From: Candidatus Nitrosopumilus koreensis AR1 | Lineage (GTDB): Archaea > Thermoproteota > Nitrososphaeria > Nitrososphaerales > Nitrosopumilaceae | DNA length: 32,000 bases | Assembly (NCBI RefSeq): GCF_000299365.1 | Contig: NC_018655.1 | Coordinates: 1,020,001-1,052,000 of the forward strand | Direction of reading: 5' to 3' | In this document: piece after piece, positions 1 to 32,000 of the stretch | Numbering within the stretch: position 1 is the stretch's first letter | How the letters are laid out: each line of letters begins with the position of its first letter | Translations under genes and position numbers: made by a program | The notes under the pieces: generated by a model | Database searches by the model: none | What the model was told of the DNA's origin: nothing | What the model saw: the letters and a program-made list of their open reading frames with translations, nothing else

Positions 1-1
1 A

Positions 2-439
2 CATAGGATACATAATTGGCTCTGTTTTTTCTTTTTGTTATTGATAGCAGGACTGACATCAGCATTGGGAATGTTTCAAGTTCCAAACGCATCACTACAA
101 GACACATTCAAAATATCTAACAAAAAATCAAGTAGAATTGTTTCTTTGGGACTGCTTGCAGTAGGGCTACCATCAGCTTTGAGCTACAGTCCAATAAATC
201 TGAATATTTTTGGAACGCCTTTTTTGGATGGGATGGATTACATCTTTGGCACATATGGAATTGTCATATCAGAGTTACTCTTTGTAGTGGCAGTTACATG
301 GGTTGTAGATAAAACAAAGATCTTAGAACATATCAACACTAATTCCAGTCTCAAGATACCAGAGTCTGCAATATCATTCATTAAATTCGGAGCACCAGTT
401 GCCTCAATAGTGGTTATTTTAACAAGTATGTTTGTTTAA
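2..439 (+). CDS. C-terminal fragment of a sodium-dependent (NSS/SNF-like) transporter; 5' end lies outside the window
   Basis: The frame is open from nt 2 (HRIHNWLCFFFLLLIAGLTSALG...), so the track M at 35 is internal. 'LLLIAGLTSA' resembles the NSS-family TM8 '(F)AGLTS' motif. The remainder is several hydrophobic helices. Confidence 0.5.
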   Translation, partial: HRIHNWLCFFFLLLIAGLTSALGMFQVPNASLQDTFKISNKKSSRIVSLGLLAVGLPSALSYSPINLNIFGTPFLDGMDYIFGTYGIVISELLFVVAVTWVVDKTKILEHINTNSSLKIPESAISFIKFGAPVASIVVILTSMFV

Positions 440-441
440 GA

Positions 442-1140
442 TTATTTGAGTCCAGCTTTTTCTTTCATTTTTGAAAATGATCTTCCCTCACCATGACGTG
501 GATTTGGTTTTCTTTGTTTTAGACGAGTTTTTGTTCCAATTTTTGCAGATTTTTCTTTTACTATCAACACAGGAATGTCTGAATTTTGCATTACAAAATT
601 AGAAACACTTCCAAAAATTAACTCCTTTAGCATTCCTTTACCTGAGGAGCCCATAATGATCATATCATATTTGGATTTTTTTGAGATTTTGATAATCTCT
701 TCAGGTTCATGACCACGTACAGTCATTTGTTTAGCTACTATGTTTCTTTCATCACAGTAATCTTTTGCATACTTGAGGGATATTTTTGAAGTTTTTTGAA
801 GTTCCTTTGCTATCTCTTTCATAAAGATCCTATTTCCCACCTTGAGATCAGGAATAACATACAATAATGTGATTTTTGAGCCCAATTGTTTTGCAAAATA
901 TATGGCAGCATCTAATGCCCTTGTTGATTTTTCAGATATGTCTACTGGAACCAAGATGCTATCAATTCCTTTGCGAATAATTTTTTTCTCATTTCTATTA
1001 CATTTTTCACATAAAGGTAAACGAATCGAGGATTTGATATCTATCTCTCCAATAAACTTGCCACAGACAGAGCACTTTACTTGTTTTTTATCATAAATGT
1101 TCATAGTATGTTTTGAATTAGCATTATTTTGATTTATCAT
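442..1140 (-). CDS. Universal stress protein (UspA-domain) with N-terminal zinc ribbon
   Basis: The N-terminus has CxxC...CxxC (CSVCGKF...CEKCNR). A UspA fold follows: 'ILVPVDISEKSTRALDAAIYFAKQLGSKITLLYV' and the ATP-loop-like 'MIIMGSSGKGMLKELIFGSVSNFVMQNSDIPVLIV'. An alternative start is the internal M at 1104. Confidence 0.8.
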   Translation of the reverse strand: MINQNNANSKHTMNIYDKKQVKCSVCGKFIGEIDIKSSIRLPLCEKCNRNEKKIIRKGIDSILVPVDISEKSTRALDAAIYFAKQLGSKITLLYVIPDLKVGNRIFMKEIAKELQKTSKISLKYAKDYCDERNIVAKQMTVRGHEPEEIIKISKKSKYDMIIMGSSGKGMLKELIFGSVSNFVMQNSDIPVLIVKEKSAKIGTKTRLKQRKPNPRHGEGRSFSKMKEKAGLK

Positions 1141-1337
1141 GTATTAAGCTATAATTGATATTTTCAAACCATCAGCTTATTTGAATAAAAGATGTGAGGG
1201 AGAAAATGAACAAAACAATACGAATAGGCATTAAATGATTATTGCAATTTAAATTCACAAATTTGCATAAGCTGTATTTGTTAATTTCAGCTGATTTTAG
1301 TATTAGAACTAAAGTAATTTTGAGACTAAACCATTGT

Positions 1338-1553
1338 ATGTCAAAACTACAACTACTTCAACAACTAGTTGAAGACAAAGGTGAGCTGATGGTAATGTCA
1401 GACACTGGTGAGAAATTTGAACTTCACAAACACAATGTAAAGTTTGACGACTCATCAGATCTAATAGAAATTGATGGGGGAACTAAGAGGTTCTGGCTTG
1501 TTCCATCAAAGATTGCATACTATTGGACTCACGACAAAGCCAGAGAAGAGTAA
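1338..1553 (+). CDS. Small hypothetical protein (71 aa)
   Basis: ATG at 1338 (MSKLQLLQQLVEDKGE...) lies inside the 1242..1553 ORF. The upstream part of the track ORF is low-complexity and AT-rich with a TTG start. No recognisable domain. Confidence 0.4.
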   Translation: MSKLQLLQQLVEDKGELMVMSDTGEKFELHKHNVKFDDSSDLIEIDGGTKRFWLVPSKIAYYWTHDKAREE

Positions 1554-1707
1554 TTCTTCCCAGGTTCTATTACTGCCAAATATTTTTTTATTTTAAAATT
1601 GGTATTATTTTTGTGAAAGTTTAGAAAGTTCCAATTTTTTCATTATTTTTTGGTTTTATTGTCAAGTATTATGATCTTTTAAGTACTATTCCAACACTTA
1701 TTTTTCA

Positions 1708-2859
1708 ATGACTAAATCAATGAGAGCTACGACTTTTCTATTGTTACTATCAATCATGCTAATCTTAGCACCTTCAAGTGTTATGGCACAAACTGAAGTT
1801 GGTGTGGAATCTGAAACAAAGGCAAATGTAGGTGTTAATGTTGGCGCAGATAGCGGAACAAATGCAACAGCAAAATCTGAAACAAAAGCTGAAGCAAAGA
1901 CTGAAGCAAATCCTAAATCTCAAGAAAATGAATCTTCAGAATCTCAACAATCCTCTGAGGCACAGTCAGAAGCATCTGCAAAATCTGAAACAAAAGTCCA
2001 AACCACAGTTGGCAACATTGGAGTTACAGCTATGGGAAAGGGAAAGATGATTGTGGGACTTCCTACAAAGTATCCAATGCCGGCAGTTAGTGCATCTAAT
2101 TCATTTGGATTACAAACTAATCAGCATTTGTACAAACCAGGGGACATGATAACGGTTGAAGGTTCCATATGGGCAGATCTTTTGGCAAATCTTGATGGAG
2201 GTGATACAGTTACAGTAAATCTACTTGACAAACAACGAAATGTTGTTTACGAGACAAAATCACAAATAACTACTGAGGGAGAATATTCTGCAGAGTTCAT
2301 GATGCCTGATGATGCATCAAAAGGAGCATACACAATTACTGCTTCTGTAAATACTGAATCTGATCTTTCAAGCATTGTAGGATTAAACGGAAAGGTAAAC
2401 TTGGGCGCCAGCACCAAAGTTGCTGTAGTTCCACCTCAAGTGTTCAAAATCAATGTTGAAGAGCACGGAGATTTTGATGTCAAAGTAGCAACAAACTCGA
2501 CTATAACAGATGTCCAGTTTAATGGAGATCAAAAGAAAGTATCCGTAACAGTCGAGGGTCAATCAGGTACAAAAGGAGTCAGTCACATATCAATTCCAAA
2601 AGCGATGGTAAGTGGTGATCTCAAAATAATGATTGATGGAAAAGCAGTAGCTAGCGACAAAACCGTGATAACGTCACATACAGAAAATGAGACCGAAGTT
2701 GAGGTAAGTTATGGTCACAGTGTCCATACTATTGACGTGATAGGTACTCAGGCAGTTCCAGAATTTGGCACAATTGCAACTATGATTTTGGTTGTAGCCA
2801 TAGTGTCAATAATTGCTGTCAGTGCAAAATCCAAACTAAGCATAGTTCCAAAACTATAA
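1708..2859 (+). CDS. Secreted surface protein with PEFG-CTERM-type sorting signal
   Basis: Sec signal (MTKSMRATTFLLLLSIMLILAPSSVMA|QTE), then an S/E/T/K/A-rich low-complexity linker and a beta-rich body. The C-terminal 'AVPEFGTIATMILVVAIVSIIAVSAKSK' is a PEFG motif plus TM helix plus basic tail. Confidence 0.75.
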   Translation: MTKSMRATTFLLLLSIMLILAPSSVMAQTEVGVESETKANVGVNVGADSGTNATAKSETKAEAKTEANPKSQENESSESQQSSEAQSEASAKSETKVQTTVGNIGVTAMGKGKMIVGLPTKYPMPAVSASNSFGLQTNQHLYKPGDMITVEGSIWADLLANLDGGDTVTVNLLDKQRNVVYETKSQITTEGEYSAEFMMPDDASKGAYTITASVNTESDLSSIVGLNGKVNLGASTKVAVVPPQVFKINVEEHGDFDVKVATNSTITDVQFNGDQKKVSVTVEGQSGTKGVSHISIPKAMVSGDLKIMIDGKAVASDKTVITSHTENETEVEVSYGHSVHTIDVIGTQAVPEFGTIATMILVVAIVSIIAVSAKSKLSIVPKL

Positions 2860-3026
2860 TTCCTCTTTTTTATTCTGCACATAGTTAATTCTTAAAGGAA
2901 TTAACAATGTTTGTTTCAAAAGTGATCAAACATTAAGAAAAGCCAACAGTACTCAATCATCTCAGACAACATTTTCTCATTAGGAATAAAAATAGTCATA
3001 AAAAAGATGAAAACGATTTATTAGTT

Positions 3027-4427
3027 TTGCAGATAATAAAAAATGTGAATAATTCAAAGAGAATTACCATTCAAGGAATCATCGTATTTTCTAGTGTAAT
3101 GTTATCTTTATCGCTATGGTTTTTCATAATGGTTCCAGAATTTCAAAAATTAGATGACAGTTATTCGTTGATTCTAGAATATGATGCACAGACCACCATG
3201 GTAGATGATGTTTATGGAGAATTACACGGACCATACTTACAACGAGACATATTATATGAAAAAGTAATTGAAAGAGACGGAGACATACTTACAATAGAAT
3301 CATCAGTAACGGGTACCAACGTATTGACAGATGAAGTAATGTTTCATGTTGATAACATCTACAAGGTGAATGCATACACACTAACGCACGTAGATAAAGA
3401 AGGAAAAAGATTCAAATTTTTGCCAGGTGTTGAGAAAAAAAATTATGACTTTTTTCATTCTGCTGTATTTTATGATGATCCGATGACGTTTAAAAAAACA
3501 GATGTTGTCAACGGTTTAGAAACATATGTTTTTGAAGTAGTGACAAATGGTGCAGACACATCACGCGCATTTCCTCAATTTGCCCCACATGTGATTTTAA
3601 CAGATACAACATCAAGATTATGGATAGAACCAACAACTGGAAATCTTGTAAAATTTGAAAAAGAATGGGACAATTATTTAGTTGAAAATGGAAAACGCGT
3701 AAACACTATTCAAATAGGCGGAAAACATACAACTGAATTTACAGAACTTATTTTAACACAGCATGCAAGAGCAGAAATAGAGAATCTTAAGACTATTAAT
3801 TTCTGGATTCCAGCATTATTATCAATAATAATTTTGGGTGTAGGAACAATTTGGATTTTATTAACATTTTTGTACACCATAAAGAAAGAATCGCTGAAAA
3901 AAGAACAAATGGCAATTATTGGAAATATTGCTGCAAACATTGCTCATGATTTAAAAAATCCGTTAACAGTCATAAAAGGAAATATAGATGTATTAAAACA
4001 CACAAATAATTCTGAAATTAAAAAAAATATAGAGTTAATTCAAAAAAGTACAGATAAAATTTCATATCAAATAAATTCCATAATGAATTTTGTTAGAAAT
4101 AAACCATTACAAAAAGAAAAAATACCATTAAAAACAGTTTTAGAAGCATCAATTGAAAATTCTCAAATTCCAGACGACATACATCTTGAAAAAGACATAC
4201 CAGACATTACAGTTACAGTCGATGTCAATCAAATAGAAACAGCATTTTCTAACATAATTACAAATTCTATTCAGGCAATAAATGAAGGTACAATAGCAAT
4301 TTCTGCAAAAGAAAATTCAAAACATATAGAAATAATATTTTCAGACTCAGGGCCAGGAATACCAAAATCCAACATAAAGAAAATTTTTGAACCACTGTAC
4401 ACTACCAAAAAAACGGTACAGGTCTAG
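3027..4427 (+). CDS. Membrane sensor histidine kinase (reading frame breaks just before the G2 box)
   Basis: Two TM helices flank a ~230-aa extracytoplasmic domain. H-box 'IAANIAHDLKNPLTVI', N-box 'AFSNIITNSIQAI', G1 'DSGPGIP'. The ORF stops at 4425-4427, immediately after an A7 run. The track start is TTG and is uncertain. Confidence 0.8.
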   Translation: MQIIKNVNNSKRITIQGIIVFSSVMLSLSLWFFIMVPEFQKLDDSYSLILEYDAQTTMVDDVYGELHGPYLQRDILYEKVIERDGDILTIESSVTGTNVLTDEVMFHVDNIYKVNAYTLTHVDKEGKRFKFLPGVEKKNYDFFHSAVFYDDPMTFKKTDVVNGLETYVFEVVTNGADTSRAFPQFAPHVILTDTTSRLWIEPTTGNLVKFEKEWDNYLVENGKRVNTIQIGGKHTTEFTELILTQHARAEIENLKTINFWIPALLSIIILGVGTIWILLTFLYTIKKESLKKEQMAIIGNIAANIAHDLKNPLTVIKGNIDVLKHTNNSEIKKNIELIQKSTDKISYQINSIMNFVRNKPLQKEKIPLKTVLEASIENSQIPDDIHLEKDIPDITVTVDVNQIETAFSNIITNSIQAINEGTIAISAKENSKHIEIIFSDSGPGIPKSNIKKIFEPLYTTKKTVQV

Positions 4428-4522
4428 GCCTTGCAAGCACTAAAACAACAATTGAAAAACATGGTGGAAGTATTTCAGTTAAGAACGAACCAACAAGATT
4501 CATAATTCAATTACCAAAATAA
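4415..4522 (+). other. Out-of-frame continuation of the histidine kinase (G2 box and C-terminus)
   Basis: The adjacent frame reads (N)GTGLGLASTKTTIEKHGGSISVKNEPTRFIIQLPK*, ending at TAA 4520-4522. One extra A in the A7 run (4407-4413) would fuse it to 3027..4427. Confidence 0.8.
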
Positions 4523-4540
4523 TTCCAAAAATTTTAAAAT

Positions 4541-4562
4541 AAATACAGGAGAGCCGACTAGT
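4541..4562 (+). repeat. Left copy of 22-bp direct repeat (candidate attL core)
   Basis: AAATACAGGAGAGCCGACTAGT, identical to 31034-31055. It begins 19 bp after the kinase stop. Confidence 0.8.
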
Positions 4563-4662
4563 AGTCAACCATTTTAGACACTATTTTAGCCCCGTTTAGG
4601 CACAAATTATCAAAAGTTCAGTTTTCCTGTTTTCTTTATCTTATGCTTGCATTCTAGTTGAT

Positions 4663-4896
4663 TTAGTCTAGTAATTCACAGGTTATTGTTTCAATAGCCT
4701 CTTTTCTTGCTTGATCATCATTGTGCCAAACATGTTTTCCAAGACTAACCCCGTAATCTATCATAGATTGGAGTCTCAAATCACCAGTTACAAAACCATT
4801 CCAAACAGAAAGCAATCCAATTGCGACAATTCTATTTTTTGTGTTTTCTCTTGCTAGTAAACATTGATTCATAACCCATTGTTCTTTTTCGAACAT
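4663..4896 (-). CDS. Hypothetical protein (77 aa)
   Basis: ATG-initiated ORF just inside the left island end. No recognisable motif. Confidence 0.35.
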   Translation of the reverse strand: MFEKEQWVMNQCLLARENTKNRIVAIGLLSVWNGFVTGDLRLQSMIDYGVSLGKHVWHNDDQARKEAIETITCELLD

Positions 4897-5169
4897 ATAA
4901 CAAGTTTTAAAAAATGAAAAAACGAAGACTGTTTACGCACACAACGACAATAATGAAAATATGATTTGAAAAACAGTTCTTTTAAACCCGTATGAAATTA
5001 TTCTCTCATGAGTTATGAATTACCTTCTTTTATTTTGGTAATTATCCGTCTTTTTGCTACCTATAAGAAATAATTTTCTGTTTTTGAGAATTAGTTAAAA
5101 CATTATTAGTATCAAGTTTGGCTTTGCCTTTATGAATATGTGCAGATATTACTTTAAAGGAAATTAAAA

Positions 5170-6612
5170 ATGAAGAAAAAATTTCTTATTCTAATCCCAC
5201 TTGTTCTTGCAAGTTTTGTGCATTTGCTAAATCCGGTTGGGTATCCTGAGATTTTCTTTGATGAGGGAATATACATGCGACGTGCAATGACTACTATTGA
5301 AACTGGCAGCCCTCAGGAGAGTTATCTTTATGATCATCCGTATCTTGGACAGTTAATTCTTGCAGGAGTTTTGCAAATAACAAACTATCCTCCAGATGTA
5401 TCTGCTGATCCTCAATCCCTACAAAGTCTGTATCTTATCCCAAGACTGTTTATGGGAATGCTTGCAATACTGAGCACATTCTTGGTTTACCTGATTGCAA
5501 GAGAAAAATTTGGAACAAATGTTGCACTGATATCCTCTACCCTATTTGCAGTAATGCCCTACACTTGGATATTTGATAGAATCTTACTTGACTCTATACT
5601 CTTGCCGTTTTTGCTTGCATCAATACTGCTTGCTATACATTATGCAAAACCGGAAGGGAAGGTGTGGCTTGCACCTCTGTCAGGTATATTGCTTGGTCTT
5701 GCAATCTTTACAAAAATCCCTGCATTCGTGTTCATTCCACTTGTCATATGGTTGGTGTATCAAAAGAGAAGAAAATTCTCTGACATGATAATTTGGATAA
5801 TGCCTGTATTACTGATTCCGATGCTTTGGCCTGCAAATGCAATTATGCTAGATCAGTTTGATTTGTGGATAAATGATGTGTTGTGGCAAAGCCAAAGAAG
5901 TAACAGTATATTTGAAATCATTGGATATTTTCTTTACATTGATCCAGTACTGTTTGCAATTGGCATGACAGGAATTGTCTATGCTGGAATAACTAGAAAC
6001 AAGTTTGTCTTGTTTTGGTTTGTACCGTTCATGGTATTTCTGTCACTAGTTGGATTCAAGCAATACTTTCACTGGATTCCACTCATCCCGATTTTGTGCA
6101 TTGCAGCAAGCATATGGCTGCTTGATTTGCCAAAAAAGATCAAAACATTGCAATCAAAACGACTACATGGAATAGTTATTGTATCAATTCTAGTCTTTGG
6201 ATTGTCTAGCACACTTTTAGTAATCACAAATGACATGTCCATAACTCAGTTTGAAGCATTGTCTTTTGTTCTGCAAAATCAAGATGATAAAAATACAATT
6301 CTTGCTAGTCCTGTGTATACTTGGATTCTTTATGATGTATTTGATATCTCAAATGTTCCAATAGACTATTCGATGATCTTGTTTTATCCAATACCTACAA
6401 ATGTCATTACCGTAATTGCAGATGAGCACTTTATGCTAGACCGTAACAGAGGAGTAGAGATTATCCATGCTTACAACAACACTGAATCTATTCAATCATT
6501 TGAAAATGTTGCAACTGTGTTTGATAATAGGATCTATCCTTACACAAACTTGAGAGTCAACCAAGAAGGAATGCTTATTGATATTAGAGAGGGTCAATGG
6601 ATCAAACCATAG
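5170..6612 (+). CDS. GT-C fold membrane glycosyltransferase (PMT_2/ArnT-like, GT39/GT83-type)
   Basis: 480 aa with many TM helices. The first extracytoplasmic loop 'FFDEGIYMRRA' carries the acidic DE motif typical of GT-C enzymes. A soluble C-terminal ~120 aa follows. Confidence 0.7.
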   Translation: MKKKFLILIPLVLASFVHLLNPVGYPEIFFDEGIYMRRAMTTIETGSPQESYLYDHPYLGQLILAGVLQITNYPPDVSADPQSLQSLYLIPRLFMGMLAILSTFLVYLIAREKFGTNVALISSTLFAVMPYTWIFDRILLDSILLPFLLASILLAIHYAKPEGKVWLAPLSGILLGLAIFTKIPAFVFIPLVIWLVYQKRRKFSDMIIWIMPVLLIPMLWPANAIMLDQFDLWINDVLWQSQRSNSIFEIIGYFLYIDPVLFAIGMTGIVYAGITRNKFVLFWFVPFMVFLSLVGFKQYFHWIPLIPILCIAASIWLLDLPKKIKTLQSKRLHGIVIVSILVFGLSSTLLVITNDMSITQFEALSFVLQNQDDKNTILASPVYTWILYDVFDISNVPIDYSMILFYPIPTNVITVIADEHFMLDRNRGVEIIHAYNNTESIQSFENVATVFDNRIYPYTNLRVNQEGMLIDIREGQWIKP

Positions 6613-6670
6613 TCATAAAAGTAATTTTTTACATGAAACATTTTAATCCAAATCTGAGAGGAAAATTCCA

Positions 6671-7816
6671 TTGCAATCTACTGAAGTCTCTATAATCTTG
6701 CCAACATACAACGAATCTCAGAATATCTCAGAGATACTTGAGCATATTCAAAAGTCAGTTCCAGAGAATCTAAGAGCTGAAACTATAGTCGTTGATGACA
6801 ATTCCCCTGACAATACTGCAAAGATTGCAGAAGACTATTTTCATTCAATTGCAGAAAAGACCCATCACACAATCAACGTAATCAAAAGAAAGGCAAGGGA
6901 CGGATTGAGTTCTGCAATTCTAAGCGGAATAGAGCATGCATCAGGACATACAATAGTGGTGATGGACAGTGATTTTTCTCACCCTCCCCATGTTATTCCA
7001 AAACTAATTGATACAATAAAGCAGACAAAATGTGATATTGCAATTGCGTCGCGATATGTCAAAGGCGGTTCCATTCAAGGGTGGCCGTTTAAACGCAAAC
7101 TAATGAGCAAGATTGCAACTGGAATTGCCAAAAAGGGACTTGGCATAGAGTTATACGATCCAATGTCGGGATTCTTTGCGTTTAAAAAAAACATCATTGA
7201 CGGTCTAAAGTTTGATGCAATAGGATACAAGATGTTGCTGGAATTGTTGGTAAAAACCAAGGGGGTAAAAATCCAAGAAGTACCATATACTTTTACCGAC
7301 AGAAAAGATGGTTCAAGCAAACTTGGGGCTGGAACAATACTTGATTACTGCAAGTCAGTATGGAAACTGTACAGATACGGTAAAACAGTAACAAAGTCTG
7401 AGAAAAGAATCTCTGTCAGGTTTTTCTCAAAGGCTGCGCGATTCTTTACAGTAGGAGCATTGGGTCTTGGTGTAAACTATCTTGCATCTCTACTGTTCTC
7501 ATCCAGTCTTGACATGTGGTATCTACACGCGACTATTCTTGGAATTGCTTTCTCAATTACAAGCAACTTTGCACTAAACAAATACTGGACATTTGAAGAC
7601 CGCGACTTTGCACCAAAGAGAACCATTATTCAGTACGGAAAATTTGCAGGGTTTAGCTCAATTGGGGCACTAGTCCAGCTAGGAACGGTGTATTATCTGG
7701 TAGATGAATTCAGTTTGTCATACCCTGTAGCATTGGTATTGGCAGTTGGAACCGCGGCATTTAGCAACTTTGTACTGAACAAAAAATGGACATTTAAAGA
7801 AAAAGTCTGGAGCTAG
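6671..7816 (+). CDS. GT2 polyprenyl-phosphate hexosyltransferase (DPM1-like) fused to a GtrA-like membrane domain
   Basis: GT-A motifs 'VSIILPTYNESQNI', 'VVDDNSPDNT' and 'VVMDSDFSHPP' (DxD). The C-terminal 4-TM GtrA-like part has 'NKYWTFEDR' and 'NKKWTFKEK'. The start is TTG in the track. Confidence 0.85.
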   Translation: MQSTEVSIILPTYNESQNISEILEHIQKSVPENLRAETIVVDDNSPDNTAKIAEDYFHSIAEKTHHTINVIKRKARDGLSSAILSGIEHASGHTIVVMDSDFSHPPHVIPKLIDTIKQTKCDIAIASRYVKGGSIQGWPFKRKLMSKIATGIAKKGLGIELYDPMSGFFAFKKNIIDGLKFDAIGYKMLLELLVKTKGVKIQEVPYTFTDRKDGSSKLGAGTILDYCKSVWKLYRYGKTVTKSEKRISVRFFSKAARFFTVGALGLGVNYLASLLFSSSLDMWYLHATILGIAFSITSNFALNKYWTFEDRDFAPKRTIIQYGKFAGFSSIGALVQLGTVYYLVDEFSLSYPVALVLAVGTAAFSNFVLNKKWTFKEKVWS

Positions 7817-7851
7817 ATTTTCATATTATGCTGTAAGCAAAAGTCTAGTTT

Positions 7852-8109
7852 TCATTTTCTTTTTCTCCGCAAAATAACTCCTGCCACAGTTACAAAGATT
7901 CCAATTATGCCACTGAGCAAAAATGTCTGTTTATACATAAACAAAACATAGTCCAATCCTTCTATCGGTTTCATTATTGGTGGCTCAACAGGTGGAAGCA
8001 AGACATATGATGAATAAATTACTGCCAAAAATCCTTCAGTCATTAATGCAATTCCGATAATTATCAAAAGTATGGATTGCAAAACAACAGTACAAGAAAT
8101 GTTTCGCAT
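7852..8109 (-). CDS. Small membrane protein ending in TM helix + RRKRK
   Basis: Hydrophobic helices at both ends, C-terminus '...IFVTVAGVILRRKRK*'. The stop TGA overlaps a vestigial ATGAAAACTAGA cassette start. Confidence 0.5.
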   Translation of the reverse strand: MRNISCTVVLQSILLIIIGIALMTEGFLAVIYSSYVLLPPVEPPIMKPIEGLDYVLFMYKQTFLLSGIIGIFVTVAGVILRRKRK

Positions 8110-8275
8110 ATAATGATTGATAAAATTTTGATTTTAGTAATACTGAAAGATTCAAAGTGGCAAGTACAGGATTTTTACAGTTTGTTTTATTTTCATGATC
8201 TTAAAATCAGATATTCACAGGTTCTTCCATACTGTTGATTTTACGCAGTTAAATAGAATACAAACCATTAGAATC

Positions 8276-8650
8276 ATGGAAGAAAATTCTCTTCGTTATT
8301 GGATTATTCCAATTATTTGTATAGTTGTAGTGATGGGGGTGTTTGTGGTTACAATGGAATACAAGATAAACACTGTTTTTCCTAATGCCGCAGCAGAATT
8401 AGAAGAGATAAAGAAAATGTCATGTCCCGAAATCATAGCAAAAGATTCTGCAAACAAATATTGGACTCCAAAAAACAGTGCAATTGGAAAAGCAAAAGCT
8501 ATTAGCTGCAGCGTTCCAGAAGAAACCAAGAGTTCTGGTCTAAGTCCATATGTTGAGTTTTGCAATCCGGGAGGATTTGCACCAAATAAAATAATTGAAA
8601 ACAGCACGCATTCGTTTAATCATGATACGTGTACATGGAATTCAAAGTAA
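8276..8650 (+). CDS. N-terminally anchored Cys-containing protein (C-terminal CxPGG...THxF...CxW motif)
   Basis: The internal ATG (MEENSLRYWIIPIICIVVVMGVFVV) gives a signal anchor. The C-terminal 'FCNPGGFAPNKIIENSTHSFNHDTCTW' is paralogous to the C-terminus of 9825..10058. Confidence 0.5.
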   Translation: MEENSLRYWIIPIICIVVVMGVFVVTMEYKINTVFPNAAAELEEIKKMSCPEIIAKDSANKYWTPKNSAIGKAKAISCSVPEETKSSGLSPYVEFCNPGGFAPNKIIENSTHSFNHDTCTWNSK

Positions 8651-8685
8651 AAATATTTTTTACAATACAAACTAGACGCTAGTTT

Positions 8686-8940
8686 TCATTTTTCTACTCT
8701 CCATAATGCGTAAAATGCTCCAACAACAATCAATGATATCCCAGTTATTGGGAGTATTGTAAATTCAGGTGCCACACCAACAGTTTCAATTTTTACCCCA
8801 TTGTCATCAATACTAGTGTAACTAACTGTCCCAGCAAAATACTCAATTGGAATATGAGTTATCTGAACAAATGCTAACCCAGAGAACCAAATCCCAATAA
8901 TTACTGTACCAATAATAATAATCATGTAAGGTGTTTTCAT
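8686..8940 (-). CDS. Small membrane protein with PEF-type C-terminal anchor
   Basis: MKTPYMIIIIGTVIIGIW signal anchor. The C-terminal 'VAPEFTILPITGISLIVVGAFYALWRVEK*' is PEF + TM + basic. The start is preceded by TAGAAAATGAAAAC, like the other cassettes. Confidence 0.55.
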   Translation of the reverse strand: MKTPYMIIIIGTVIIGIWFSGLAFVQITHIPIEYFAGTVSYTSIDDNGVKIETVGVAPEFTILPITGISLIVVGAFYALWRVEK

Positions 8941-8943
8941 TTT

Positions 8944-9462
8944 CTAATCTTGAACAATGACTTCAGTAGATATTGGAGGGGATAGCGCAGTTGGATTACC
9001 TACACTCTCCCAAGCAAAAGCTGTTATTCGATATTTTCCAGGTTCTGTAGGAAGCCAGGAGGTTTCCACAAACTTTTGTGCATAAAATTTTCCTTCACAT
9101 ATCTTATCTCCGCAAACATATGGCTCAGAATAAGTCCATTCGTTGTAGCATATTTTATCCCCACACACAAAAGAACCCGGTTGATCAGTTAATTTTTGCT
9201 GGAATCCTTCAAGCCAACTTAGCAACACAACTTGGTTTTTTTCATTAGTTATTTGATACAATATCACGTATTCAGTATTAGGAAAATTTGATTGGTAATC
9301 AGTTCGGATTGTATATTGCTGATTTGATTTTATGGGCATAGAATCATCCACCCCCTGAATTACAAGATTCTGTAAAGGTACTCTCTCCATTGGTGGTACT
9401 GCAAAAGAATCGGAACCGCCCATAATGCCAATTAAAACCAAAAGGATTACAAGATACTTCAT
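8944..9462 (-). CDS. Secreted protein, 'MKYL' leader-gene family (internal CGDKIC duplication)
   Basis: Signal peptide MKYLVILLVLIGIMGGSDSFA. 'CGDKICYNEW...CGDKICEGKF' is an internal repeat. The conserved promoter/leader block lies upstream. Confidence 0.65.
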   Translation of the reverse strand: MKYLVILLVLIGIMGGSDSFAVPPMERVPLQNLVIQGVDDSMPIKSNQQYTIRTDYQSNFPNTEYVILYQITNEKNQVVLLSWLEGFQQKLTDQPGSFVCGDKICYNEWTYSEPYVCGDKICEGKFYAQKFVETSWLPTEPGKYRITAFAWESVGNPTALSPPISTEVIVQD

Positions 9463-9483
9463 AATGTATGAAATCCTAGTCTG

Positions 9484-9505
9484 TCATTGAAAAGTGCTTC
9501 TGATG
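9484..9505 (-). promoter_or_regulatory. Conserved upstream block, copy C (CATCAGAAGCACTTTTCAATGA on the coding strand)
   Basis: Identical 22-mer at 10747-10768 and 15291-15312. Each copy ends exactly 21 nt upstream of an MKY(L/F) start codon. Confidence 0.6.
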
Positions 9506-9518
9506 ATTTACTTGTTTT

Positions 9519-9683
9519 TTATAGCCCAAAAGATTCTTCAAATGTTTGCCTTGGTTTTGGGTGTGTTTTTTTGGATTGCCTGTTTTTAATCAAGAATAAA
9601 ACAGGAAATCCTGCAATAATTGGTGAGAATCCTAACAACATGAAAAATAATGCTAGGTGTTCTGCTGAAAGCGACATAACCAT
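9519..9683 (-). CDS. Possible small membrane protein (54 aa, below the track cutoff)
   Basis: My translation of the minus strand is MVMSLSAEHLALFFMLLGFSPIIAGFPVLFLIKNRQSKKTHPKPRQTFEESFGL*. That is a hydrophobic helix plus a basic tail, co-oriented with its neighbours. It is antisense to track ORF 9487..9705. Confidence 0.3.
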   Translation of the reverse strand: MVMSLSAEHLALFFMLLGFSPIIAGFPVLFLIKNRQSKKTHPKPRQTFEESFGL

Positions 9684-9824
9684 ACAGAACAAGAGCAGTT
9701 CATAAAATATTCTATTCTAGACACTATTAGATGACTGCAAAATTTGCAAGTAAAAAAACATGACTGCAATCCTTGAAAAATAATTTACAAATTTCTGAAA
9801 TTTTTTATAATATAATTTTCCAGT

Positions 9825-10058
9825 TTAATTTTTCAAGATCCACATACAATTTCCAAGATCAAATTCATGGGTTTGATTTTGTATTAATATTGATGGGACA
9901 ATTTTATCAGGTCCACCAGGAATACAATTTTTTACAAATCTATTATTGTGTGCATCTTCATTTTGTTGTTTGTTTTCCAAATAATCGATTGTAAAATATG
10001 TTGAGCTAACAACTATTAAAATTCCAATTCCAATTATTATCAAAAGTCTAGTTTTCAT
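9825..10058 (-). CDS. MKTR-cassette protein (77 aa), N-terminal anchor, C-terminal CxPGG...THxF...CxW motif
   Basis: The start is ATGAAAACTAGA (MKTRLLIIIGIGILIV), 2 nt after the stop of 10060..10725. The C-terminus is 'NCIPGGPDKIVPSILIQNQTHEFDLGNCMW'. Confidence 0.55.
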   Translation of the reverse strand: MKTRLLIIIGIGILIVVSSTYFTIDYLENKQQNEDAHNNRFVKNCIPGGPDKIVPSILIQNQTHEFDLGNCMWILKN

Positions 10059-10059
10059 T

Positions 10060-10725
10060 TTATTTTCCAAATATCCATGAAATCAAATTGTCAAGATATG
10101 CAAAAATTCCAAAGAATGGGGCATCAGAGCCAACTTTGTCTGTTTTTATTGCTTGGCATATCCCGTCTACCAAAACAGTTCCTTTGCCGCATATATCATT
10201 ATCAACAAACTTATCTGATTCATTTAGATTCATATTTTTCAAAACAGAAAGATTGCGCCCATTAACAGAACAAATATCTCTTTGTACTCCTTTGCCTTCT
10301 TTGCAAATAATCTCCTTGACTACCTGTGAATCCCCTAATCTGATTATCAAATCAGTATCTGCATATCCATGAGTATTTTTTTGAAGATATAGCAAAACCA
10401 CTTGATCCTGCAGGTATGGCTGAGTTGCGTAACTCATTCCATGAGGTTCTCTTGTGAATAATCCCGTAACTGTTACTGTTTGATTATAACTGGATGTTTT
10501 GAAATATTTTTCAGCTTCAATTTCATACATGACAACCCCCAATCTCTCTGTGGAAGTGTTTTCTGTTTTTGTAACCTCTGGCTCAGATAAGATTTCTACT
10601 GATATGACTTTGCCAACTAGAACTATATCTGAATAATCAAATGCGTGTGATGGGTCTAATTGCGGAACAGCGTAAGATATGCTGGTAAAACTGGCAATAA
10701 TTAGTAGAATTACAAGATACTTCAT
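10060..10725 (-). CDS. Secreted protein, 'MKYL' leader-gene family
   Basis: Signal peptide MKYLVILLIIASFTSISYA. The conserved promoter/leader block lies upstream. Confidence 0.65.
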   Translation of the reverse strand: MKYLVILLIIASFTSISYAVPQLDPSHAFDYSDIVLVGKVISVEILSEPEVTKTENTSTERLGVVMYEIEAEKYFKTSSYNQTVTVTGLFTREPHGMSYATQPYLQDQVVLLYLQKNTHGYADTDLIIRLGDSQVVKEIICKEGKGVQRDICSVNGRNLSVLKNMNLNESDKFVDNDICGKGTVLVDGICQAIKTDKVGSDAPFFGIFAYLDNLISWIFGK

Positions 10726-10746
10726 ACTGTATGAAGTCTTATTTTA

Positions 10747-10768
10747 TCATTGAAAAGTGCTTCTGATG
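10747..10768 (-). promoter_or_regulatory. Conserved upstream block, copy B
   Basis: Same 22-mer, ending 21 nt upstream of the ATG at 10725. Confidence 0.6.
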
Positions 10769-10778
10769 TTTTGTATCT

Positions 10779-11330
10779 TTAGTTTTGTTTTCCAAGCAGA
10801 TGTTCCATATCGACAGTTACATCTTTTTCGTTTAACATGGTTATCTGATGCTCAATCTCTGCACGAGTTTCATTGCCATACGAAATCAAAATCCGATCCC
10901 CATCGCTTACGTCATAGTCTGAAACATCATCTATCATATTGTCGTTTACAAAATACTTTAGAGAATATCTTTCATCTGTACAATAACTAGTGCCATTTGT
11001 AATTGCAATGCATTTTTCATCAAGTTTAAAATTCAACGTTTCAAACAGATAGCCAACCGTAACCCTATCGCCATGAATGTGTATGACATCATCATAGGGC
11101 GACTGGAAATTTATCCAATAACTTACTTGTTGGTATTGGGGGTCGTTTAGATCAAACTTTTCGCCATGGATCATGAACAGTATTCCTGCATGTTGGTGTA
11201 CTTTGTTTATTATTGGAGGAGCAAACAGTGACTCTGATTCCTGATTATTCTTGATCATTAACAATAACACACCAATTATAATTACCATAACTACAATTAT
11301 TCCAATAATTATCAGAAATCTAGTTTTCAT
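10779..11330 (-). CDS. MKTR-cassette protein with His-rich motifs (HQH...HIHGD)
   Basis: MKTRFLIIIGIIVVMVIIIGVLLL anchor, with 'VHQHAGILFMIHGEKFDL' and 'VIHIHGDRVTVGYLF'. This could be a metal site, which is inference only. Confidence 0.6.
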   Translation of the reverse strand: MKTRFLIIIGIIVVMVIIIGVLLLMIKNNQESESLFAPPIINKVHQHAGILFMIHGEKFDLNDPQYQQVSYWINFQSPYDDVIHIHGDRVTVGYLFETLNFKLDEKCIAITNGTSYCTDERYSLKYFVNDNMIDDVSDYDVSDGDRILISYGNETRAEIEHQITMLNEKDVTVDMEHLLGKQN

Positions 11331-11336
11331 TTTCTA

Positions 11337-11783
11337 TCAGTTAATCTTGTCCCAATTGAGAATTAGAAAAACAGCATCTTCATACTTGTACAGATTTGTT
11401 GACTTGTCTTCCACCCATTTGTTATAGTGATCAAGTTCAGATGGAGACATTCCAACTCGGATATTATACTCATTAGGAGTTATTCGTACTTCATATTTTT
11501 CATTAGTTGAATCTTGATGGATGACGTATTCATGATCACCATTATTTTCAACAGTAAGTAAAACATCCATCATGTATTTTATTTTTGGAACGTCGTCATA
11601 GTCGGTCTCTTGCATTTGGTAAACAGGATATTTGTCTAGAAATGGAGCATACATTTCTGGATCATCTGAATACATCAGTCCCATTCCTTCATTGTATGAA
11701 GGAACGTATGTGGAAAAATAAAAGACCATAAAGCCCAGAACAATTCCAAGCAATGTAAAGGTAATCAGCGTTCTAGTTTTCAT
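11337..11783 (-). CDS. MKTR-cassette protein (148 aa)
   Basis: The start ATGAAAACTAGA at 11783 (MKTRTLITFTLLGIVLGF) overlaps the ...GAAAACTAG end of the upstream gene. The track's longer 11337..11930 N-terminus is read-through of that overlap. Confidence 0.6.
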   Translation of the reverse strand: MKTRTLITFTLLGIVLGFMVFYFSTYVPSYNEGMGLMYSDDPEMYAPFLDKYPVYQMQETDYDDVPKIKYMMDVLLTVENNGDHEYVIHQDSTNEKYEVRITPNEYNIRVGMSPSELDHYNKWVEDKSTNLYKYEDAVFLILNWDKIN

Positions 11784-12222
11784 TTTCTTTTTTTCCACAT
11801 ATTTTGCATTTGTAATCGCCAAGATCAGAATCAGACTCGTTTGTTTTTCTAGTTTGATCTTTTGAAATAAATTCAAACTCTTCAGATCCACAGAAATTGC
11901 ATTTCCTTGGATGGTATTCCAAGTTTTCAAACTCTTTTTTCTTTTTCAAATATTCTTCTTTGGTGATTTTTTCTTCAATGTATTTTTTTTCTAATATTCT
12001 CAATGCCTCATCGTTTTGTTCTTTTTCATATTCGTTGATTGGATCAATTCGTCTATAATTCAGAAGAGAGTCTTTATCTCTAAAAGCATGTTTTTTTGTA
12101 TACCATAAAATTGCTCCAGCAGATACAATTCCCAAAATCAACCCATATGGAAATGGCATGACTGTTTGAATCAAAAAGAAAACAACAATTGCAGATATTA
12201 TTCCAATGAAGATGGATTTCAT
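11773..12222 (-). CDS. Membrane protein with SHOCT-like helix and C-terminal zinc ribbon
   Basis: The ATG at 12222 (MKSIFIGIISAIVVFF) shares an ATGA overlap with the upstream stop. There are two TM helices. 'ALRILEKKYIEEKITKEEYLKKKKEF' is SHOCT-like. 'CNFC...CKIC' is a zinc ribbon. Confidence 0.55.
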   Translation of the reverse strand: MKSIFIGIISAIVVFFLIQTVMPFPYGLILGIVSAGAILWYTKKHAFRDKDSLLNYRRIDPINEYEKEQNDEALRILEKKYIEEKITKEEYLKKKKEFENLEYHPRKCNFCGSEEFEFISKDQTRKTNESDSDLGDYKCKICGKKENEN

Positions 12223-12953
12223 TTTCGTTTCCACCAATAGATAATTCCAACAATAAAAGACACGCCAAGACTGCTAGCAAGAACTGCCAAAAACACATCC
12301 TCTGAGCTAGTTTTAGATGCCAAAATATTTGGACCATGCATTATGTTCCTAGGCTGACATAGTGCTTGCCCATTTTCACACATTTCATCTAACTGGTTAG
12401 TAGGAAGTGAACGTTTAGACTCTGGTGATGGCATTATCACCCAAGTGTTTTCAGGTAATGGAATTATGTCTGGATTGTATTTCAGGTATATGTCCATAGA
12501 TTCATCAAATCTTTTAATCTCAGATTCATCAACATAATCAAAAGAAATTTTGACTTTCATGTCAGGAGGTAAAGAATTCCTCATGCTAATCGAGGGATGA
12601 ATCTGCAAGGTGTCTTGAATTGCATTGTCTTGATAAAACCCCCAACCACCTATGAAATCTTTAGATGATTGTATTGCATAGTTTTCCCAATCTAGATGAA
12701 TTCCTAGTTTTCTAACGTCATCTTCGTTTAAATCCAAATCATCAACTGCCCTACAAAAAATATTGCCAGGAGTTGCACTACCATCATATCTTGGACTCCA
12801 AAGAGTACGACAGATTTCTAAAAGTTCATCAGGAGTACATGATTCATCAGCAGTTCCCACTTGTTTGTCACAACTAGCATCTGCATTAAGAAAAACAAAT
12901 GGAGCTAATGTGACTCCAATGATGCCAAGCATTATCAAAATTCTAGTTTTCAT
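12219..12953 (-). CDS. MKTR-cassette secreted protein with C-terminal TM + WKRK anchor
   Basis: MKTRILIMLGIIGVTLAPFVFLNADA|SC signal. The C-terminus is 'VFLAVLASSLGVSFIVGIIYWWKRK*'. ATGA overlaps at both ends. Confidence 0.65.
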   Translation of the reverse strand: MKTRILIMLGIIGVTLAPFVFLNADASCDKQVGTADESCTPDELLEICRTLWSPRYDGSATPGNIFCRAVDDLDLNEDDVRKLGIHLDWENYAIQSSKDFIGGWGFYQDNAIQDTLQIHPSISMRNSLPPDMKVKISFDYVDESEIKRFDESMDIYLKYNPDIIPLPENTWVIMPSPESKRSLPTNQLDEMCENGQALCQPRNIMHGPNILASKTSSEDVFLAVLASSLGVSFIVGIIYWWKRK

Positions 12954-13489
12954 TTTCTTCTCCAAAAAAACACCAAACCGACTCCAATTCCAACTCCAGA
13001 TAAAATTCCAAGAATTATTACATACATGTTAAAATCAGGATCAATTCCAAGACCTCCAAGTTCTACTTTATTTGAAGCCAGTTGATATCGTTCATCATCA
13101 GTATATGGGTCATGATCTGTTGAACTTTCATTAATCATGAATTCTTCAAATTGCCCAAAATATTCACCCGTGTTGGGAGCTCTTCCAGAAAAAAAATAAT
13201 ATTCATACACGTTTCTGTTCTGAATTGATTCATCTACCCATTCTTGCAGAGTGTTTTCATTGATTGCCTTTTCAAGTTCAATGCGTTTTTGTTCCATGAA
13301 TTCAGTGCCTTTGAAAGAGTAGTATTGACTCCATTTGTTTACTTCTCCTTGATCATATTTTCCATTTCCAATAGAATCAAGGCATGGAGCATCTGGCCAG
13401 TCTTCGTTTACTATGCAAGATGCAAAAGAATATGGAATTGACAAAAACAGTCCAAAGATTACAAATATTATCAAGAGTCTAGTTTTCAT
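12950..13489 (-). CDS. MKTR-cassette secreted protein with C-terminal TM + WRRK anchor
   Basis: MKTRLLIIFVIFGLFLSIPYSFA|SC signal. The C-terminus is 'DPDFNMYVIILGILSGVGIGVGLVFFWRRK*'. Confidence 0.65.
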   Translation of the reverse strand: MKTRLLIIFVIFGLFLSIPYSFASCIVNEDWPDAPCLDSIGNGKYDQGEVNKWSQYYSFKGTEFMEQKRIELEKAINENTLQEWVDESIQNRNVYEYYFFSGRAPNTGEYFGQFEEFMINESSTDHDPYTDDERYQLASNKVELGGLGIDPDFNMYVIILGILSGVGIGVGLVFFWRRK

Positions 13490-15269
13490 CTTTCCAGTAG
13501 TTCTCCAGCCACAGACCAAGTTCAAGGTCAGGCTCTACAAGTATCGTATCTGTCTTCCAAATTTTATAACAGTCATCAGGTTGTATTTTGTCAATGTATG
13601 TTCCTGTTATCTCAAAGGGCTCATAGACAAACACAGATGAGACATACAGTTCAGTCCCATTGGATGCAATTATCGGAGAGCATACGCGGTGAACACCATC
13701 ATATCCAATGTCATTGTTTGCATAGGATTGCTCTTTTGGAGTAAATTCAACCCCATTTCTGTGCAAAAAGCCATTCCAGACATACGGAAATACAGATTCC
13801 ATACTTGTTGGAATTATTGCATCTGATGAATTAAACTCAATGTCCACATCCCCGCCAGTAATATCAATTATTTTTTGTTCGATTAGTTTTCTATCAGAAT
13901 CATAATATTTTTCAAGAATATCTACAATCAAAAATCCATCACCAATCCCATAACCTACAATTACATCTTTGATGTTAAACGAGCCCCAAGACACATTGGC
14001 ATGATATGCTTCTCGGAGTTTGTCTCGCGCATCAAGTAGAGTCTGTTGATCAGTATCAATGGGTTCTGGTTCAGGAGGAAGAGTTCTCTTAAATTCACAT
14101 TCTTGACTTACGTCACTGAGGAACATATTATCAGGACATGGAAGTACCACTTTGCAGTTTTTTTCAGTTTCATTATAAAATTTCCAAGGAGGGCAAGAAT
14201 TAGGATATTCTGATGGAGGTTCACGAGTTATTCTATTTTCTTGAGTATCTTTTACCCAACCAACACCAGGGTATAGTTTGTATCCTGCATCCAGCATAAG
14301 GTCTCTTTCTGCTTTTGATGTGATGATCAGATTTCGCTCAACTAATTTTAGAAGAGTGTGTTCTTTTACACATGCAGGAGTGCCATTGTTTTTTGTAACC
14401 AGAGTTAATGAGTCTCTGCACTGAATCTCATCAGATGGAACTCCTGACTTGAATTGTTTAAGAGGGGACATCGACCATGGAACAGGATAGACAGTACGGT
14501 CAAGTGACATACCAGAAGGATTTTGCCTTACGACAAATTCTTTGCTAATGTGTACATCATCAAAGTCTATCTCAAGATAGTATTTTCCAGAATCATTGAT
14601 AATTATTGGACGGTCTTCATTGTATCCAATTTTGGTTTGTATCGGAATTGAACTGGAGGTCAAGTCAGGAGAACACGATATTTCTGCACCCCATCCCAAA
14701 ACAAAGTTTCCTTCTTCATCAATTATCTTTGCATCATACGAATTGCAGTCAGCATCAGCAGTCTTTTCTAAAATGAACTGTATGGGCTCCCCAACCATAT
14801 GAGCATATGAAAAATCAATGAATCGGTATTTTTCAGAATCAGTACTGTCTTGTACTAGAACATCAAGTGCGACCTGATCATTCCATGAGCTTTTTTGCAG
14901 TTCATCAGTTTGAAAATGATGCCCAACATATGAAATGCTAAGAAAGATTTTGTTATGCTCAATCTGAGGGTCTACAGTAAGGGTCACTGGAATTCTTTTG
15001 ATCTGTCCTTGCGTGATTTCTATGGAATCAACGTCAACTTGAACAAATTGTCTGGCACTTGATGGGTTTACCTCAATTACAGGGGAAAAATCATTCATCG
15101 TGTAAGGTCCTGAAGTATACAAGAATCGGATGGTCATTTCAGTTGATTTGCCTGCAACTACTTCAGATAATGGCGGATCTATACTTGAATTTCCATTAAA
15201 TGATGATTCTGCAAATGCTTGAGGCATAAACAAAATTGCAACAAATGACAAAATCAAAAAATACTTCAT
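13479..15269 (-). CDS. Large secreted protein (596 aa), 'MKYF' leader gene of the longest cassette string
   Basis: Signal peptide MKYFLILSFVAILFMPQAFA|ESS. Cys-rich central part. The motif 'PACVKEHTLLKLVERN' is shared with 15321..16133. The conserved promoter block lies upstream. Confidence 0.75.
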   Translation of the reverse strand: MKYFLILSFVAILFMPQAFAESSFNGNSSIDPPLSEVVAGKSTEMTIRFLYTSGPYTMNDFSPVIEVNPSSARQFVQVDVDSIEITQGQIKRIPVTLTVDPQIEHNKIFLSISYVGHHFQTDELQKSSWNDQVALDVLVQDSTDSEKYRFIDFSYAHMVGEPIQFILEKTADADCNSYDAKIIDEEGNFVLGWGAEISCSPDLTSSSIPIQTKIGYNEDRPIIINDSGKYYLEIDFDDVHISKEFVVRQNPSGMSLDRTVYPVPWSMSPLKQFKSGVPSDEIQCRDSLTLVTKNNGTPACVKEHTLLKLVERNLIITSKAERDLMLDAGYKLYPGVGWVKDTQENRITREPPSEYPNSCPPWKFYNETEKNCKVVLPCPDNMFLSDVSQECEFKRTLPPEPEPIDTDQQTLLDARDKLREAYHANVSWGSFNIKDVIVGYGIGDGFLIVDILEKYYDSDRKLIEQKIIDITGGDVDIEFNSSDAIIPTSMESVFPYVWNGFLHRNGVEFTPKEQSYANNDIGYDGVHRVCSPIIASNGTELYVSSVFVYEPFEITGTYIDKIQPDDCYKIWKTDTILVEPDLELGLWLENYWKDEN

Positions 15270-15290
15270 ACTGTATGAAAATTCATCACA

Positions 15291-15312
15291 TCATTGAAAA
15301 GTGCTTCTGATG
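15291..15312 (-). promoter_or_regulatory. Conserved upstream block, copy A
   Basis: Same 22-mer, ending 21 nt upstream of the ATG at 15269. Confidence 0.6.
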
Positions 15313-15320
15313 TATGATAT

Positions 15321-16133
15321 CTAGTTATTTTTGTGCACGCCAGTTTCATCACAGGTGTATGTTCCCAAGAAATTCAAAATGTTTTCTTGTGCAACATCTG
15401 TCTGATGGACTCGTTGAGCATAGCAATGAAATGATATGTCTTTTATGTTGTGGTTTTGGTCCAGATTCAGATTCATTCTAACGCTGAAATTATCTCCGTC
15501 TCCTGCAAAATAAGACAGGATGTTATCATCAAAGAGTACATCCGCGTCATCATACACGCTGTAAAATGCTACAACCTCTGGCAGTGTTTTGTAATAATCT
15601 AAAATTGGTTCATCAGAGAAAATAGTTTTTGCAACCCATCCTCTCTGAACTAATTTTAGAACGGACTCTTCAAACACGCAAACAGCTTTGCTGTAATCAG
15701 GTTTTACCACCAACTCACGTTCAGGGGCACATCCATTTAGTGCAGCAGCAGAATATTTTTCAAATATTATGTATTCAGACTTTGATGTTTGAACTATATC
15801 TCCATTGACCTTTCCAACAATCATTATGAAAAACCTTCCAACATCATCAAGAAAGTAATTCTGATGAGTCCCAAAACTTTTTCCAGGAGATACGTCACCT
15901 GAATGCTGTTTTGTATCCCAATAGTTGTCACCTTCTATGTTTTCAAAAATATACTCAATTGATGCAGTTGTGCCGTAATTGTTTGGGTTGTTCACTGAAG
16001 TGTGTATAGCAACAGGGTTTCCAACTTGACCGTAAAATGTCCCGTATCGGTCATCAACATGTTCAGCAAATACAGAAGGCATGAAAAACAGCATAAAGAC
16101 AAAACTGATCCCAATAACTGCTGTACCCACCAT
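15321..16133 (-). CDS. Secreted hypothetical protein (270 aa)
   Basis: Signal peptide MVGTAVIGISFVFMLFFMPSVFA|EH. The motif 'AVCVFEESVLKLVQRGW' is shared with the 596-aa protein. Confidence 0.65.
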   Translation of the reverse strand: MVGTAVIGISFVFMLFFMPSVFAEHVDDRYGTFYGQVGNPVAIHTSVNNPNNYGTTASIEYIFENIEGDNYWDTKQHSGDVSPGKSFGTHQNYFLDDVGRFFIMIVGKVNGDIVQTSKSEYIIFEKYSAAALNGCAPERELVVKPDYSKAVCVFEESVLKLVQRGWVAKTIFSDEPILDYYKTLPEVVAFYSVYDDADVLFDDNILSYFAGDGDNFSVRMNLNLDQNHNIKDISFHCYAQRVHQTDVAQENILNFLGTYTCDETGVHKNN

Positions 16134-16233
16134 GAAAAATCGACTGGACTTTTACATATAACAGGAACTGATGAATGATTAGTAAAATTTTGAGTTTTTA
16201 CGCATAAAGGAAGTTTATTTTAGAAGAAAAGCA

Positions 16234-16569
16234 TCAATGCAAGTTCAGCATAACTTGCTTTACAGTAACCATGTCGCTGTCATCATGATACGCAATGACA
16301 TAGAGAACTGCAAGGCCGTTTTCAAGAGAAGTAATATCAGCTAGAACTATTTCATTATCAGATGTGTTTTGAGAAAAATTAGGAACACAGCTTACACATC
16401 CCACCTCATAATACGATACTGCATCATCGTTATTCCATGTCACTTGTACTGATGCCAGGGAACCGTCATATTCAATCACAGCAGTATCAATGTCATCTAA
16501 TGGCTGGGCGTATGCAGTGCCAAACAAGCCCAGAACAGCCACAGACATGGCAATCAGCAGAGGTTTCAT
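16234..16569 (-). CDS. Small secreted protein (111 aa)
   Basis: Signal peptide MKPLLIAMSVAVLGLFGTAYA|QP, followed by a beta-rich, Ig/FN3-like sequence. Confidence 0.6.
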   Translation of the reverse strand: MKPLLIAMSVAVLGLFGTAYAQPLDDIDTAVIEYDGSLASVQVTWNNDDAVSYYEVGCVSCVPNFSQNTSDNEIVLADITSLENGLAVLYVIAYHDDSDMVTVKQVMLNLH

Positions 16570-16650
16570 GTTAGTGATGATTTGGCGATTTTGACATTGA
16601 TAAACCCTTCTTATCTTTTGTATTCTGAGTACGAAAAAATATTTTTAGGG

Positions 16651-16694
16651 TTGACCAACTAGAGTCAACTATTTTAGCCCCTTTAGGCACAAAA
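16651..16694 (+). repeat. Degenerate att-like site plus arm, homologous to 4553-4606
   Basis: TTGACCAACTAGAGTCAACTATTTTAGCCCCTTTAGGCACAAAA aligns with GCCGACTAGTAGTCAAC[11-nt insert]CTATTTTAGCCCCGTTTAGGCACAAA at the left island end. Confidence 0.6.
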
Positions 16695-16762
16695 GGGATT
16701 GAAGAAACAATATCAAATACACACCATTACTTTATTCACTATATTCTCCCTTGTTCATTTTG

Positions 16763-18475
16763 TCAGGATACAATATAGAGCGAGTACTCCAAATTGCGGA
16801 CGAGACTCTGACTCATCTTTGTAAATTTGAAATCCAAATCCTTGGCTTTATCATATACAGAATCATCAATTACTACAGTATTTGGTAAGGCATAATGATT
16901 AATCTTGAACACAGTGTTTACAGGCTCACCAAAGATGTCATCAAGGGACAAATCAGCAGTCTTAGCTGCATGAACCAACCCATATGCAGAACTTATTCTG
17001 TAAGATATGCCAGGAAGATTCTCAGAAGTAGTTTTCTCATTTAGTTCACCATACATTTGGGACAATTCGATGCAACATTTGAGCATATTTGACAAAGTAT
17101 CTTTGTTATCAGAAACTGGGAAATAAAACAAAATGGCATCATCTACAATTTTGATCGGGATTCCTTCGTATTTTTTTATTACAGGAACTACTGAATCAGA
17201 GAAAATATGACCATACTTTTGTTTTTGTTCTGCAGATAGAGACTCAGATATTTTCACAGAACCAACAAGATCTATCAAACACACATAACTGTCCTGCTTT
17301 TCTTCAAAGAATTTAGACAGAATATTTCCTTGTTGCTTGATTATGTTTTCTCGTTTTCCTATTGCAGAGATTGTTTCTTCTATGGTCTTTGCCATATTAT
17401 CAAAGGATGCAGATAACTGCTCAATCTCATCATTTGTTTTGATGTTTGTTCTAACATCAAAATTCCCTGAAGATATTTCCTTAGCTGCATTACGTAATTT
17501 GAGAATTGGTTGTGATATTCTTCTTGATAAAATCAGTGTAACAATACTTGCAATGACGATAAGACTGATTCCAACAATTATTATCTTGTTTTGTAATTCT
17601 GTAATTGGTTTTAAGATAGAAGACTCATCAACCTCAGTCAACAAGACAAATCCTAGGTCTTTTTGACAGTAAGAATACCCAAAGATGTCAACATTTCTGT
17701 AATCTGTATAATCTGCAGCCTCTACATTTCTTCCATTATCAAAGCATTCCCTTACTGCAAATGTGTCTACTTTTTGGTTAAACGGTGCATTTTCAAAAAA
17801 TATTGATTCAGAAAGCATCATCTTGTTTTTACTTACCAAGTAAACCTCACCTGTTTCATGCAAACCAAATCTGTTCAGCAAAACATCATCAAACACAGAG
17901 CTGCCCATACTTGCAATCATCACACCCACTTGATTGCCAGTATCTGAAAAAATAGGCAGTGAGATTTTCATTAGTCGGTTTTTGTCAGGATCTTGTGTAA
18001 ATTCAACAGTAGTTTTACTTACTTTGTAATTGCCTTTGATGTAGGTTATAGGATCAATTTTTTCATTTAATGAGAAAATTGGTTTTCCCCTCATGTTAAT
18101 AATTTGAAGATCCCGTATTCCAGCTTCAAACTCATTTAACTGGAATGAATGAAATTCAGTCTGAATATGTGGAAGTTGTTCTACAAGAATATTATGAAAT
18201 GAAATATCATCAAGTCCAGGAATCAAAACATCAAAGGATTCTCGGATAACCTGATTTTGTGAGAAGCTTTGTAATTTTGTAATTCGTGATTCAATAATGG
18301 ATGAGATTACCTGACCACGTGTTTCGGATTCATCTTTTAGCGACTCTTTTACATTGTTTTTAATTACGCTGTCTGCAAAATTATAGGCAAGTCCAGTAGT
18401 CACTGCAATTGATGCTATGCTTATGGCAAGCATCAACACAATCAGTTTGGTACTGATACTTACAAAAGACTTCAT
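16763..18475 (-). CDS. Membrane sensor: extracytoplasmic Cache-like domain, HAMP, C-terminal class III cyclase-homology-like domain
   Basis: Two TM helices flank a ~270-aa outside domain. HAMP is 'SRRISQPILKLRNAAKEISSGNFDVRTNIKTNDEIEQLSASFDNMAKTI'. The C-terminal 'CLIDLVGS', 'KIVDDAILFYF' and 'GEPVNTVFKI' align by eye with the nucleotidyl-cyclase metal-Asp and Asn motifs. Confidence 0.6.
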   Translation of the reverse strand: MKSFVSISTKLIVLMLAISIASIAVTTGLAYNFADSVIKNNVKESLKDESETRGQVISSIIESRITKLQSFSQNQVIRESFDVLIPGLDDISFHNILVEQLPHIQTEFHSFQLNEFEAGIRDLQIINMRGKPIFSLNEKIDPITYIKGNYKVSKTTVEFTQDPDKNRLMKISLPIFSDTGNQVGVMIASMGSSVFDDVLLNRFGLHETGEVYLVSKNKMMLSESIFFENAPFNQKVDTFAVRECFDNGRNVEAADYTDYRNVDIFGYSYCQKDLGFVLLTEVDESSILKPITELQNKIIIVGISLIVIASIVTLILSRRISQPILKLRNAAKEISSGNFDVRTNIKTNDEIEQLSASFDNMAKTIEETISAIGKRENIIKQQGNILSKFFEEKQDSYVCLIDLVGSVKISESLSAEQKQKYGHIFSDSVVPVIKKYEGIPIKIVDDAILFYFPVSDNKDTLSNMLKCCIELSQMYGELNEKTTSENLPGISYRISSAYGLVHAAKTADLSLDDIFGEPVNTVFKINHYALPNTVVIDDSVYDKAKDLDFKFTKMSQSLVRNLEYSLYIVS

Positions 18476-18544
18476 TTGATTTGTAATAGATTTCTGAGTA
18501 TTTTAATCATCTATATGGTAAAACCATCAGAAATTCCAAATGAT

Positions 18545-19345
18545 TTATTCTTTGAGTTTACTTTCTTTGAAGACGTCAGAGCCGTACCAACAATATCTAA
18601 AGTAATCAAGGCACCATTCATGAAACATTTGATCATTCGAATAAAACATTTCAGAAATATCTGATTCGTTATCATTTGTAGGAAACATTATGCATGCCTC
18701 CTTTTCATTTAGGACAAGCACAGTATGTACATCTTTTACCATTTTTCTTTCAACAAATCCTTTTTCAATCAATTTGTCAAACCCTAATTTCTTCAGCAAT
18801 GCCTTTCTGCCTTTTGGAATAACAGTATTTTCTGCATAGATATAGTGGAATTGGACTCCTTTCTTTACCTGTTTGACTAAAGGTTCTATTAAATCAAGAG
18901 GCACCTCTGAAACTACCTCATAGATGTATTTTTCAGAATTTTTGTAAATGCTCTTCCATTGTTCAAGTACTTTAGAAACTCCTTTGATATGCTTGTTCAA
19001 TGCAAGCTGTCCGCAACGCATATTGAATTTGTGGGGAACGTCTCCAAAGCTATGCTTTTCAAAATATTGCAGATTCTGCATCAAAAATACCAAAGAAGGA
19101 ACTTGAGAGCATATGATTTTACCAAATGTTGTCAGTTCAAATGTTCCCCCTGATGTTTTTTTAATCAATCCATTTTTTTCAAGTCGTGAGAAATTCCTAT
19201 GAACTTCCTGTCGTGTTGCCTGAAGTTCTTTTGCACATGTAGTCGGGGTCAAATTCCTACTAAGTAACATGAACAATATGTTTAGTCTCTGAGGACTTGC
19301 AAGCTCCAAAACATAATCAGCCGTTTTGTCAATAAGATCTTCCAT
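18545..19345 (-). CDS. ArsR-type winged-helix regulator with FilR1/DUF1724-like C-terminal domain
   Basis: The N-terminal wHTH is 'SPQRLNILFMLLSRNLTPTTCAKELQATRQEVHRNFSRLEKNGLIKK'. A ~170-aa C-terminal domain matches that archaeal family in size and layout. Confidence 0.7.
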   Translation of the reverse strand: MEDLIDKTADYVLELASPQRLNILFMLLSRNLTPTTCAKELQATRQEVHRNFSRLEKNGLIKKTSGGTFELTTFGKIICSQVPSLVFLMQNLQYFEKHSFGDVPHKFNMRCGQLALNKHIKGVSKVLEQWKSIYKNSEKYIYEVVSEVPLDLIEPLVKQVKKGVQFHYIYAENTVIPKGRKALLKKLGFDKLIEKGFVERKMVKDVHTVLVLNEKEACIMFPTNDNESDISEMFYSNDQMFHEWCLDYFRYCWYGSDVFKESKLKE

Positions 19346-19402
19346 AATTACTTGCCATATAGTTCACTTAAAAATCAGTAGAAATAGGTTCAGGTAAAAT
19401 AA

Positions 19403-19945
19403 TCAGGCAGTATTCCATGGACGTGACTCCAAAAAATCAATCTCTGCAACCATATCATCGACTTTCTTGACTACTGCAAATATTGAACGATATTCATCAT
19501 ACATATCAGATTCTTCCTGAGGAGTAAGAACACTGGATTCGGCATCATCAAAAAACTTGTTTTCCTTGTTCAAGTGGTCATTAAGGAACACAGCATATGT
19601 TTTGAGATAGCGTATGACATTTTCCCTGGCATCCTCGCCATTCTTCCATCTTTTGAGGTGATGTGAAAGTTTTCTTGCAACATTTCTTCCAAGCTCATGT
19701 TCTACAAGGAATTTGTGGATCTCATCTTTGAGAGAACCATGACTTGAAACGCAAGGAAAGTAAGAGTCTTCTTCCCTAGAATGATGAATTGTGTCAATAA
19801 ATTCAGAGATGACAATTGTAATTTTTGTCAAATCAGAAAATGGAATTTCTTCTCCTTTGTTAAGTTCACCCACACACTTGAAAATAATTTTCTCCAATCT
19901 TCGTACATGTACATGGTCTTCTCTCAGAGTATTCGTTGCACTCAT
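19403..19945 (-). CDS. Hemerythrin-like (HHE cation-binding) domain protein
   Basis: Repeated His/Glu motifs: 'REDHVHVRRLEK', 'IHHSREEDSYFP', 'VEHELGRN', 'LNDHLNKENKFF'. Confidence 0.7.
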   Translation of the reverse strand: MSATNTLREDHVHVRRLEKIIFKCVGELNKGEEIPFSDLTKITIVISEFIDTIHHSREEDSYFPCVSSHGSLKDEIHKFLVEHELGRNVARKLSHHLKRWKNGEDARENVIRYLKTYAVFLNDHLNKENKFFDDAESSVLTPQEESDMYDEYRSIFAVVKKVDDMVAEIDFLESRPWNTA

Positions 19946-19948
19946 TTT

Positions 19949-20176
19949 CTACTCCTTTGAGGACAAAAAATTCCTAAGAATTTCTGCAGCTCCAGAAGTA
20001 TCACATGCTTCAAGCCTGTCAAGAAGATAAGAATCGGCTTCTATTTCATTCATTTTTTCTTTAAGATTACGATATTTTTCTGCATCATCATAATAATTTA
20101 AAATCTGAGTTAAATCATCAGATGAAATACCACTTTCTTTAAGTTTAGATTCAAGATCTTCTTTTTTCAATGACAT
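19949..20176 (-). CDS. Small acidic hypothetical protein (75 aa)
   Basis: ATG ORF whose stop lies 3 nt before the hemerythrin start. Helical, charged sequence. Confidence 0.45.
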   Translation of the reverse strand: MSLKKEDLESKLKESGISSDDLTQILNYYDDAEKYRNLKEKMNEIEADSYLLDRLEACDTSGAAEILRNFLSSKE

Positions 20177-20238
20177 TAATCACTCTCTAAATTATATTTA
20201 AAACCACATTACATTTTCCATGTTGAATAATGCTGGTG

Positions 20239-21573
20239 TCATGTAACATTTACAGTACCTTTCATCCATGGATGTAATGTACAGATATAATCAATGATGC
20301 CAGGATTTTCAAATGTATGACTCCAAGTTTTGCCCGCTTGAATAAATTCTGAATCAAATGATTTTTCATTATCAGTCACAGTATGTACAACAGAATCATC
20401 GTTTGTCCAAGTTACTGTTGTTCCAGATTTTACCTCGATGGAAATTGGATCATAAGATTCCACAACATCTGGATTCCAAGAGCCTTTTACAATTGAAACT
20501 TTATCAGTTTGGACTTTTTCAGTATGGCTGACCTGAACCTGACCTAAATTCTCATATGAGATTATCTTTGGTTGTTCTAATGATTTTATCAATTCTTCTT
20601 GCCATTCTATCATGGAATAGCTTCCTTTGTTGTTACTTGGAGTTTGAATATCAGTTAATGAGGATGCATCCTCAAGCACTTCAATAATTGCCATAGAGCC
20701 ACGTTCTTCCTGAATACCGTGAACATGGAACAAGTATCTACCAGGAGTGTCCCAAGTAGCTTCAATAATTGCAGTATCACCATTTCCAATCAAATGTGTC
20801 TGTGCAAAATATGGTTCATTCCATAAAATTCCTGATGGGTAGACCTGCATTATTGTACTGTGTATATGAAAAGGGGATTGCAACACGCCACCAATACCAA
20901 CTACATAAAATCGTGTCAGATCTCCAGCTACAACTTTGATTGGGTGTTCCATGTATTGACCAGCATACCCGTTAATTGGATAGTATTTTGTAAAATACGC
21001 TAGAGTGTCAGTAGGATCAAACTCACTTAAAGTGAAAAAGTACTCTCTTGCAGGCTCCATTGGTCGTATTGCAGGATCAATTATCATTGTACCAAACATC
21101 CCCATTCGAACATGTTCAGTTGTGGGAAATGCATGACAATGATACATGAAAAGACCTGCCTCTTCTGCGATAAAGTGATACGTGTATTCTTCTCCAGGCA
21201 TTATCATTGGAAACACACCATCATTTACAGAGTCATGAGTTCCATGGAAATGAATAGTATGTGCATATGGAGTATCATTAACAAACTTGACAGTAACATC
21301 ATCCCCTTCGCTAAATCTAAGAGTAGGAGCTGGAACTGTTCCATTATATGTCCAAACTGTTGCACGTTCACCACCAGCTACTTCAATTTCTGCATCTTGG
21401 GCAATTAGTGTATAATGTAATGTCTGAGGATTTGGATTCTCAAATTTTGGATAGATATTAGACGAGTCTGCAATAGTAGTTTGTAATTCAGGAGATTGAA
21501 TCAGTAATGCAGATGCAATACCGACCCCTATAATCACCCCTACAATAACATACAGAGTACTTGGCTTGATCAT
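20239..21573 (-). CDS. Two-domain multicopper oxidase (NirK-superfamily) with fused C-terminal plastocyanin-like cupredoxin domain, paralog 1
   Basis: N-terminal anchor. Copper motifs 'HTIHFHGTH', 'MYHCHAFPTTEHVRMGMFG', 'FHIHS' and 'LFHVHGIQEERGSM'. The C-terminal type-1 Cu site is 'VVHTVT...YICTLHPWMKG'. Confidence 0.85.
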   Translation of the reverse strand: MIKPSTLYVIVGVIIGVGIASALLIQSPELQTTIADSSNIYPKFENPNPQTLHYTLIAQDAEIEVAGGERATVWTYNGTVPAPTLRFSEGDDVTVKFVNDTPYAHTIHFHGTHDSVNDGVFPMIMPGEEYTYHFIAEEAGLFMYHCHAFPTTEHVRMGMFGTMIIDPAIRPMEPAREYFFTLSEFDPTDTLAYFTKYYPINGYAGQYMEHPIKVVAGDLTRFYVVGIGGVLQSPFHIHSTIMQVYPSGILWNEPYFAQTHLIGNGDTAIIEATWDTPGRYLFHVHGIQEERGSMAIIEVLEDASSLTDIQTPSNNKGSYSMIEWQEELIKSLEQPKIISYENLGQVQVSHTEKVQTDKVSIVKGSWNPDVVESYDPISIEVKSGTTVTWTNDDSVVHTVTDNEKSFDSEFIQAGKTWSHTFENPGIIDYICTLHPWMKGTVNVT

Positions 21574-21674
21574 AATATCACCGACAGTACAACTATTGAA
21601 ATTCCTGCAATAGCATAAAATGCCCAGAATGCTTTTTTGTGTCTTGGAGGATTTTGCTTAGCTTGAGATTTCAT
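21570..21674 (-). CDS. 34-aa membrane micro-ORF translationally coupled to oxidase paralog 1
   Basis: My translation is MKSQAKQNPPRHKKAFWAFYAIAGISIVVLSVIL*. GGAGG lies 7 nt upstream of the ATG. The stop TGA overlaps the oxidase ATG (ATGA). Confidence 0.4.
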   Translation of the reverse strand: MKSQAKQNPPRHKKAFWAFYAIAGISIVVLSVIL

Positions 21675-21697
21675 TGTATTCCTCCTTTAGAAAAAAC

Positions 21698-21759
21698 TGC
21701 GAGAACAGTGTGAAAAAAGTCACACTTGTTTTCGTGTCTATGGGGATAGCGTTCTCGCA
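21698..21759. promoter_or_regulatory. Nested inverted repeats in the divergent oxidase-1 / zinc-ribbon-1 intergenic region
   Basis: TGCGAGAAC (21698-21706) pairs with GTTCTCGCA (21751-21759). These enclose AGTGTGA-aaaaag-TCACACT (21707-21726). Confidence 0.4.
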
Positions 21760-21875
21760 TATTCAGAATATACCAAAAGAAAGGATTAATCTTCGTCAGC
21801 TGTATAGCTTACATGTAACGCTAGATGAGACAAAATTCTTTGAGAAAAAAAATAATGCAAATTAGGAGGAATTGA

Positions 21876-22097
21876 TTGTCTAGAAATTCAGGTCCATTTC
21901 CATCATGTGTTGGAGAATGTAAAAAGTATCAAGTAAAAAGACCTCTGAAGGGTAGAAGATACGAGTTAGGACAGAAGAGATGTCAAACACGCAACCAATG
22001 GCTAGAATACGATGGGATTAGGTGCCCATGTTGCAATTACAGGCTCAGAACAGGTGCACGAAGCAGAACAACAGAAAAAATAGTGCCTAGAATATGA
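21876..22097 (+). CDS. Small basic Cys-rich (zinc-ribbon-like) protein, paralog 1
   Basis: 'PSCVGECKKYQVKRP...RCQTRNQWLEYDGIRCPCCNYRLRTGARSR' aligns with 24496..24699. It is divergent from an oxidase gene. The start is TTG in the track. Confidence 0.5.
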   Translation: MSRNSGPFPSCVGECKKYQVKRPLKGRRYELGQKRCQTRNQWLEYDGIRCPCCNYRLRTGARSRTTEKIVPRI

Positions 22098-22140
22098 ACA
22101 TTCCAATTATCTGATTTTTAAAAAAATGGAGTAAATGGGT

Positions 22141-22236
22141 TTAGGAGATTTCCTTTCCACATTTACTTGAACATATTTTTTCAAACAAGCTGACAAACTC
22201 TCGTCCACAATGAATACATTTTTTGAGAATTTTCAT
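22141..22236 (-). CDS. Possible 31-aa zinc-ribbon micro-protein
   Basis: My translation is MKILKKCIHCGREFVSLFEKICSSKCGKEIS*. Its ATG overlaps the TAA of the upstream micro-ORF by 1 nt. Confidence 0.3.
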   Translation of the reverse strand: MKILKKCIHCGREFVSLFEKICSSKCGKEIS

Positions 22237-22373
22237 TAGTTATGAAACAGCTCCACAAAGTCGCAGGAATTGCAAAACTTTGCTTGGATCTTTCTCCAAG
22301 GCTGTCGTGCATGGATAGAGACATTCGTGTCACTTGTGTGAATTAGGTTTGAACACTTTGGACATGATTCCAT
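22236..22373 (-). CDS. Possible 45-aa zinc-ribbon micro-protein
   Basis: My translation is MESCPKCSNLIHTSDTNVSIHARQPWRKIQAKFCNSCDFVELFHN*, with CPKC...CNSC. Confidence 0.3.
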   Translation of the reverse strand: MESCPKCSNLIHTSDTNVSIHARQPWRKIQAKFCNSCDFVELFHN

Positions 22374-22508
22374 GTTCTTAGTTATTGCACAATGATATTA
22401 CAAGTGGTAAACAACACAGTTGCTTTGTCATAAGACAAGCTGACAGACTTGGCTACAATTTTTCAAAACATAATACATAATTAACTAACAATTATTGTAA
22501 AGAAGCAA

Positions 22509-23042
22509 TTGAGCACTGAACAAAAAAAGAAAACAGAGACAATGTCGTTTAGGTTAGACAGTCAGATCTTAGGTAAATTACGAGCAGAGTCAGAATCTCA
22601 AGGGGTCAGTTTGAATACATTGGCAAGTAAGATCTTTTCAAGATATGTAGATTGGGGCATGTTTGAGCCTAAAGTAGGAATGGTGCCAATAGCAAAACCC
22701 ATTGTAACTGCATTATTTCAAAAACTTTCAGAACAAGAGACTATTGATCTTGCAAAACAAATTGGCAAAAGTATCGTGTCAGATATAGCCACATTCATGA
22801 AAGGCTCATTTGATCTAGACTCATTTGTATCATGGTTTATCACGAGAATGAAAATATCTGATTTTGAGTTGAACCACACGATAAATAATTCAAAACACAG
22901 TTTCATAATAAAACATGACTTGGGATACAACTGGTCACTGTATCACAAAACAGTACTGGAATTAATTTTCAATGAGGCATTTGAGAAAAAAATTGATTTT
23001 GAGATAAAAGATAGAATGATGGAATTAAGTTTTGAGAAATAA
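22509..23042 (+). CDS. Ribbon-helix-helix (CopG/Arc-like) N-terminal domain protein
   Basis: 'MSFRLDSQILGKLRAESESQGVSLNTLASKIFSRYVDW' has a strand-helix-helix pattern. The likely true start is the ATG at 22542. The C-terminal ~130 aa are unknown. Confidence 0.55.
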   Translation: MSTEQKKKTETMSFRLDSQILGKLRAESESQGVSLNTLASKIFSRYVDWGMFEPKVGMVPIAKPIVTALFQKLSEQETIDLAKQIGKSIVSDIATFMKGSFDLDSFVSWFITRMKISDFELNHTINNSKHSFIIKHDLGYNWSLYHKTVLELIFNEAFEKKIDFEIKDRMMELSFEK

Positions 23043-24404
23043 TCAAACAGCCTTGATTGTTCCAGTCATCCATGGATGAAGCATACAGTAGTATTCATAC
23101 AAACCCACACTTTCAAATGTCTGCTCAAATGCATCACCAGGCATCATCATGCCAGAATCAAACAATTCATCATTGCTTGTCACAGTATGAACTGAGATGT
23201 CCTTGTTTGTCCACGTGACAGTATCACCTTTCTGAATCTGTGTCAATTTAGGATAGTATGACTTGTTTGAAGATTTTATCGCAGAACCTTCTTCTACTTC
23301 ACAAAGAGTGGTTTCAACTATCTGGGATTCATCGGTATTCTGTGCAAATGTGAGATGTTCTTCATGACTAGATGTACTTGCAGCAGTTTTTGTGATTTCT
23401 GCAGATTTGTCAGGAGATTCCAGTTCTGTGAAAACTTGTTTTTGCCAATCCCACATATCAATGGATTTAGTTCTTGCAACATCAACACCATCTATTGCAT
23501 CAGATGAGGCATCTCTTACATCAAAGTAAGCCATAGTGCCCTTTTCTTCAGGGACACCATGCAAATGGAAGAGATACCTTCCAGGTTCTTTCCATGTAGC
23601 TTCAAAGATTGCAGCATTTCCAGGACCGACCTCCCATGTCTGTGTCTTGATAGGTTCATTTTCCCAGATTCCAGAAACTATAGTATCAAATATTGTACCA
23701 TGAATGTGGAACCCAAATGCAGGGATTGCACCCATATCTACATAATACAATCGGACTAATTCACCAGTTTTTGCAGGCAATGGATTTGTCCAGTATTGAT
23801 CAGCATATCCGTTAAAGAAAACATAATCAGGCGTCCATGTCTCCTGATCTTCCAAATCGTATTCACCTTTGACAAGAACATATTCCCTTGCAGGTTCTAC
23901 TCCTTCTCTAGGATCTACAATGAATGCACCATACAATCCATTTCTAACATGTTCAGACACTGGCATAACATGACAATGGTACATGAAAACCCCTGCAGGT
24001 TCTGCTATGAAATCATACGTGTAAGACTCACCAGGAAGAACTTCTTGAAACACTCCATCATTTTTCTCATTATGATCACCATGAAAATGCATCGTATGTG
24101 GAAGTTTTCCGTTATTGATAAAATTGATAATCACCCTGTCTCCTTCAGTTGCACGTAACGTAGGACCAGGAATTGTTCCGTTATATGTCCAAGCTTCAAC
24201 TCTAACACCTGGAGAAATCTCCAACGTTGTATCTTCAGCAATCACAGTGAATGTTCTTGTAATTGGAGAGCTGTGGACAGAGGGGTCTTGAGCGAATGAT
24301 TGCAAAGGCAATTCGGAATCTAAGAAGAAAACACCTAATGTTACTCCGAGAGATATAACGCCGATGAGCATGATCGTTGTTCTGTCCACGAAACACAATA
24401 TCAC
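23043..24404 (-). CDS. Two-domain multicopper oxidase with fused C-terminal plastocyanin-like domain, paralog 2
   Basis: 'HTMHFHGDH', 'MYHCHVMPVSEHVRNGLYG', 'FHIHGT', 'LFHLHGVPEEKGTM', and C-terminal 'SVHTVT...YYCMLHPWMTG'. The track start is GTG; an alternative ATG is at 24371 (MLIGVISLG). Confidence 0.85.
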   Translation of the reverse strand: MILCFVDRTTIMLIGVISLGVTLGVFFLDSELPLQSFAQDPSVHSSPITRTFTVIAEDTTLEISPGVRVEAWTYNGTIPGPTLRATEGDRVIINFINNGKLPHTMHFHGDHNEKNDGVFQEVLPGESYTYDFIAEPAGVFMYHCHVMPVSEHVRNGLYGAFIVDPREGVEPAREYVLVKGEYDLEDQETWTPDYVFFNGYADQYWTNPLPAKTGELVRLYYVDMGAIPAFGFHIHGTIFDTIVSGIWENEPIKTQTWEVGPGNAAIFEATWKEPGRYLFHLHGVPEEKGTMAYFDVRDASSDAIDGVDVARTKSIDMWDWQKQVFTELESPDKSAEITKTAASTSSHEEHLTFAQNTDESQIVETTLCEVEEGSAIKSSNKSYYPKLTQIQKGDTVTWTNKDISVHTVTSNDELFDSGMMMPGDAFEQTFESVGLYEYYCMLHPWMTGTIKAV

Positions 24405-24430
24405 AGATTGCTTTTAATCAGGAGGTTTAT

Positions 24431-24450
24431 TTTGCAAACATTTGCAAACA
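24431..24450. promoter_or_regulatory. Perfect tandem TTTGCAAACA x2 in the divergent oxidase-2 / zinc-ribbon-2 intergenic region
   Basis: TTTGCAAACATTTGCAAACA. Each unit contains the palindrome TTTGCAAA, and the centres are 10 bp apart. Confidence 0.45.
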
Positions 24451-24495
24451 ACATAATACGCTGTTCTTATGTACAATGTTTTTTTCTAATCTGTC

Positions 24496-24699
24496 TTGGC
24501 ACCAAGATGTAAGGGACATTGTATTGATTTTAAGATAAAACGATTTGAGGGAGGAATAAAGTATCAAAATGGATTAAAGTGGTGTACGATATGTTCAAGA
24601 TTTATTCAGACAGATCTTATACGTTGTTCTTGTTGCAACACAAAATTGCGAGTAAGAGCTAAGAACAGAATATATCAAAAAAAGATTCAAAGAATTTGA
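24496..24699 (+). CDS. Small basic Cys-rich (zinc-ribbon-like) protein, paralog 2
   Basis: 'PRCKGHCIDFKIKRF...WCTICSRFIQTDLIRCSCCNTKLRVRAKNR' has CxxxC, CxxC and CxCC. It is divergent from oxidase paralog 2. Confidence 0.5.
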   Translation: MAPRCKGHCIDFKIKRFEGGIKYQNGLKWCTICSRFIQTDLIRCSCCNTKLRVRAKNRIYQKKIQRI

Positions 24700-24749
24700 C
24701 AAGGACATTTTCAAAAAATGAAAATCTCAGATTGGTTTAATTACAAAAT

Positions 24750-25139
24750 ATGCAAATCAAGATCATGGAAATCAAAGGGATGTACATGCTAAAGACATCA
24801 GAATTTACCGAGGAAAAAATTCAAGAGTCACTCAAAATGTTGTATGCAGACAGGCAAAACGAGTTCCGCACGATATCTGAAGTATTCTTGGGAAAAGACA
24901 GATTGAATCAGACTCCAGAATGGAAGGAATTTGTGTTGAATTTTTGTCTGGACGTAGAGGACTCTTTTAAGACATGGTCTAATCAAAAACAGCCATCTAC
25001 AACATCACCCCAAAAAGCCCTGACAATCCTAAGACAGATAGGCAATGGCATGACATCCATGAACCAACTAACGCACATACTGAATCTTGCATTCAACATA
25101 TCAAAGGAGTTCAAAGAGATTTACAGACGTTTGAAATGA
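24750..25139 (+). CDS. Hypothetical protein (129 aa or shorter)
   Basis: Open frame with several candidate ATG starts (MQIKIMEIKGMYM). No recognisable domain. Confidence 0.45.
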   Translation: MQIKIMEIKGMYMLKTSEFTEEKIQESLKMLYADRQNEFRTISEVFLGKDRLNQTPEWKEFVLNFCLDVEDSFKTWSNQKQPSTTSPQKALTILRQIGNGMTSMNQLTHILNLAFNISKEFKEIYRRLK

Positions 25140-25390
25140 TGATTCAAAAACATGTTAGTTTGATTAATGTTGGTTTAGATTAACTGTTTATTGTTAAATG
25201 AAGATTTGTGTTTCAGAAAAGATTTACAAGACAATATTGTCTTACGAGTAAGGCCAACCAGTAACCACGTAGTTTGCTCACTAAACTTGCTCCAATTAAA
25301 AAATAATTTTCAAATTATAAAAAATCAGATAAAATGAGAAAAGAGGACTAGTCTTTAACATCCAAACATGATTTCACAGTTTGGCTTTGA

Positions 25391-25520
25391 GAATTAGTGA
25401 AAAAAGTGAAAAAGCGTGAAAAAAGCGTGAAAATCAGGTAGTGTTCTATGTTAATTCACGTTTTTCACATTTCACAAAAATTTCCTATAATATAGGGGGG
25501 TTTTGTGAAAATAGTGACAA
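25391..25520. repeat. GTGAAAA iteron-like array (4 direct, 3 inverted, 2 direct copies)
   Basis: GTGAAAA starts at 25397, 25406, 25416 and 25427 (9-11 bp spacing). Inverted TTCAC/TTTTCAC copies lie at 25455-25475. GTGAAAA at 25505 and GTGACA at 25514. The palindrome CCTATA-A-TATAGG lies at 25484-25496. Confidence 0.6.
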
Positions 25521-25640
25521 ACATTTTTTGAAAAATAGATTCAGATTTTTTCTTATTAAATTGAAACAGAAATAATACATCGACGTGCGACGTTATGCAT
25601 ACGCGAAAAACTAATGGCTTTTAGTTTTCAAGTATTTCAA

Positions 25641-25832
25641 TTAAGAAAGACATCGTTTATCTTTTAAATCATTTAATCTTCTCGTATTCAATCTGAATTT
25701 CATAAATTCAGGTTTTTTGCTGCAAAGTTCACACAGATGCCAAACATCATCTTTTTGCAAGGATCCAGTGTCAAATTTCACTTCAATGGTTTTTGAGTGA
25801 CTATCATCGCAGACAAAGTAATCATCTATCAA
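25641..25832 (-). CDS. Small Cys-containing hypothetical protein (63 aa)
   Basis: ATG ORF with 'VCDD...HLCELCSKK'. It lies next to the iteron-like region. Confidence 0.35.
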   Translation of the reverse strand: MIDDYFVCDDSHSKTIEVKFDTGSLQKDDVWHLCELCSKKPEFMKFRLNTRRLNDLKDKRCLS

Positions 25833-25956
25833 ATATCAAACCCTCCAGTTGCAATATTGGTGATGAAGTACCTACTGACTCAAGAAAAGAGGTCAGGGAG
25901 ACACATGAGCAAGAGCAGTCATTCATCAAGTACTAATGGACAAAAAATTGGGAATA

Positions 25957-25974
25957 ATGTCCACATGTGGACAT
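25957..25974. repeat. Perfect 18-bp palindrome ATGTCCACATGTGGACAT
   Basis: Self-complementary over all 18 nt. It lies in the gap between 25832 and the 3' end of the ABC ATPase gene. Confidence 0.7.
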
Positions 25975-26142
25975 ACCTTGCAATTTCAACATATTTGATC
26001 ATAAATAGAGCAGTTAACCAAATGACTGATTCTCTATGAGAGAATTAAATCAAATTTGTTATGATTTGAGCAGCACCATCCAAATTAAATTCTGGAAATA
26101 AGATAATTTCTAAGACGAGGTTCTTCTATTTGATGCGAATCT

Positions 26143-28074
26143 TCATTTTAATTCGGATTTAGTACTTATCCAATCTAAAGGAATTAGTTTTTCCCCATTT
26201 CGCCATCTCTCTCTAATACATGATTGGAATTTTGTATCAGCAGGTTCTGCATGTTCTGTTATGATGACTTGCAATTGCCCTTTTGATTCCTCTACAGTGT
26301 TAAAAATCAAATTAAAGACTCTTGCTAATGATTTTTCATCATCACTACTGAGTTGTTTGGTTTTTACTGATTTGTCTTGTGGATAATAAACCTGAGATGG
26401 TTGATCAAAAATAATGAATCTGGGAACGGGTCTTGAATGTTTTCTAAAAAACTGATGTAGAGCTAAATGTGTAATTATATGATACCCCATCCAATTTTTC
26501 CCACTTCCCGTATTTCTCAATGAAATTGGATTGCCATCTCTTTCTATAATTAGAGTCAATTTGTTTAAATCAAGTTTTATAGGGTATTCTGAATGTTCTA
26601 ATTCTAATTCTCGTGACCACTCTGTCATGAGATCGCTAATTTCATTCAGCGCTTTTTTCGTTTTACGTTCAATTAGACTATCATCAAGAATCTTCTCAAT
26701 TTCCTCAATTTTTGTTTTTGTTTTTATGGTGTTTTTTAATCCTAAATTCTCATCTGATGCATCCACATTTTCTAACCAGAATTTGATTTTTCCAATAATT
26801 TCAGATTTCATCATTTGAATATTTCTTAAATCCTGTTCTTTTTGATGGTACTTTAAAATTGAATTAATTTGTGTGAGCAATTGATTTCTGTCAAAAATTA
26901 TTTTTTCACGTTTATCTTCTAATGAATTCAGATATTTTTGAATATGGGGTTTTTCTTTTTGTGTCCCTTCAAGAGATTTTGCTAAATCTTGAATTGAATT
27001 GTTGATTGAATTAACTTGAGAAATTTTTGTTTTTAGTTCACTTTCACATAATGGACACACAGTAGAATCATGTTTCAATATGTCAAAAAGTCCTAAAGTA
27101 TCTAAGCGTTGTTTTTGAAATTCCATTTCTGTAGCATATGATGCAATCTCCTCATGAGCTTTTTTTAGGTCACTAATTTTTTCATCTAGATAAGATAATT
27201 CCTTATCTGTTTTTTTGATCTTTTCTTGTAATTCAAACAGTCGGCTATCTTTAGGTAAATCTAACGACTCAATTTGAGATTTAGCTGCTTTTTCAAGAAT
27301 TTTTTGATTGTGTTTTATGTCTCCTAATTGGGTATTTGAAGGAATAAGCCCATATTCTTTGGCCTCTGCAATTAATCCAATAGTTTTTGATATGCCTTCT
27401 CCACGAATTGACGCATATTCTTTTTCCTCTTGTTCTAATCTAAACAACTCTCTTCTAATTTTCATTAATTCAAATTCCAACATCATTAGATTGTCTGGAA
27501 TTGCTCCAAGAAAATATGGGGTTACCACGGATAATGTTTTAGGAATCCATTCTTCATCTTGTCTATGGAATAAAATTTTCTTTGAAGCTATTTCTGACTG
27601 ATATTGAAAACAAAATAATGAACTATGGTTAAAATTTACAGAAATTGGGACATTCATATTTTTTGAGATAGAAAGTTTTAGTTCAGAGGGAATACCTATC
27701 TCTGAAGTTAGTTTGTTGCGAACTACATCTGTTGTGATATTTTCATGAGGGGTTTTAGAAGGAGATGTTAATTTTGCATTTTTTTCAAAATATGCTTTTG
27801 TAGATGAATTTTTTCCAGGATTGGGATTTTTACGAGCAATGAAAATTCTTTCATTTTTCATTTGAAGCAGTACTCCATACCAATCAACAGTTTCTCTAAT
27901 TGGGCCTGCAGGAATTGTACATGTGTCGCTTCCAAAACAATATTCAAGTATATCTACTAAAGATGATTTTCCAGTTGTCGAATCTCCAGTGATGATGTTT
28001 GTTGCCCCTAAATGAAATTCTACTTTTCTAATTTTTCCATTTTTTCCATATAGAACAATTTCTTTTATTTGCAT
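26143..28074 (-). CDS. ABC-3C system ATPase: coiled-coil SMC/Rad50-like ABC ATPase (DUF3732-type)
   Basis: Walker A 'ITGDSTTGKSS'. A long charged coiled-coil insert has a central 'CPLC'. 'NTGSGKNW' is signature-like. Walker B/D-loop is 'RFIIFDQPS'. H-loop is 'VIITEHA'. Confidence 0.8.
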   Translation of the reverse strand: MQIKEIVLYGKNGKIRKVEFHLGATNIITGDSTTGKSSLVDILEYCFGSDTCTIPAGPIRETVDWYGVLLQMKNERIFIARKNPNPGKNSSTKAYFEKNAKLTSPSKTPHENITTDVVRNKLTSEIGIPSELKLSISKNMNVPISVNFNHSSLFCFQYQSEIASKKILFHRQDEEWIPKTLSVVTPYFLGAIPDNLMMLEFELMKIRRELFRLEQEEKEYASIRGEGISKTIGLIAEAKEYGLIPSNTQLGDIKHNQKILEKAAKSQIESLDLPKDSRLFELQEKIKKTDKELSYLDEKISDLKKAHEEIASYATEMEFQKQRLDTLGLFDILKHDSTVCPLCESELKTKISQVNSINNSIQDLAKSLEGTQKEKPHIQKYLNSLEDKREKIIFDRNQLLTQINSILKYHQKEQDLRNIQMMKSEIIGKIKFWLENVDASDENLGLKNTIKTKTKIEEIEKILDDSLIERKTKKALNEISDLMTEWSRELELEHSEYPIKLDLNKLTLIIERDGNPISLRNTGSGKNWMGYHIITHLALHQFFRKHSRPVPRFIIFDQPSQVYYPQDKSVKTKQLSSDDEKSLARVFNLIFNTVEESKGQLQVIITEHAEPADTKFQSCIRERWRNGEKLIPLDWISTKSELK

Positions 28075-28562
28075 TATGGTTTTACTCCCAATGATGAATA
28101 AATTGATTCAATTTTTCTCGTTTTTGCAAACCAGCGTCCTATAGTTTCAGCTTTTTTAAAACATTCAGTTTTTTCATCATGTACATCATCTATGGTGTCG
28201 TTAATTTGATAATTCAAGACAGTTATTGACGCGTTATTATCTAATGAAATTTGATTTTGTTCTAACAAAAACCAAAATGAATTTTTTGTTACAGGAACCA
28301 AATCTTTTGCAATTTTATGAAAATGTATCAAAATTTCTGAATTCATATTTAACCAATTTGAGAAATTTTGACGTGAACCATATTCAATTTTTTCCCTAGT
28401 TTCTTTATGCAAAACTAACGGAAGTATTAGGAATAAGAGTGGAAAAGGCATGGGTCTGGTGGAATATTTTGTATATTTTTTGACACATCTGCGCAAAATT
28501 TCTGCACAGAACGCAGGATTAAAGAGATTGAAAATCTCTCGTGATTCATTCGTTTGATTCAT
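28074..28562 (-). CDS. ABC-3C middle component
   Basis: 162 aa. 'FNPAFCAEILRRCV...MPFPLLFLILPLVLHKETR' resembles the ABC-three-component middle-component families. TAATG overlap with the ATPase start and a 17-nt overlap with the effector end. Confidence 0.6.
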   Translation of the reverse strand: MNQTNESREIFNLFNPAFCAEILRRCVKKYTKYSTRPMPFPLLFLILPLVLHKETREKIEYGSRQNFSNWLNMNSEILIHFHKIAKDLVPVTKNSFWFLLEQNQISLDNNASITVLNYQINDTIDDVHDEKTECFKKAETIGRWFAKTRKIESIYSSLGVKP

Positions 28563-29181
28563 TTTTATCCATTTTCGAAATTTTAGTTTTGTAATCTGGA
28601 TGCCATCCTATTTCTTCTTTATCCGACAGTATCTGAAAAGTGCCACGTCTAACAAAAGGAGATTTACATAATGGTCTTATACACAATGCATCAGTTCCAT
28701 AGTTTGCCCATTGAAGTAATTCTCTACCCCGAGATTTTTTGGTATTGTCATGGGAATTATTATCTAAAGATTCTTCCATCTCGTCAAATCTTCGTTCCCA
28801 TTCTGTTCTCAATAAATTATCAAATTTTTTTAATTCATCAAAGAATATCAATTCATTTCTAATCCACTTTGATCTATGCTCACTAGCAAGGTAGAAGTCA
28901 CTCTTGCAATGTCTTTTCGTGTTATCGCCTACAGAAATCCAATCTAATTGTTTTACAAAAGTTCTGTCATCATTAGGCAAATCTTTATCAGATATGGCTG
29001 ATTCGTCAAAATAAATTGGTAAATTATCATTAGTGTATTTTCTAGATATGTCTAAAATTTTTTCTCTAACTTCATTTTTAGATATATTTCTAGATATTTG
29101 CCCCGTCAATCTAAGCAAAACTTCTCCCCACCACCAACCAAGTAATTCATCATACAAATCATTAATTCGGTTAGGAATCAC
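28546..29181 (-). CDS. C-terminal part of the ABC-3C effector (ABC-3C C-terminal domain)
   Basis: 'FVKQLDWISV...ASEHRSKWIRNELIFFDELKKFDNLLRTEWERRF...RRGTFQILSDKEEIGWHPDY'. The track start is GTG. The frame continues upstream after correction of a homopolymer. Confidence 0.65.
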   Translation of the reverse strand: MIPNRINDLYDELLGWWWGEVLLRLTGQISRNISKNEVREKILDISRKYTNDNLPIYFDESAISDKDLPNDDRTFVKQLDWISVGDNTKRHCKSDFYLASEHRSKWIRNELIFFDELKKFDNLLRTEWERRFDEMEESLDNNSHDNTKKSRGRELLQWANYGTDALCIRPLCKSPFVRRGTFQILSDKEEIGWHPDYKTKISKMDKNESNE

Positions 29182-29326
29182 ACTATAATCAAGACTTGAA
29201 ATAATTGCTTTTTTATTTCATTAATTTTTGGGTATGTGTCTATGATGTAGATGTTATCTAATAGACTAAATTTTTGATAATCATCTAGCTTGTTAAATTT
29301 ATCATAATGCTTTTCATGAGAAACAT

Positions 29327-29761
29327 CTATTTTTTTCGCGATTTCATTAATTTTTTTAAAACTGATGCAGTGTCTCTGTTTTCAGGACGTAAGTTAGTTA
29401 AGACTGAAGAATCAGAAATTTTTTGCGTAGTGATTATCATCAACATTGTGTCTTGTGGTCTCAGTTTTTTTTCAAAATATGCTTCACTCCAATTTCCCAA
29501 GGTGTTCCAAAAATCTGTACTGGAATTGGTCAATTTCCCTTTGTCATCCTTGTGGTGTTTGGTTTCTATCCCAACAATAATTTGTTCATCTTTTATGAGG
29601 GACACATCATCAAATTTTTCCAAAGCAATTTCAGTATTTTCGTTACTTTTCAACAATAAAGACAATGCAAAATATGCCTCGTAAACATACCCTACAAAGG
29701 AATCACTTGCGTCAATTTTTTTCATTGTTTGCATGCTATCATATTCATAAAATAATTGCAA
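29327..29761 (-). CDS. N-terminal part of the ABC-3C effector: Cap4/DUF4297-like PD-(D/E)xK nuclease domain
   Basis: 'FVGYVYEAYFALSLLL...IALEKFDDVSLI...IVGIETKHH...LTNSSTDFWNTLGNW' shows the D...ExK restriction-endonuclease-fold signature. The ORF ends at an A7 run. Confidence 0.65.
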   Translation of the reverse strand: MQLFYEYDSMQTMKKIDASDSFVGYVYEAYFALSLLLKSNENTEIALEKFDDVSLIKDEQIIVGIETKHHKDDKGKLTNSSTDFWNTLGNWSEAYFEKKLRPQDTMLMIITTQKISDSSVLTNLRPENRDTASVLKKLMKSRKK

Positions 29762-29821
29762 GTACTTTAACTTGATTGCATCTCAATCTTAGTGTTTTAT
29801 GTAGAGACTTTAACCAATTCG

Positions 29822-29844
29822 AAAATTCTCCTTAAGAGAATTTT
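29822..29844. promoter_or_regulatory. Inverted repeat AAAATTCTC-cttaa-GAGAATTTT between the integrase 3' end and the ABC-3C operon start
   Basis: 9-bp perfect arms with a 5-nt spacer. It lies 61 bp upstream of the effector start and 12 bp downstream of the integrase stop. Confidence 0.4.
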
Positions 29845-29855
29845 AAATACAATTT

Positions 29856-30998
29856 TTATTTTTGATTTTTATTTTCTTGTCTTGCAATCCAGTTCAAAAT
29901 TTTCTCATTATCTTCTTTGATTTGTTCAAGTTCAGTTTTTTCTGATTTTAATTTCTCGTTTTCAACACGCATTCTTTCATCATCAGATATAGTCAACAAT
30001 GGAATTGCCTTTTGATATTCAGAAAATCTCTCAAAATCATCTTCCTGATATCGCTCATAGTGAGATTCCAAGCCTACTTTATGACCCATCATATCCTCTT
30101 TATCCAAAAAATTTACCTTGGCACGTCTCATCATGGTGTTAAAATATTTTCGAAGACCATGTGCTAGCATAACCTTGTGGCGTTTCTTACCGGGTTCTAA
30201 CGGAGGTCTCAATCCAGCCTTTTTAGCAAGTGTGTTCATTCTTGATTCCATACCTCTTTTGCCTATTCGTTTAGGATCATGAATCCTAACTGAAATAACA
30301 AGAGGTTCAGAGTCTTTAGGATATCTCATGAATCTAGATTTCCAATATTCTTTGTACAGTTGCAGATACTTTCCAGCTTCTGGTGTAAAGTGAGTCCAGT
30401 ACTCTTCATTATCACCATGATAAACTCTCAGAGCACCGCCTTTCAATGAATTATCATCATTGTAAAAGAACAAGACATCTTCCCACGTGAAATAGTCCCA
30501 TGCCTCAATTCTAAATCCTGCTGAAGAAGAAAGCGTTATCATGATTTTATCAACAAGGTTTGTGGCATTTGCCATTAACATTTGAAGTTGTTCTCTAGAG
30601 TATGCCATGTCTTTTGACTTGCCGGGTTTTGGAATGGATTTTCCTATCATCTTCCATGAAAAGTCAATATCGTTTGCAGCAAACAATGCCTTGATTGGTT
30701 TGATTAAATTCAAAACTCTTGCAGGAGAAATCTCTTTAGAATCTACTTTCTTTTTTAATTCTCTAACATATGCATTGATAATTGATTTGCCTATCTTTAC
30801 ATCGTCTCTAACAAGAGCAACAAAGGCTTCTGTTTTGTCAGTAGTGTCAATCTTTTTTTCTTCAAAAATCTTGTCTGGAATTAAATCAAGAAACTTTTGT
30901 AGATCATTTGTGTATTTTTTGCGAGTTTTTTCATTTCTGATATAATCTAAAAAATTCTGAAAAGCAGACGATTTTACATCAGAAATATCTAATTTCAT
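29856..30998 (-). CDS. Tyrosine recombinase / phage-type integrase
   Basis: 'SSAGFRIEAWDYFTW' (Arg I region), 'LAHGLRKYF' (HxxR), 'MMGHKV' and 'SHYERY' (Tyr). The ATG at 30998 (MKLDISDVKS) is preferred because the track start at 31094 runs through the att repeat. Confidence 0.85.
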   Translation of the reverse strand: MKLDISDVKSSAFQNFLDYIRNEKTRKKYTNDLQKFLDLIPDKIFEEKKIDTTDKTEAFVALVRDDVKIGKSIINAYVRELKKKVDSKEISPARVLNLIKPIKALFAANDIDFSWKMIGKSIPKPGKSKDMAYSREQLQMLMANATNLVDKIMITLSSSAGFRIEAWDYFTWEDVLFFYNDDNSLKGGALRVYHGDNEEYWTHFTPEAGKYLQLYKEYWKSRFMRYPKDSEPLVISVRIHDPKRIGKRGMESRMNTLAKKAGLRPPLEPGKKRHKVMLAHGLRKYFNTMMRRAKVNFLDKEDMMGHKVGLESHYERYQEDDFERFSEYQKAIPLLTISDDERMRVENEKLKSEKTELEQIKEDNEKILNWIARQENKNQK

Positions 30999-31033
30999 AC
31001 ATTCTATAGAACTTGGGGCTATTTTAGTAAGTA

Positions 31034-31055
31034 AAATACAGGAGAGCCGACTAGT
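31034..31055 (+). repeat. Right copy of 22-bp direct repeat (candidate attR core)
   Basis: AAATACAGGAGAGCCGACTAGT, identical to 4541-4562. It lies 36 bp upstream of the integrase ATG. Confidence 0.8.
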
Positions 31056-31136
31056 CTCCCCCGCCCTCAGATCATAAGACCTGATGAACAACATACATTA
31101 CAAAATTTGTATAAAAACACAAAATAATTTTTGAGC

Positions 31137-31589
31137 CTAAAATCCCAACAAAACAGACTCACCGGTTAAAGAATCAAAGAATAGTTTTCCGGCTGCAATC
31201 AAAATAACCACAGATACTAGAATCTGCAGATATCTCTCCTTAACATCAATAGACAATCTTGCACCAACCAATCCTCCAATAAAAGAGCCAATTGCCAAAA
31301 ATCCTGCTTGAAGAAAATCAGGATGCCCCAAAAGACTGTGAACGATTACTCCAGATAATGAAGCAAACAACAAGATCATCTGCGAAGTTGGAGCAGCTTT
31401 CTTCATGGCCATTCCCATGCCGACAACCATCAATGGAACAAACACAATACCACCACCTATTCCAAAGAAAGAAGAGATTATTCCTGCAAAAAAGCTGGCA
31501 CCTATTGCAAAAACCATCATTTGTGCAGAGACTTTTTTTTCTTTTGTTTCAATTTTTTTTTCGCAAGAAGATGTATGCAGCTGATGCAA
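31137..31589 (-). CDS. TauE/SafE (DUF81) family permease, C-terminal half
   Basis: 'FFAGIISSFFGIGGGIVFVPLMV' is the second GxGGG repeat of the family. The real start may be the internal MMVFAIGAS, or the gene may be fused to 31549..31923. Confidence 0.7.
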   Translation of the reverse strand: MHQLHTSSCEKKIETKEKKVSAQMMVFAIGASFFAGIISSFFGIGGGIVFVPLMVVGMGMAMKKAAPTSQMILLFASLSGVIVHSLLGHPDFLQAGFLAIGSFIGGLVGARLSIDVKERYLQILVSVVILIAAGKLFFDSLTGESVLLGF

Positions 31590-31923
31590 TCAATACAAAA
31601 CCAAATAAAATTTTAAAAATGTCAGGAGCAACATCACTTGAAATAATTGCCCCAAGAACAGTTCCAGGAACTGACAACAGCCCAAGTTTTAACCCCAAGG
31701 AATATTCTATTCGTCTTTGCCTAGAATATGAAACAGTGGATGCAACAGCATTACTTAGAGCAGCAAAGAGACTATTGCTTGCAGCAGCAATTGGCGGAAA
31801 TCCTAAAAATGTTAAAACAGGAACTACAATTATTCCTCCACCCAATCCAATCATAGACCCCAACACTCCTGCTGCAAATCCCAAAAGAATTAGCCATAAT
31901 TGATCAATCATCGTATTTGCCAA
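31549..31923 (-). CDS. TauE/SafE (DUF81) family permease, N-terminal half
   Basis: 'LGFAAGVLGSMIGLGGGIIVVPVL' is the first GxGGG repeat. It ends inside an A9 run and overlaps the next ORF by 41 nt. Confidence 0.7.
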   Translation of the reverse strand: MANTMIDQLWLILLGFAAGVLGSMIGLGGGIIVVPVLTFLGFPPIAAASNSLFAALSNAVASTVSYSRQRRIEYSLGLKLGLLSVPGTVLGAIISSDVAPDIFKILFGFVLIASAAYIFLRKKN

Positions 31924-32000
31924 TCAAAGAATTTTGTTGTATATAATTAGACGTGTTTTAAAATTATTAATGTCTGTAACACAGAATTATCTTTTGATGT

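Follow-up and report, generated by a model that had tools for sequence, protein, structure and literature searches.

Integration at the 3' end of a gene for a tRNA, tmRNA or small RNA is seen in the pNOB8-type elements of archaea, the ssrA islands of bacteria and the elements of the ryeA/ryeB insertion hot spot in Salmonella. In thaumarchaea, multicopper oxidases are reported as common cargo of integrated elements (Krupovic et al., 2019, Environ Microbiol 21:2056; PMC6563490). Table S2 of the same work lists NitKor-E3 of Ca. Nitrosopumilus koreensis AR1 at NC_018655 1024541..1051055 (26,514 bp), with AAATACAGGAGAGCCGACTAGT as att, 'intergenic' as target and IE as class, and 31 genes, NKOR.06150-06300, are assigned to it (Tables S1 and S2). 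NitKor-E3 appears there in the supplementary tables only and is not discussed in the main text; no empty site is given, and there is no remark on its target being a conserved structured block.

The window analysed here is a stretch of 32,000 nucleotides of the AR1 genome, in which each position equals the NC_018655 coordinate minus 1,020,000. It contained exactly two copies of AAATACAGGAGAGCCGACTAGT, at 4541-4562 (attL) and 31034-31055 (attR), both on the plus strand, identical to each other at 22 of 22 positions and, for attL, to the published NitKor-E3 att; no third copy was present in the window, even at up to three mismatches. The segment 4541-31055 is NitKor-E3, a real integrated mobile element of AR1, a marine archaeon that oxidises ammonia, and agrees with the published entry in genome, coordinates, 22-bp att, 31 genes, class and target label. 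The initial annotation had proposed an att-bounded integrated element with its own tyrosine recombinase, and this was borne out, as were the distances from the kinase stop to attL (19 bp), from the integrase ATG to attR (36 bp) and from the tauE stop codon to attR (82 bp). Its remark that thaumarchaeal integrative elements are poorly catalogued was wrong for this element; NitKor-E3 was published in 2019 with the same borders and is therefore not novel.

The integrase gene (29856-30998, minus strand) lies immediately inside the right repeat, as initially annotated. With its ATG at 30998 it encodes an intact tyrosine recombinase of 380 amino acids that is 100% identical to AFS81141 of AR1 and matched PF00589 (33.9 bits against a cutoff of 27.1; Pfam) and a PHROG integrase family (1.1e-09). 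The catalytic-type residues R163, H280, R283 and Y314/Y317 were invariant across 22 homologues, and the first Arg aligned, weakly, with that of Pyrococcus abyssi XerA (E = 0.027). A longer ORF beginning at 31094 merely extends through att and was rejected as the real start. As in pNOB8-type elements, the integrase ORF is unsplit and att lies upstream of and outside it; in the reconstructed circular junction the integrase reading frame runs into a stop codon just past att.

Both ends of the element were conserved. The distal end, or P' arm (4563-4603, minus strand), reads ...GCCTAnnnGGGGCTAAAATAGTGTCTAAAATGGTTGACT directly beside att on the minus strand, and about 40 nt beside att were conserved in five independent attL junctions (alignment A3; the window, L018, L020, L021 and L024), with divergence further inside. 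The integrase-proximal P arm (31014-31033, minus strand) separates att from the integrase start codon and has the minus-strand sequence TTACTTACTAAAATAGCCCC; six independent attR junctions agreed in it almost throughout, with variation confined to TTACTTAC (alignment A4). Its TATA-like TAAAATAG precedes the integrase ATG by 21-28 nt, and the arm may act as a promoter or binding site; the P' arm is a candidate for binding the integrase or accessory proteins.

To the left of the element, a PorA-like sensor histidine kinase gene (3027-4522, plus strand; Pfam) carries a frameshift within seven consecutive A residues (A7, 4407-4413). Its uninterrupted ORF stops at 4427; the coding sequence of the GTGLGL box goes on in a different frame, and the stop at 4520-4522 is reached only after the frameshift. 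Orthologues of this kinase are about 495 amino acids long, its best match is 69% identical, leaving it without a close relative, and a 67% identical orthologue is located elsewhere. On the right, a tauE/safE-family permease gene (31137-31923, minus strand) is split at an A9 run (31553-31561) into two ORFs matching positions 1-112 and 120-237 of the Pfam TauE profile, whereas tauE is intact in relatives (253-257 amino acids).

The cargo begins with genes for a PMT_2-family glycosyltransferase (5170-6612, plus strand; PF13231, 1.6e-14) and a GT2 glycosyltransferase with a GtrA transmembrane domain (6671-7816, plus strand; PF00535, 1.5e-33; PF04138, 6.5e-24). The block at 7852-16569 (minus strand) encodes about 15 small or medium-sized proteins predicted from hydrophobic N-terminal leaders in their translations to be secreted or membrane-bound; the genes have repeated 5' regions, with repeat families D1-D4 spanning gene starts, and the proteins, mostly without a known family, gave no Pfam or PHROG family. 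Further minus-strand genes identified by Pfam encode a Cache-HAMP-cyclase-like sensor (16763-18475), a winged helix-turn-helix regulator (18545-19345) that is 77% identical to a gene product in a Nitrosarchaeum MAG (L001), a hemerythrin-domain protein (19403-19945) and two multicopper oxidase-plastocyanin fusions (20239-21573 and 23043-24404; Pfam Cu-oxidase_3, Cu-oxidase_2 and Copper-bind). The fusions, which are separated by an RHH/CopG-like gene (22509-23042, plus strand), are 44% identical and are thus paralogues rather than the products of a recent duplication. The 'iteron-like region' of the initial annotation is a cluster of about nine GTGAA(A) motifs (25397-25517) in DNA with few ORFs. 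The motifs face both ways: four units stand in tandem, spaced at 9-11 bp, and inverted copies come after them. The window contains eight exact matches to GTGAAAAA, three of which fall within a single 27-bp stretch of this cluster; that it might be an origin or operator is only a guess. Pfam and PHROGs revealed no recognisable gene for replication, a capsid or conjugation in the element, making its current autonomy doubtful. The only PHROG matches were the integrase and a weak zinc-finger match, and a provirus was rejected for want of a capsid, terminase or other virion hallmark (Pfam, PHROGs); likewise, no VirB4/VirD4-type ATPase was detected among ORFs of at least 80 amino acids (Pfam), which argues against an integrative-conjugative element.

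The cargo had been thought to include a defence operon, which PADLOC and Pfam identified as a Lamassu (ABC-3C) system with LmuB, LmuC and LmuA in one operon on the minus strand. LmuB (26143-28074) is an SMC/ABC-like ATPase (PADLOC LmuB, 1.6e-130; Pfam DUF3732, 8.6e-55) and LmuC (28074-28562) the ABC-3C middle component MC3 (Pfam MC3, 1.2e-48; PADLOC LmuC, 3e-20). The LmuA effector (28546-29761), with a Cap4-type nuclease N-terminus and a CTD7 C-terminus (PADLOC; Pfam Cap4_nuclease and CTD7), is interrupted. Its two ORFs correspond to positions 4-129 and 187-370 in a single 373-position PADLOC LmuA model (1.3e-25 and 3.5e-23), and in three-frame translation the frame changes twice, at poly-A runs close to 29324-29361 and 29203-29219, so that the gene is read in three frames. 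As assembled, the system is either inactive or contains homopolymer errors of the assembly. The Lamassu module has a GC content of 0.306, against 0.34-0.37 elsewhere, and the lowest tetranucleotide correlation; as a whole, the element was not distinguishable from its host in composition, and the comparison of inside and outside suggested initially did not set it apart.

Integrases 73-90% identical to that of NitKor-E3 were present at the same site, directly after tauE and att, at six loci comprising two genomes and four metagenome contigs (L004, L005, L011, L014, L015 and L027). Cargo was visible in three of the six (L004, L005 and L011/L014) and was unrelated; integrase homologues of 57-62% identity were located at other sites. 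Occupied and empty sites could also be paired: L018 (attL) and L025 (attB) are 98.1% identical over 1939 bp, the identity beginning exactly at the first att base, and the same breakpoint was found between L018 and L017 (92% identical) and between L020 and L017 (87%). Five genomes (SCM1, AR2, L029, L030 and L031) were empty at the site, with tauE and the target block described below but no integrase. These data establish an empty target with a breakpoint at att for the element family. We looked for the AR1-specific form predicted by the initial annotation, in which this kinase would be followed directly by the block and tauE, and found none; the left flank of AR1 shows no synteny with what follows tauE in SCM1 or AR2 and resembles the native flank of L030. 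Relatives lacked the 26 kb at this site. Metagenomes hold empty sites together with their occupied counterparts, and in them the same integrase and att are followed by at least three unrelated sets of cargo; we infer that the site is a hot spot at which insertion is active in natural populations of Nitrosopumilus. The element itself may be mobile at present.

The insertion target had been described as intergenic and not an obvious tRNA. This is literally true but incomplete: insertion is at the 3' end of a two-hairpin block that lies downstream of tauE and is both conserved and covarying (31034-31086, minus strand; alignment A1), a candidate small RNA of about 52 nt. No tRNA or tmRNA was found by ARAGORN in the window or in eight related loci, no Rfam family reached its gathering score in the window, and the block itself matched none; a tRNA-gene-targeting element was rejected on these grounds. 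The block is near-invariant and folds as two hairpins on the tauE strand; att forms its last 22 nt, so that attR contributes the apical loop and 3' strand of hairpin 2 and the U-tail. In alignment A1 (14 distinct sequences, 19 pairs) all 266 cells were paired and five pairs had changed on both sides; the covariation score was reached by none of 500 shuffles, and slid controls paired at 35-53%. Nine of the 14 sequences came from a scan that demanded the loop and 3'-strand sequence, which inflates the apparent invariance of those parts; in three genomes sampled later through tauE the loop varied in two (ACGAGT in L029 and L030) and the pairing was kept. The minimum free energy of the block was -23.1 kcal/mol (z -3.6) versus -9.9 (z -1.5) on the opposite strand. 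Such strand-specific, conserved structure with compensatory changes is what a structured small RNA would show. A TATA-like archaeal box, TTTATA (31110-31115, minus strand), precedes the base of hairpin 1 by about 26 nt and was invariant in all 14 sequences of A1; in L030 it reads TTTAATA. The invariant C that comes next, with a purine after it, is compatible with a pyrimidine/purine initiator. By analogy with other archaeal promoters, this box may be the promoter of the block. The literature searched held no transcript data for the block. The attB is the 3'-terminal 22 nt of a block that is most likely a small RNA gene of about 52 nt.

In its fullest form, the proposal is that the 'intergenic' attB of NitKor-E3 and its relatives would form the 3' end of a small RNA gene, about 52 nt long, that occurs across the genus Nitrosopumilus without being annotated, has two hairpins and its own TATA box, and is absent from Rfam; we put this at even odds. 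Tentatively, the block may instead belong to the tauE mRNA, as its structured 3' UTR or terminator region, or be a DNA site bound by protein, in either case a conserved landing pad, and this deserves serious consideration because the block always lies 60-80 bp past the tauE stop on the same strand and ends in a U-run, like any archaeal terminator. However, T-runs stand between the tauE stop and the block, as does the invariant TTTATA, whose spacing of about 26 nt from the initiator-like C and purine fits a separate promoter, and the invariant G-U pairs of A1 together with the energy asymmetry between strands favour an RNA over a DNA site. Archaeal termination is not known to depend on hairpins, which also counts against this alternative.

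That the two 22-mers are a dispersed genomic repeat, or identical by chance, and unrelated to recombination is close to untenable. There was no match to AAATACAGGAGAGCCGACTAGT in 100 dinucleotide-preserving shuffles of the window; a motif search of metagenomes returned 17 contigs, 16 of which carried tauE with the block or element ends with the conserved arm; and a covariance model of the block detected it once at each tauE locus and nowhere else in 291 kb. The 26.5 kb could also be composite, the original element being limited to the part from about 26 to 31 kb, with the integrase, Lamassu and the small genes next to them, and the host-like genes at 4.6-24.4 kb being chromosomal DNA or older islands accreted at the hot spot, in which case the whole may no longer move as one. 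The deviating composition of the Lamassu module would agree with this, as would the chromosomal-looking cargo with its Nitrosarchaeum-like regulator, and the region after the block differs between species, SCM1 having about 5 kb extra. We nevertheless consider a composite unlikely: the distal arm just inside attL is common to four other elements, which makes the left border a genuine element end, an internal att-like copy is absent at up to three mismatches, and multicopper oxidases are common cargo of thaumarchaeal integrated elements (Krupovic et al., 2019).

Overall, the 26,514 bp are best explained, with a probability of about 0.9, as NitKor-E3, a cryptic integrated element (genomic island) inserted by its integrase at an attB within the structured block and carrying accessory and Lamassu cargo. 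A circular form with attP would recombine with chromosomal attB through the element's own tyrosine recombinase and leave two copies of the 22-bp identity segment, attL and attR. Beside attR the integrase gene remains whole, a pNOB8-like rather than SSV-like arrangement, and the element would bring its own copy of the end of the block, which would thereby remain intact at attR, as with elements that target tRNA 3' ends. The glycosyltransferases, secreted proteins, sensor and regulator, hemerythrin and two multicopper oxidases make up its host-like accessory cargo, alongside Lamassu.

Beyond the 2019 record, the analysis adds three modest points: the structured target, mobility in nature and the Lamassu cargo. 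A target with conserved, covarying RNA-like structure, and not an anonymous spacer, provides a testable candidate small RNA in globally important nitrifiers whose non-coding RNAs are almost unstudied. If the candidate is real, at least part of the 'intergenic' thaumarchaeal integration sites would follow the logic of tRNA targeting, and the att sites of integrases could guide the discovery of new non-coding RNAs in archaea. The Lamassu genes are a system that the original annotation could not name, being recorded in PMC6563490 only as an SbcC-like ATPase and hypothetical proteins. As in other Lamassu/ABC-3C systems on mobile elements, all three components are present in canonical order beside an integrase, but LmuA is, as assembled, broken by two frame changes. 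With the thaumarchaeal cryptic integrated elements (CIEs) NitKor-E3 shares a tyrosine integrase, a short att and cargo that is accessory or auxiliary metabolic and features multicopper oxidases, whereas those detailed in PMC6563490 encode a replication protein (MCM, Cdc6/Orc1, primpol or rolling-circle Rep) and none was recognised here. Compared with elements that target tRNA, tmRNA or small-RNA genes, the target is a candidate RNA that is neither tRNA nor tmRNA and is not in Rfam, but the arrangement is the same: att covers the 3' portion of a structured RNA-like gene, whose 3' end is replaced by one that the element brings along; a hairpin loop is where the identity block begins, and an intact integrase gene lies beside att.

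The 22-bp sequence AAATACAGGAGAGCCGACTAGT was located by a window search at positions 4541-4562 (attL) and 31034-31055 (attR), both on the plus strand; a third copy was found neither in the window at ≤3 mismatches nor in 100 shuffles. The distances reported in the initial annotation were right, with the histidine kinase stop (4520-4522) 19 bp ahead of the left copy, the integrase ATG (30998) 36 bp from the right copy and the tauE stop 82 bp from the right copy on the side opposite to the integrase. The integrase matched AFS81141 of Candidatus Nitrosopumilus koreensis AR1 at 100% identity, and Table S2 of 'Integrated mobile genetic elements in Thaumarchaeota' (Krupovic et al., 2019; PMC6563490) lists NitKor-E3 at 1024541-1051055 of NC_018655, with a size of 26514 bp, class IE, the same att and an intergenic target. 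As window positions equal genome coordinates minus 1,020,000, the published borders are identical to the repeats found here. The ORFs found in the element are those of the published gene table (NKOR.06150-06300), and the element is absent from the main-text discussion of that paper. The observation of a repeat pair with an integrase was thus confirmed and its interpretation as an integrated element is supported; this reading is correct, yet already known, and the remark that thaumarchaeal elements are poorly catalogued does not hold for NitKor-E3. The present analysis adds moderately to that record: it shows that the target is a conserved RNA-like structure, that empty and occupied sites occur as matched pairs in nature, that the cargo varies behind the same integrase and att, and that the defence operon can be named Lamassu.

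NitKor-E3 is a site-specific insertion, based on six lines of evidence: recurrence at the same site, distant integrase homologues located elsewhere, conserved element ends, empty/occupied pairs, empty relatives and a motif that is not dispersed. Integrases with 73-90% identity were found directly after tauE with the same att in two other Nitrosopumilus genomes (L004, L005) and four metagenome contigs (L011, L014, L015, L027). The cargo was unrelated where visible (L004, L005 and L011/L014), the sequences of L015 and L027 stopping shortly past the integrase. Integrase homologues at 62% and 57% identity were at other loci that lack the att motif, indicating that site specificity tracks the integrase clade. 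The possibility that the 22-mer is a dispersed repeat was checked and did not hold, as 16 of 17 metagenome matches to the att motif represented one of the three junction types. The remaining match (L013, 1992-2012 in minus-strand numbering, ACTAGTCGGCTCCCCTGTATT) lacked tauE, the 5' half of the RNA-like block and the conserved element arm, and is either a chance match with no relation to the element or a junction of another type. Taken together, the integrase homologues at 52-62% identity (L032, L033, L035 and L036) lie at other loci, one adjoining an HNH gene and one a ParE toxin gene; two of these four are IMG/VR contigs predicted to be viral, and the wider integrase family may include viruses. 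A scan of IMG/VR with the integrase profile returned relatives at 52-53% only, and no match in that database was found for the exact 22-mer or for a degenerate att pattern.

Comparison of contigs L018 (element end, att and flank) and L025 (tauE, att and the same flank) showed 98.1% identity over 1939 bp, with homology beginning at the first base of att. The same breakpoint was seen when L018 and L020, both carrying attL junctions, were compared with L017 (92% and 87% identity, respectively). The site with tauE and att but no integrase was present in N. maritimus SCM1, N. sediminis AR2, N. oxyclinae and two further genomes. AR2 and the empty relatives L029 and L030 have the common order tauE, 150-aa gene, adh_short, which is probably ancestral. 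In SCM1 (L007, 8880-13800), ~5 kb encoding a 916-aa NHL/fn3 protein, a Cache-HAMP-PAS kinase and a response regulator follow directly after the conserved block downstream of tauE and are absent from AR2 (L010), L029 and L030; the site is variable even without an integrase, possibly through a decayed older insertion.

Empty sites occur in relatives and in natural pairs; a site in which the AR1 kinase is followed by tauE was not found. A kinase scan of GTDB species representatives yielded a 45% relative in a Nitrosarchaeum MAG and two distant matches, with no synteny and no empty site; it gave no 100% match to the AR1 kinase, AR1 seemingly not being among the representatives or the stretch being masked. 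In a protein search the best kinase orthologue had 69% identity, a 67% orthologue was not beside tauE, and no AR1-specific empty site was detected. L028, a draft of the same organism, is 100% identical over window positions 1-11140. The left flank of AR1 and L028 (USP, SNF, MscS, Na/H exchanger, ParB_N) had no synteny with the post-tauE region of SCM1 or AR2. The AR1 attL flank (TGTATTTATTTTAAAATTTTTGG) resembles the native flank of L030 (TGTATTTTATTTTAAAATTTTATC). The proposed comparison of composition did not discriminate, since the element and ~14 kb of host DNA were indistinguishable in GC and tetranucleotide content (tetranucleotide correlation 0.71-0.83 for element versus host and 0.77-0.83 for host versus host); the Lamassu module alone was lower in GC (0.306).

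The element is conserved at both ends. Inside attL, ~40 nt (...GGGGCTRAAWTAGTGTGCAAAAAGGTTGACT|att) are common to five independent junctions, and the 20 nt TTACTTACTAAAATAGCCCC between att and the integrase gene are near-fully conserved in six, which identifies the left border (4563) as a true end of the element and not a chance repeat. The motif GGGGCTAWWWTAG is present in both arms in inverted orientation; the integrase or an accessory protein may bind these arms, and the integrase-proximal one may double as a TATA-like element 21-28 nt before the ATG.

The target had been described as intergenic and not an obvious tRNA; ARAGORN and Rfam searches gave no match in the window or for the target itself, but it is not an anonymous spacer. 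On the tauE strand (window minus), ~70 nt after tauE are near-invariant across all loci, with the consensus TTTATA-N23-C-R-UCAGGUCUUAUGAUCUGA-GG-GCGGGGGAGACUAGUCGGCUCUCCUGU-AUUUU and including the stretch GUCAGGUCUUAUGAUCUGAGGGCGGGGGAGACUAGUCGGCUCUCCUGUAUUUU at the tauE locus of SCM1, although loop invariance is overstated because 9 of the 14 aligned distinct sequences came from a scan requiring ACTAGTCGGCTC. RNAalifold predicted two adjacent hairpins (31034-31086) with 19 pairs, and standard pairs occurred in all 266 cells of the 14 distinct sequences. Five pairs carried changes in both partners (the base of hairpin 1, for example, reads UC/GA, CU/AG or UU/AA), the observed covariation score was reached by none of 500 shuffles, and pairing fell to 35-53% when partners were slid. 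The structure is specific to one strand owing to three invariant G-U pairs, and the fold energy was -23.1 kcal/mol (z = -3.6) in the tauE sense versus -9.9 (z = -1.5) for the complement. Three tauE-sampled genomes added later, outside the alignment, keep the pairing, the loop varying in L029 and L030 (ACGAGT). With a covariance model, every one of 19 tauE loci had a single full copy, three of these loci being outside the seed alignment, and no further copy was found elsewhere in 291 kb. The 22 bp of att correspond to the apical loop, the 3' strand of hairpin 2 and the U-tail; as att is the 3' end of the block, the element brings a replacement 3' end and the block is intact at attR.

We consider the chance that the block is a separate small RNA gene to be about even (~0.5). 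Alternatively, it could be the 3' untranslated region of tauE; a separate gene is favoured by the TATA-like TTTATA box, which lies ~26 nt upstream and shows no variation among the 14 aligned sequences, and by a pyrimidine-purine step, also invariant, at the base of hairpin 1. Identity as a tRNA, C/D-box or H/ACA RNA had no ARAGORN or Rfam support and no box motifs were seen by eye, while a conserved micro-ORF was rejected as its ATG is lost in L012 and L026. No mention of a Nitrosopumilus small RNA at the tauE locus was found in the searchable literature.

From attL, the element encodes a PMT_2-family and then a GT2-GtrA glycosyltransferase, ~15 small secreted or membrane proteins without known family and with repeated 5' regions, a Cache-HAMP-cyclase-like sensor, a wHTH regulator, a hemerythrin-domain protein and two multicopper-oxidase/plastocyanin fusions (44% identical to each other) with an RHH protein between them. 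Next come an ORF-poor stretch containing a GTGAA(A) motif cluster (25397-25517), a Lamassu/ABC-3C defence operon comprising LmuB (1.6e-130), LmuC (MC3) and LmuA (Cap4-type nuclease and CTD7), and, as the last gene before attR, the integrase. No capsid, terminase, conjugation or replication genes were recognised in the element using Pfam and PHROGs, in agreement with the published class, a cryptic integrated element. The secreted-protein genes (7833-15322), none of whose small products had a Pfam or PHROG family, have common repeated 5' ends (for example, 10020-10061, 11292-11333, 12915-12956 and 13451-13492) encoding MKTR/MKYLVILL leaders, and three have a 91-nt upstream block with 74-77% identity (9425-9515, 10688-10778 and 15232-15322), which suggests a family of paralogues sharing a promoter or leader. 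The GTGAA(A) cluster contains ~9 motifs, four in tandem with 9-11 bp spacing and then inverted around a TATAATATAGGGGGG centre; the motif is not significantly enriched over the whole window, clustering at this stretch only, which could be an origin or operator. In a Nitrosarchaeum MAG (L001, 1844-2644), a wHTH regulator 77% identical to that of the element (18545-19345) lies beside histidine kinases, a match that indicates exchange of cargo between genera, with chromosomal DNA or with DNA of other islands.

The kinase arrives at its stop only through a frameshift within an A7 run (4407-4413); the GTGLGL box in its ATPase domain runs on in the second frame, and kinase orthologues are ~495 aa. 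The LmuA reading spans three frames across two poly-A runs. In all, the 32 kb contain four frame changes, each at poly-A (4407-4413, 29203-29219, 29324-29361 and 31553-31561): one breaks the histidine kinase, two break LmuA and one breaks tauE, a highly conserved gene. This pattern points to sequencing errors at homopolymers of the AR1 assembly rather than to pseudogenes. The draft assembly GCA_000328925.1 is identical at the kinase site, the other three sites being outside its coverage here.

Integration would proceed by attP x attB recombination by the tyrosine recombinase within the 22-bp identity, which in other host lineages stretches to ~34 bp, through TTACTTACTAAA. The predicted AR1 junctions are ...GGGGCTATTTTAGTAAGT-att-AGTCAACCATTTTAG... 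for attP and ...TTTTAAAAT-att-CTCCCCCGCCC... for attB. The ORF that starts at 31094 does no more than run through att; once the circular junction is reconstructed, the integrase frame hits a stop just beyond att, so that the gene is not a split integrase of the SSV type. The integrase gene of NitKor-E3 is intact beside attR, as in pNOB8-type elements, and the replacement of the 3' end of the block follows the logic known from elements targeting tRNA genes.

Follow-up and report, generated by a model that had tools for sequence, protein, structure and literature searches.

Genes NKOR_06175-06220 of the marine ammonia-oxidising archaeon Candidatus Nitrosopumilus koreensis AR1, every one of which is annotated as 'hypothetical', lie in arrays whose members are joined head to tail by copies of a portable junction module, and this module probably doubles as a homologous-recombination site at which surface genes are joined, duplicated, deleted and moved. 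The site is placed at the module because every array gene begins with the same nucleotides. The proposal draws on the anatomy of the module, its wide distribution, its fixed synonymous codons, breaks in homology within it, a duplication bounded by it and the remnants of it at array ends. No earlier description of module-joined surface-gene arrays was found in the literature.

The window analysed was a stretch of 32,000 nucleotides, in which a motif search detected seven exact copies of the 11-mer ATGAAAACTAG, all on the minus strand (7845-7855, 8679-8689, 10048-10058, 11320-11330, 11773-11783, 12943-12953 and 13479-13489), where 0.04 copies were expected by chance and the maximum in any of 100 shuffles was one. 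None was found in the remaining 26 kb of the window or in 9.5 kb beyond it. The positions agree with those given in an earlier, sequence-only reading of this DNA, as do the near copy ATGAAAACA at 8940, where gene C2 begins MKTPYM, and the related junction ATGAAATCC at 12222, where gene A4 begins MKSIF. The core described in that reading as an 11-nt linker is real, but the likeness between copies reaches from approximately -6 to approximately +33, and the 11-mer is the centre of a module of ∼40 nt, (T/A)AGAAA-ATG-AAR-ACT-AGR-CTT-TTG-ATA-ATT-ATT-GGA. The module supplies a start codon, encodes the first residues of a Sec-type signal or anchor (MKTRLLIIIG) and holds stops in both other reading frames, TGA at +1 and TAG at +8; a third stop, an in-frame TAG at -6, is frequent.

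Two ways in which upstream stops are fused to the motif had been proposed and both were present: ATGA overlaps after RRKRK* (D1), WRVEK* (C2), WRRK* (A2) and WKRK* (A3), and EN* endings read from ...GAAAACTAG in A1 (KDEN*) and A4 (KENEN*). Both arise from the TGA in frame +1 and the TAG in frame +2 of the module itself. Five of the copies form gene boundaries as claimed, but those at 8689 and 7855 start remnants of five and nine codons respectively, each terminating one of two arrays. Among the loci listed, the upstream open reading frame stopped at TGA+1 in 36/149 junctions, at TAG+8 in 31/149 and at TAG-6 in 13/149, and was missing at 20/149, giving 80 of the 129 junctions with an upstream frame that end at one of the three. 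Start regions of module genes were less structured than other starts (mean MFE -4.8 vs -6.8 kcal/mol; unpaired probability 0.65 vs 0.53), and GAAA at -4 preceded 60% of module genes vs 7% of other genes. The fit of the upstream stops and the unusually unstructured start region suggest that translation may be coupled across the module.

Operon A lies entirely on the minus strand and is headed by a second type of module (copy 1, 15250..15325), composed of CAGAAGCACTTTTCAATGA (15309-15291), a 14-nt variable stretch and TTCATACAGT-ATGAAGTAT, which would represent a promoter-like element with a near-leaderless A1 start. A1 (NKOR_06220, 596 aa, 13479..15269) begins with the signal peptide MKYFLIL, contains a WING-49 domain at aa 269-314 (NF058652, 67.6 bits; cut-off 22) and ends KDEN*, its stop being the TAG inside the next module; at this junction, J1 (13473..13495, core 13489-13479), A1 runs 11 nt into A2 to reach its stop at TAG+8. 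A2 (NKOR_06215, 179 aa, 12950..13489) has an MKTRLLIIF signal and a Cys-containing domain (SCIVNEDWPDAPC...), and its C-terminal TM helix leads into WRRK*; the Cys-containing domain also occurs elsewhere with another signal peptide in front of it and in fusions with other domains. The A2 stop forms an ATGA overlap at J2 (12937..12959, core 12953-12943) with A3 (NKOR_06210, 244 aa, 12219..12953), which carries an MKTRILIM signal and, at its C-terminus, a TM helix with the tail WWKRK*. The ATGA overlap between A3 and A4 lies in a diverged junction, GAAA-ATGAAATCC (12210..12228), the orthologue of which in a related MAG is the canonical TAGAAA-ATGAAAACTAT. A4 (NKOR_06205, 149 aa, 11773..12222) has two N-terminal TM helices and a C-terminal, zinc-ribbon-like CxxC...CxxC tail; its KENEN* ending is formed by the TAG of J3 (11767..11789, core 11783-11773; 11-nt overlap), the module that follows. 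A5 (NKOR_06200, 148 aa, 11337..11783; MKTRTLITF anchor) is followed by J4 (11314..11336, core 11330-11320), the core of which is preceded by TGA-TAG-AAA and which thus has an in-frame TAG at -6. The last gene, A6 (NKOR_06195, 183 aa, 10779..11330; MKTRFLIII anchor), has a conserved domain in which certain His and Cys positions are invariant across the family alignment, and has orthologues with other N-termini; the domain is possibly beta-grasp/DUF4430-like, its predicted structure (pLDDT 67.8) giving no more than weak fold matches.

Operons B and C, also on the minus strand, have the same arrangement. Operon-head copy 2 (10688..10778, 19-mer 10765-10747) precedes B1 (NKOR_06190, 221 aa, 10060..10725; MKYLVILL signal peptide), and J5 (10042..10064, core 10058-10048), with TAA at -4 and then A-ATG, leads into B2 (NKOR_06185, 77 aa, 9825..10058), which joins a MKTRLLIIIGIGI anchor to a small Cys domain. 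Copy 3 (9425..9515, 19-mer 9502-9484) precedes C1 (NKOR_06180, 172 aa, 8944..9462; MKYLVILL signal peptide), and the variant-core junction TAGAAA-ATGAAAACA (8930..8946), with an in-frame TAG at -6, precedes C2 (NKOR_06175, 84 aa, 8686..8940), which contains two TM helices and has WRVEK* as its C-terminus. The operon-head module, previously unnoticed, thus heads each of the three operons, and its exact 19-mers number three where 0.12 were expected. A conserved promoter-like element, GAAGNACTTTTCAATGA, lies at approximately -41 to -23 from the near-leaderless MKYLVIL start and precedes MKY genes at 12 other loci with the same spacing, which is consistent with promoter function.

The array ends at a remnant, J6 (8672..8695, minus strand; ATGAAAACTAGCGTCTAG, MKTSV*), which supplies the C2 stop and faces the convergent gene E (151 aa, 8195..8650, plus strand), whose protein has a TM anchor and, at its C-terminus, a Cys domain. 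Beyond it, D1 (85 aa, 7852..8109, minus strand), which ends RRKRK*, holds a mutated module copy at its N-terminus (8049-8081, 82% identical to J5), and a second remnant, J7 (7826..7861, minus strand; ATGAAAACTAGACTTTTGCTTACAGCATAA, MKTRLLLTA*), abuts the stop of a convergent GT2-GtrA gene. A truncated module is the usual end of an array: among the loci listed, 33 of 40 truncated modules abutted a gene upstream, and 20 of these 33 were located at an array end. The array-end remnants retain +11 to +33 nt of the module.

All-vs-all BLASTP matches between the array proteins were confined to the N- and C-termini, in agreement with the claim that they are alike only at their ends. The bodies are mostly unrelated, as had been stated, with the exceptions that A1 and U2 share the WING-49 domain and that the Cys domains of B2 and gene E are homologous (E = 1e-7). 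No array gene matched a Pfam family above threshold. From their predicted signals and TM helices, the proteins would be secreted or anchored in the membrane.

The module is not peculiar to this locus. A metagenome scan located it at at least 120 loci, and 106 module-bearing proteins among the loci listed fell into 41 body clusters. The sequence-only reading had allowed that an 11-mer common elsewhere might be a simple favoured signal-peptide codon string; the 11-mer is indeed common at many unrelated gene starts throughout the Nitrosopumilaceae, but the fixed synonymous codons exclude this meaning. Counted among the loci listed in MKT-start frames that had not been selected by the module search pattern, Thr was ACT in 78/85 independent starts vs 35% in bodies (p = 1e-27) and Arg was AGR in 48/48 vs 65% in bodies (p = 1e-9); CTT-TTG prevails at the two Leu codons. 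The order of an MKY gene followed by MKT genes was also found in Nitrosopumilus salarius BD31, a MAG and a 2-Mb genome.

Comparison between genomes, using loci that were retrieved by module content and therefore form a biased sample, placed changes in gene content at the modules. Conserved linkers flanked variable bodies as described earlier, and gene content was not invariant in relatives: in N. salarius BD31 (L002), the nearest species, the U2/A1 frame was retained, as was the EN*/ATGAAAACTAG junction, and every downstream gene was different. Junction pairs alike on one side only numbered 54, vs 11 alike on both sides, among the loci listed; one pair (L010/L034) was 100% identical upstream and through +23 and unrelated beyond. 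Within the same set, 118/260 internal homology-block ends lay ≤40 nt from a module vs 14.9 expected (∼8-fold), a figure to be read knowing that breaks are expected at gene boundaries and that a shared module makes any intergenic break look intra-module. Upstream blocks there had a median end at +16 and downstream blocks a median start at -3. The block-end rate per site among the listed loci was 0.456 at modules vs 0.077 at other gene starts, an imperfect control that includes spurious open reading frames.

Individual cassettes have the same edges. The A4 cassette is 89-91% identical in a related MAG (L129/L130), the match running from -4 relative to the A4 ATG to +12 in the module that follows, and the C1 block (9510-8933) matches MAG L129 at 93% identity and stops 8 nt into the next gene; both occur in AR1 and in the related MAG, bounded by modules but next to different genes. 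In the related MAG a 1127-bp two-gene segment is duplicated between two arrays at 97% identity, its edges falling within module copies, at positions -4 and +10, and another locus (L125) carries the gene families of the window in changed order. The proposal of cassette duplication or shuffling was largely supported by these breaks, shared cassettes and module-bounded duplication; whole-gene tandem duplication was rejected as the source of this array because the bodies are unrelated.

It is possible, although somewhat unlikely, that the module is primarily an expression or regulatory element at which rearrangement is merely tolerated, acting as a termination-reinitiation signal for cistrons that have no Shine-Dalgarno or as a protein or small-RNA site co-regulating the secretome. 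Synonymous sites are fixed across lineages, beyond single genomes, AGAAA at -5 to -1 distinguishes module genes from others, and the start region folds more weakly than shuffled versions of itself (p = 2e-4); the three stops in or beside the module terminate 62% of upstream frames among the loci listed, and first cistrons have a different, promoter-linked start module. Variant concordance within contigs was barely above chance, a weak test of homogenisation that is confounded by GC. However, ACT has the same A/T content as ACA, so that low structure alone does not account for ACT, and TAG+8 is retained in nearly all junctions listed yet serves the upstream gene in only those 31/149. An Rfam search with the module gave no match and no common hairpin or inverted repeat was found at the junctions, while the array-end remnants and the module-bounded intragenomic duplication are left without explanation. 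An expression role is also compatible with a recombining module rather than exclusive of it.

That the module is an ordinary, inherited, lineage-typical Sec signal in fast-diverging paralogues, within compact operons and islands of unspecific turnover, appears improbable. MKTR and the hydrophobic run after it make an unremarkable n/h-region, and 4-nt overlaps are frequent in prokaryotic operons; the 11-nt overlap through an internal TAG is not generic in operons. The module is widespread and has decayed through ordinary point mutation in a more distant genome (L126), D1 contains a module copy in simple mutational decay, and strain-specific islands rich in envelope genes have already been reported for AR1 and AR2 (PMC4010524). 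Against this, codon fixation far exceeds the amino-acid need, bodies are unrelated or domain mosaics rather than diverged paralogues, one and the same body is found with different N-termini, the breakpoint rate per site is 6-fold above that of other gene starts among the loci listed, the duplication edges coincide exactly with modules, and arrays show n+1 modules with terminal remnants. Such n+1 sites for n genes, with a partial site at the end, a highly conserved site and promoterless cassettes behind a promoter-bearing first gene, recall an integron, in which the module would be an attachment site and a dedicated site-specific recombinase would cut it to add and remove cassettes downstream of the MKY promoter gene. 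A tyrosine integrase gene is present in the window (29856-31094), but lies 14.6 kb off and probably belongs to a Lamassu-type defence island, since it adjoins a Lamassu-type operon and a split TauE gene; no recombinase family was found in the 8-10 kb next to the arrays of L126, L129 and L130. The junctions differ from integrons in the absence of attC-like inverted repeats, homology ends are scattered from -12 to +36 with no single position, and viral contigs gave no module matches, which makes an integron-like system very unlikely.

For a recombining junction module, the following is proposed. The module would end the upstream gene in any reading frame and restart translation at once in an A-rich, weakly structured context, an immediate restart that would suit an organism whose downstream cistrons have no evident Shine-Dalgarno, and it would encode the first part of a Sec signal peptide or anchor, namely its charged n-region and the opening residues of its hydrophobic core. 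Each transcription unit would be headed by the different module, a promoter-like element with MKYLVIL. Recombination would use the junction module as a substrate, beyond being merely tolerated there, and the outcome would be hypervariable arrays whose secreted or membrane-anchored proteins are unrelated and often domain mosaics. Surface diversification may be the benefit of such array shuffling.

The 11-mer ATGAAAACTAG occurs exactly seven times in the window, always on the minus strand (7845-7855, 8679-8689, 10048-10058, 11320-11330, 11773-11783, 12943-12953 and 13479-13489), as the sequence-only reading had stated; shuffled windows contained a mean of 0.04 copies and a maximum of 1. The genes concerned all lie on this strand, each with its own start. 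On the minus-strand reading and the ORF list, A1 (15269-13479, 596 aa, starting MKYFLIL) is followed without a spacer by A2 (13489-12950), and A3 (12953-12219), A4 (12222-11773, starting MKSIF), A5 (11783-11337) and A6 (11330-10779) continue in the same manner. B1 (10725-10060) and C1 (9462-8944) both start MKYLVILL; B2 (10058-9825) comes next after B1, C2 (8940-8686) starts MKTPYM, and D1 (8109-7852) is the last gene of the region. Every stop/start overlap previously described between these genes is present. All copies had been placed at gene boundaries; five of them start genes, but the copies at 8689 and 7855 open frames of only 5 and 9 codons (MKTSV and MKTRLLLTA, each followed by a stop), both at array ends and facing a convergent gene.

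Strain AR1 encodes proteins identical to those of the arrays as NKOR_06175 to NKOR_06220, each annotated 'hypothetical protein'. A sister assembly was 100% identical across 11.1 kb, and leftward extension into it added zero modules. The flanking genes encode glycosyltransferases (PMT_2, GT2-GtrA), a Cache-HAMP-cyclase protein and multicopper oxidases. The last are two paralogous minus-strand genes (20239-21573 and 23043-24404), each with a C-terminal plastocyanin-like domain, with a hemerythrin gene (19403-19945) and a wHTH regulator (18545-19345) nearby. MG2 (alpha-2-macroglobulin-type) domain proteins were also found near arrays, in the window (1708-2859, plus strand) and in a related MAG (11298-13439 of locus L130). 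Between operons B and C an ORF of 54-57 codons (9519-9692, minus strand) encodes a small hydrophobic protein and carries no module; it is a gene in the public annotation (54 aa).

Aligned copies of the element, hereafter the module, run from about -6 to about +33 relative to its ATG and read (T/A)AGAAA ATG AAA ACT AGA CTT TTG ATA ATT ATT GGA, or in compact form (T/A)AGAAA-ATGAARACTAGR. Upstream genes arriving in either of the frames not shared with its ATG are terminated by the module, and so are those in the third frame where TAG stands at -6; it supplies the next ATG and encodes MKTR with the beginning of a hydrophobic segment. Two 'fusion patterns' had been distinguished at the junctions, and both are seen, but they are a property of the motif itself: since the +1 frame of ATGAAAACTAG contains TGA and its +2 frame TAG, upstream genes in either frame terminate there. 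Upstream proteins often end ...ENEN or ...W-R-K/I-R-K before the stop, so the junction also encodes their last residues. Compared with other starts, and with shuffles of itself, the module start region showed less structure. An Rfam search across the window gave no match, and programmed frameshifting at the A-rich junction was set aside, there being no canonical slippery heptamer.

As the module is conserved there, the MKTR ATG is taken as the true start. Mechanical ORF calls extend 9825-10070, 11337-11930, 12219-12965 and 12950-13525 to upstream TTG or ATG codons, and the database entries NKOR_06185 (81 aa) and NKOR_06200 (153 aa) likewise start too far upstream. At the N-terminus of D1 a mutated module copy (8049-8081, 82% identical to the B2 copy) lies a few codons inside the ORF; D1 uses a new upstream ATG and is an example of module decay.

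A second repeat of 91 nt, the head module, precedes each MKY gene of the window, and its exact 19-mer CAGAAGCACTTTTCAATGA occurs three times against 0.12 expected. As a head repeat and MKY start are each time followed by MKT-module genes, the region comprises three putative transcription units; in the window the promoter-like module stands before MKY genes only, and the downstream genes overlap tightly. The head module was found in a dozen other loci with fixed spacing (GAAGNACTTTTCAATGA, 13-14 nt, TTCATACAGT-ATG-AAG-TAT; in compact form GAAGNACTTTTCAATGA-N13-14-TTCATACAGTATGAARTAT, with TTTTCAATGA as the conserved box within it). From its sequence, this geometry would fit a BRE/TATA promoter of the archaeal type whose transcript is leaderless or nearly so. 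The same order of MKY then MKT genes recurs in N. salarius BD31, in a MAG and in a 2-Mb genome (39% GC), in the last of which the module has visibly decayed through point mutations. The MKY-headed first cistron would presumably be translated from a promoter-proximal start and the downstream cistrons by termination-reinitiation, and the products may be exported or anchored.

Truncated modules abut the upstream gene in 33 of the 40 evaluable cases, 20 of these 33 at an array end, and for this reason arrays tend to consist of n genes and n+1 modules, a layout found twice in the window and also in BD31. In the BD31 locus two terminal remnants (L002, 15664-15720 and 18224-18280; MKTRSYS...) share the module and a downstream 20-mer, AAAAGATTCGAGCCTTRACC; the pair brackets ~2.5 kb encoding a membrane protein, a cytidine deaminase and another MKTR gene, where ARAGORN detected no tRNA. 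A tRNA- or att-like origin of remnants was rejected, no tRNAs being present in the window or in L001-L003.

The bodies of the array proteins had been called unrelated. All-against-all BLASTP similarity was indeed confined to the N- and C-termini, except for small domains shared by A1 and U2 and by B2 and E. No array gene exceeded the Pfam threshold, and PADLOC gave no match to the array proteins. The sole NCBIfam match of the arrays was WING-49 (NF058652) at aa 269-314 of A1 (67.6 bits against a cut-off of 22); by BLASTP U2 shares this region, and membership of WING-49 holds for A1, not for the whole array. A6 matched DUF4430, a beta-grasp 'putative metal-binding' family, below the Pfam threshold (E = 0.036); its structural model had a pLDDT of 67.8 and a weak best PDB match, 3u7z (E = 0.13, TM 0.32-0.59). 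Read from the sequence, the N-termini consist of MKTR and 15-20 hydrophobic residues, some with ...SFA/SC or ...ADA/SC (the slash marking the putative cleavage point); they are candidate Sec-type signal peptides or signal anchors, a class with a positively charged n-region, a hydrophobic h-region and, optionally, an AxA-like cleavage site. A2, A3, C2 and D1 end in a TM helix and a basic tail and are therefore predicted to be type I membrane proteins. No NCBIfam sorting-domain model for an archaeosortase-type signal (PGF-CTERM or PEFG-CTERM) matched at E <= 1. Gene E (8195-8650, plus strand) ends in the small Cys domain (C-PGG...TH-F...C-W) of B2 (9825-10058, minus strand; BLASTP E = 1e-7); it is a cassette of this domain, inverted, between two arrays.

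The module is not specific to this locus: ATGAARACTAGRNTNYTGATAAT was present in at least 120 loci of public metagenome contigs, and viral contigs gave 0 matches. These loci and two genome loci yielded 149 pattern matches, only 20 of which lacked an upstream ORF; the upstream stop was TGA at +1 in 36, TAG at +8 in 31 and an in-frame TAG at -6 in 13. The 106 module proteins of at least 70 aa fell into 41 body clusters by single linkage, the largest being a chain joined via small shared Cys-rich domains and not one family. A profile of 67 module N-termini searched against a protein collection gave 8 weak matches among 221 candidates.

Codon usage was assessed in MKT-start ORFs of the retrieved loci that did not match the search pattern. 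The Thr codon was ACT in 78 of 85, against 35% in gene bodies (p = 1e-27), and the Arg codon was AGA or AGG in all 48 of 48, against 65% (p = 1e-9); the two Leu codons of the module were mostly CTT TTG, and GAAA occupied -4 to -1 in 60% of module genes compared with 7% of other genes. When tested for concerted evolution within genomes, the AAA/AAG and AGA/AGG variants showed a weak within-contig excess (p = 0.04 and 0.001), which is confounded by lineage GC. The tetranucleotide CTAG is not under-represented (observed/expected 1.09), so its rarity explains nothing. A sub-module, ATG AAA ACT AGA TAC AAA AT (MKTRYKI), recurs, and a 223-aa gene of the MAG GCA_025698945.1 (L129 9326, L130 7326) starts ATGAAACTAGAATATAGAATAATA, which is the same sub-module minus one A. 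This gene now begins MKLEYRII: the DNA is conserved and the reading frame changed. The module is thus more than a favoured peptide.

Exchange at the module was assessed from homology between junctions. Among all pairs, 28 were alike only upstream, 26 only downstream and only 11 on both sides. One pair (L010 and L034) is 100% identical for >90 nt upstream and through ATGAAAACTAGA.TTTTGATAAT, and unrelated beyond; in further close pairs homology breaks at +11/+12 or at -3, inside the module. Of 260 internal ends of homology blocks, 118 lay within 40 nt of a module start (14.9 expected) and 30 near other gene starts (13.4 expected), giving per-site break rates of 0.456 and 0.077, a ~6-fold difference; the control set includes spurious ORFs, the loci were chosen for carrying the module, and gene boundaries are natural breakpoints in any case. 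The median end of upstream blocks was +16 and the median beginning of downstream blocks -3.

The A4 cassette recurs in two loci of GCA_025698945.1 at 89-91% identity, the match beginning at -4 relative to its ATG and reaching +12 in the module that follows. A C1 block is 93% identical to the same MAG and stops 8 nt inside the following gene; the neighbouring genes are different in each case. Two arrays of this MAG share a 1127-bp segment of two cassettes at 97% identity, with edges at -4 and +10 of module copies, and one of them ends at the segment edge in the remnant ATGAAAACTAAAACAACCTGA. Families of the window (A1 domain, A4-like, A6, A2-like, WING-49) occur in a different order in locus L125, A6 orthologues have differing N-termini, and the A2 domain is found elsewhere following another signal peptide and in fusion with other domains (at least 2 matches among 8000 candidates, with the concatenated cassette bodies as query). 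The BD31 A1 is variable in its N-terminal part and conserved in its C-terminal part (67% identity). The ~40 nt shared through the module may be the substrate of homologous recombination, which would give the exchanges seen. The earlier suggestion of cassette shuffling was largely right, though the element is not particular to one locus, and neither the remnants nor the head module nor the codon fixation had been noticed.

An explanation by signal peptides of the ordinary kind, combined with operon overlaps, is contradicted by the codon fixation, by the unrelated, mosaic bodies and by the 6-fold excess of breakpoints. A purely regulatory or translational element accounts for the conservation and is compatible with exchange at the module; it leaves both the remnants and the module-bounded duplication unaccounted for.

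An integron-like system driven by a recombinase is unlikely. No recombinase was recorded near the arrays of the more distant genome (L126) or of the two MAG loci (L129 and L130), the seven junctions have no common inverted repeat, the module is not palindromic, and the homology ends are scattered across ~40 nt. The only integrase of the window, a tyrosine integrase (29856-31094, minus strand), is 14.6 kb off, next to a defence operon of the Lamassu type and an interrupted TauE gene. This Lamassu/ABC-3C-type region (26143-31589, minus strand, GC 29-31%) encodes an LmuB-like ATPase with DUF3732 (26143-28074), an MC3/LmuC protein (28074-28562) and a CTD7 protein (28546-29181), followed by the integrase. 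The TauE fragment after the integrase matches only the last half of the family model, and the region looks like an integrated island that splits the TauE gene.

The closest described logic is that of the Staphylococcus aureus lpl cluster. In that cluster (Tsuru and Kobayashi, 2008; PMC2568036), lipoprotein-like genes stand in tandem within a genomic island, homologous recombination takes place at a short stretch of highly conserved nucleotides present in every ORF, and the evolutionary unit reaches from the 3' portion of an ORF across the junction into the 5' portion of its neighbour. The array genes likewise stand in tandem in a genomic island and are of a putatively exported type, each with a conserved stretch at which breakpoints and duplication edges fall; the lpl genes, however, are true paralogues with the conserved region in mid-ORF, whereas in the arrays the start/stop junction itself is conserved, between unrelated bodies. 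The arrays differ from the lpl cluster also in their archaeal host, the want of a lipobox and the stop codons in the other two frames. Full-length paralogy of array genes was not found, BLASTP similarity being at the termini only, with 41 body clusters across loci.

The Mycoplasma vsp/vsa and Borrelia vlp/vsp genes have a nucleotide-conserved 5' end, including signal-peptide sequence, before highly variable surface-protein bodies, and this end (in Borrelia, the upstream homology sequence) is used in DNA rearrangement. In such loci only a single gene is expressed at any given time, and the switch is made either by site-specific inversion or through gene conversion into an expression site. The array genes, in contrast to vsp/vsa, keep their own starts and one orientation, are apparently co-transcribed and vary between genomes; no invertase and no inverted alternative genes or promoters of the vsp/vsa type were found in the window. 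Integrons have a promoter-proximal head followed by promoterless unrelated cassettes, a layout that the arrays would fit, and resemble them in the recurring site bounding each cassette and in strain-variable content, but the array site lies inside coding sequence, encodes a signal peptide and the neighbour's stop, and has breakpoints spread along it. No integron integrase was found next to the arrays, and no attC-type inverted repeat common to the seven junctions. In translational coupling an overlapping stop and start (ATGA) allows termination-reinitiation; the arrays share the 4-nt overlaps and stops a few nt from the next start, but here the overlap comes from one fixed sequence for upstream genes in any of the three frames, includes an unusual 11-nt overlap and is tied to a fixed N-terminal peptide.

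In polymorphic toxin systems and the VARTIG module of Thermococcales a large secreted protein is followed by variable small genes, and recombination is credited with the hypervariability (PMC3482391; PMC8416519). The VARTIG authors reported no counterpart outside Thermococcales, from searches seeded on Ig-domain proteins (CARDB, E-set clan). VARTIG and the arrays are both archaeal, without an assigned function, and share a layout of head plus variable cassettes. Variation in the toxin and VARTIG systems is concentrated in the large protein's C-terminal domain and accompanied by orphan tips and immunity genes, whereas the recurring element of the arrays is an N-terminal start module on every gene; toxin, immunity and Ig domains gave no Pfam, NCBIfam or PADLOC match in the array proteins. 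As a type of region, the arrays resemble the archaeal 'dark matter islands', with arCOG08821 'membrane protein, expanded in Thaumarchaeota' (Makarova et al., 2014; PMC4158269), and the strain-specific envelope islands of AR1 and AR2 (Park et al., 2014; PMC4010524): all hold narrowly distributed, small, fast-evolving genes with TM segments or signals in strain-specific thaumarchaeal islands. Those papers list genes and islands without a conserved junction, codon fixation or recombination at the junction. A full-text literature search, of incomplete journal coverage, found no published description of the junction or the head module.

The module-bearing arrays are real and widespread and have apparently gone undescribed; they represent a variant of an evolutionary strategy already known, here in archaea that are ecologically dominant. 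Few cells in the ocean are as abundant as the ammonia-oxidising archaea of the genus Nitrosopumilus, and a sizeable share of their strain-specific genes encodes small 'hypothetical' envelope proteins. The most far-reaching reading, which we consider rather improbable, is of plug-and-play secretome cassettes in Nitrosopumilus and its relatives, with the module as a universal adaptor actively used for the capture, duplication and exchange of ORFs and domains within and between genomes, and synonymous sites kept for that use. Such an adaptor would stop any upstream frame, restart translation and supply the export signal, driven by homologous recombination or an unrecognised recombinase, and would be a functional analogue of integrons within coding sequence, diversifying the surface of highly abundant archaea.

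The fixed ACT, AGR, CTT and TTG codons represent a nucleotide-level constraint worth experiment in its own right. If the interpretation is true, the module would provide a simple sequence tag for finding such genes and correcting their start sites, and would account for the expression and export of unrelated genes packed into tight arrays, in an organism that lacks obvious ribosome-binding sites. The arrays would then be an archaeal counterpart of the conserved-5'-end recombination strategies of bacterial pathogens, and the mechanism by which surface proteins turn over rapidly would become concrete and testable; this turnover bears on interactions with viruses and grazers and on niche adaptation.

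What the first reader, a model, noticed from the sequence alone, without database searches (positions are those of the whole stretch)
20239..24699. Duplicated module: three-cupredoxin copper oxidase divergently paired with a small basic Cys-rich protein
Two paralogous oxidases (20239..21573 and 23043..24404) share the same architecture. Each has an N-terminal anchor and two NirK/2dMCO-like cupredoxin domains carrying HxHxH, YHCH...H....M/L, FHIH and FH(V/L)HG motifs. Each also has a fused plastocyanin-like domain (H...CxLHPWM).

Each is divergently transcribed from a ~70-aa basic protein. The two small proteins align over their length: P-C-G-C...KR...G--Y--G-K-C...IRC-CCN--LR--A--R. Paralog 1 has lost the second Cys of the central CxxC (RCQTRN versus WCTICS).

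An RHH protein and two zinc-ribbon micro-ORFs lie between the modules. The pairing suggests a dedicated small regulator, or a metallochaperone, for each oxidase. It is notable that such respiratory or NO-related enzymes are carried on a mobile element.
Basis: partly seen in the sequence, partly recalled or inferred. Interest (0 to 1): 0.65.

Follow-up and report, generated by a model that had tools for sequence, protein, structure and literature searches.

The report
Two archaeal copper oxidases, small zinc-ribbon neighbours
The two copper oxidases sit on an already published mobile element of the ammonia-oxidising archaeon Nitrosopumilus koreensis and belong to a known, partly characterised enzyme lineage; what is new is that their two small cysteine-rich neighbours are real, unannotated genes of a very large uncharacterised archaeal family, and only one of them is consistently linked to its oxidase.

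Summary
Two 42%-identical three-cupredoxin oxidases and two 38%-identical basic Cys-rich ORFs lie at the stated coordinates.

The window is Ca. Nitrosopumilus koreensis AR1, and the region lies inside the published integrated element NitKor-E3. Both oxidases belong to the known MCO4 lineage. Oxidase 1 is 84% identical to Nmar_1354 (PDB 9CCK), the characterised hydroxylamine-to-nitroxyl oxidase.

"Duplicated module" is not supported:
- The oxidases fall in two old clades, each with closer orthologues elsewhere.
- Small protein 1 is no closer to small protein 2 than other family members are.
- Oxidase-1 orthologues lack a small partner.
- Orthologues of small protein 1 sit in other contexts.

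Oxidase 2 does belong to a conserved cassette: two micro-ORFs, an RHH-like 177-aa protein, the oxidase and small protein 2. Five other genomes carry its core (the 177-aa gene is confirmed in four of them). All share an invariant intergenic double TTGCAA motif. That motif also occurs upstream of the oxidase in four loci without the small gene. It therefore tracks the oxidase and the 177-aa protein, not small protein 2.

The small ORFs are absent from the published annotation, are under purifying selection, and belong to a family restricted to ammonia-oxidising archaea (at least 954 clusters at 50% identity, no Pfam model). Their function as regulators is inferred, not shown.

The parts
4541..4562 (+). 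Left att direct repeat of the integrated element NitKor-E3 (AAATACAGGAGAGCCGACTAGT)
   Evidence: Exact 22-nt direct repeat. It is identical to the att listed for NitKor-E3, at 1024541..1051055 of NC_018655, in Table S2 of PMC6563490.
31034..31055 (+). Right att direct repeat of NitKor-E3
   Evidence: The 26,514-bp span between the repeats equals the published element length.
29856..31094 (-). Tyrosine integrase of the element (annotated start corresponds to window 30998)
   Evidence: Pfam Phage_integrase, E 1.1e-8. Listed as NKOR_06300, XerC/XerD integrase.
18545..19345 (-). Winged-helix regulator (HVO_A0261_N / ArsR-like), last gene of the oxidase-1 operon
   Evidence: Pfam PF25213, E 3.7e-11. 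Orthologues lie downstream of the oxidase-1 orthologue in L013 (71% identity) and near the small-protein-1 orthologue in L093 (69% identity).
19403..19945 (-). Hemerythrin HHE-domain protein
   Evidence: Pfam PF01814, E 4.7e-12.
19949..20176 (-). 75-aa acidic protein (arCOG14336)
   Evidence: Orthologues at 64-68% identity in L002, L003 and L005. arCOG assignment.
20239..21573 (-). Oxidase 1: MCO4-lineage multicopper oxidase (two-domain MCO plus C-terminal cupredoxin), orthologue of Nmar_1354
   Evidence: Pfam hits. PDB 9CCK chain A at E 1.5e-246, 83.6% identity over 408 ungapped residues.
21570..21674 (-). 34-aa membrane peptide ORF overlapping the oxidase-1 start (ATGA)
   Evidence: 53% identical ORF at the same position upstream of the oxidase-1 orthologue in L013.
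21698..21759 (.). Conserved nested inverted repeats in the oxidase-1 promoter region (TGCGAGAAC...GTTCTCGCA and AGTGTGA-N6-TCACACT)
   Evidence: Both repeats are also present upstream of the L013 orthologue. The inner palindrome there differs by a change on both arms (CATTGTGA-N7-TCACAATG).
21876..22097 (+). Small protein 1: 73-aa basic protein of the 7-Cys family, with the CxxC knuckle degraded to CQTR
   Evidence: pN 0.21-0.32 against pS 0.75-0.92 versus orthologues. Not in the published annotation.
22141..22236 (-). 31-aa CxxC...C...C micro-ORF
   Evidence: 77% identity in L001 and 71% in L003. pN 0.13 against pS 0.64.
22236..22373 (-). 45-aa CxxC...CxxC micro-ORF
   Evidence: 80% identity in L001 at the same position, divergent from the 177-aa gene. 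pN 0.13 against pS 0.80.
22509..23042 (+). 177-aa protein with an N-terminal RHH-like segment (arCOG08805), convergent on and abutting oxidase 2
   Evidence: Sub-threshold CopG_antitoxin hits in 9 of 10 family members. Found next to MCO4 genes in L001, L002, L003, L005, L006, L010, L012 and L014.
23043..24389 (-). Oxidase 2: second MCO4-lineage oxidase (Leu axial T1 ligand). The ORF runs to 24404; the probable start is the GTG at 24389.
   Evidence: 9CCK at E 6e-110. Orthologues at 79-83% identity.
24411..24418 (-). Conserved TTTTAA(T/C) element, putative TATA box of oxidase 2 (inferred)
   Evidence: Invariant columns in the alignment of six loci, 22-29 bp from the start codon.
24431..24449 (.). 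Invariant double motif TTTGCAAACATTTGCAAAC: two TTGCAA units 10 bp apart, between the divergent promoters (candidate operator)
   Evidence: Invariant in six loci while the flanks vary. Unique in the window. The relaxed form TTGCA-N5-TTGCA lies upstream of oxidase-2-clade genes in nine other loci.
24466..24473 (+). Conserved TTA..TA element, putative TATA box of small protein 2 (inferred; implies a leaderless transcript)
   Evidence: Invariant columns 23-30 bp upstream of the conserved TTG start.
24496..24699 (+). Small protein 2: 67-aa basic protein of the 7-Cys family, with a TTG start conserved in all orthologues
   Evidence: dN/dS 0.04-0.23. Not in the published annotation or in the sister assembly's gene calls.
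24750..25139 (+). 129-aa protein (arCOG08757), a frequent neighbour of the cassette
   Evidence: Homologues in L002, L003 and L005. In those loci a TTGCA-N5-TTGCA site precedes it. No such site precedes it in the window.

Best explanation
**What the region is.** It is part of the integrated element NitKor-E3 of Ca. Nitrosopumilus koreensis AR1. It carries two anciently diverged paralogues of the MCO4 lineage, which are membrane-anchored, extracytoplasmic two-domain multicopper oxidases with a pendant C-terminal blue-copper domain.

**Oxidase 1.** It is the orthologue of Nmar_1354 and most likely couples hydroxylamine oxidation to O2 reduction, as that enzyme does. It heads its own operon: a 34-aa membrane peptide, the oxidase, a 75-aa protein, a hemerythrin and a winged-helix regulator. 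The operon has its own conserved palindromic promoter elements.

**Oxidase 2.** It belongs to a separate conserved cassette: two Zn-ribbon micro-ORFs, a 177-aa RHH-like protein, the oxidase and small protein 2. An invariant pair of TTGCAA sites, 10 bp apart, sits between two divergent TATA-like boxes. It most likely co-regulates the oxidase and small protein 2.
- The site is probably bound by the RHH-like 177-aa protein. This is an inference.
- Small protein 2 is a cytoplasmic, Zn-binding, nucleic-acid-binding protein that is co-regulated with the oxidase or acts as a co-regulator. This is also an inference.

**The small proteins.** Both are genuine but unannotated genes of a very large 7-Cys family restricted to ammonia-oxidising archaea. 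Members also occur in the core genome, in tandem arrays and in Nitrosopumilaceae spindle-shaped viruses. Small protein 1 next to oxidase 1 is a lineage-specific juxtaposition, not a conserved pair.
For: **Identity of the locus**
- The att repeat, coordinates and gene list match the published element.

**MCO4 membership**
- Domain hits and invariant ligands.
- 9CCK at E 1.5e-246 and 83.6% identity for oxidase 1, and E 6e-110 for oxidase 2.
- The lineage definition and enzyme activity come from PMC7785015 and PMC11761707.

**Old paralogy**
- The NJ tree places the two oxidases in separate clades, each with Nitrosopumilus and Nitrosarchaeum members.

**Cassette 2**
- The order 177-aa gene, oxidase, small gene recurs in L001, L002, L003 and L005. 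L009, a short contig, shows only the oxidase and the small gene. The outer flanks differ between loci.
- Synonymous sites are saturated: dN/dS is 0.04-0.23 for small protein 2, 0.06-0.12 for the oxidase and 0.06-0.12 for the 177-aa gene.

**The double motif**
- It is invariant in six loci.
- The relaxed motif lies 40-70 bp upstream of oxidase-2-clade genes in nine other loci. Four of these lack the small gene (L006, L010, L012, L018). Every one of the nine whose flanking DNA reaches that far carries the 177-aa gene (seven loci).
- Only about seven stray sites occur in roughly 1 Mb of unrelated loci.

**Oxidase 1**
- Its promoter repeats are shared with L013, which has no small gene.

**The family**
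- 954 clusters at E <= 1e-3 in 1.84 billion representatives, and 3,903 clusters at 90% identity.
- No Pfam, NCBIfam or PDB match.
- Core-genome context next to NAC and UbiD, tandem arrays and six virus genomes.
Against: - No expression, DNA-binding or metal data exist for any of these proteins.
- The RHH assignment of the 177-aa protein rests on sub-threshold Pfam hits and on the published arCOG label. The single-sequence structure model is poor in that segment (pLDDT below 50 for residues 3-62).
- The model of small protein 2 is only moderate (pLDDT 69) and has no significant structural neighbour.
- Members of the small family elsewhere in the genomes that lack a linked copy could still bind the motif.
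- The promoter elements are inferred from conservation and spacing only.
- Oxidase 2 has a Leu axial ligand and only 42% identity to the characterised enzyme, so its substrate may differ.
- In L093 the orthologue of small protein 1 lies divergent from an operon ending in the same winged-helix regulator. Some functional link between small protein 1 and that operon, though not the oxidase itself, cannot be excluded.
Confidence: 0.6

Rival explanations
1. An ancestral module of one oxidase plus one small protein was duplicated. Each small protein is the dedicated regulator or copper chaperone of its adjacent oxidase.
For: - Both small genes lie divergently upstream of an oxidase.
- The divergence is similar for the oxidase pair (42%) and the small-protein pair (38%).
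- The pairing is conserved for oxidase 2.
- The Cys-rich composition could bind metal.
Against: - Oxidase-1 orthologues in L013, L014, L016 and L019 have no family member in their flanks.
- Orthologues of small protein 1 lie in another operon context, without an oxidase in L093.
- Small protein 1 is no closer to small protein 2 than the family at large.
- The two intergenic regions share no motif.
- The double TTGCAA site persists where the small gene is absent.
- A basic cytoplasmic protein is an unlikely chaperone for a Sec-anchored extracytoplasmic oxidase.
Confidence: 0.1
2. The small proteins are generic nucleic-acid-binding proteins of mobile elements and viruses of ammonia-oxidising archaea. 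They would act, for example, as element-level transcription or chromatin factors. Their position next to the oxidases would be hitch-hiking, with no functional link to copper enzymes.
For: - The family occurs in spindle-shaped virus genomes, in tandem arrays and fused to a region that looks, by eye only, like a ParB-type domain, and to other domains.
- A 'Zn-ribbon' arCOG is among the five most common on thaumarchaeal integrated elements.
- None of the 80 metagenomic loci retrieved with the small-protein-1 subfamily (best relatives 40-56% identical) holds a full oxidase.
Against: - The adjacency of small protein 2 to oxidase 2 is kept in five other genomes, despite saturated synonymous divergence and differing outer flanks.
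- The two genes share one short intergenic region with an invariant element.
- The family also has a core-genome member in a housekeeping context.
Confidence: 0.25
3. The small ORFs are chance reading frames in AT-rich intergenic DNA, as their absence from the published annotation might suggest.
For: Neither ORF is in the GenBank annotation used in 2019. Small protein 2 is also uncalled in the sister assembly. Both start with TTG.
Against: - pN is far below pS for both.
- The TTG start is conserved in all six orthologues.
- Seven Cys are invariant across 60 diverse members.
- There are thousands of homologues.
Confidence: 0.02

Closest known systems
Nmar_1354 of Nitrosopumilus maritimus (MCO4 lineage; PDB 9CCK; Voland et al. 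2025, PMC11761707)
   Same: - Oxidase 1 is 83.6% identical over 408 ungapped residues.
- It has the same three-cupredoxin layout, the same T1, trinuclear and pendant T1 ligands, and Met as axial ligand.
- Oxidase 2 shares the architecture and all ligands.
   Different: - Oxidase 2 is only about 42% identical, belongs to a separate clade and has Leu as axial T1 ligand, as described for N. viennensis MCO4_b.
- Neither window enzyme has been assayed.
- Here both genes are cargo of an integrated element.
NitKor-E3, a cryptic integrated element of Ca. N. koreensis AR1 (Krupovic et al. 2019, PMC6563490)
   Same: It is the same DNA: same att site, length and integrase. Both oxidases, the RHH-like protein, the hemerythrin and the winged-helix regulator are listed there.
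   Different: The published gene list omits both small Cys-rich genes, the two micro-ORFs and the 34-aa peptide. It calls the Lamassu-type genes SbcC and hypothetical proteins. It does not describe the cassette or its motif.
RHH regulators that bind tandem short sites (MetJ, Arc, CopG type)
   Same: The 177-aa protein has an N-terminal RHH-like segment. The conserved site is a pair of short palindromic units one helical turn apart, next to the promoters. This is the geometry used by dimer-of-dimers RHH repressors.
   Different: The protein has an extra 130-aa C-terminal alpha/beta domain with no detectable relatives. The RHH hits are below threshold and no binding data exist.
Small archaeal zinc-finger or zinc-ribbon proteins (for example Halobacterium Brz and the Haloferax micro-proteins; from general knowledge)
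   Same: Proteins of about 60-70 aa with CxxC knuckles, a basic character and a proposed regulatory role.
   Different: No sequence similarity was detected. This family has seven invariant Cys (C-x3-C ... C-x2-C-x10-C-x-CC) and a basic tail, and appears restricted to ammonia-oxidising archaea and their viruses.
Cu-limitation promoter motif of Nitrososphaera viennensis MCO4 genes (Reyes et al. 2020, PMC7785015)
   Same: It is a shared motif 35-70 bp upstream of MCO4 and neighbouring genes. A gene of unknown function directly follows MCO4_b there.
   Different: The published consensus (TTCSGSMTTTGWACYANT) is not the double TTGCAA motif found here. Whether the two are related was not tested.

Membership tests
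MCO4 lineage of thaumarchaeal two-domain multicopper oxidases | Two-domain MCO core with a T1 site and a trinuclear site (four HxH-type pairs, HCH) | tested here: met
   HxxHxH, YHCH, FHIH and FH(V/L)HG are invariant in five sequences. Pfam Cu-oxidase_3 and Cu-oxidase_2 match.
MCO4 lineage of thaumarchaeal two-domain multicopper oxidases | Additional C-terminal T1 cupredoxin domain | tested here: met
   Pfam Copper-bind and Cupredoxin_1 cover residues about 373-443 and 375-451. The H...C..H..M ligands are invariant.
MCO4 lineage of thaumarchaeal two-domain multicopper oxidases | Close homology to a named member (Nmar_1354) | tested here: met
   9CCK at E 1.5e-246 and 83.6% identity for oxidase 1, and E 6e-110 for oxidase 2.
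MCO4 lineage of thaumarchaeal two-domain multicopper oxidases | Hydroxylamine oxidation to nitroxyl coupled to O2 reduction | not testable with these tools
   Activity is known only for Nmar_1354. It is inferred for oxidase 1 and uncertain for oxidase 2.
Copper nitrite reductase (NirK) | T2 catalytic site instead of a trinuclear cluster; score above the family cut-off | tested here: not met
   TIGR02376 scores 105.5 and 146.9 bits against a cut-off of 296.3. The HCH motif and eight His indicate a trinuclear site.
Integrated mobile element NitKor-E3 | Flanking att direct repeats, a tyrosine integrase and the published coordinates | tested here: met
Ribbon-helix-helix (CopG/Arc/MetJ) DNA-binding proteins (177-aa protein) | N-terminal beta-strand/helix/helix motif recognised by RHH profiles | tested here: inconclusive
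   CopG_antitoxin matches 9 of 10 members, HicB 4 of 10 and RHH_1 1 of 10, all below the gathering scores. The model of this segment has pLDDT below 50.
Classical zinc ribbon (small proteins) | Two CxxC knuckles on beta-hairpins | tested here: inconclusive
   Small protein 2 has C30xxC33 and C44xxC47, and the model predicts strands at 27-30 and 35-38. Small protein 1 lacks C33. No Pfam or PDB zinc-ribbon family reaches significance.
arCOG08677 'Zn-ribbon domain containing protein' of thaumarchaeal mobile elements | Sequence membership in that arCOG | not tested
   No arCOG profiles or member sequences were available. The only pointers are lengths (about 130 aa) and mobile-element contexts.
Copper chaperones and copper-sensing factors (HMA/CopZ, copper-fist) | MxCxxC ferredoxin-like fold, or the copper-fist motif | tested here: not met
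   No HMA or Copper-fist hit even at E <= 1 for 28 members. The predicted fold is beta-hairpins plus short helices.

The most novel reading that the evidence does not exclude
The 7-Cys small basic proteins may be a previously unrecognised, lineage-wide class of transcription factors of ammonia-oxidising archaea and their viruses. In this reading the small-protein-2 subfamily, together with the RHH-like 177-aa protein and the double TTGCAA site, forms a dedicated sensor and regulator circuit for a second, uncharacterised MCO4 oxidase. Such a circuit might respond to copper or to a nitrogen-oxide intermediate.
Probability: 0.25. Interest if true: 0.6.

Novelty: new member of a known kind. Interest (0 to 1): 0.35.

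Why it matters
MCO4 enzymes are currently the only biochemically supported enzymatic route to nitroxyl, and hence N2O, in ammonia-oxidising archaea. Nothing is known about how they are regulated.

This work gives concrete handles for studying that regulation:
- Oxidase 1 can be treated as an Nmar_1354 orthologue.
- Oxidase 2 represents a second, untested clade with a different axial ligand.
- The oxidase-2 clade comes with a compact, conserved cassette and a clearly defined candidate operator that can be tested directly.

The work also flags a very large family of small proteins in these archaea that is absent from Pfam and NCBIfam. Standard gene callers miss it in at least this genome. It is shared between core genomes, integrated elements and viruses.

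None of this overturns current views. The element, the oxidase lineage and the carriage of oxidases on mobile elements were already published.

Tried and rejected
- **Pfam, NCBIfam and PDB sequence searches of the small proteins and of a 28-member alignment.** Only noise was returned.
- **AlphaFold model of small protein 2 with 60 homologues.** pLDDT was 69. Foldseek against the PDB gave no match better than E 0.8, only generic zinc knuckles.
- **Structure of the 177-aa protein.** The single-sequence model was poor (pLDDT 58), so I did not run a fold search on it.
- **Scan of viral contigs for the exact 18-nt motif.** It gave 55 hits. None encodes an oxidase, a 177-aa relative or a member of the small family, so I treated them as chance or unrelated repeats.
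- **Searches of viral contigs.** None was found for relatives of the 177-aa protein, and one locus for the small-protein-2 subfamily.
- **Shared motif between the two oxidase/small-protein intergenic regions.** None was found.
- **The oxidase-1 palindromes in L093.** They are absent there.
- **Strain SJ contig (L004).** It is 99.97% identical to the window with zero mismatches, so I did not count it as independent evidence.
- **The published N. viennensis Cu-limitation motif.** I compared it by eye and found no convincing match.
- **Chance enrichment of cupredoxin genes near members of the small family.** Three of 80 loci have one. By my own rough estimate (about 24 cupredoxin genes per genome) I did not regard this as enrichment.

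Full report
**1. What is there**

The ORF list confirms two long minus-strand ORFs (20239..21573, 444 aa; 23043..24404, 453 aa). It also confirms two short plus-strand ORFs lying divergently upstream of them (21876..22097, 73 aa; 24496..24699, 67 aa).
- The oxidases align end to end at 42% identity, E 6e-120.
- The small proteins align over their whole length at 38% identity, E 7e-16.
- Both oxidases hit Pfam Cu-oxidase_3 and Cu-oxidase_2, plus a C-terminal Copper-bind/Cupredoxin_1 domain.
- They score far below the NirK equivalog cut-off: 105 and 147 bits against 296.
- An alignment with three orthologues shows every expected ligand invariant: HxxHxH, YHCH...H, FHIH, FH(V/L)HG, and H...C.LHPWM in the third domain. 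The axial T1 ligand is Met in oxidase 1 and Leu in oxidase 2. The alignment also indicates that oxidase 2 starts at the GTG at 24389.
- The small proteins are strongly basic (pI 10.1-10.2, 17-18 Lys+Arg) and have 7 and 6 Cys.

**2. Where the window comes from**

An exact 22-nt direct repeat, AAATACAGGAGAGCCGACTAGT, lies at 4541-4562 and 31034-31055. This is the att site listed for NitKor-E3, a 26,514-bp cryptic integrated element of Ca. Nitrosopumilus koreensis AR1 (NC_018655: 1024541..1051055), in Krupovic et al. 2019 (PMC6563490, Table S2).

Gene coordinates in that paper's appendix match the window with an offset of 1,020,000. The published list contains both oxidases (arCOG03914), the 177-aa 'CopG/RHH' protein (arCOG08805), the hemerythrin, the winged-helix regulator and the integrase.

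It contains neither small Cys-rich gene. The paper already stresses that thaumarchaeal integrated elements carry multicopper oxidases.

A contig of strain SJ (L004) is 99.97% identical to the window with no mismatches, so it is not independent evidence.

**3. What the oxidases are**

The lineage of two-domain MCOs with an extra C-terminal blue-copper domain is 'MCO4'. It is reported only from Nitrososphaerales, Nitrosopumilus and Nitrosarchaeum (PMC7785015; PMC11761707).

Its member Nmar_1354 has a crystal structure (9CCK). It oxidises hydroxylamine to nitroxyl while reducing O2.
- Oxidase 1 matches 9CCK at E 1.5e-246, with 83.6% identity over 408 ungapped residues.
- Oxidase 2 matches at E 6e-110.

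A neighbour-joining tree of 36 relatives puts the two window proteins in two separate clades. Each clade holds Nitrosopumilus and Nitrosarchaeum sequences, and the Nitrososphaerales sequences lie between them.

Oxidase 1 has 73-80% orthologues (L011, L013-L016, L019) and oxidase 2 has 79-83% orthologues (L001-L003, L005). The paralogy is therefore old. It is not a local duplication.

**4. Are the small ORFs genes?**

Yes.

*Small protein 2*
- It has orthologues at 69-82% identity in Nitrosopumilus sp. b2, Nitrosarchaeum sp. AC2 and a Nitrosopumilaceae MAG, and in two more loci.
- All orthologues use a conserved TTG start.
- Pairwise dN/dS is 0.04-0.23 with synonymous sites near saturation. This is comparable to the oxidase (0.06-0.12) and the 177-aa gene (0.06-0.12).

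*Small protein 1*
- Against its orthologues it shows pN 0.21-0.32 and pS 0.75-0.92.
- Its closest relatives all keep the CxxC that it has lost.

*The family*
- A profile search of 1.84 billion representatives found 954 clusters at E <= 1e-3.
- The word-indexed search found 3,903 clusters at 90% identity. Wherever a source names the organism, it is Nitrosopumilaceae, Nitrosotalea or Nitrososphaera.
- Seven Cys are invariant or nearly so across 60 diverse members: C-x3-C ... C-x2-C-x10-C-x-C-C, followed by LR and a basic tail.
- No Pfam, NCBIfam or PDB family matches.
- An AlphaFold model (pLDDT 69) shows two short hairpins and has no significant structural neighbour.

*Contexts in which members occur*
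- A conserved housekeeping neighbourhood next to NAC and UbiD/UbiA.
- Tandem arrays of two to five genes.
- Internal duplications and fusions to other domains.
- Six Nitrosopumilaceae spindle-shaped virus genomes.

The family may correspond to arCOG08677, one of the five commonest arCOGs on thaumarchaeal integrated elements. I could not test this.

**5. Is the pairing conserved?**

*Oxidase 2: yes, largely*
- The order 177-aa gene (+), oxidase (-), small gene (+) recurs in L001, L002, L003 and L005. L009, a short contig, shows only the oxidase and the small gene. The outer flanks differ between loci.
- The two micro-ORFs, divergent from the 177-aa gene, are also kept in L001. Against L001 they show pN 0.13 and pS 0.64-0.80.
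- Two orthologous loci lack the small gene: L006 (65% identical oxidase) and L018 (83%).

*Oxidase 1: no*
- Four orthologue loci with 2.2-5 kb of upstream sequence (L013, L014, L016, L019) hold no family member, even at E <= 10.
- The three orthologues of small protein 1 that I could find (L092-L094) each follow a different Cys-rich ORF on the same strand. In L093 the divergent neighbour is an operon ending in an orthologue of the window's winged-helix regulator, but with no oxidase.
- None of the 80 metagenomic loci retrieved with the small-protein-1 subfamily (best relatives 40-56% identical) contains a full MCO4 gene.
- Small protein 1 is 37% identical to small protein 2, whereas arbitrary family members are 28-45% identical. 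The two are not a specific pair.

**6. Regulatory signals**

*Between oxidase 2 and small protein 2*
- Aligning the intergenic region from six loci shows an invariant block, TGCAA(A/G)CA-N-TTGCAAACA (window 24431-24449). It consists of two TTGCAA units 10 bp apart.
- The block is flanked on each side by a conserved A/T-rich element, about 22-30 bp from each start codon.
- I read these elements as two divergent TATA boxes driving leaderless transcripts, with a shared central operator. That reading is an inference.
- The exact double palindrome occurs only once in the window.

*The relaxed form, TTGCA-N5-TTGCA*
- It lies 40-70 bp upstream of the oxidase in L001, L002, L003, L005, L006, L009, L010, L012 and L018.
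- These include four loci with no small gene. Every locus where the sequence is available carries the 177-aa gene.
- About 1 Mb of unrelated loci holds only about seven such sites.
- In L002, L003 and L005 a further copy precedes the arCOG08757 gene.
- The motif therefore tracks the oxidase and the RHH-like protein rather than small protein 2.

*Upstream of oxidase 1*
- The promoter carries different conserved elements: TGCGAGAAC...GTTCTCGCA and AGTGTGA-N6-TCACACT.
- Both are shared with L013, which has no small gene. The inner palindrome there differs by a change on both arms.

**7. Mechanism**

*Shown*
- The identity of the element and of the oxidase lineage.
- The reality of the small genes and the size of their family.
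- The conserved cassette and the conserved motif.

*Inferred*
- Oxidase 1 works like Nmar_1354.
- The 177-aa protein binds the double TTGCAA site through an N-terminal RHH domain and controls both divergent promoters.
- Small protein 2 is a cytoplasmic Zn-binding, nucleic-acid-binding protein acting as a co-regulator or a co-regulated factor.

A chaperone role is unlikely. The small proteins lack export signals and are highly basic. The oxidases carry Sec-type anchors without a twin-arginine motif.

**8. Verdict**

- the element (2019);
- the MCO4 architecture (2016);
- the enzymology and structure of the oxidase-1 orthologue (2025);
- the carriage of oxidases on mobile elements (2019).

The idea of a duplicated module fails. 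The new points are modest but real:
- two unannotated genes of a large uncharacterised 7-Cys family restricted to ammonia-oxidising archaea;
- a conserved cassette of up to five genes around the second MCO4 clade;
- a sharply defined candidate operator.

Noticed in passing
window 26143-29761 (- strand): A Lamassu-type (ABC-three-component) defence system. PADLOC gives LmuB at E 1.6e-130, LmuC at 3e-20, and LmuA split over two ORFs (29327-29761 holds the N-terminal part, 28546-29181 the C-terminal part). Pfam gives DUF3732, MC3 and CTD7. The 2019 annotation calls these genes SbcC ATPase and hypothetical proteins. In the near-identical SJ contig, gene calls give a 396-aa CTD7 protein and a split ATPase, so some of these breaks may be assembly indels.
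   Followed up: partly
window 7833-15322 (- strand gene starts): Repeated 30-90-nt blocks lie at the 5' ends of at least six consecutive minus-strand genes, for example ...TCTAGTTTTCATTTT and a 91-nt block at 9425, 10688 and 15232. They suggest a family of paralogous secreted or membrane proteins sharing N-terminal and promoter sequences.
   Followed up: no
window 21570-21674 (- strand): A 34-aa hydrophobic peptide ORF overlaps the oxidase-1 start codon (ATGA). It is conserved at 53% identity upstream of the L013 orthologue. A comparable 51-aa peptide heads the related operon in L093. It may be a small membrane subunit or a leader peptide.
   Followed up: partly
L102, L123, L127, L148 (metagenome contigs), e.g. 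L127 3926-5174: Tandem arrays of four or five members of the 7-Cys small-protein family lie head to tail, often with overlapping stop and start codons. Single polypeptides with two copies also exist (P0007, P0020, P0061).
   Followed up: partly
L092 1-156, L093 3776-4000, L094 66-248: A second small Cys-rich ORF family (about 60-74 aa, CxxC...CxxC...C..C..H) immediately precedes every orthologue of small protein 1 on the same strand. The window has lost it: only about 50 nt of similarity remain upstream of 21876.
   Followed up: partly
window 22270-22284: A one-mismatch copy of the TTGCA-N5-TTGCA motif (TTGCAAAACTTTGCT) lies inside the 45-aa micro-ORF. It may be chance: 14 such one-mismatch sites occur in the window against 6 expected.
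   Followed up: no
L001 versus L013: The oxidase-2 cassette in Nitrosopumilus sp. b2 and the oxidase-1 operon in another Nitrosopumilus MAG occupy what looks like the same chromosomal spot, next to a 213/214-aa membrane protein, an HTH_45 regulator and Sua5. That spot may be a hotspot for MCO4 cargo.
   Followed up: no

Follow-up and report, generated by a model that had tools for sequence, protein, structure and literature searches.

Which system do the three tightly coupled genes beside an integrase in an island of the marine ammonia-oxidizing archaeon Candidatus Nitrosopumilus koreensis AR1 encode, and is it intact in this organism? In the window analyzed here, a stretch of 32,000 nucleotides of the AR1 genome, ORF reading showed that the minus strand carries lmuA, lmuC and lmuB, in this order, as a tightly coupled operon (26143-29761; Table 1). 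Direct reading of the junctions showed that the end of lmuA and the start of lmuC share 17 nt (28546-28562), and that the lmuC stop and the lmuB start are joined in TAATG (28072-28076). The three genes are co-directional and translationally coupled. An earlier interpretation made from the letters alone (the sequence-only reading) had described these ORFs, junctions and motifs, and all of them were found where it had placed them.

Table 1. Features of the lmuACB operon and its mobile element, in window coordinates.
Feature	Position	Strand	Description
lmuB (NKOR_06280)	26143..28074	-	643-aa Rad50/SbcC-like ABC ATPase, 'short' Lamassu type, coiled-coil insert
LmuB deviant Walker B FIIFDQ, aa 553-558	26401..26418	-	from translation
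LmuB CxxC zinc-hook motif CPLC, aa 340-343	27046..27057	-	coiled-coil apex; from translation
LmuB Walker A GDSTTGKS, aa 30-37	27964..27987	-	catalytic K36; from translation
lmuC (NKOR_06285)	28074..28562	-	162-aa middle component, MC3 family
lmuA (NKOR_06290 + NKOR_06295)	28546..29734	-	reconstructed 396 aa; N-terminal Cap4-like PD-(D/E)xK nuclease, C-terminal CTD7 helical domain
Second lmuA frameshift site	29209..29214		T6 (+ strand) here, T7 in sister assembly
First lmuA frameshift site	29351..29357		T7 (+ strand) here, T8 in sister assembly L002
lmuA nuclease active-site region E..DD...E-T-K	29558..29620	-	E39, D42, D43, K59 (396-aa numbering); from homologue alignment
Tyrosine integrase (NKOR_06300, 380 aa)	29856..30998	-	Pfam Phage_integrase 1.1e-8
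att repeat, integrase side, AAATACAGGAGAGCCGACTAGT	31034..31055	+	identical to att listed for NitKor-E3 (PMC6563490, supplementary file 3)
att repeat, far end of element	4541..4562	+	exact 22-mer copy

The sequence-only reading had also proposed an ABC-3C triad and named the families against which it could be checked. Our profile searches returned strong matches to DUF3732/LmuB_C (Pfam, 8.6e-55), MC3 (1.2e-48) and CTD7, in agreement with a triad whose effector joins a Cap4-like nuclease to a CTD7 tail, whose middle component belongs to MC3 and whose Rad50-like ATPase combines DUF3732 with a CxxC hook; its structural interpretation was correct wherever we tested it. ABC-3C corresponds to type II Lamassu, or DdmABC (bioRxiv 10.1101/2025.06.23.660979), and all three proteins are homologous, over nearly their full length, to subunits of the solved Vibrio cholerae and Salmonella enterica complexes. 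By family, the locus is therefore classed as a three-gene Lamassu (ABC-3C) system directed against viruses and plasmids and riding on a mobile island. The best reading, to which we assign a probability of about 85%, is a type II ('short', Cap4-effector) Lamassu, that is, an ABC-3C system of the DdmABC class, carried as cargo by the element NitKor-E3.

LmuB gave the strongest matches. It aligned end to end with the PADLOC LmuB profile PDLC03859 (1.6e-130), and its residues 2-637 aligned with the solved LmuB chains 9hqu_A (5e-69) and 9ny5_D (8.6e-66). Its Walker A fits the form Gx4GK[S/T] and its Walker B matches the hhhhD[Q/S/T/E] typical of short Lamassu (PMC12663957), while CPLC aligns with CPMC in S. 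enterica LmuB 9hqu_A. G30, G35, K36 and S37 of the Walker A, as well as C340, P341 and C343 of the hook, are invariant in the LmuB alignment (A2), and further motifs are NTGSGKNW (aa 521-528), FIIFDQPS (aa 553-560) and ITEHA (aa 605-609). LmuB is a Rad50/SbcC-like ABC ATPase: its Walker A is accompanied by a deviant Walker B, and its folded coiled coil carries a single CxxC zinc hook.

This resemblance raises the question of whether lmuB could encode a housekeeping DNA-repair ATPase of the SbcCD/Rad50-Mre11 type. It bears the arCOG00368 SbcC label and has weak N-terminal AAA_23 and SMC_N matches, and Lamassu has been proposed to descend from SbcCD (PMC12663957), with which it shares the recognition of DNA ends and an ABC ATPase head that is interrupted by a coiled coil bearing a CxxC hook. 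However, SbcCD/Rad50-Mre11 is a core-genome system in which the ATPase has a canonical Walker B, a coiled coil of far greater length and an Mre11/SbcD phosphoesterase as partner, whereas lmuB lies on a strain-specific mobile element beside genes for MC3 and Cap4+CTD7 proteins instead of Mre11/SbcD, and its product has a short coiled coil and the deviant Walker B of short Lamassu. Since the generic SMC matches were also sub-threshold compared to the specific LmuB profile, a housekeeping role is extremely improbable.

LmuC, the middle component, matched PADLOC LmuC (3e-20) and the solved LmuC chain 9hqu_D (6.5e-8) in addition to Pfam MC3. In the window, the effector is spread over three segments in different frames rather than being a single ORF (29327-29761, about 29181-29335 and 28546-29181), as the 'repaired operon' of the sequence-only reading already implied, and may start at a TTG at 29761 or at the annotated ATG at 29734. 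Its ORF translations contain EKFDDV, IETKHH and FWNTLGNW and end in ...GTFQILSDKEEIGWHPDY. PADLOC LmuA was matched by both the N-terminal (3.5e-23) and the C-terminal piece (1.3e-25), covering profile positions 4-129 and 187-370, and CTD7 matched at 2.2e-37 to 3.8e-37, while Pfam Cap4_nuclease remained sub-threshold (24.0 and 19.5 bits vs a gathering cut-off of 26.2). Residues 8-388 of the repaired protein aligned with V. cholerae LmuA 9nxx_A (2.5e-13). Furthermore, a Foldseek search with an AlphaFold model of LmuA (pLDDT 87.9) retrieved as best PDB matches the LmuA tetramers 9nxx (4e-17) and 9hr5 (about 1e-15), followed by CBASS Cap4 at about 1e-3. CBASS Cap4 effectors (PDB 6vm5, 6wam, 6wan, 7yib) share the nuclease fold of the LmuA N-terminus but respond to a cyclic oligonucleotide, which turns them on via a SAVED domain; in LmuA, CTD7 takes the place of SAVED, and there is no cyclase. 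E36, D39, D40 and K56 (393-aa numbering) are invariant among 16 LmuA homologues, and the catalytic lysine is in register with K57 of V. cholerae LmuA, which is reported to be essential (PMC12663957) and is an alanine in chain 9ny1. LmuA is a Cap4-like PD-(D/E)xK nuclease fused to a CTD7 oligomerization/tether domain.

Is the broken lmuA a relic? When the window was compared base by base with L002, a contig of the sister (SJ) assembly, the two frameshift sites could be located; in L002, lmuA is an intact 396-aa gene (L002:8339-9529), and full-length homologues likewise measure 387-403 aa (15/15). Across 15.3 kb, 6 single-base homopolymer indels are all that separates the window from the SJ assembly, which was sequenced independently; there are 0 substitutions. 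Lesions of this kind are not confined to lmuA: SJ keeps lmuA intact but breaks lmuB at two homopolymers, whereas the window keeps lmuB intact; TauE is disrupted in the window only, at a T9-versus-T8 run; a histidine kinase gene shows the same type of lesion as lmuA; and a PIN/T2SSE gene that lies shortly beyond the window, seen at gene level, is broken up in L001 alone, the AR draft contig that matches the window. For both genomes, 454 GS-FLX Titanium was the only sequencing platform. Because the lmuA lesions sit in A/T homopolymers, are absent from the sister assembly and come from 454-only data, they are most likely homopolymer sequencing errors, and the operon is therefore probably intact in the organism.

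Alternatively, lmuA could be truly inactivated, leaving no nuclease output and LmuB and LmuC as remnants or in a different role. The window, the draft AR contig and the finished AR1 genome all show the split gene, although the finished genome derives from the same 454 data. lmuA is also frameshifted in the Nitrosopumilaceae MAG SAW134, the second thaumarchaeal locus, so true decay of a toxic effector in archaeal hosts keeps some plausibility, and effector loss could be selected because Lamassu effectors are toxic when over-expressed (PMC12663957). Against such decay, both lesions are single-base deficits in runs of 6-7 nt, the rest of lmuA has neither substitutions nor stop codons, its catalytic residues are intact, and the genes sharing its type of lesion are unrelated to it. 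We consider a relic quite improbable.

An intact type II Lamassu would operate as its bacterial homologues do, all steps being transferred from proteins with about 30-40% (LmuB) and under 20% (LmuA) identity. Two LmuB and one LmuC would grip the C-terminal domain of one LmuA, so that the nuclease stays an inactive monomer. The complex would bind dsDNA ends or similar aberrant structures, for example hairpins or replication intermediates of an invading virus or plasmid, upon which the LmuB ATP cycle would free LmuA. Free LmuA would then tetramerize through CTD7, pairing two Cap4 domains into an active site, and cut DNA indiscriminately, so that infection is aborted or the foreign replicon eliminated. 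The sequence-only reading had held that the family has no experimentally worked-out mechanism. As ABC-3C is type II Lamassu, a validated defense family with a solved mechanism, this claim of novelty fails: activity against phages and plasmids has been demonstrated, and 2025 brought cryo-EM structures for the resting, the DNA-bound and the activated state (PMC12663957; bioRxiv 10.1101/2025.03.14.643221). With so familiar a family and a mechanism already solved in bacteria, the archaeal host is the only unusual side of this find, an uncharacterized locus of a known type.

The best-studied relative, V. cholerae DdmABC (Lamassu Vc-Cap4, type II/short; PDB 9nxx, 9ny1, 9ny5, 9nyg, 9uxh-9uxl), has the same three-gene architecture and order and the same domains, Cap4+CTD7 in LmuA, MC3 in LmuC and DUF3732/LmuB_C in LmuB (bioRxiv 10.1101/2025.06.23.660979), and its LmuA aligns end to end with the archaeal protein, at about 18% identity in the structural alignment. 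In contrast, the zinc hook that archaeal LmuB retains has disappeared from V. cholerae LmuB (PMC12663957), and the NitKor-E3 system has an archaeal host and rides on an integrase-bearing cryptic element. S. enterica LmuACB (PDB 9hqu, 9hqx, 9hr5; bioRxiv 10.1101/2025.03.14.643221), which is bacterial and was phage-tested in V. cholerae, is the best sequence match for LmuB and LmuC and has the CxxC hook. Its LmuA shares the fold of the archaeal protein (DNA-bound tetramer chain 9hr5_C, 1.3e-15), but sequence similarity is detectable only in the CTD (residues 259-387, 5.7e-7). Type I Lamassu (LmuAB, e.g. Bacillus cellulasensis) also combines a Cap4-type nuclease effector with an SMC-like, zinc-hook LmuB, and follows the same activation logic from DNA-end sensing to LmuA tetramer (bioRxiv 10.1101/2025.06.23.660979); it differs by lacking LmuC and by a CTD12 in LmuA, where the archaeal locus has MC3 and CTD7.

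The order LmuA-LmuC-LmuB recurred in 82 of 84 related loci picked by LmuB similarity alone, confirming that the three genes are regular neighbors. Most loci are bacterial and the archaeal ones are scattered, including N. adriaticus, a Nitrosopumilaceae MAG, Methanoperedens and Methanosarcinaceae. The dispersal of archaeal LmuB among bacterial clades suggests repeated transfer. The statement that the family had not been studied in archaea holds for experiments, as our literature search found no experimental work on archaeal Lamassu and no paper naming both Lamassu and Nitrosopumilus, but not for surveys: in 2025, Lamassu was counted in seven complete archaeal genomes, Thaumarchaeota included.

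The island is the published 26.5-kb element NitKor-E3 (PMC6563490; genome 1024541..1051055, i.e., window coordinates + 1,020,000). The att boundaries that the sequence-only reading had claimed proved to be the exact 22-nt repeat pair of this element, with 0 such pairs expected by chance. The integrase, put at 95 bp from the operon, ends at 29856, 94 nt from the TTG and 121 nt from the annotated ATG of lmuA. This setting evokes the same Lamassu machinery serving the element, through conflict with other elements (plasmids, casposons, proviruses) or stabilization of NitKor-E3, the antiviral role being secondary. The other Nitrosopumilaceae Lamassu loci also have integrases nearby, at about 1 kb in N. 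adriaticus and about 3 kb in the SAW134 MAG, the closest relative (L003) adjoins an Mrr-type nuclease gene, and AR1 holds other integrated elements and a casposon. The scattered archaeal LmuB points the same way, DdmABC offers the precedent of plasmid removal, and Lamassu is described in reviews as an anti-plasmid/phage system (PMC10586767). Such a role is, however, compatible with antiviral defense and so not exclusive, and the sequence itself does not separate the two; as the primary function we regard it as conceivable but unlikely. RefSeq and arCOG label NKOR_06300 a XerC/XerD-family integrase, and a 412-aa version of the integrase ORF is an upstream extension that crosses the att repeat.

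The co-directional minus-strand ORFs that the sequence-only reading had described within 26143-29761 are present exactly as reported; the shared stop/start TAATG was read directly in the sequence, as was the 17-nt overlap, and every motif that it had quoted was found in the ORF translations. Its identification of an ABC-3C system is correct, because profile searches gave strong Pfam matches for DUF3732, MC3 and CTD7, with Cap4_nuclease sub-threshold, and PADLOC named all of the proteins Lamassu. RefSeq now labels the operon proteins ABC-three-component as well. The LmuA of V. cholerae Lamassu consists of Cap4 and CTD7 and its LmuC is an MC3 protein (bioRxiv 10.1101/2025.06.23.660979), which is exactly the architecture of the AR1 locus. 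The AR1 locus is an uncharacterised representative of Lamassu type II (ABC-3C; short, Cap4 subtype). Two start codons are candidates for lmuA, and the A/T-rich TTATTTTA preceding them may be an archaeal TATA box that gives a transcript with no or almost no leader.

Coordinates of the Lamassu operon, other features of NitKor-E3 and its flanks, and the indels that distinguish the AR and SJ assemblies (window positions)
Feature	Position	Strand	Details	Source
lmuB ORF	26143-28074	minus	643 aa	ORF call
lmuC ORF	28074-28562	minus	162 aa	ORF call
lmuA, two pieces	28546-29181 and 29327-29761	minus		ORF call
Candidate lmuA start codons	29734, 29725
Candidate TATA box	29735-29770		about 15-30 nt upstream of lmuA starts	by eye
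Tyrosine integrase	29856-30998		start 30998, 36 nt from right-hand att copy	Pfam
Exact 22-nt direct repeat	4541-4562 and 31034-31055		26.5 kb between copies
AR/SJ indels, two in lmuA (29209-29214 and 29351-29357)			window T6 and T7, SJ T7 and T8
AR/SJ indels, two in lmuB (26709-26720)			extra bases in SJ
AR/SJ indel, TauE gene	about 31553-31561		T9, SJ T8; gene broken only in window
AR/SJ indel, one intergenic
Multicopper oxidase genes	20239-21573 and 23043-24404
Small ORFs	24496-24699, 24750-25139 and 25641-25832		first ORF 67 aa

The ATPase LmuB matched DUF3732 (now LmuB_C) in Pfam (8.6e-55, 185.6 bits, cut-off 25) and the PADLOC LmuB model from end to end (1.6e-130). Among PDB chains, its residues 2-637 aligned with the LmuB proteins of S. 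enterica (9hqu_A, 5e-69) and V. cholerae (9ny5_D, 8.6e-66). The hallmarks of short Lamassu have been defined as a Walker A Gx4GK[S/T], a deviant Walker B hhhhD[Q/S/T/E] and a length of about 600 aa (PMC12663957); AR1 LmuB, at 643 aa, carries G30-DSTT-G35-K36-S37 and F553-IIF-D557-Q558 as the respective motifs. Its predicted zinc hook is a single CxxC (C340-P-L-C343), located opposite the CPMC of 9hqu_A and invariant in close relatives. Across the Lamassu family this hook occurs in 0, 1 or 2 copies, and AR1 LmuB, with its hook retained, is nearer to the S. enterica system than to that of V. cholerae, in which the hook is absent. The MC3-type lmuC is encoded between lmuA and lmuB, and its product matched MC3 (Pfam, 1.2e-48), the PADLOC LmuC model (3e-20) and the solved LmuC 9hqu_D (PDB, 6.5e-8).

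In the 2019 catalogue of NitKor-E3, lmuB appears under the name 'SbcC', with the other three ORFs annotated as hypothetical proteins (PMC6563490). An SbcCD or Rad50-Mre11 system would be expected to have an adjacent Mre11/SbcD partner, whereas the genes upstream of AR1 lmuB encode MC3 and Cap4 + CTD7 proteins, and no metallophosphoesterase match indicative of an Mre11/SbcD-type phosphoesterase was obtained among the scanned neighbours. On the strength of these gene partners and of the specific LmuB profiles, the SbcC repair annotation was rejected, and the four genes can be re-annotated as one recognised defence system.

The C-terminal piece of LmuA matched CTD7 (2.2e-37), as did the repaired full-length protein (3.8e-37), and the CTD7 region aligned with the CTD of solved LmuA. 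The match of the N-terminal piece to Cap4_nuclease (24.0 bits) fell below the Pfam cut-off of 26.2 and was lower still for the repaired protein (19.5 bits); the nuclease call is therefore based on PADLOC, on sequence alignment with PDB chains and on a fold search. Both pieces matched a single PADLOC LmuA model, at profile positions 4-129 and 187-370 (3.5e-23 for the N-terminal piece), and residues 8-388 of repaired LmuA are colinear with V. cholerae LmuA 9nxx_A (2.5e-13) across both frameshift sites. The alignment places the IETK lysine opposite V. cholerae K57, the residue mutated in 9ny1, and E36, D39, D40 and K56 are invariant among 16 LmuA homologues. With these homologues as input, AlphaFold returned a model with a pLDDT of 87.9, for which solved LmuA chains ranked first in a structure search (9nxx, 4e-17; 9hr5, 1.3e-15), followed by CBASS Cap4 receptors at about 1e-3 with a TM-score of about 0.3. 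The weak likeness of the model to Cap4 structures is attributed to the predicted nuclease domain because the C-terminal domain differs. Sequence and model together point to a predicted Cap4-type PD-(D/E)xK nuclease with the catalytic D...(E/Q)xK signature at the LmuA N-terminus. In CBASS Cap4, a SAVED/CARF sensor is fused to the nuclease, whereas the C-terminus of AR1 LmuA is CTD7, not SAVED, and no cyclase (CD-NTase) match was found in the operon genes or in the four flanking ORFs/genes scanned.

Six-frame translation revealed two frameshifts in lmuA, the coding sense of which runs through three frames in the window, and the genome annotation treats the two pieces as separate genes. Exact-protein look-up retrieved identical proteins from the finished AR1 genome (NKOR_06280 to NKOR_06300), and draft assembly GCA_000328925.1 also carries the window's proteins. 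Nitrosopumilus sp. SJ has the same locus with an unbroken 396-aa lmuA, but its lmuB is in two parts (467 + 199 aa). Over 15,333 aligned bases, the window-matching AR assembly and SJ showed 0 substitutions and six single-base indels, all located within A/T runs of 5-9 nt. Homopolymer miscounts are the typical error of 454 sequencing. AR and SJ were sequenced independently, using 454 GS-FLX Titanium reads only and Newbler assembly, and their genomes are indistinguishable (PMC4010524). Full-length LmuA homologues measure 387-403 aa (15/15). Most likely, the lmuA frameshifts are 454 homopolymer errors, and the lmuA-lmuC-lmuB operon is most likely intact in the organism. A true lmuA pseudogene was set aside as the leading reading in view of the base-by-base comparison with SJ and of the 454-only methods. 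We also considered a more exotic variant, for which we found no support, in which the A/T homopolymers of lmuA and lmuB would act as real on/off switches of a toxic system. Of the six indels, four are located within the operon. This proportion is unremarkable because about 40% of all homopolymers in the region lie there (P about 0.15-0.18), and the indel excess that would favor such switches vanished once homopolymer density was taken into account. As a warning for annotation, the AR1 reference genome probably contains several such false frameshifts, and the apparent lmuA pseudogene is most likely an artefact.

Three other genes near the element are also interrupted. The TauE/SafE gene (31137-31923) consists of ORFs of 124 and 150 aa in the window and of an intact 257-aa TauE in SJ (Pfam, 7.4e-53). 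Just beyond the right end of the window, a gene for a PIN_4 + T2SSE + KH ATPase exhibits an assembly-specific split, being a 605-aa ORF in the SJ contig (L002:1362-3179) and 143 + 458 aa in the matching AR draft contig (L001:1362-3180). Just to the left of the island, a histidine-kinase gene (ORF 3027-4427) loses its frame in the window at an A7 run (4407-4413), and the remaining part, which includes the HATPase_c G2 box GTGLGL, is encoded in a different frame that closes with a stop at 4522 (4400-4522); this looks like a further 454 homopolymer miscount in the reference genome of AR1.

The operon was said to lie in an att-bounded element with an integrase, and this holds true: the window contains the exact 22-nt repeat (0 expected by chance), with the tyrosine integrase gene beside its right-hand copy. 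NitKor-E3 has been catalogued at 1024541..1051055 with an att identical to this repeat (PMC6563490 supplementary file 3). Since att and coordinates coincide, a window coordinate equals the AR1 genome coordinate minus 1,020,000. The integration site is intergenic, as also given in the catalogue (PMC6563490). A tRNA or RNA gene was rejected as the att target: ARAGORN found no tRNA in the window and Rfam gave no match at gathering score. As a set, most genomic islands of AR1 are absent from N. maritimus (PMC4010524). A 412-aa integrase ORF is 32 codons longer at its 5' end than the annotated 380-aa gene and crosses the right-hand repeat with this extra stretch (30999-31094), which is most likely spurious.

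An LmuB-alignment scan of a genome collection with one genome per species returned 80 loci; AR1 and N. adriaticus were not among these, and both loci came from exact-protein look-up. LmuA and LmuC were recognised with purpose-built HMMs. Among 84 loci chosen on LmuB alone, 82 display the co-directional order LmuA (with a Cap4 N-terminus)-LmuC-LmuB, with LmuA-like and LmuC-like ORFs immediately upstream. The three genes thus recur as neighbours in other genomes, a point on which the sequence-only reading had been left to stand or fall. Nearly all of the 80 scan loci are bacterial and belong to many phyla; the archaeal ones come from Nitrosopumilaceae, Methanoperedens and Methanosarcinaceae. Among the Pfam-annotated examples, the triad of N. 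adriaticus NF5 has genes of 402, 162 and 638 aa, and an integrase lies about 1 kb off. The Nitrosopumilaceae MAG SAW134 likewise has a triad, in which lmuA is frameshifted, and its integrase is about 3 kb off. SAW134 lmuA (L005:6323-7542 = L006, L015; the two records probably derive from the same reads) has one frameshift, with …IDQNTSNPSSND ending at a stop and …HLKSFLERLEGWW continuing in another frame; this split may be real decay or may be an assembly error. The closest relative of the operon was found in an uncultured relative (L003, run SRR22388191; GC 30%), with 80% identity in LmuB and 77.6% DNA identity. There it adjoins an Mrr_cat/NA-iREase1 (Mrr-type) nuclease gene (L003:4251-4958), a setting that is defence-island-like, unlike the AR1 context.

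AR1 LmuB is about 38-39% identical to other archaeal sequences, and likewise to sequences of Firmicutes and Acidobacteria. When 83 LmuB sequences were placed in a neighbour-joining tree, archaeal LmuBs occupied at least four places among bacteria, and a monophyletic archaeal Lamassu was rejected given this dispersal among bacterial clades. Because the tree is crude and lacks support values, it is taken only as a sign of patchy transfer. These observations are consistent with the repeated acquisition of Lamassu by horizontal transfer.

The family, its mechanism, NitKor-E3 and even the database annotation are already known. The assertion that the family has no experimentally worked-out mechanism is contradicted by published Lamassu structures and biochemistry, as an A1B2C1 complex, DNA-end sensing, an LmuA tetramer and protection against phage or plasmid have been demonstrated, though only for systems from V. 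cholerae, S. enterica and B. cellulasensis (PMC12663957; bioRxiv 10.1101/2025.03.14.643221; 10.1101/2025.06.23.660979). The claim that it has not been studied in archaea survives in part: a 2025 survey reports Lamassu in Thaumarchaeota and in seven complete archaeal genomes (PMC12663957), and we found no experimental archaeal Lamassu in the literature. Our searches found no paper naming both Lamassu and Nitrosopumilus, and among their results the survey was the sole relevant paper on Lamassu and Thaumarchaeota. The AR1 locus alters little in our view of Lamassu: its architecture is that of the best-studied subtype, with a mechanism transferable by homology.

Gene content, coupling, motifs and homology were observed at the AR1 locus itself, and from bacterial structures and biochemistry we infer how its product may work. 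LmuB2-LmuC would hold monomeric LmuA sequestered via CTD7, and this complex would bind dsDNA ends or related structures, upon which the ATP cycle would set LmuA free. Freed LmuA would assemble into a tetramer in which Cap4 domains pair and cleave DNA, so that the infection aborts or the plasmid is lost. Ammonia-oxidising archaea dominate ecologically and are apparently poorly defended. For these reasons, and because Lamassu is rare in archaea, an abortive-infection system borne by a mobile element is relevant to virus resistance. The AR1 Lamassu also bears on how defence genes pass from bacteria to ammonia-oxidising archaea, and a zinc-hook Cap4 Lamassu of an archaeon could serve as a test case of whether DNA-end sensing is effective against archaeal replicons. 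A bolder reading, tentative at a probability of roughly 0.35, is that Lamassu is intact and active in Nitrosopumilus, senses viral or rival-element DNA and serves as a weapon of the cryptic NitKor-E3. If so, no Lamassu would have been known to function in an archaeon before it, and what it senses, amid archaeal replication and chromatin, would be DNA ends or replication intermediates that belong to viruses of Thaumarchaeota or to competing integrated elements.

Further cargo of NitKor-E3 includes a pair of multicopper oxidase paralogues with Cu-oxidase domains, along with hemerythrin and dCache/HAMP sensor genes. Multicopper oxidases are auxiliary metabolic genes of thaumarchaeal elements (Krupovic et al. 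2019). Three small ORFs lie between multicopper oxidase and lmuB, all without a Pfam match, and the 67-aa product of the first has two CxxC pairs and is zinc-ribbon-like. Direct-repeat families at 7833-13492 (consensus ...ATTATCAAAAGTCTAGTTTTCATTTT) are located at the 5' ends of serial minus-strand genes, where they encode the common N-terminus (reverse complement AAAATGAAAACTAGA, M K T R) of paralogous small proteins that are probably secreted or membrane proteins.
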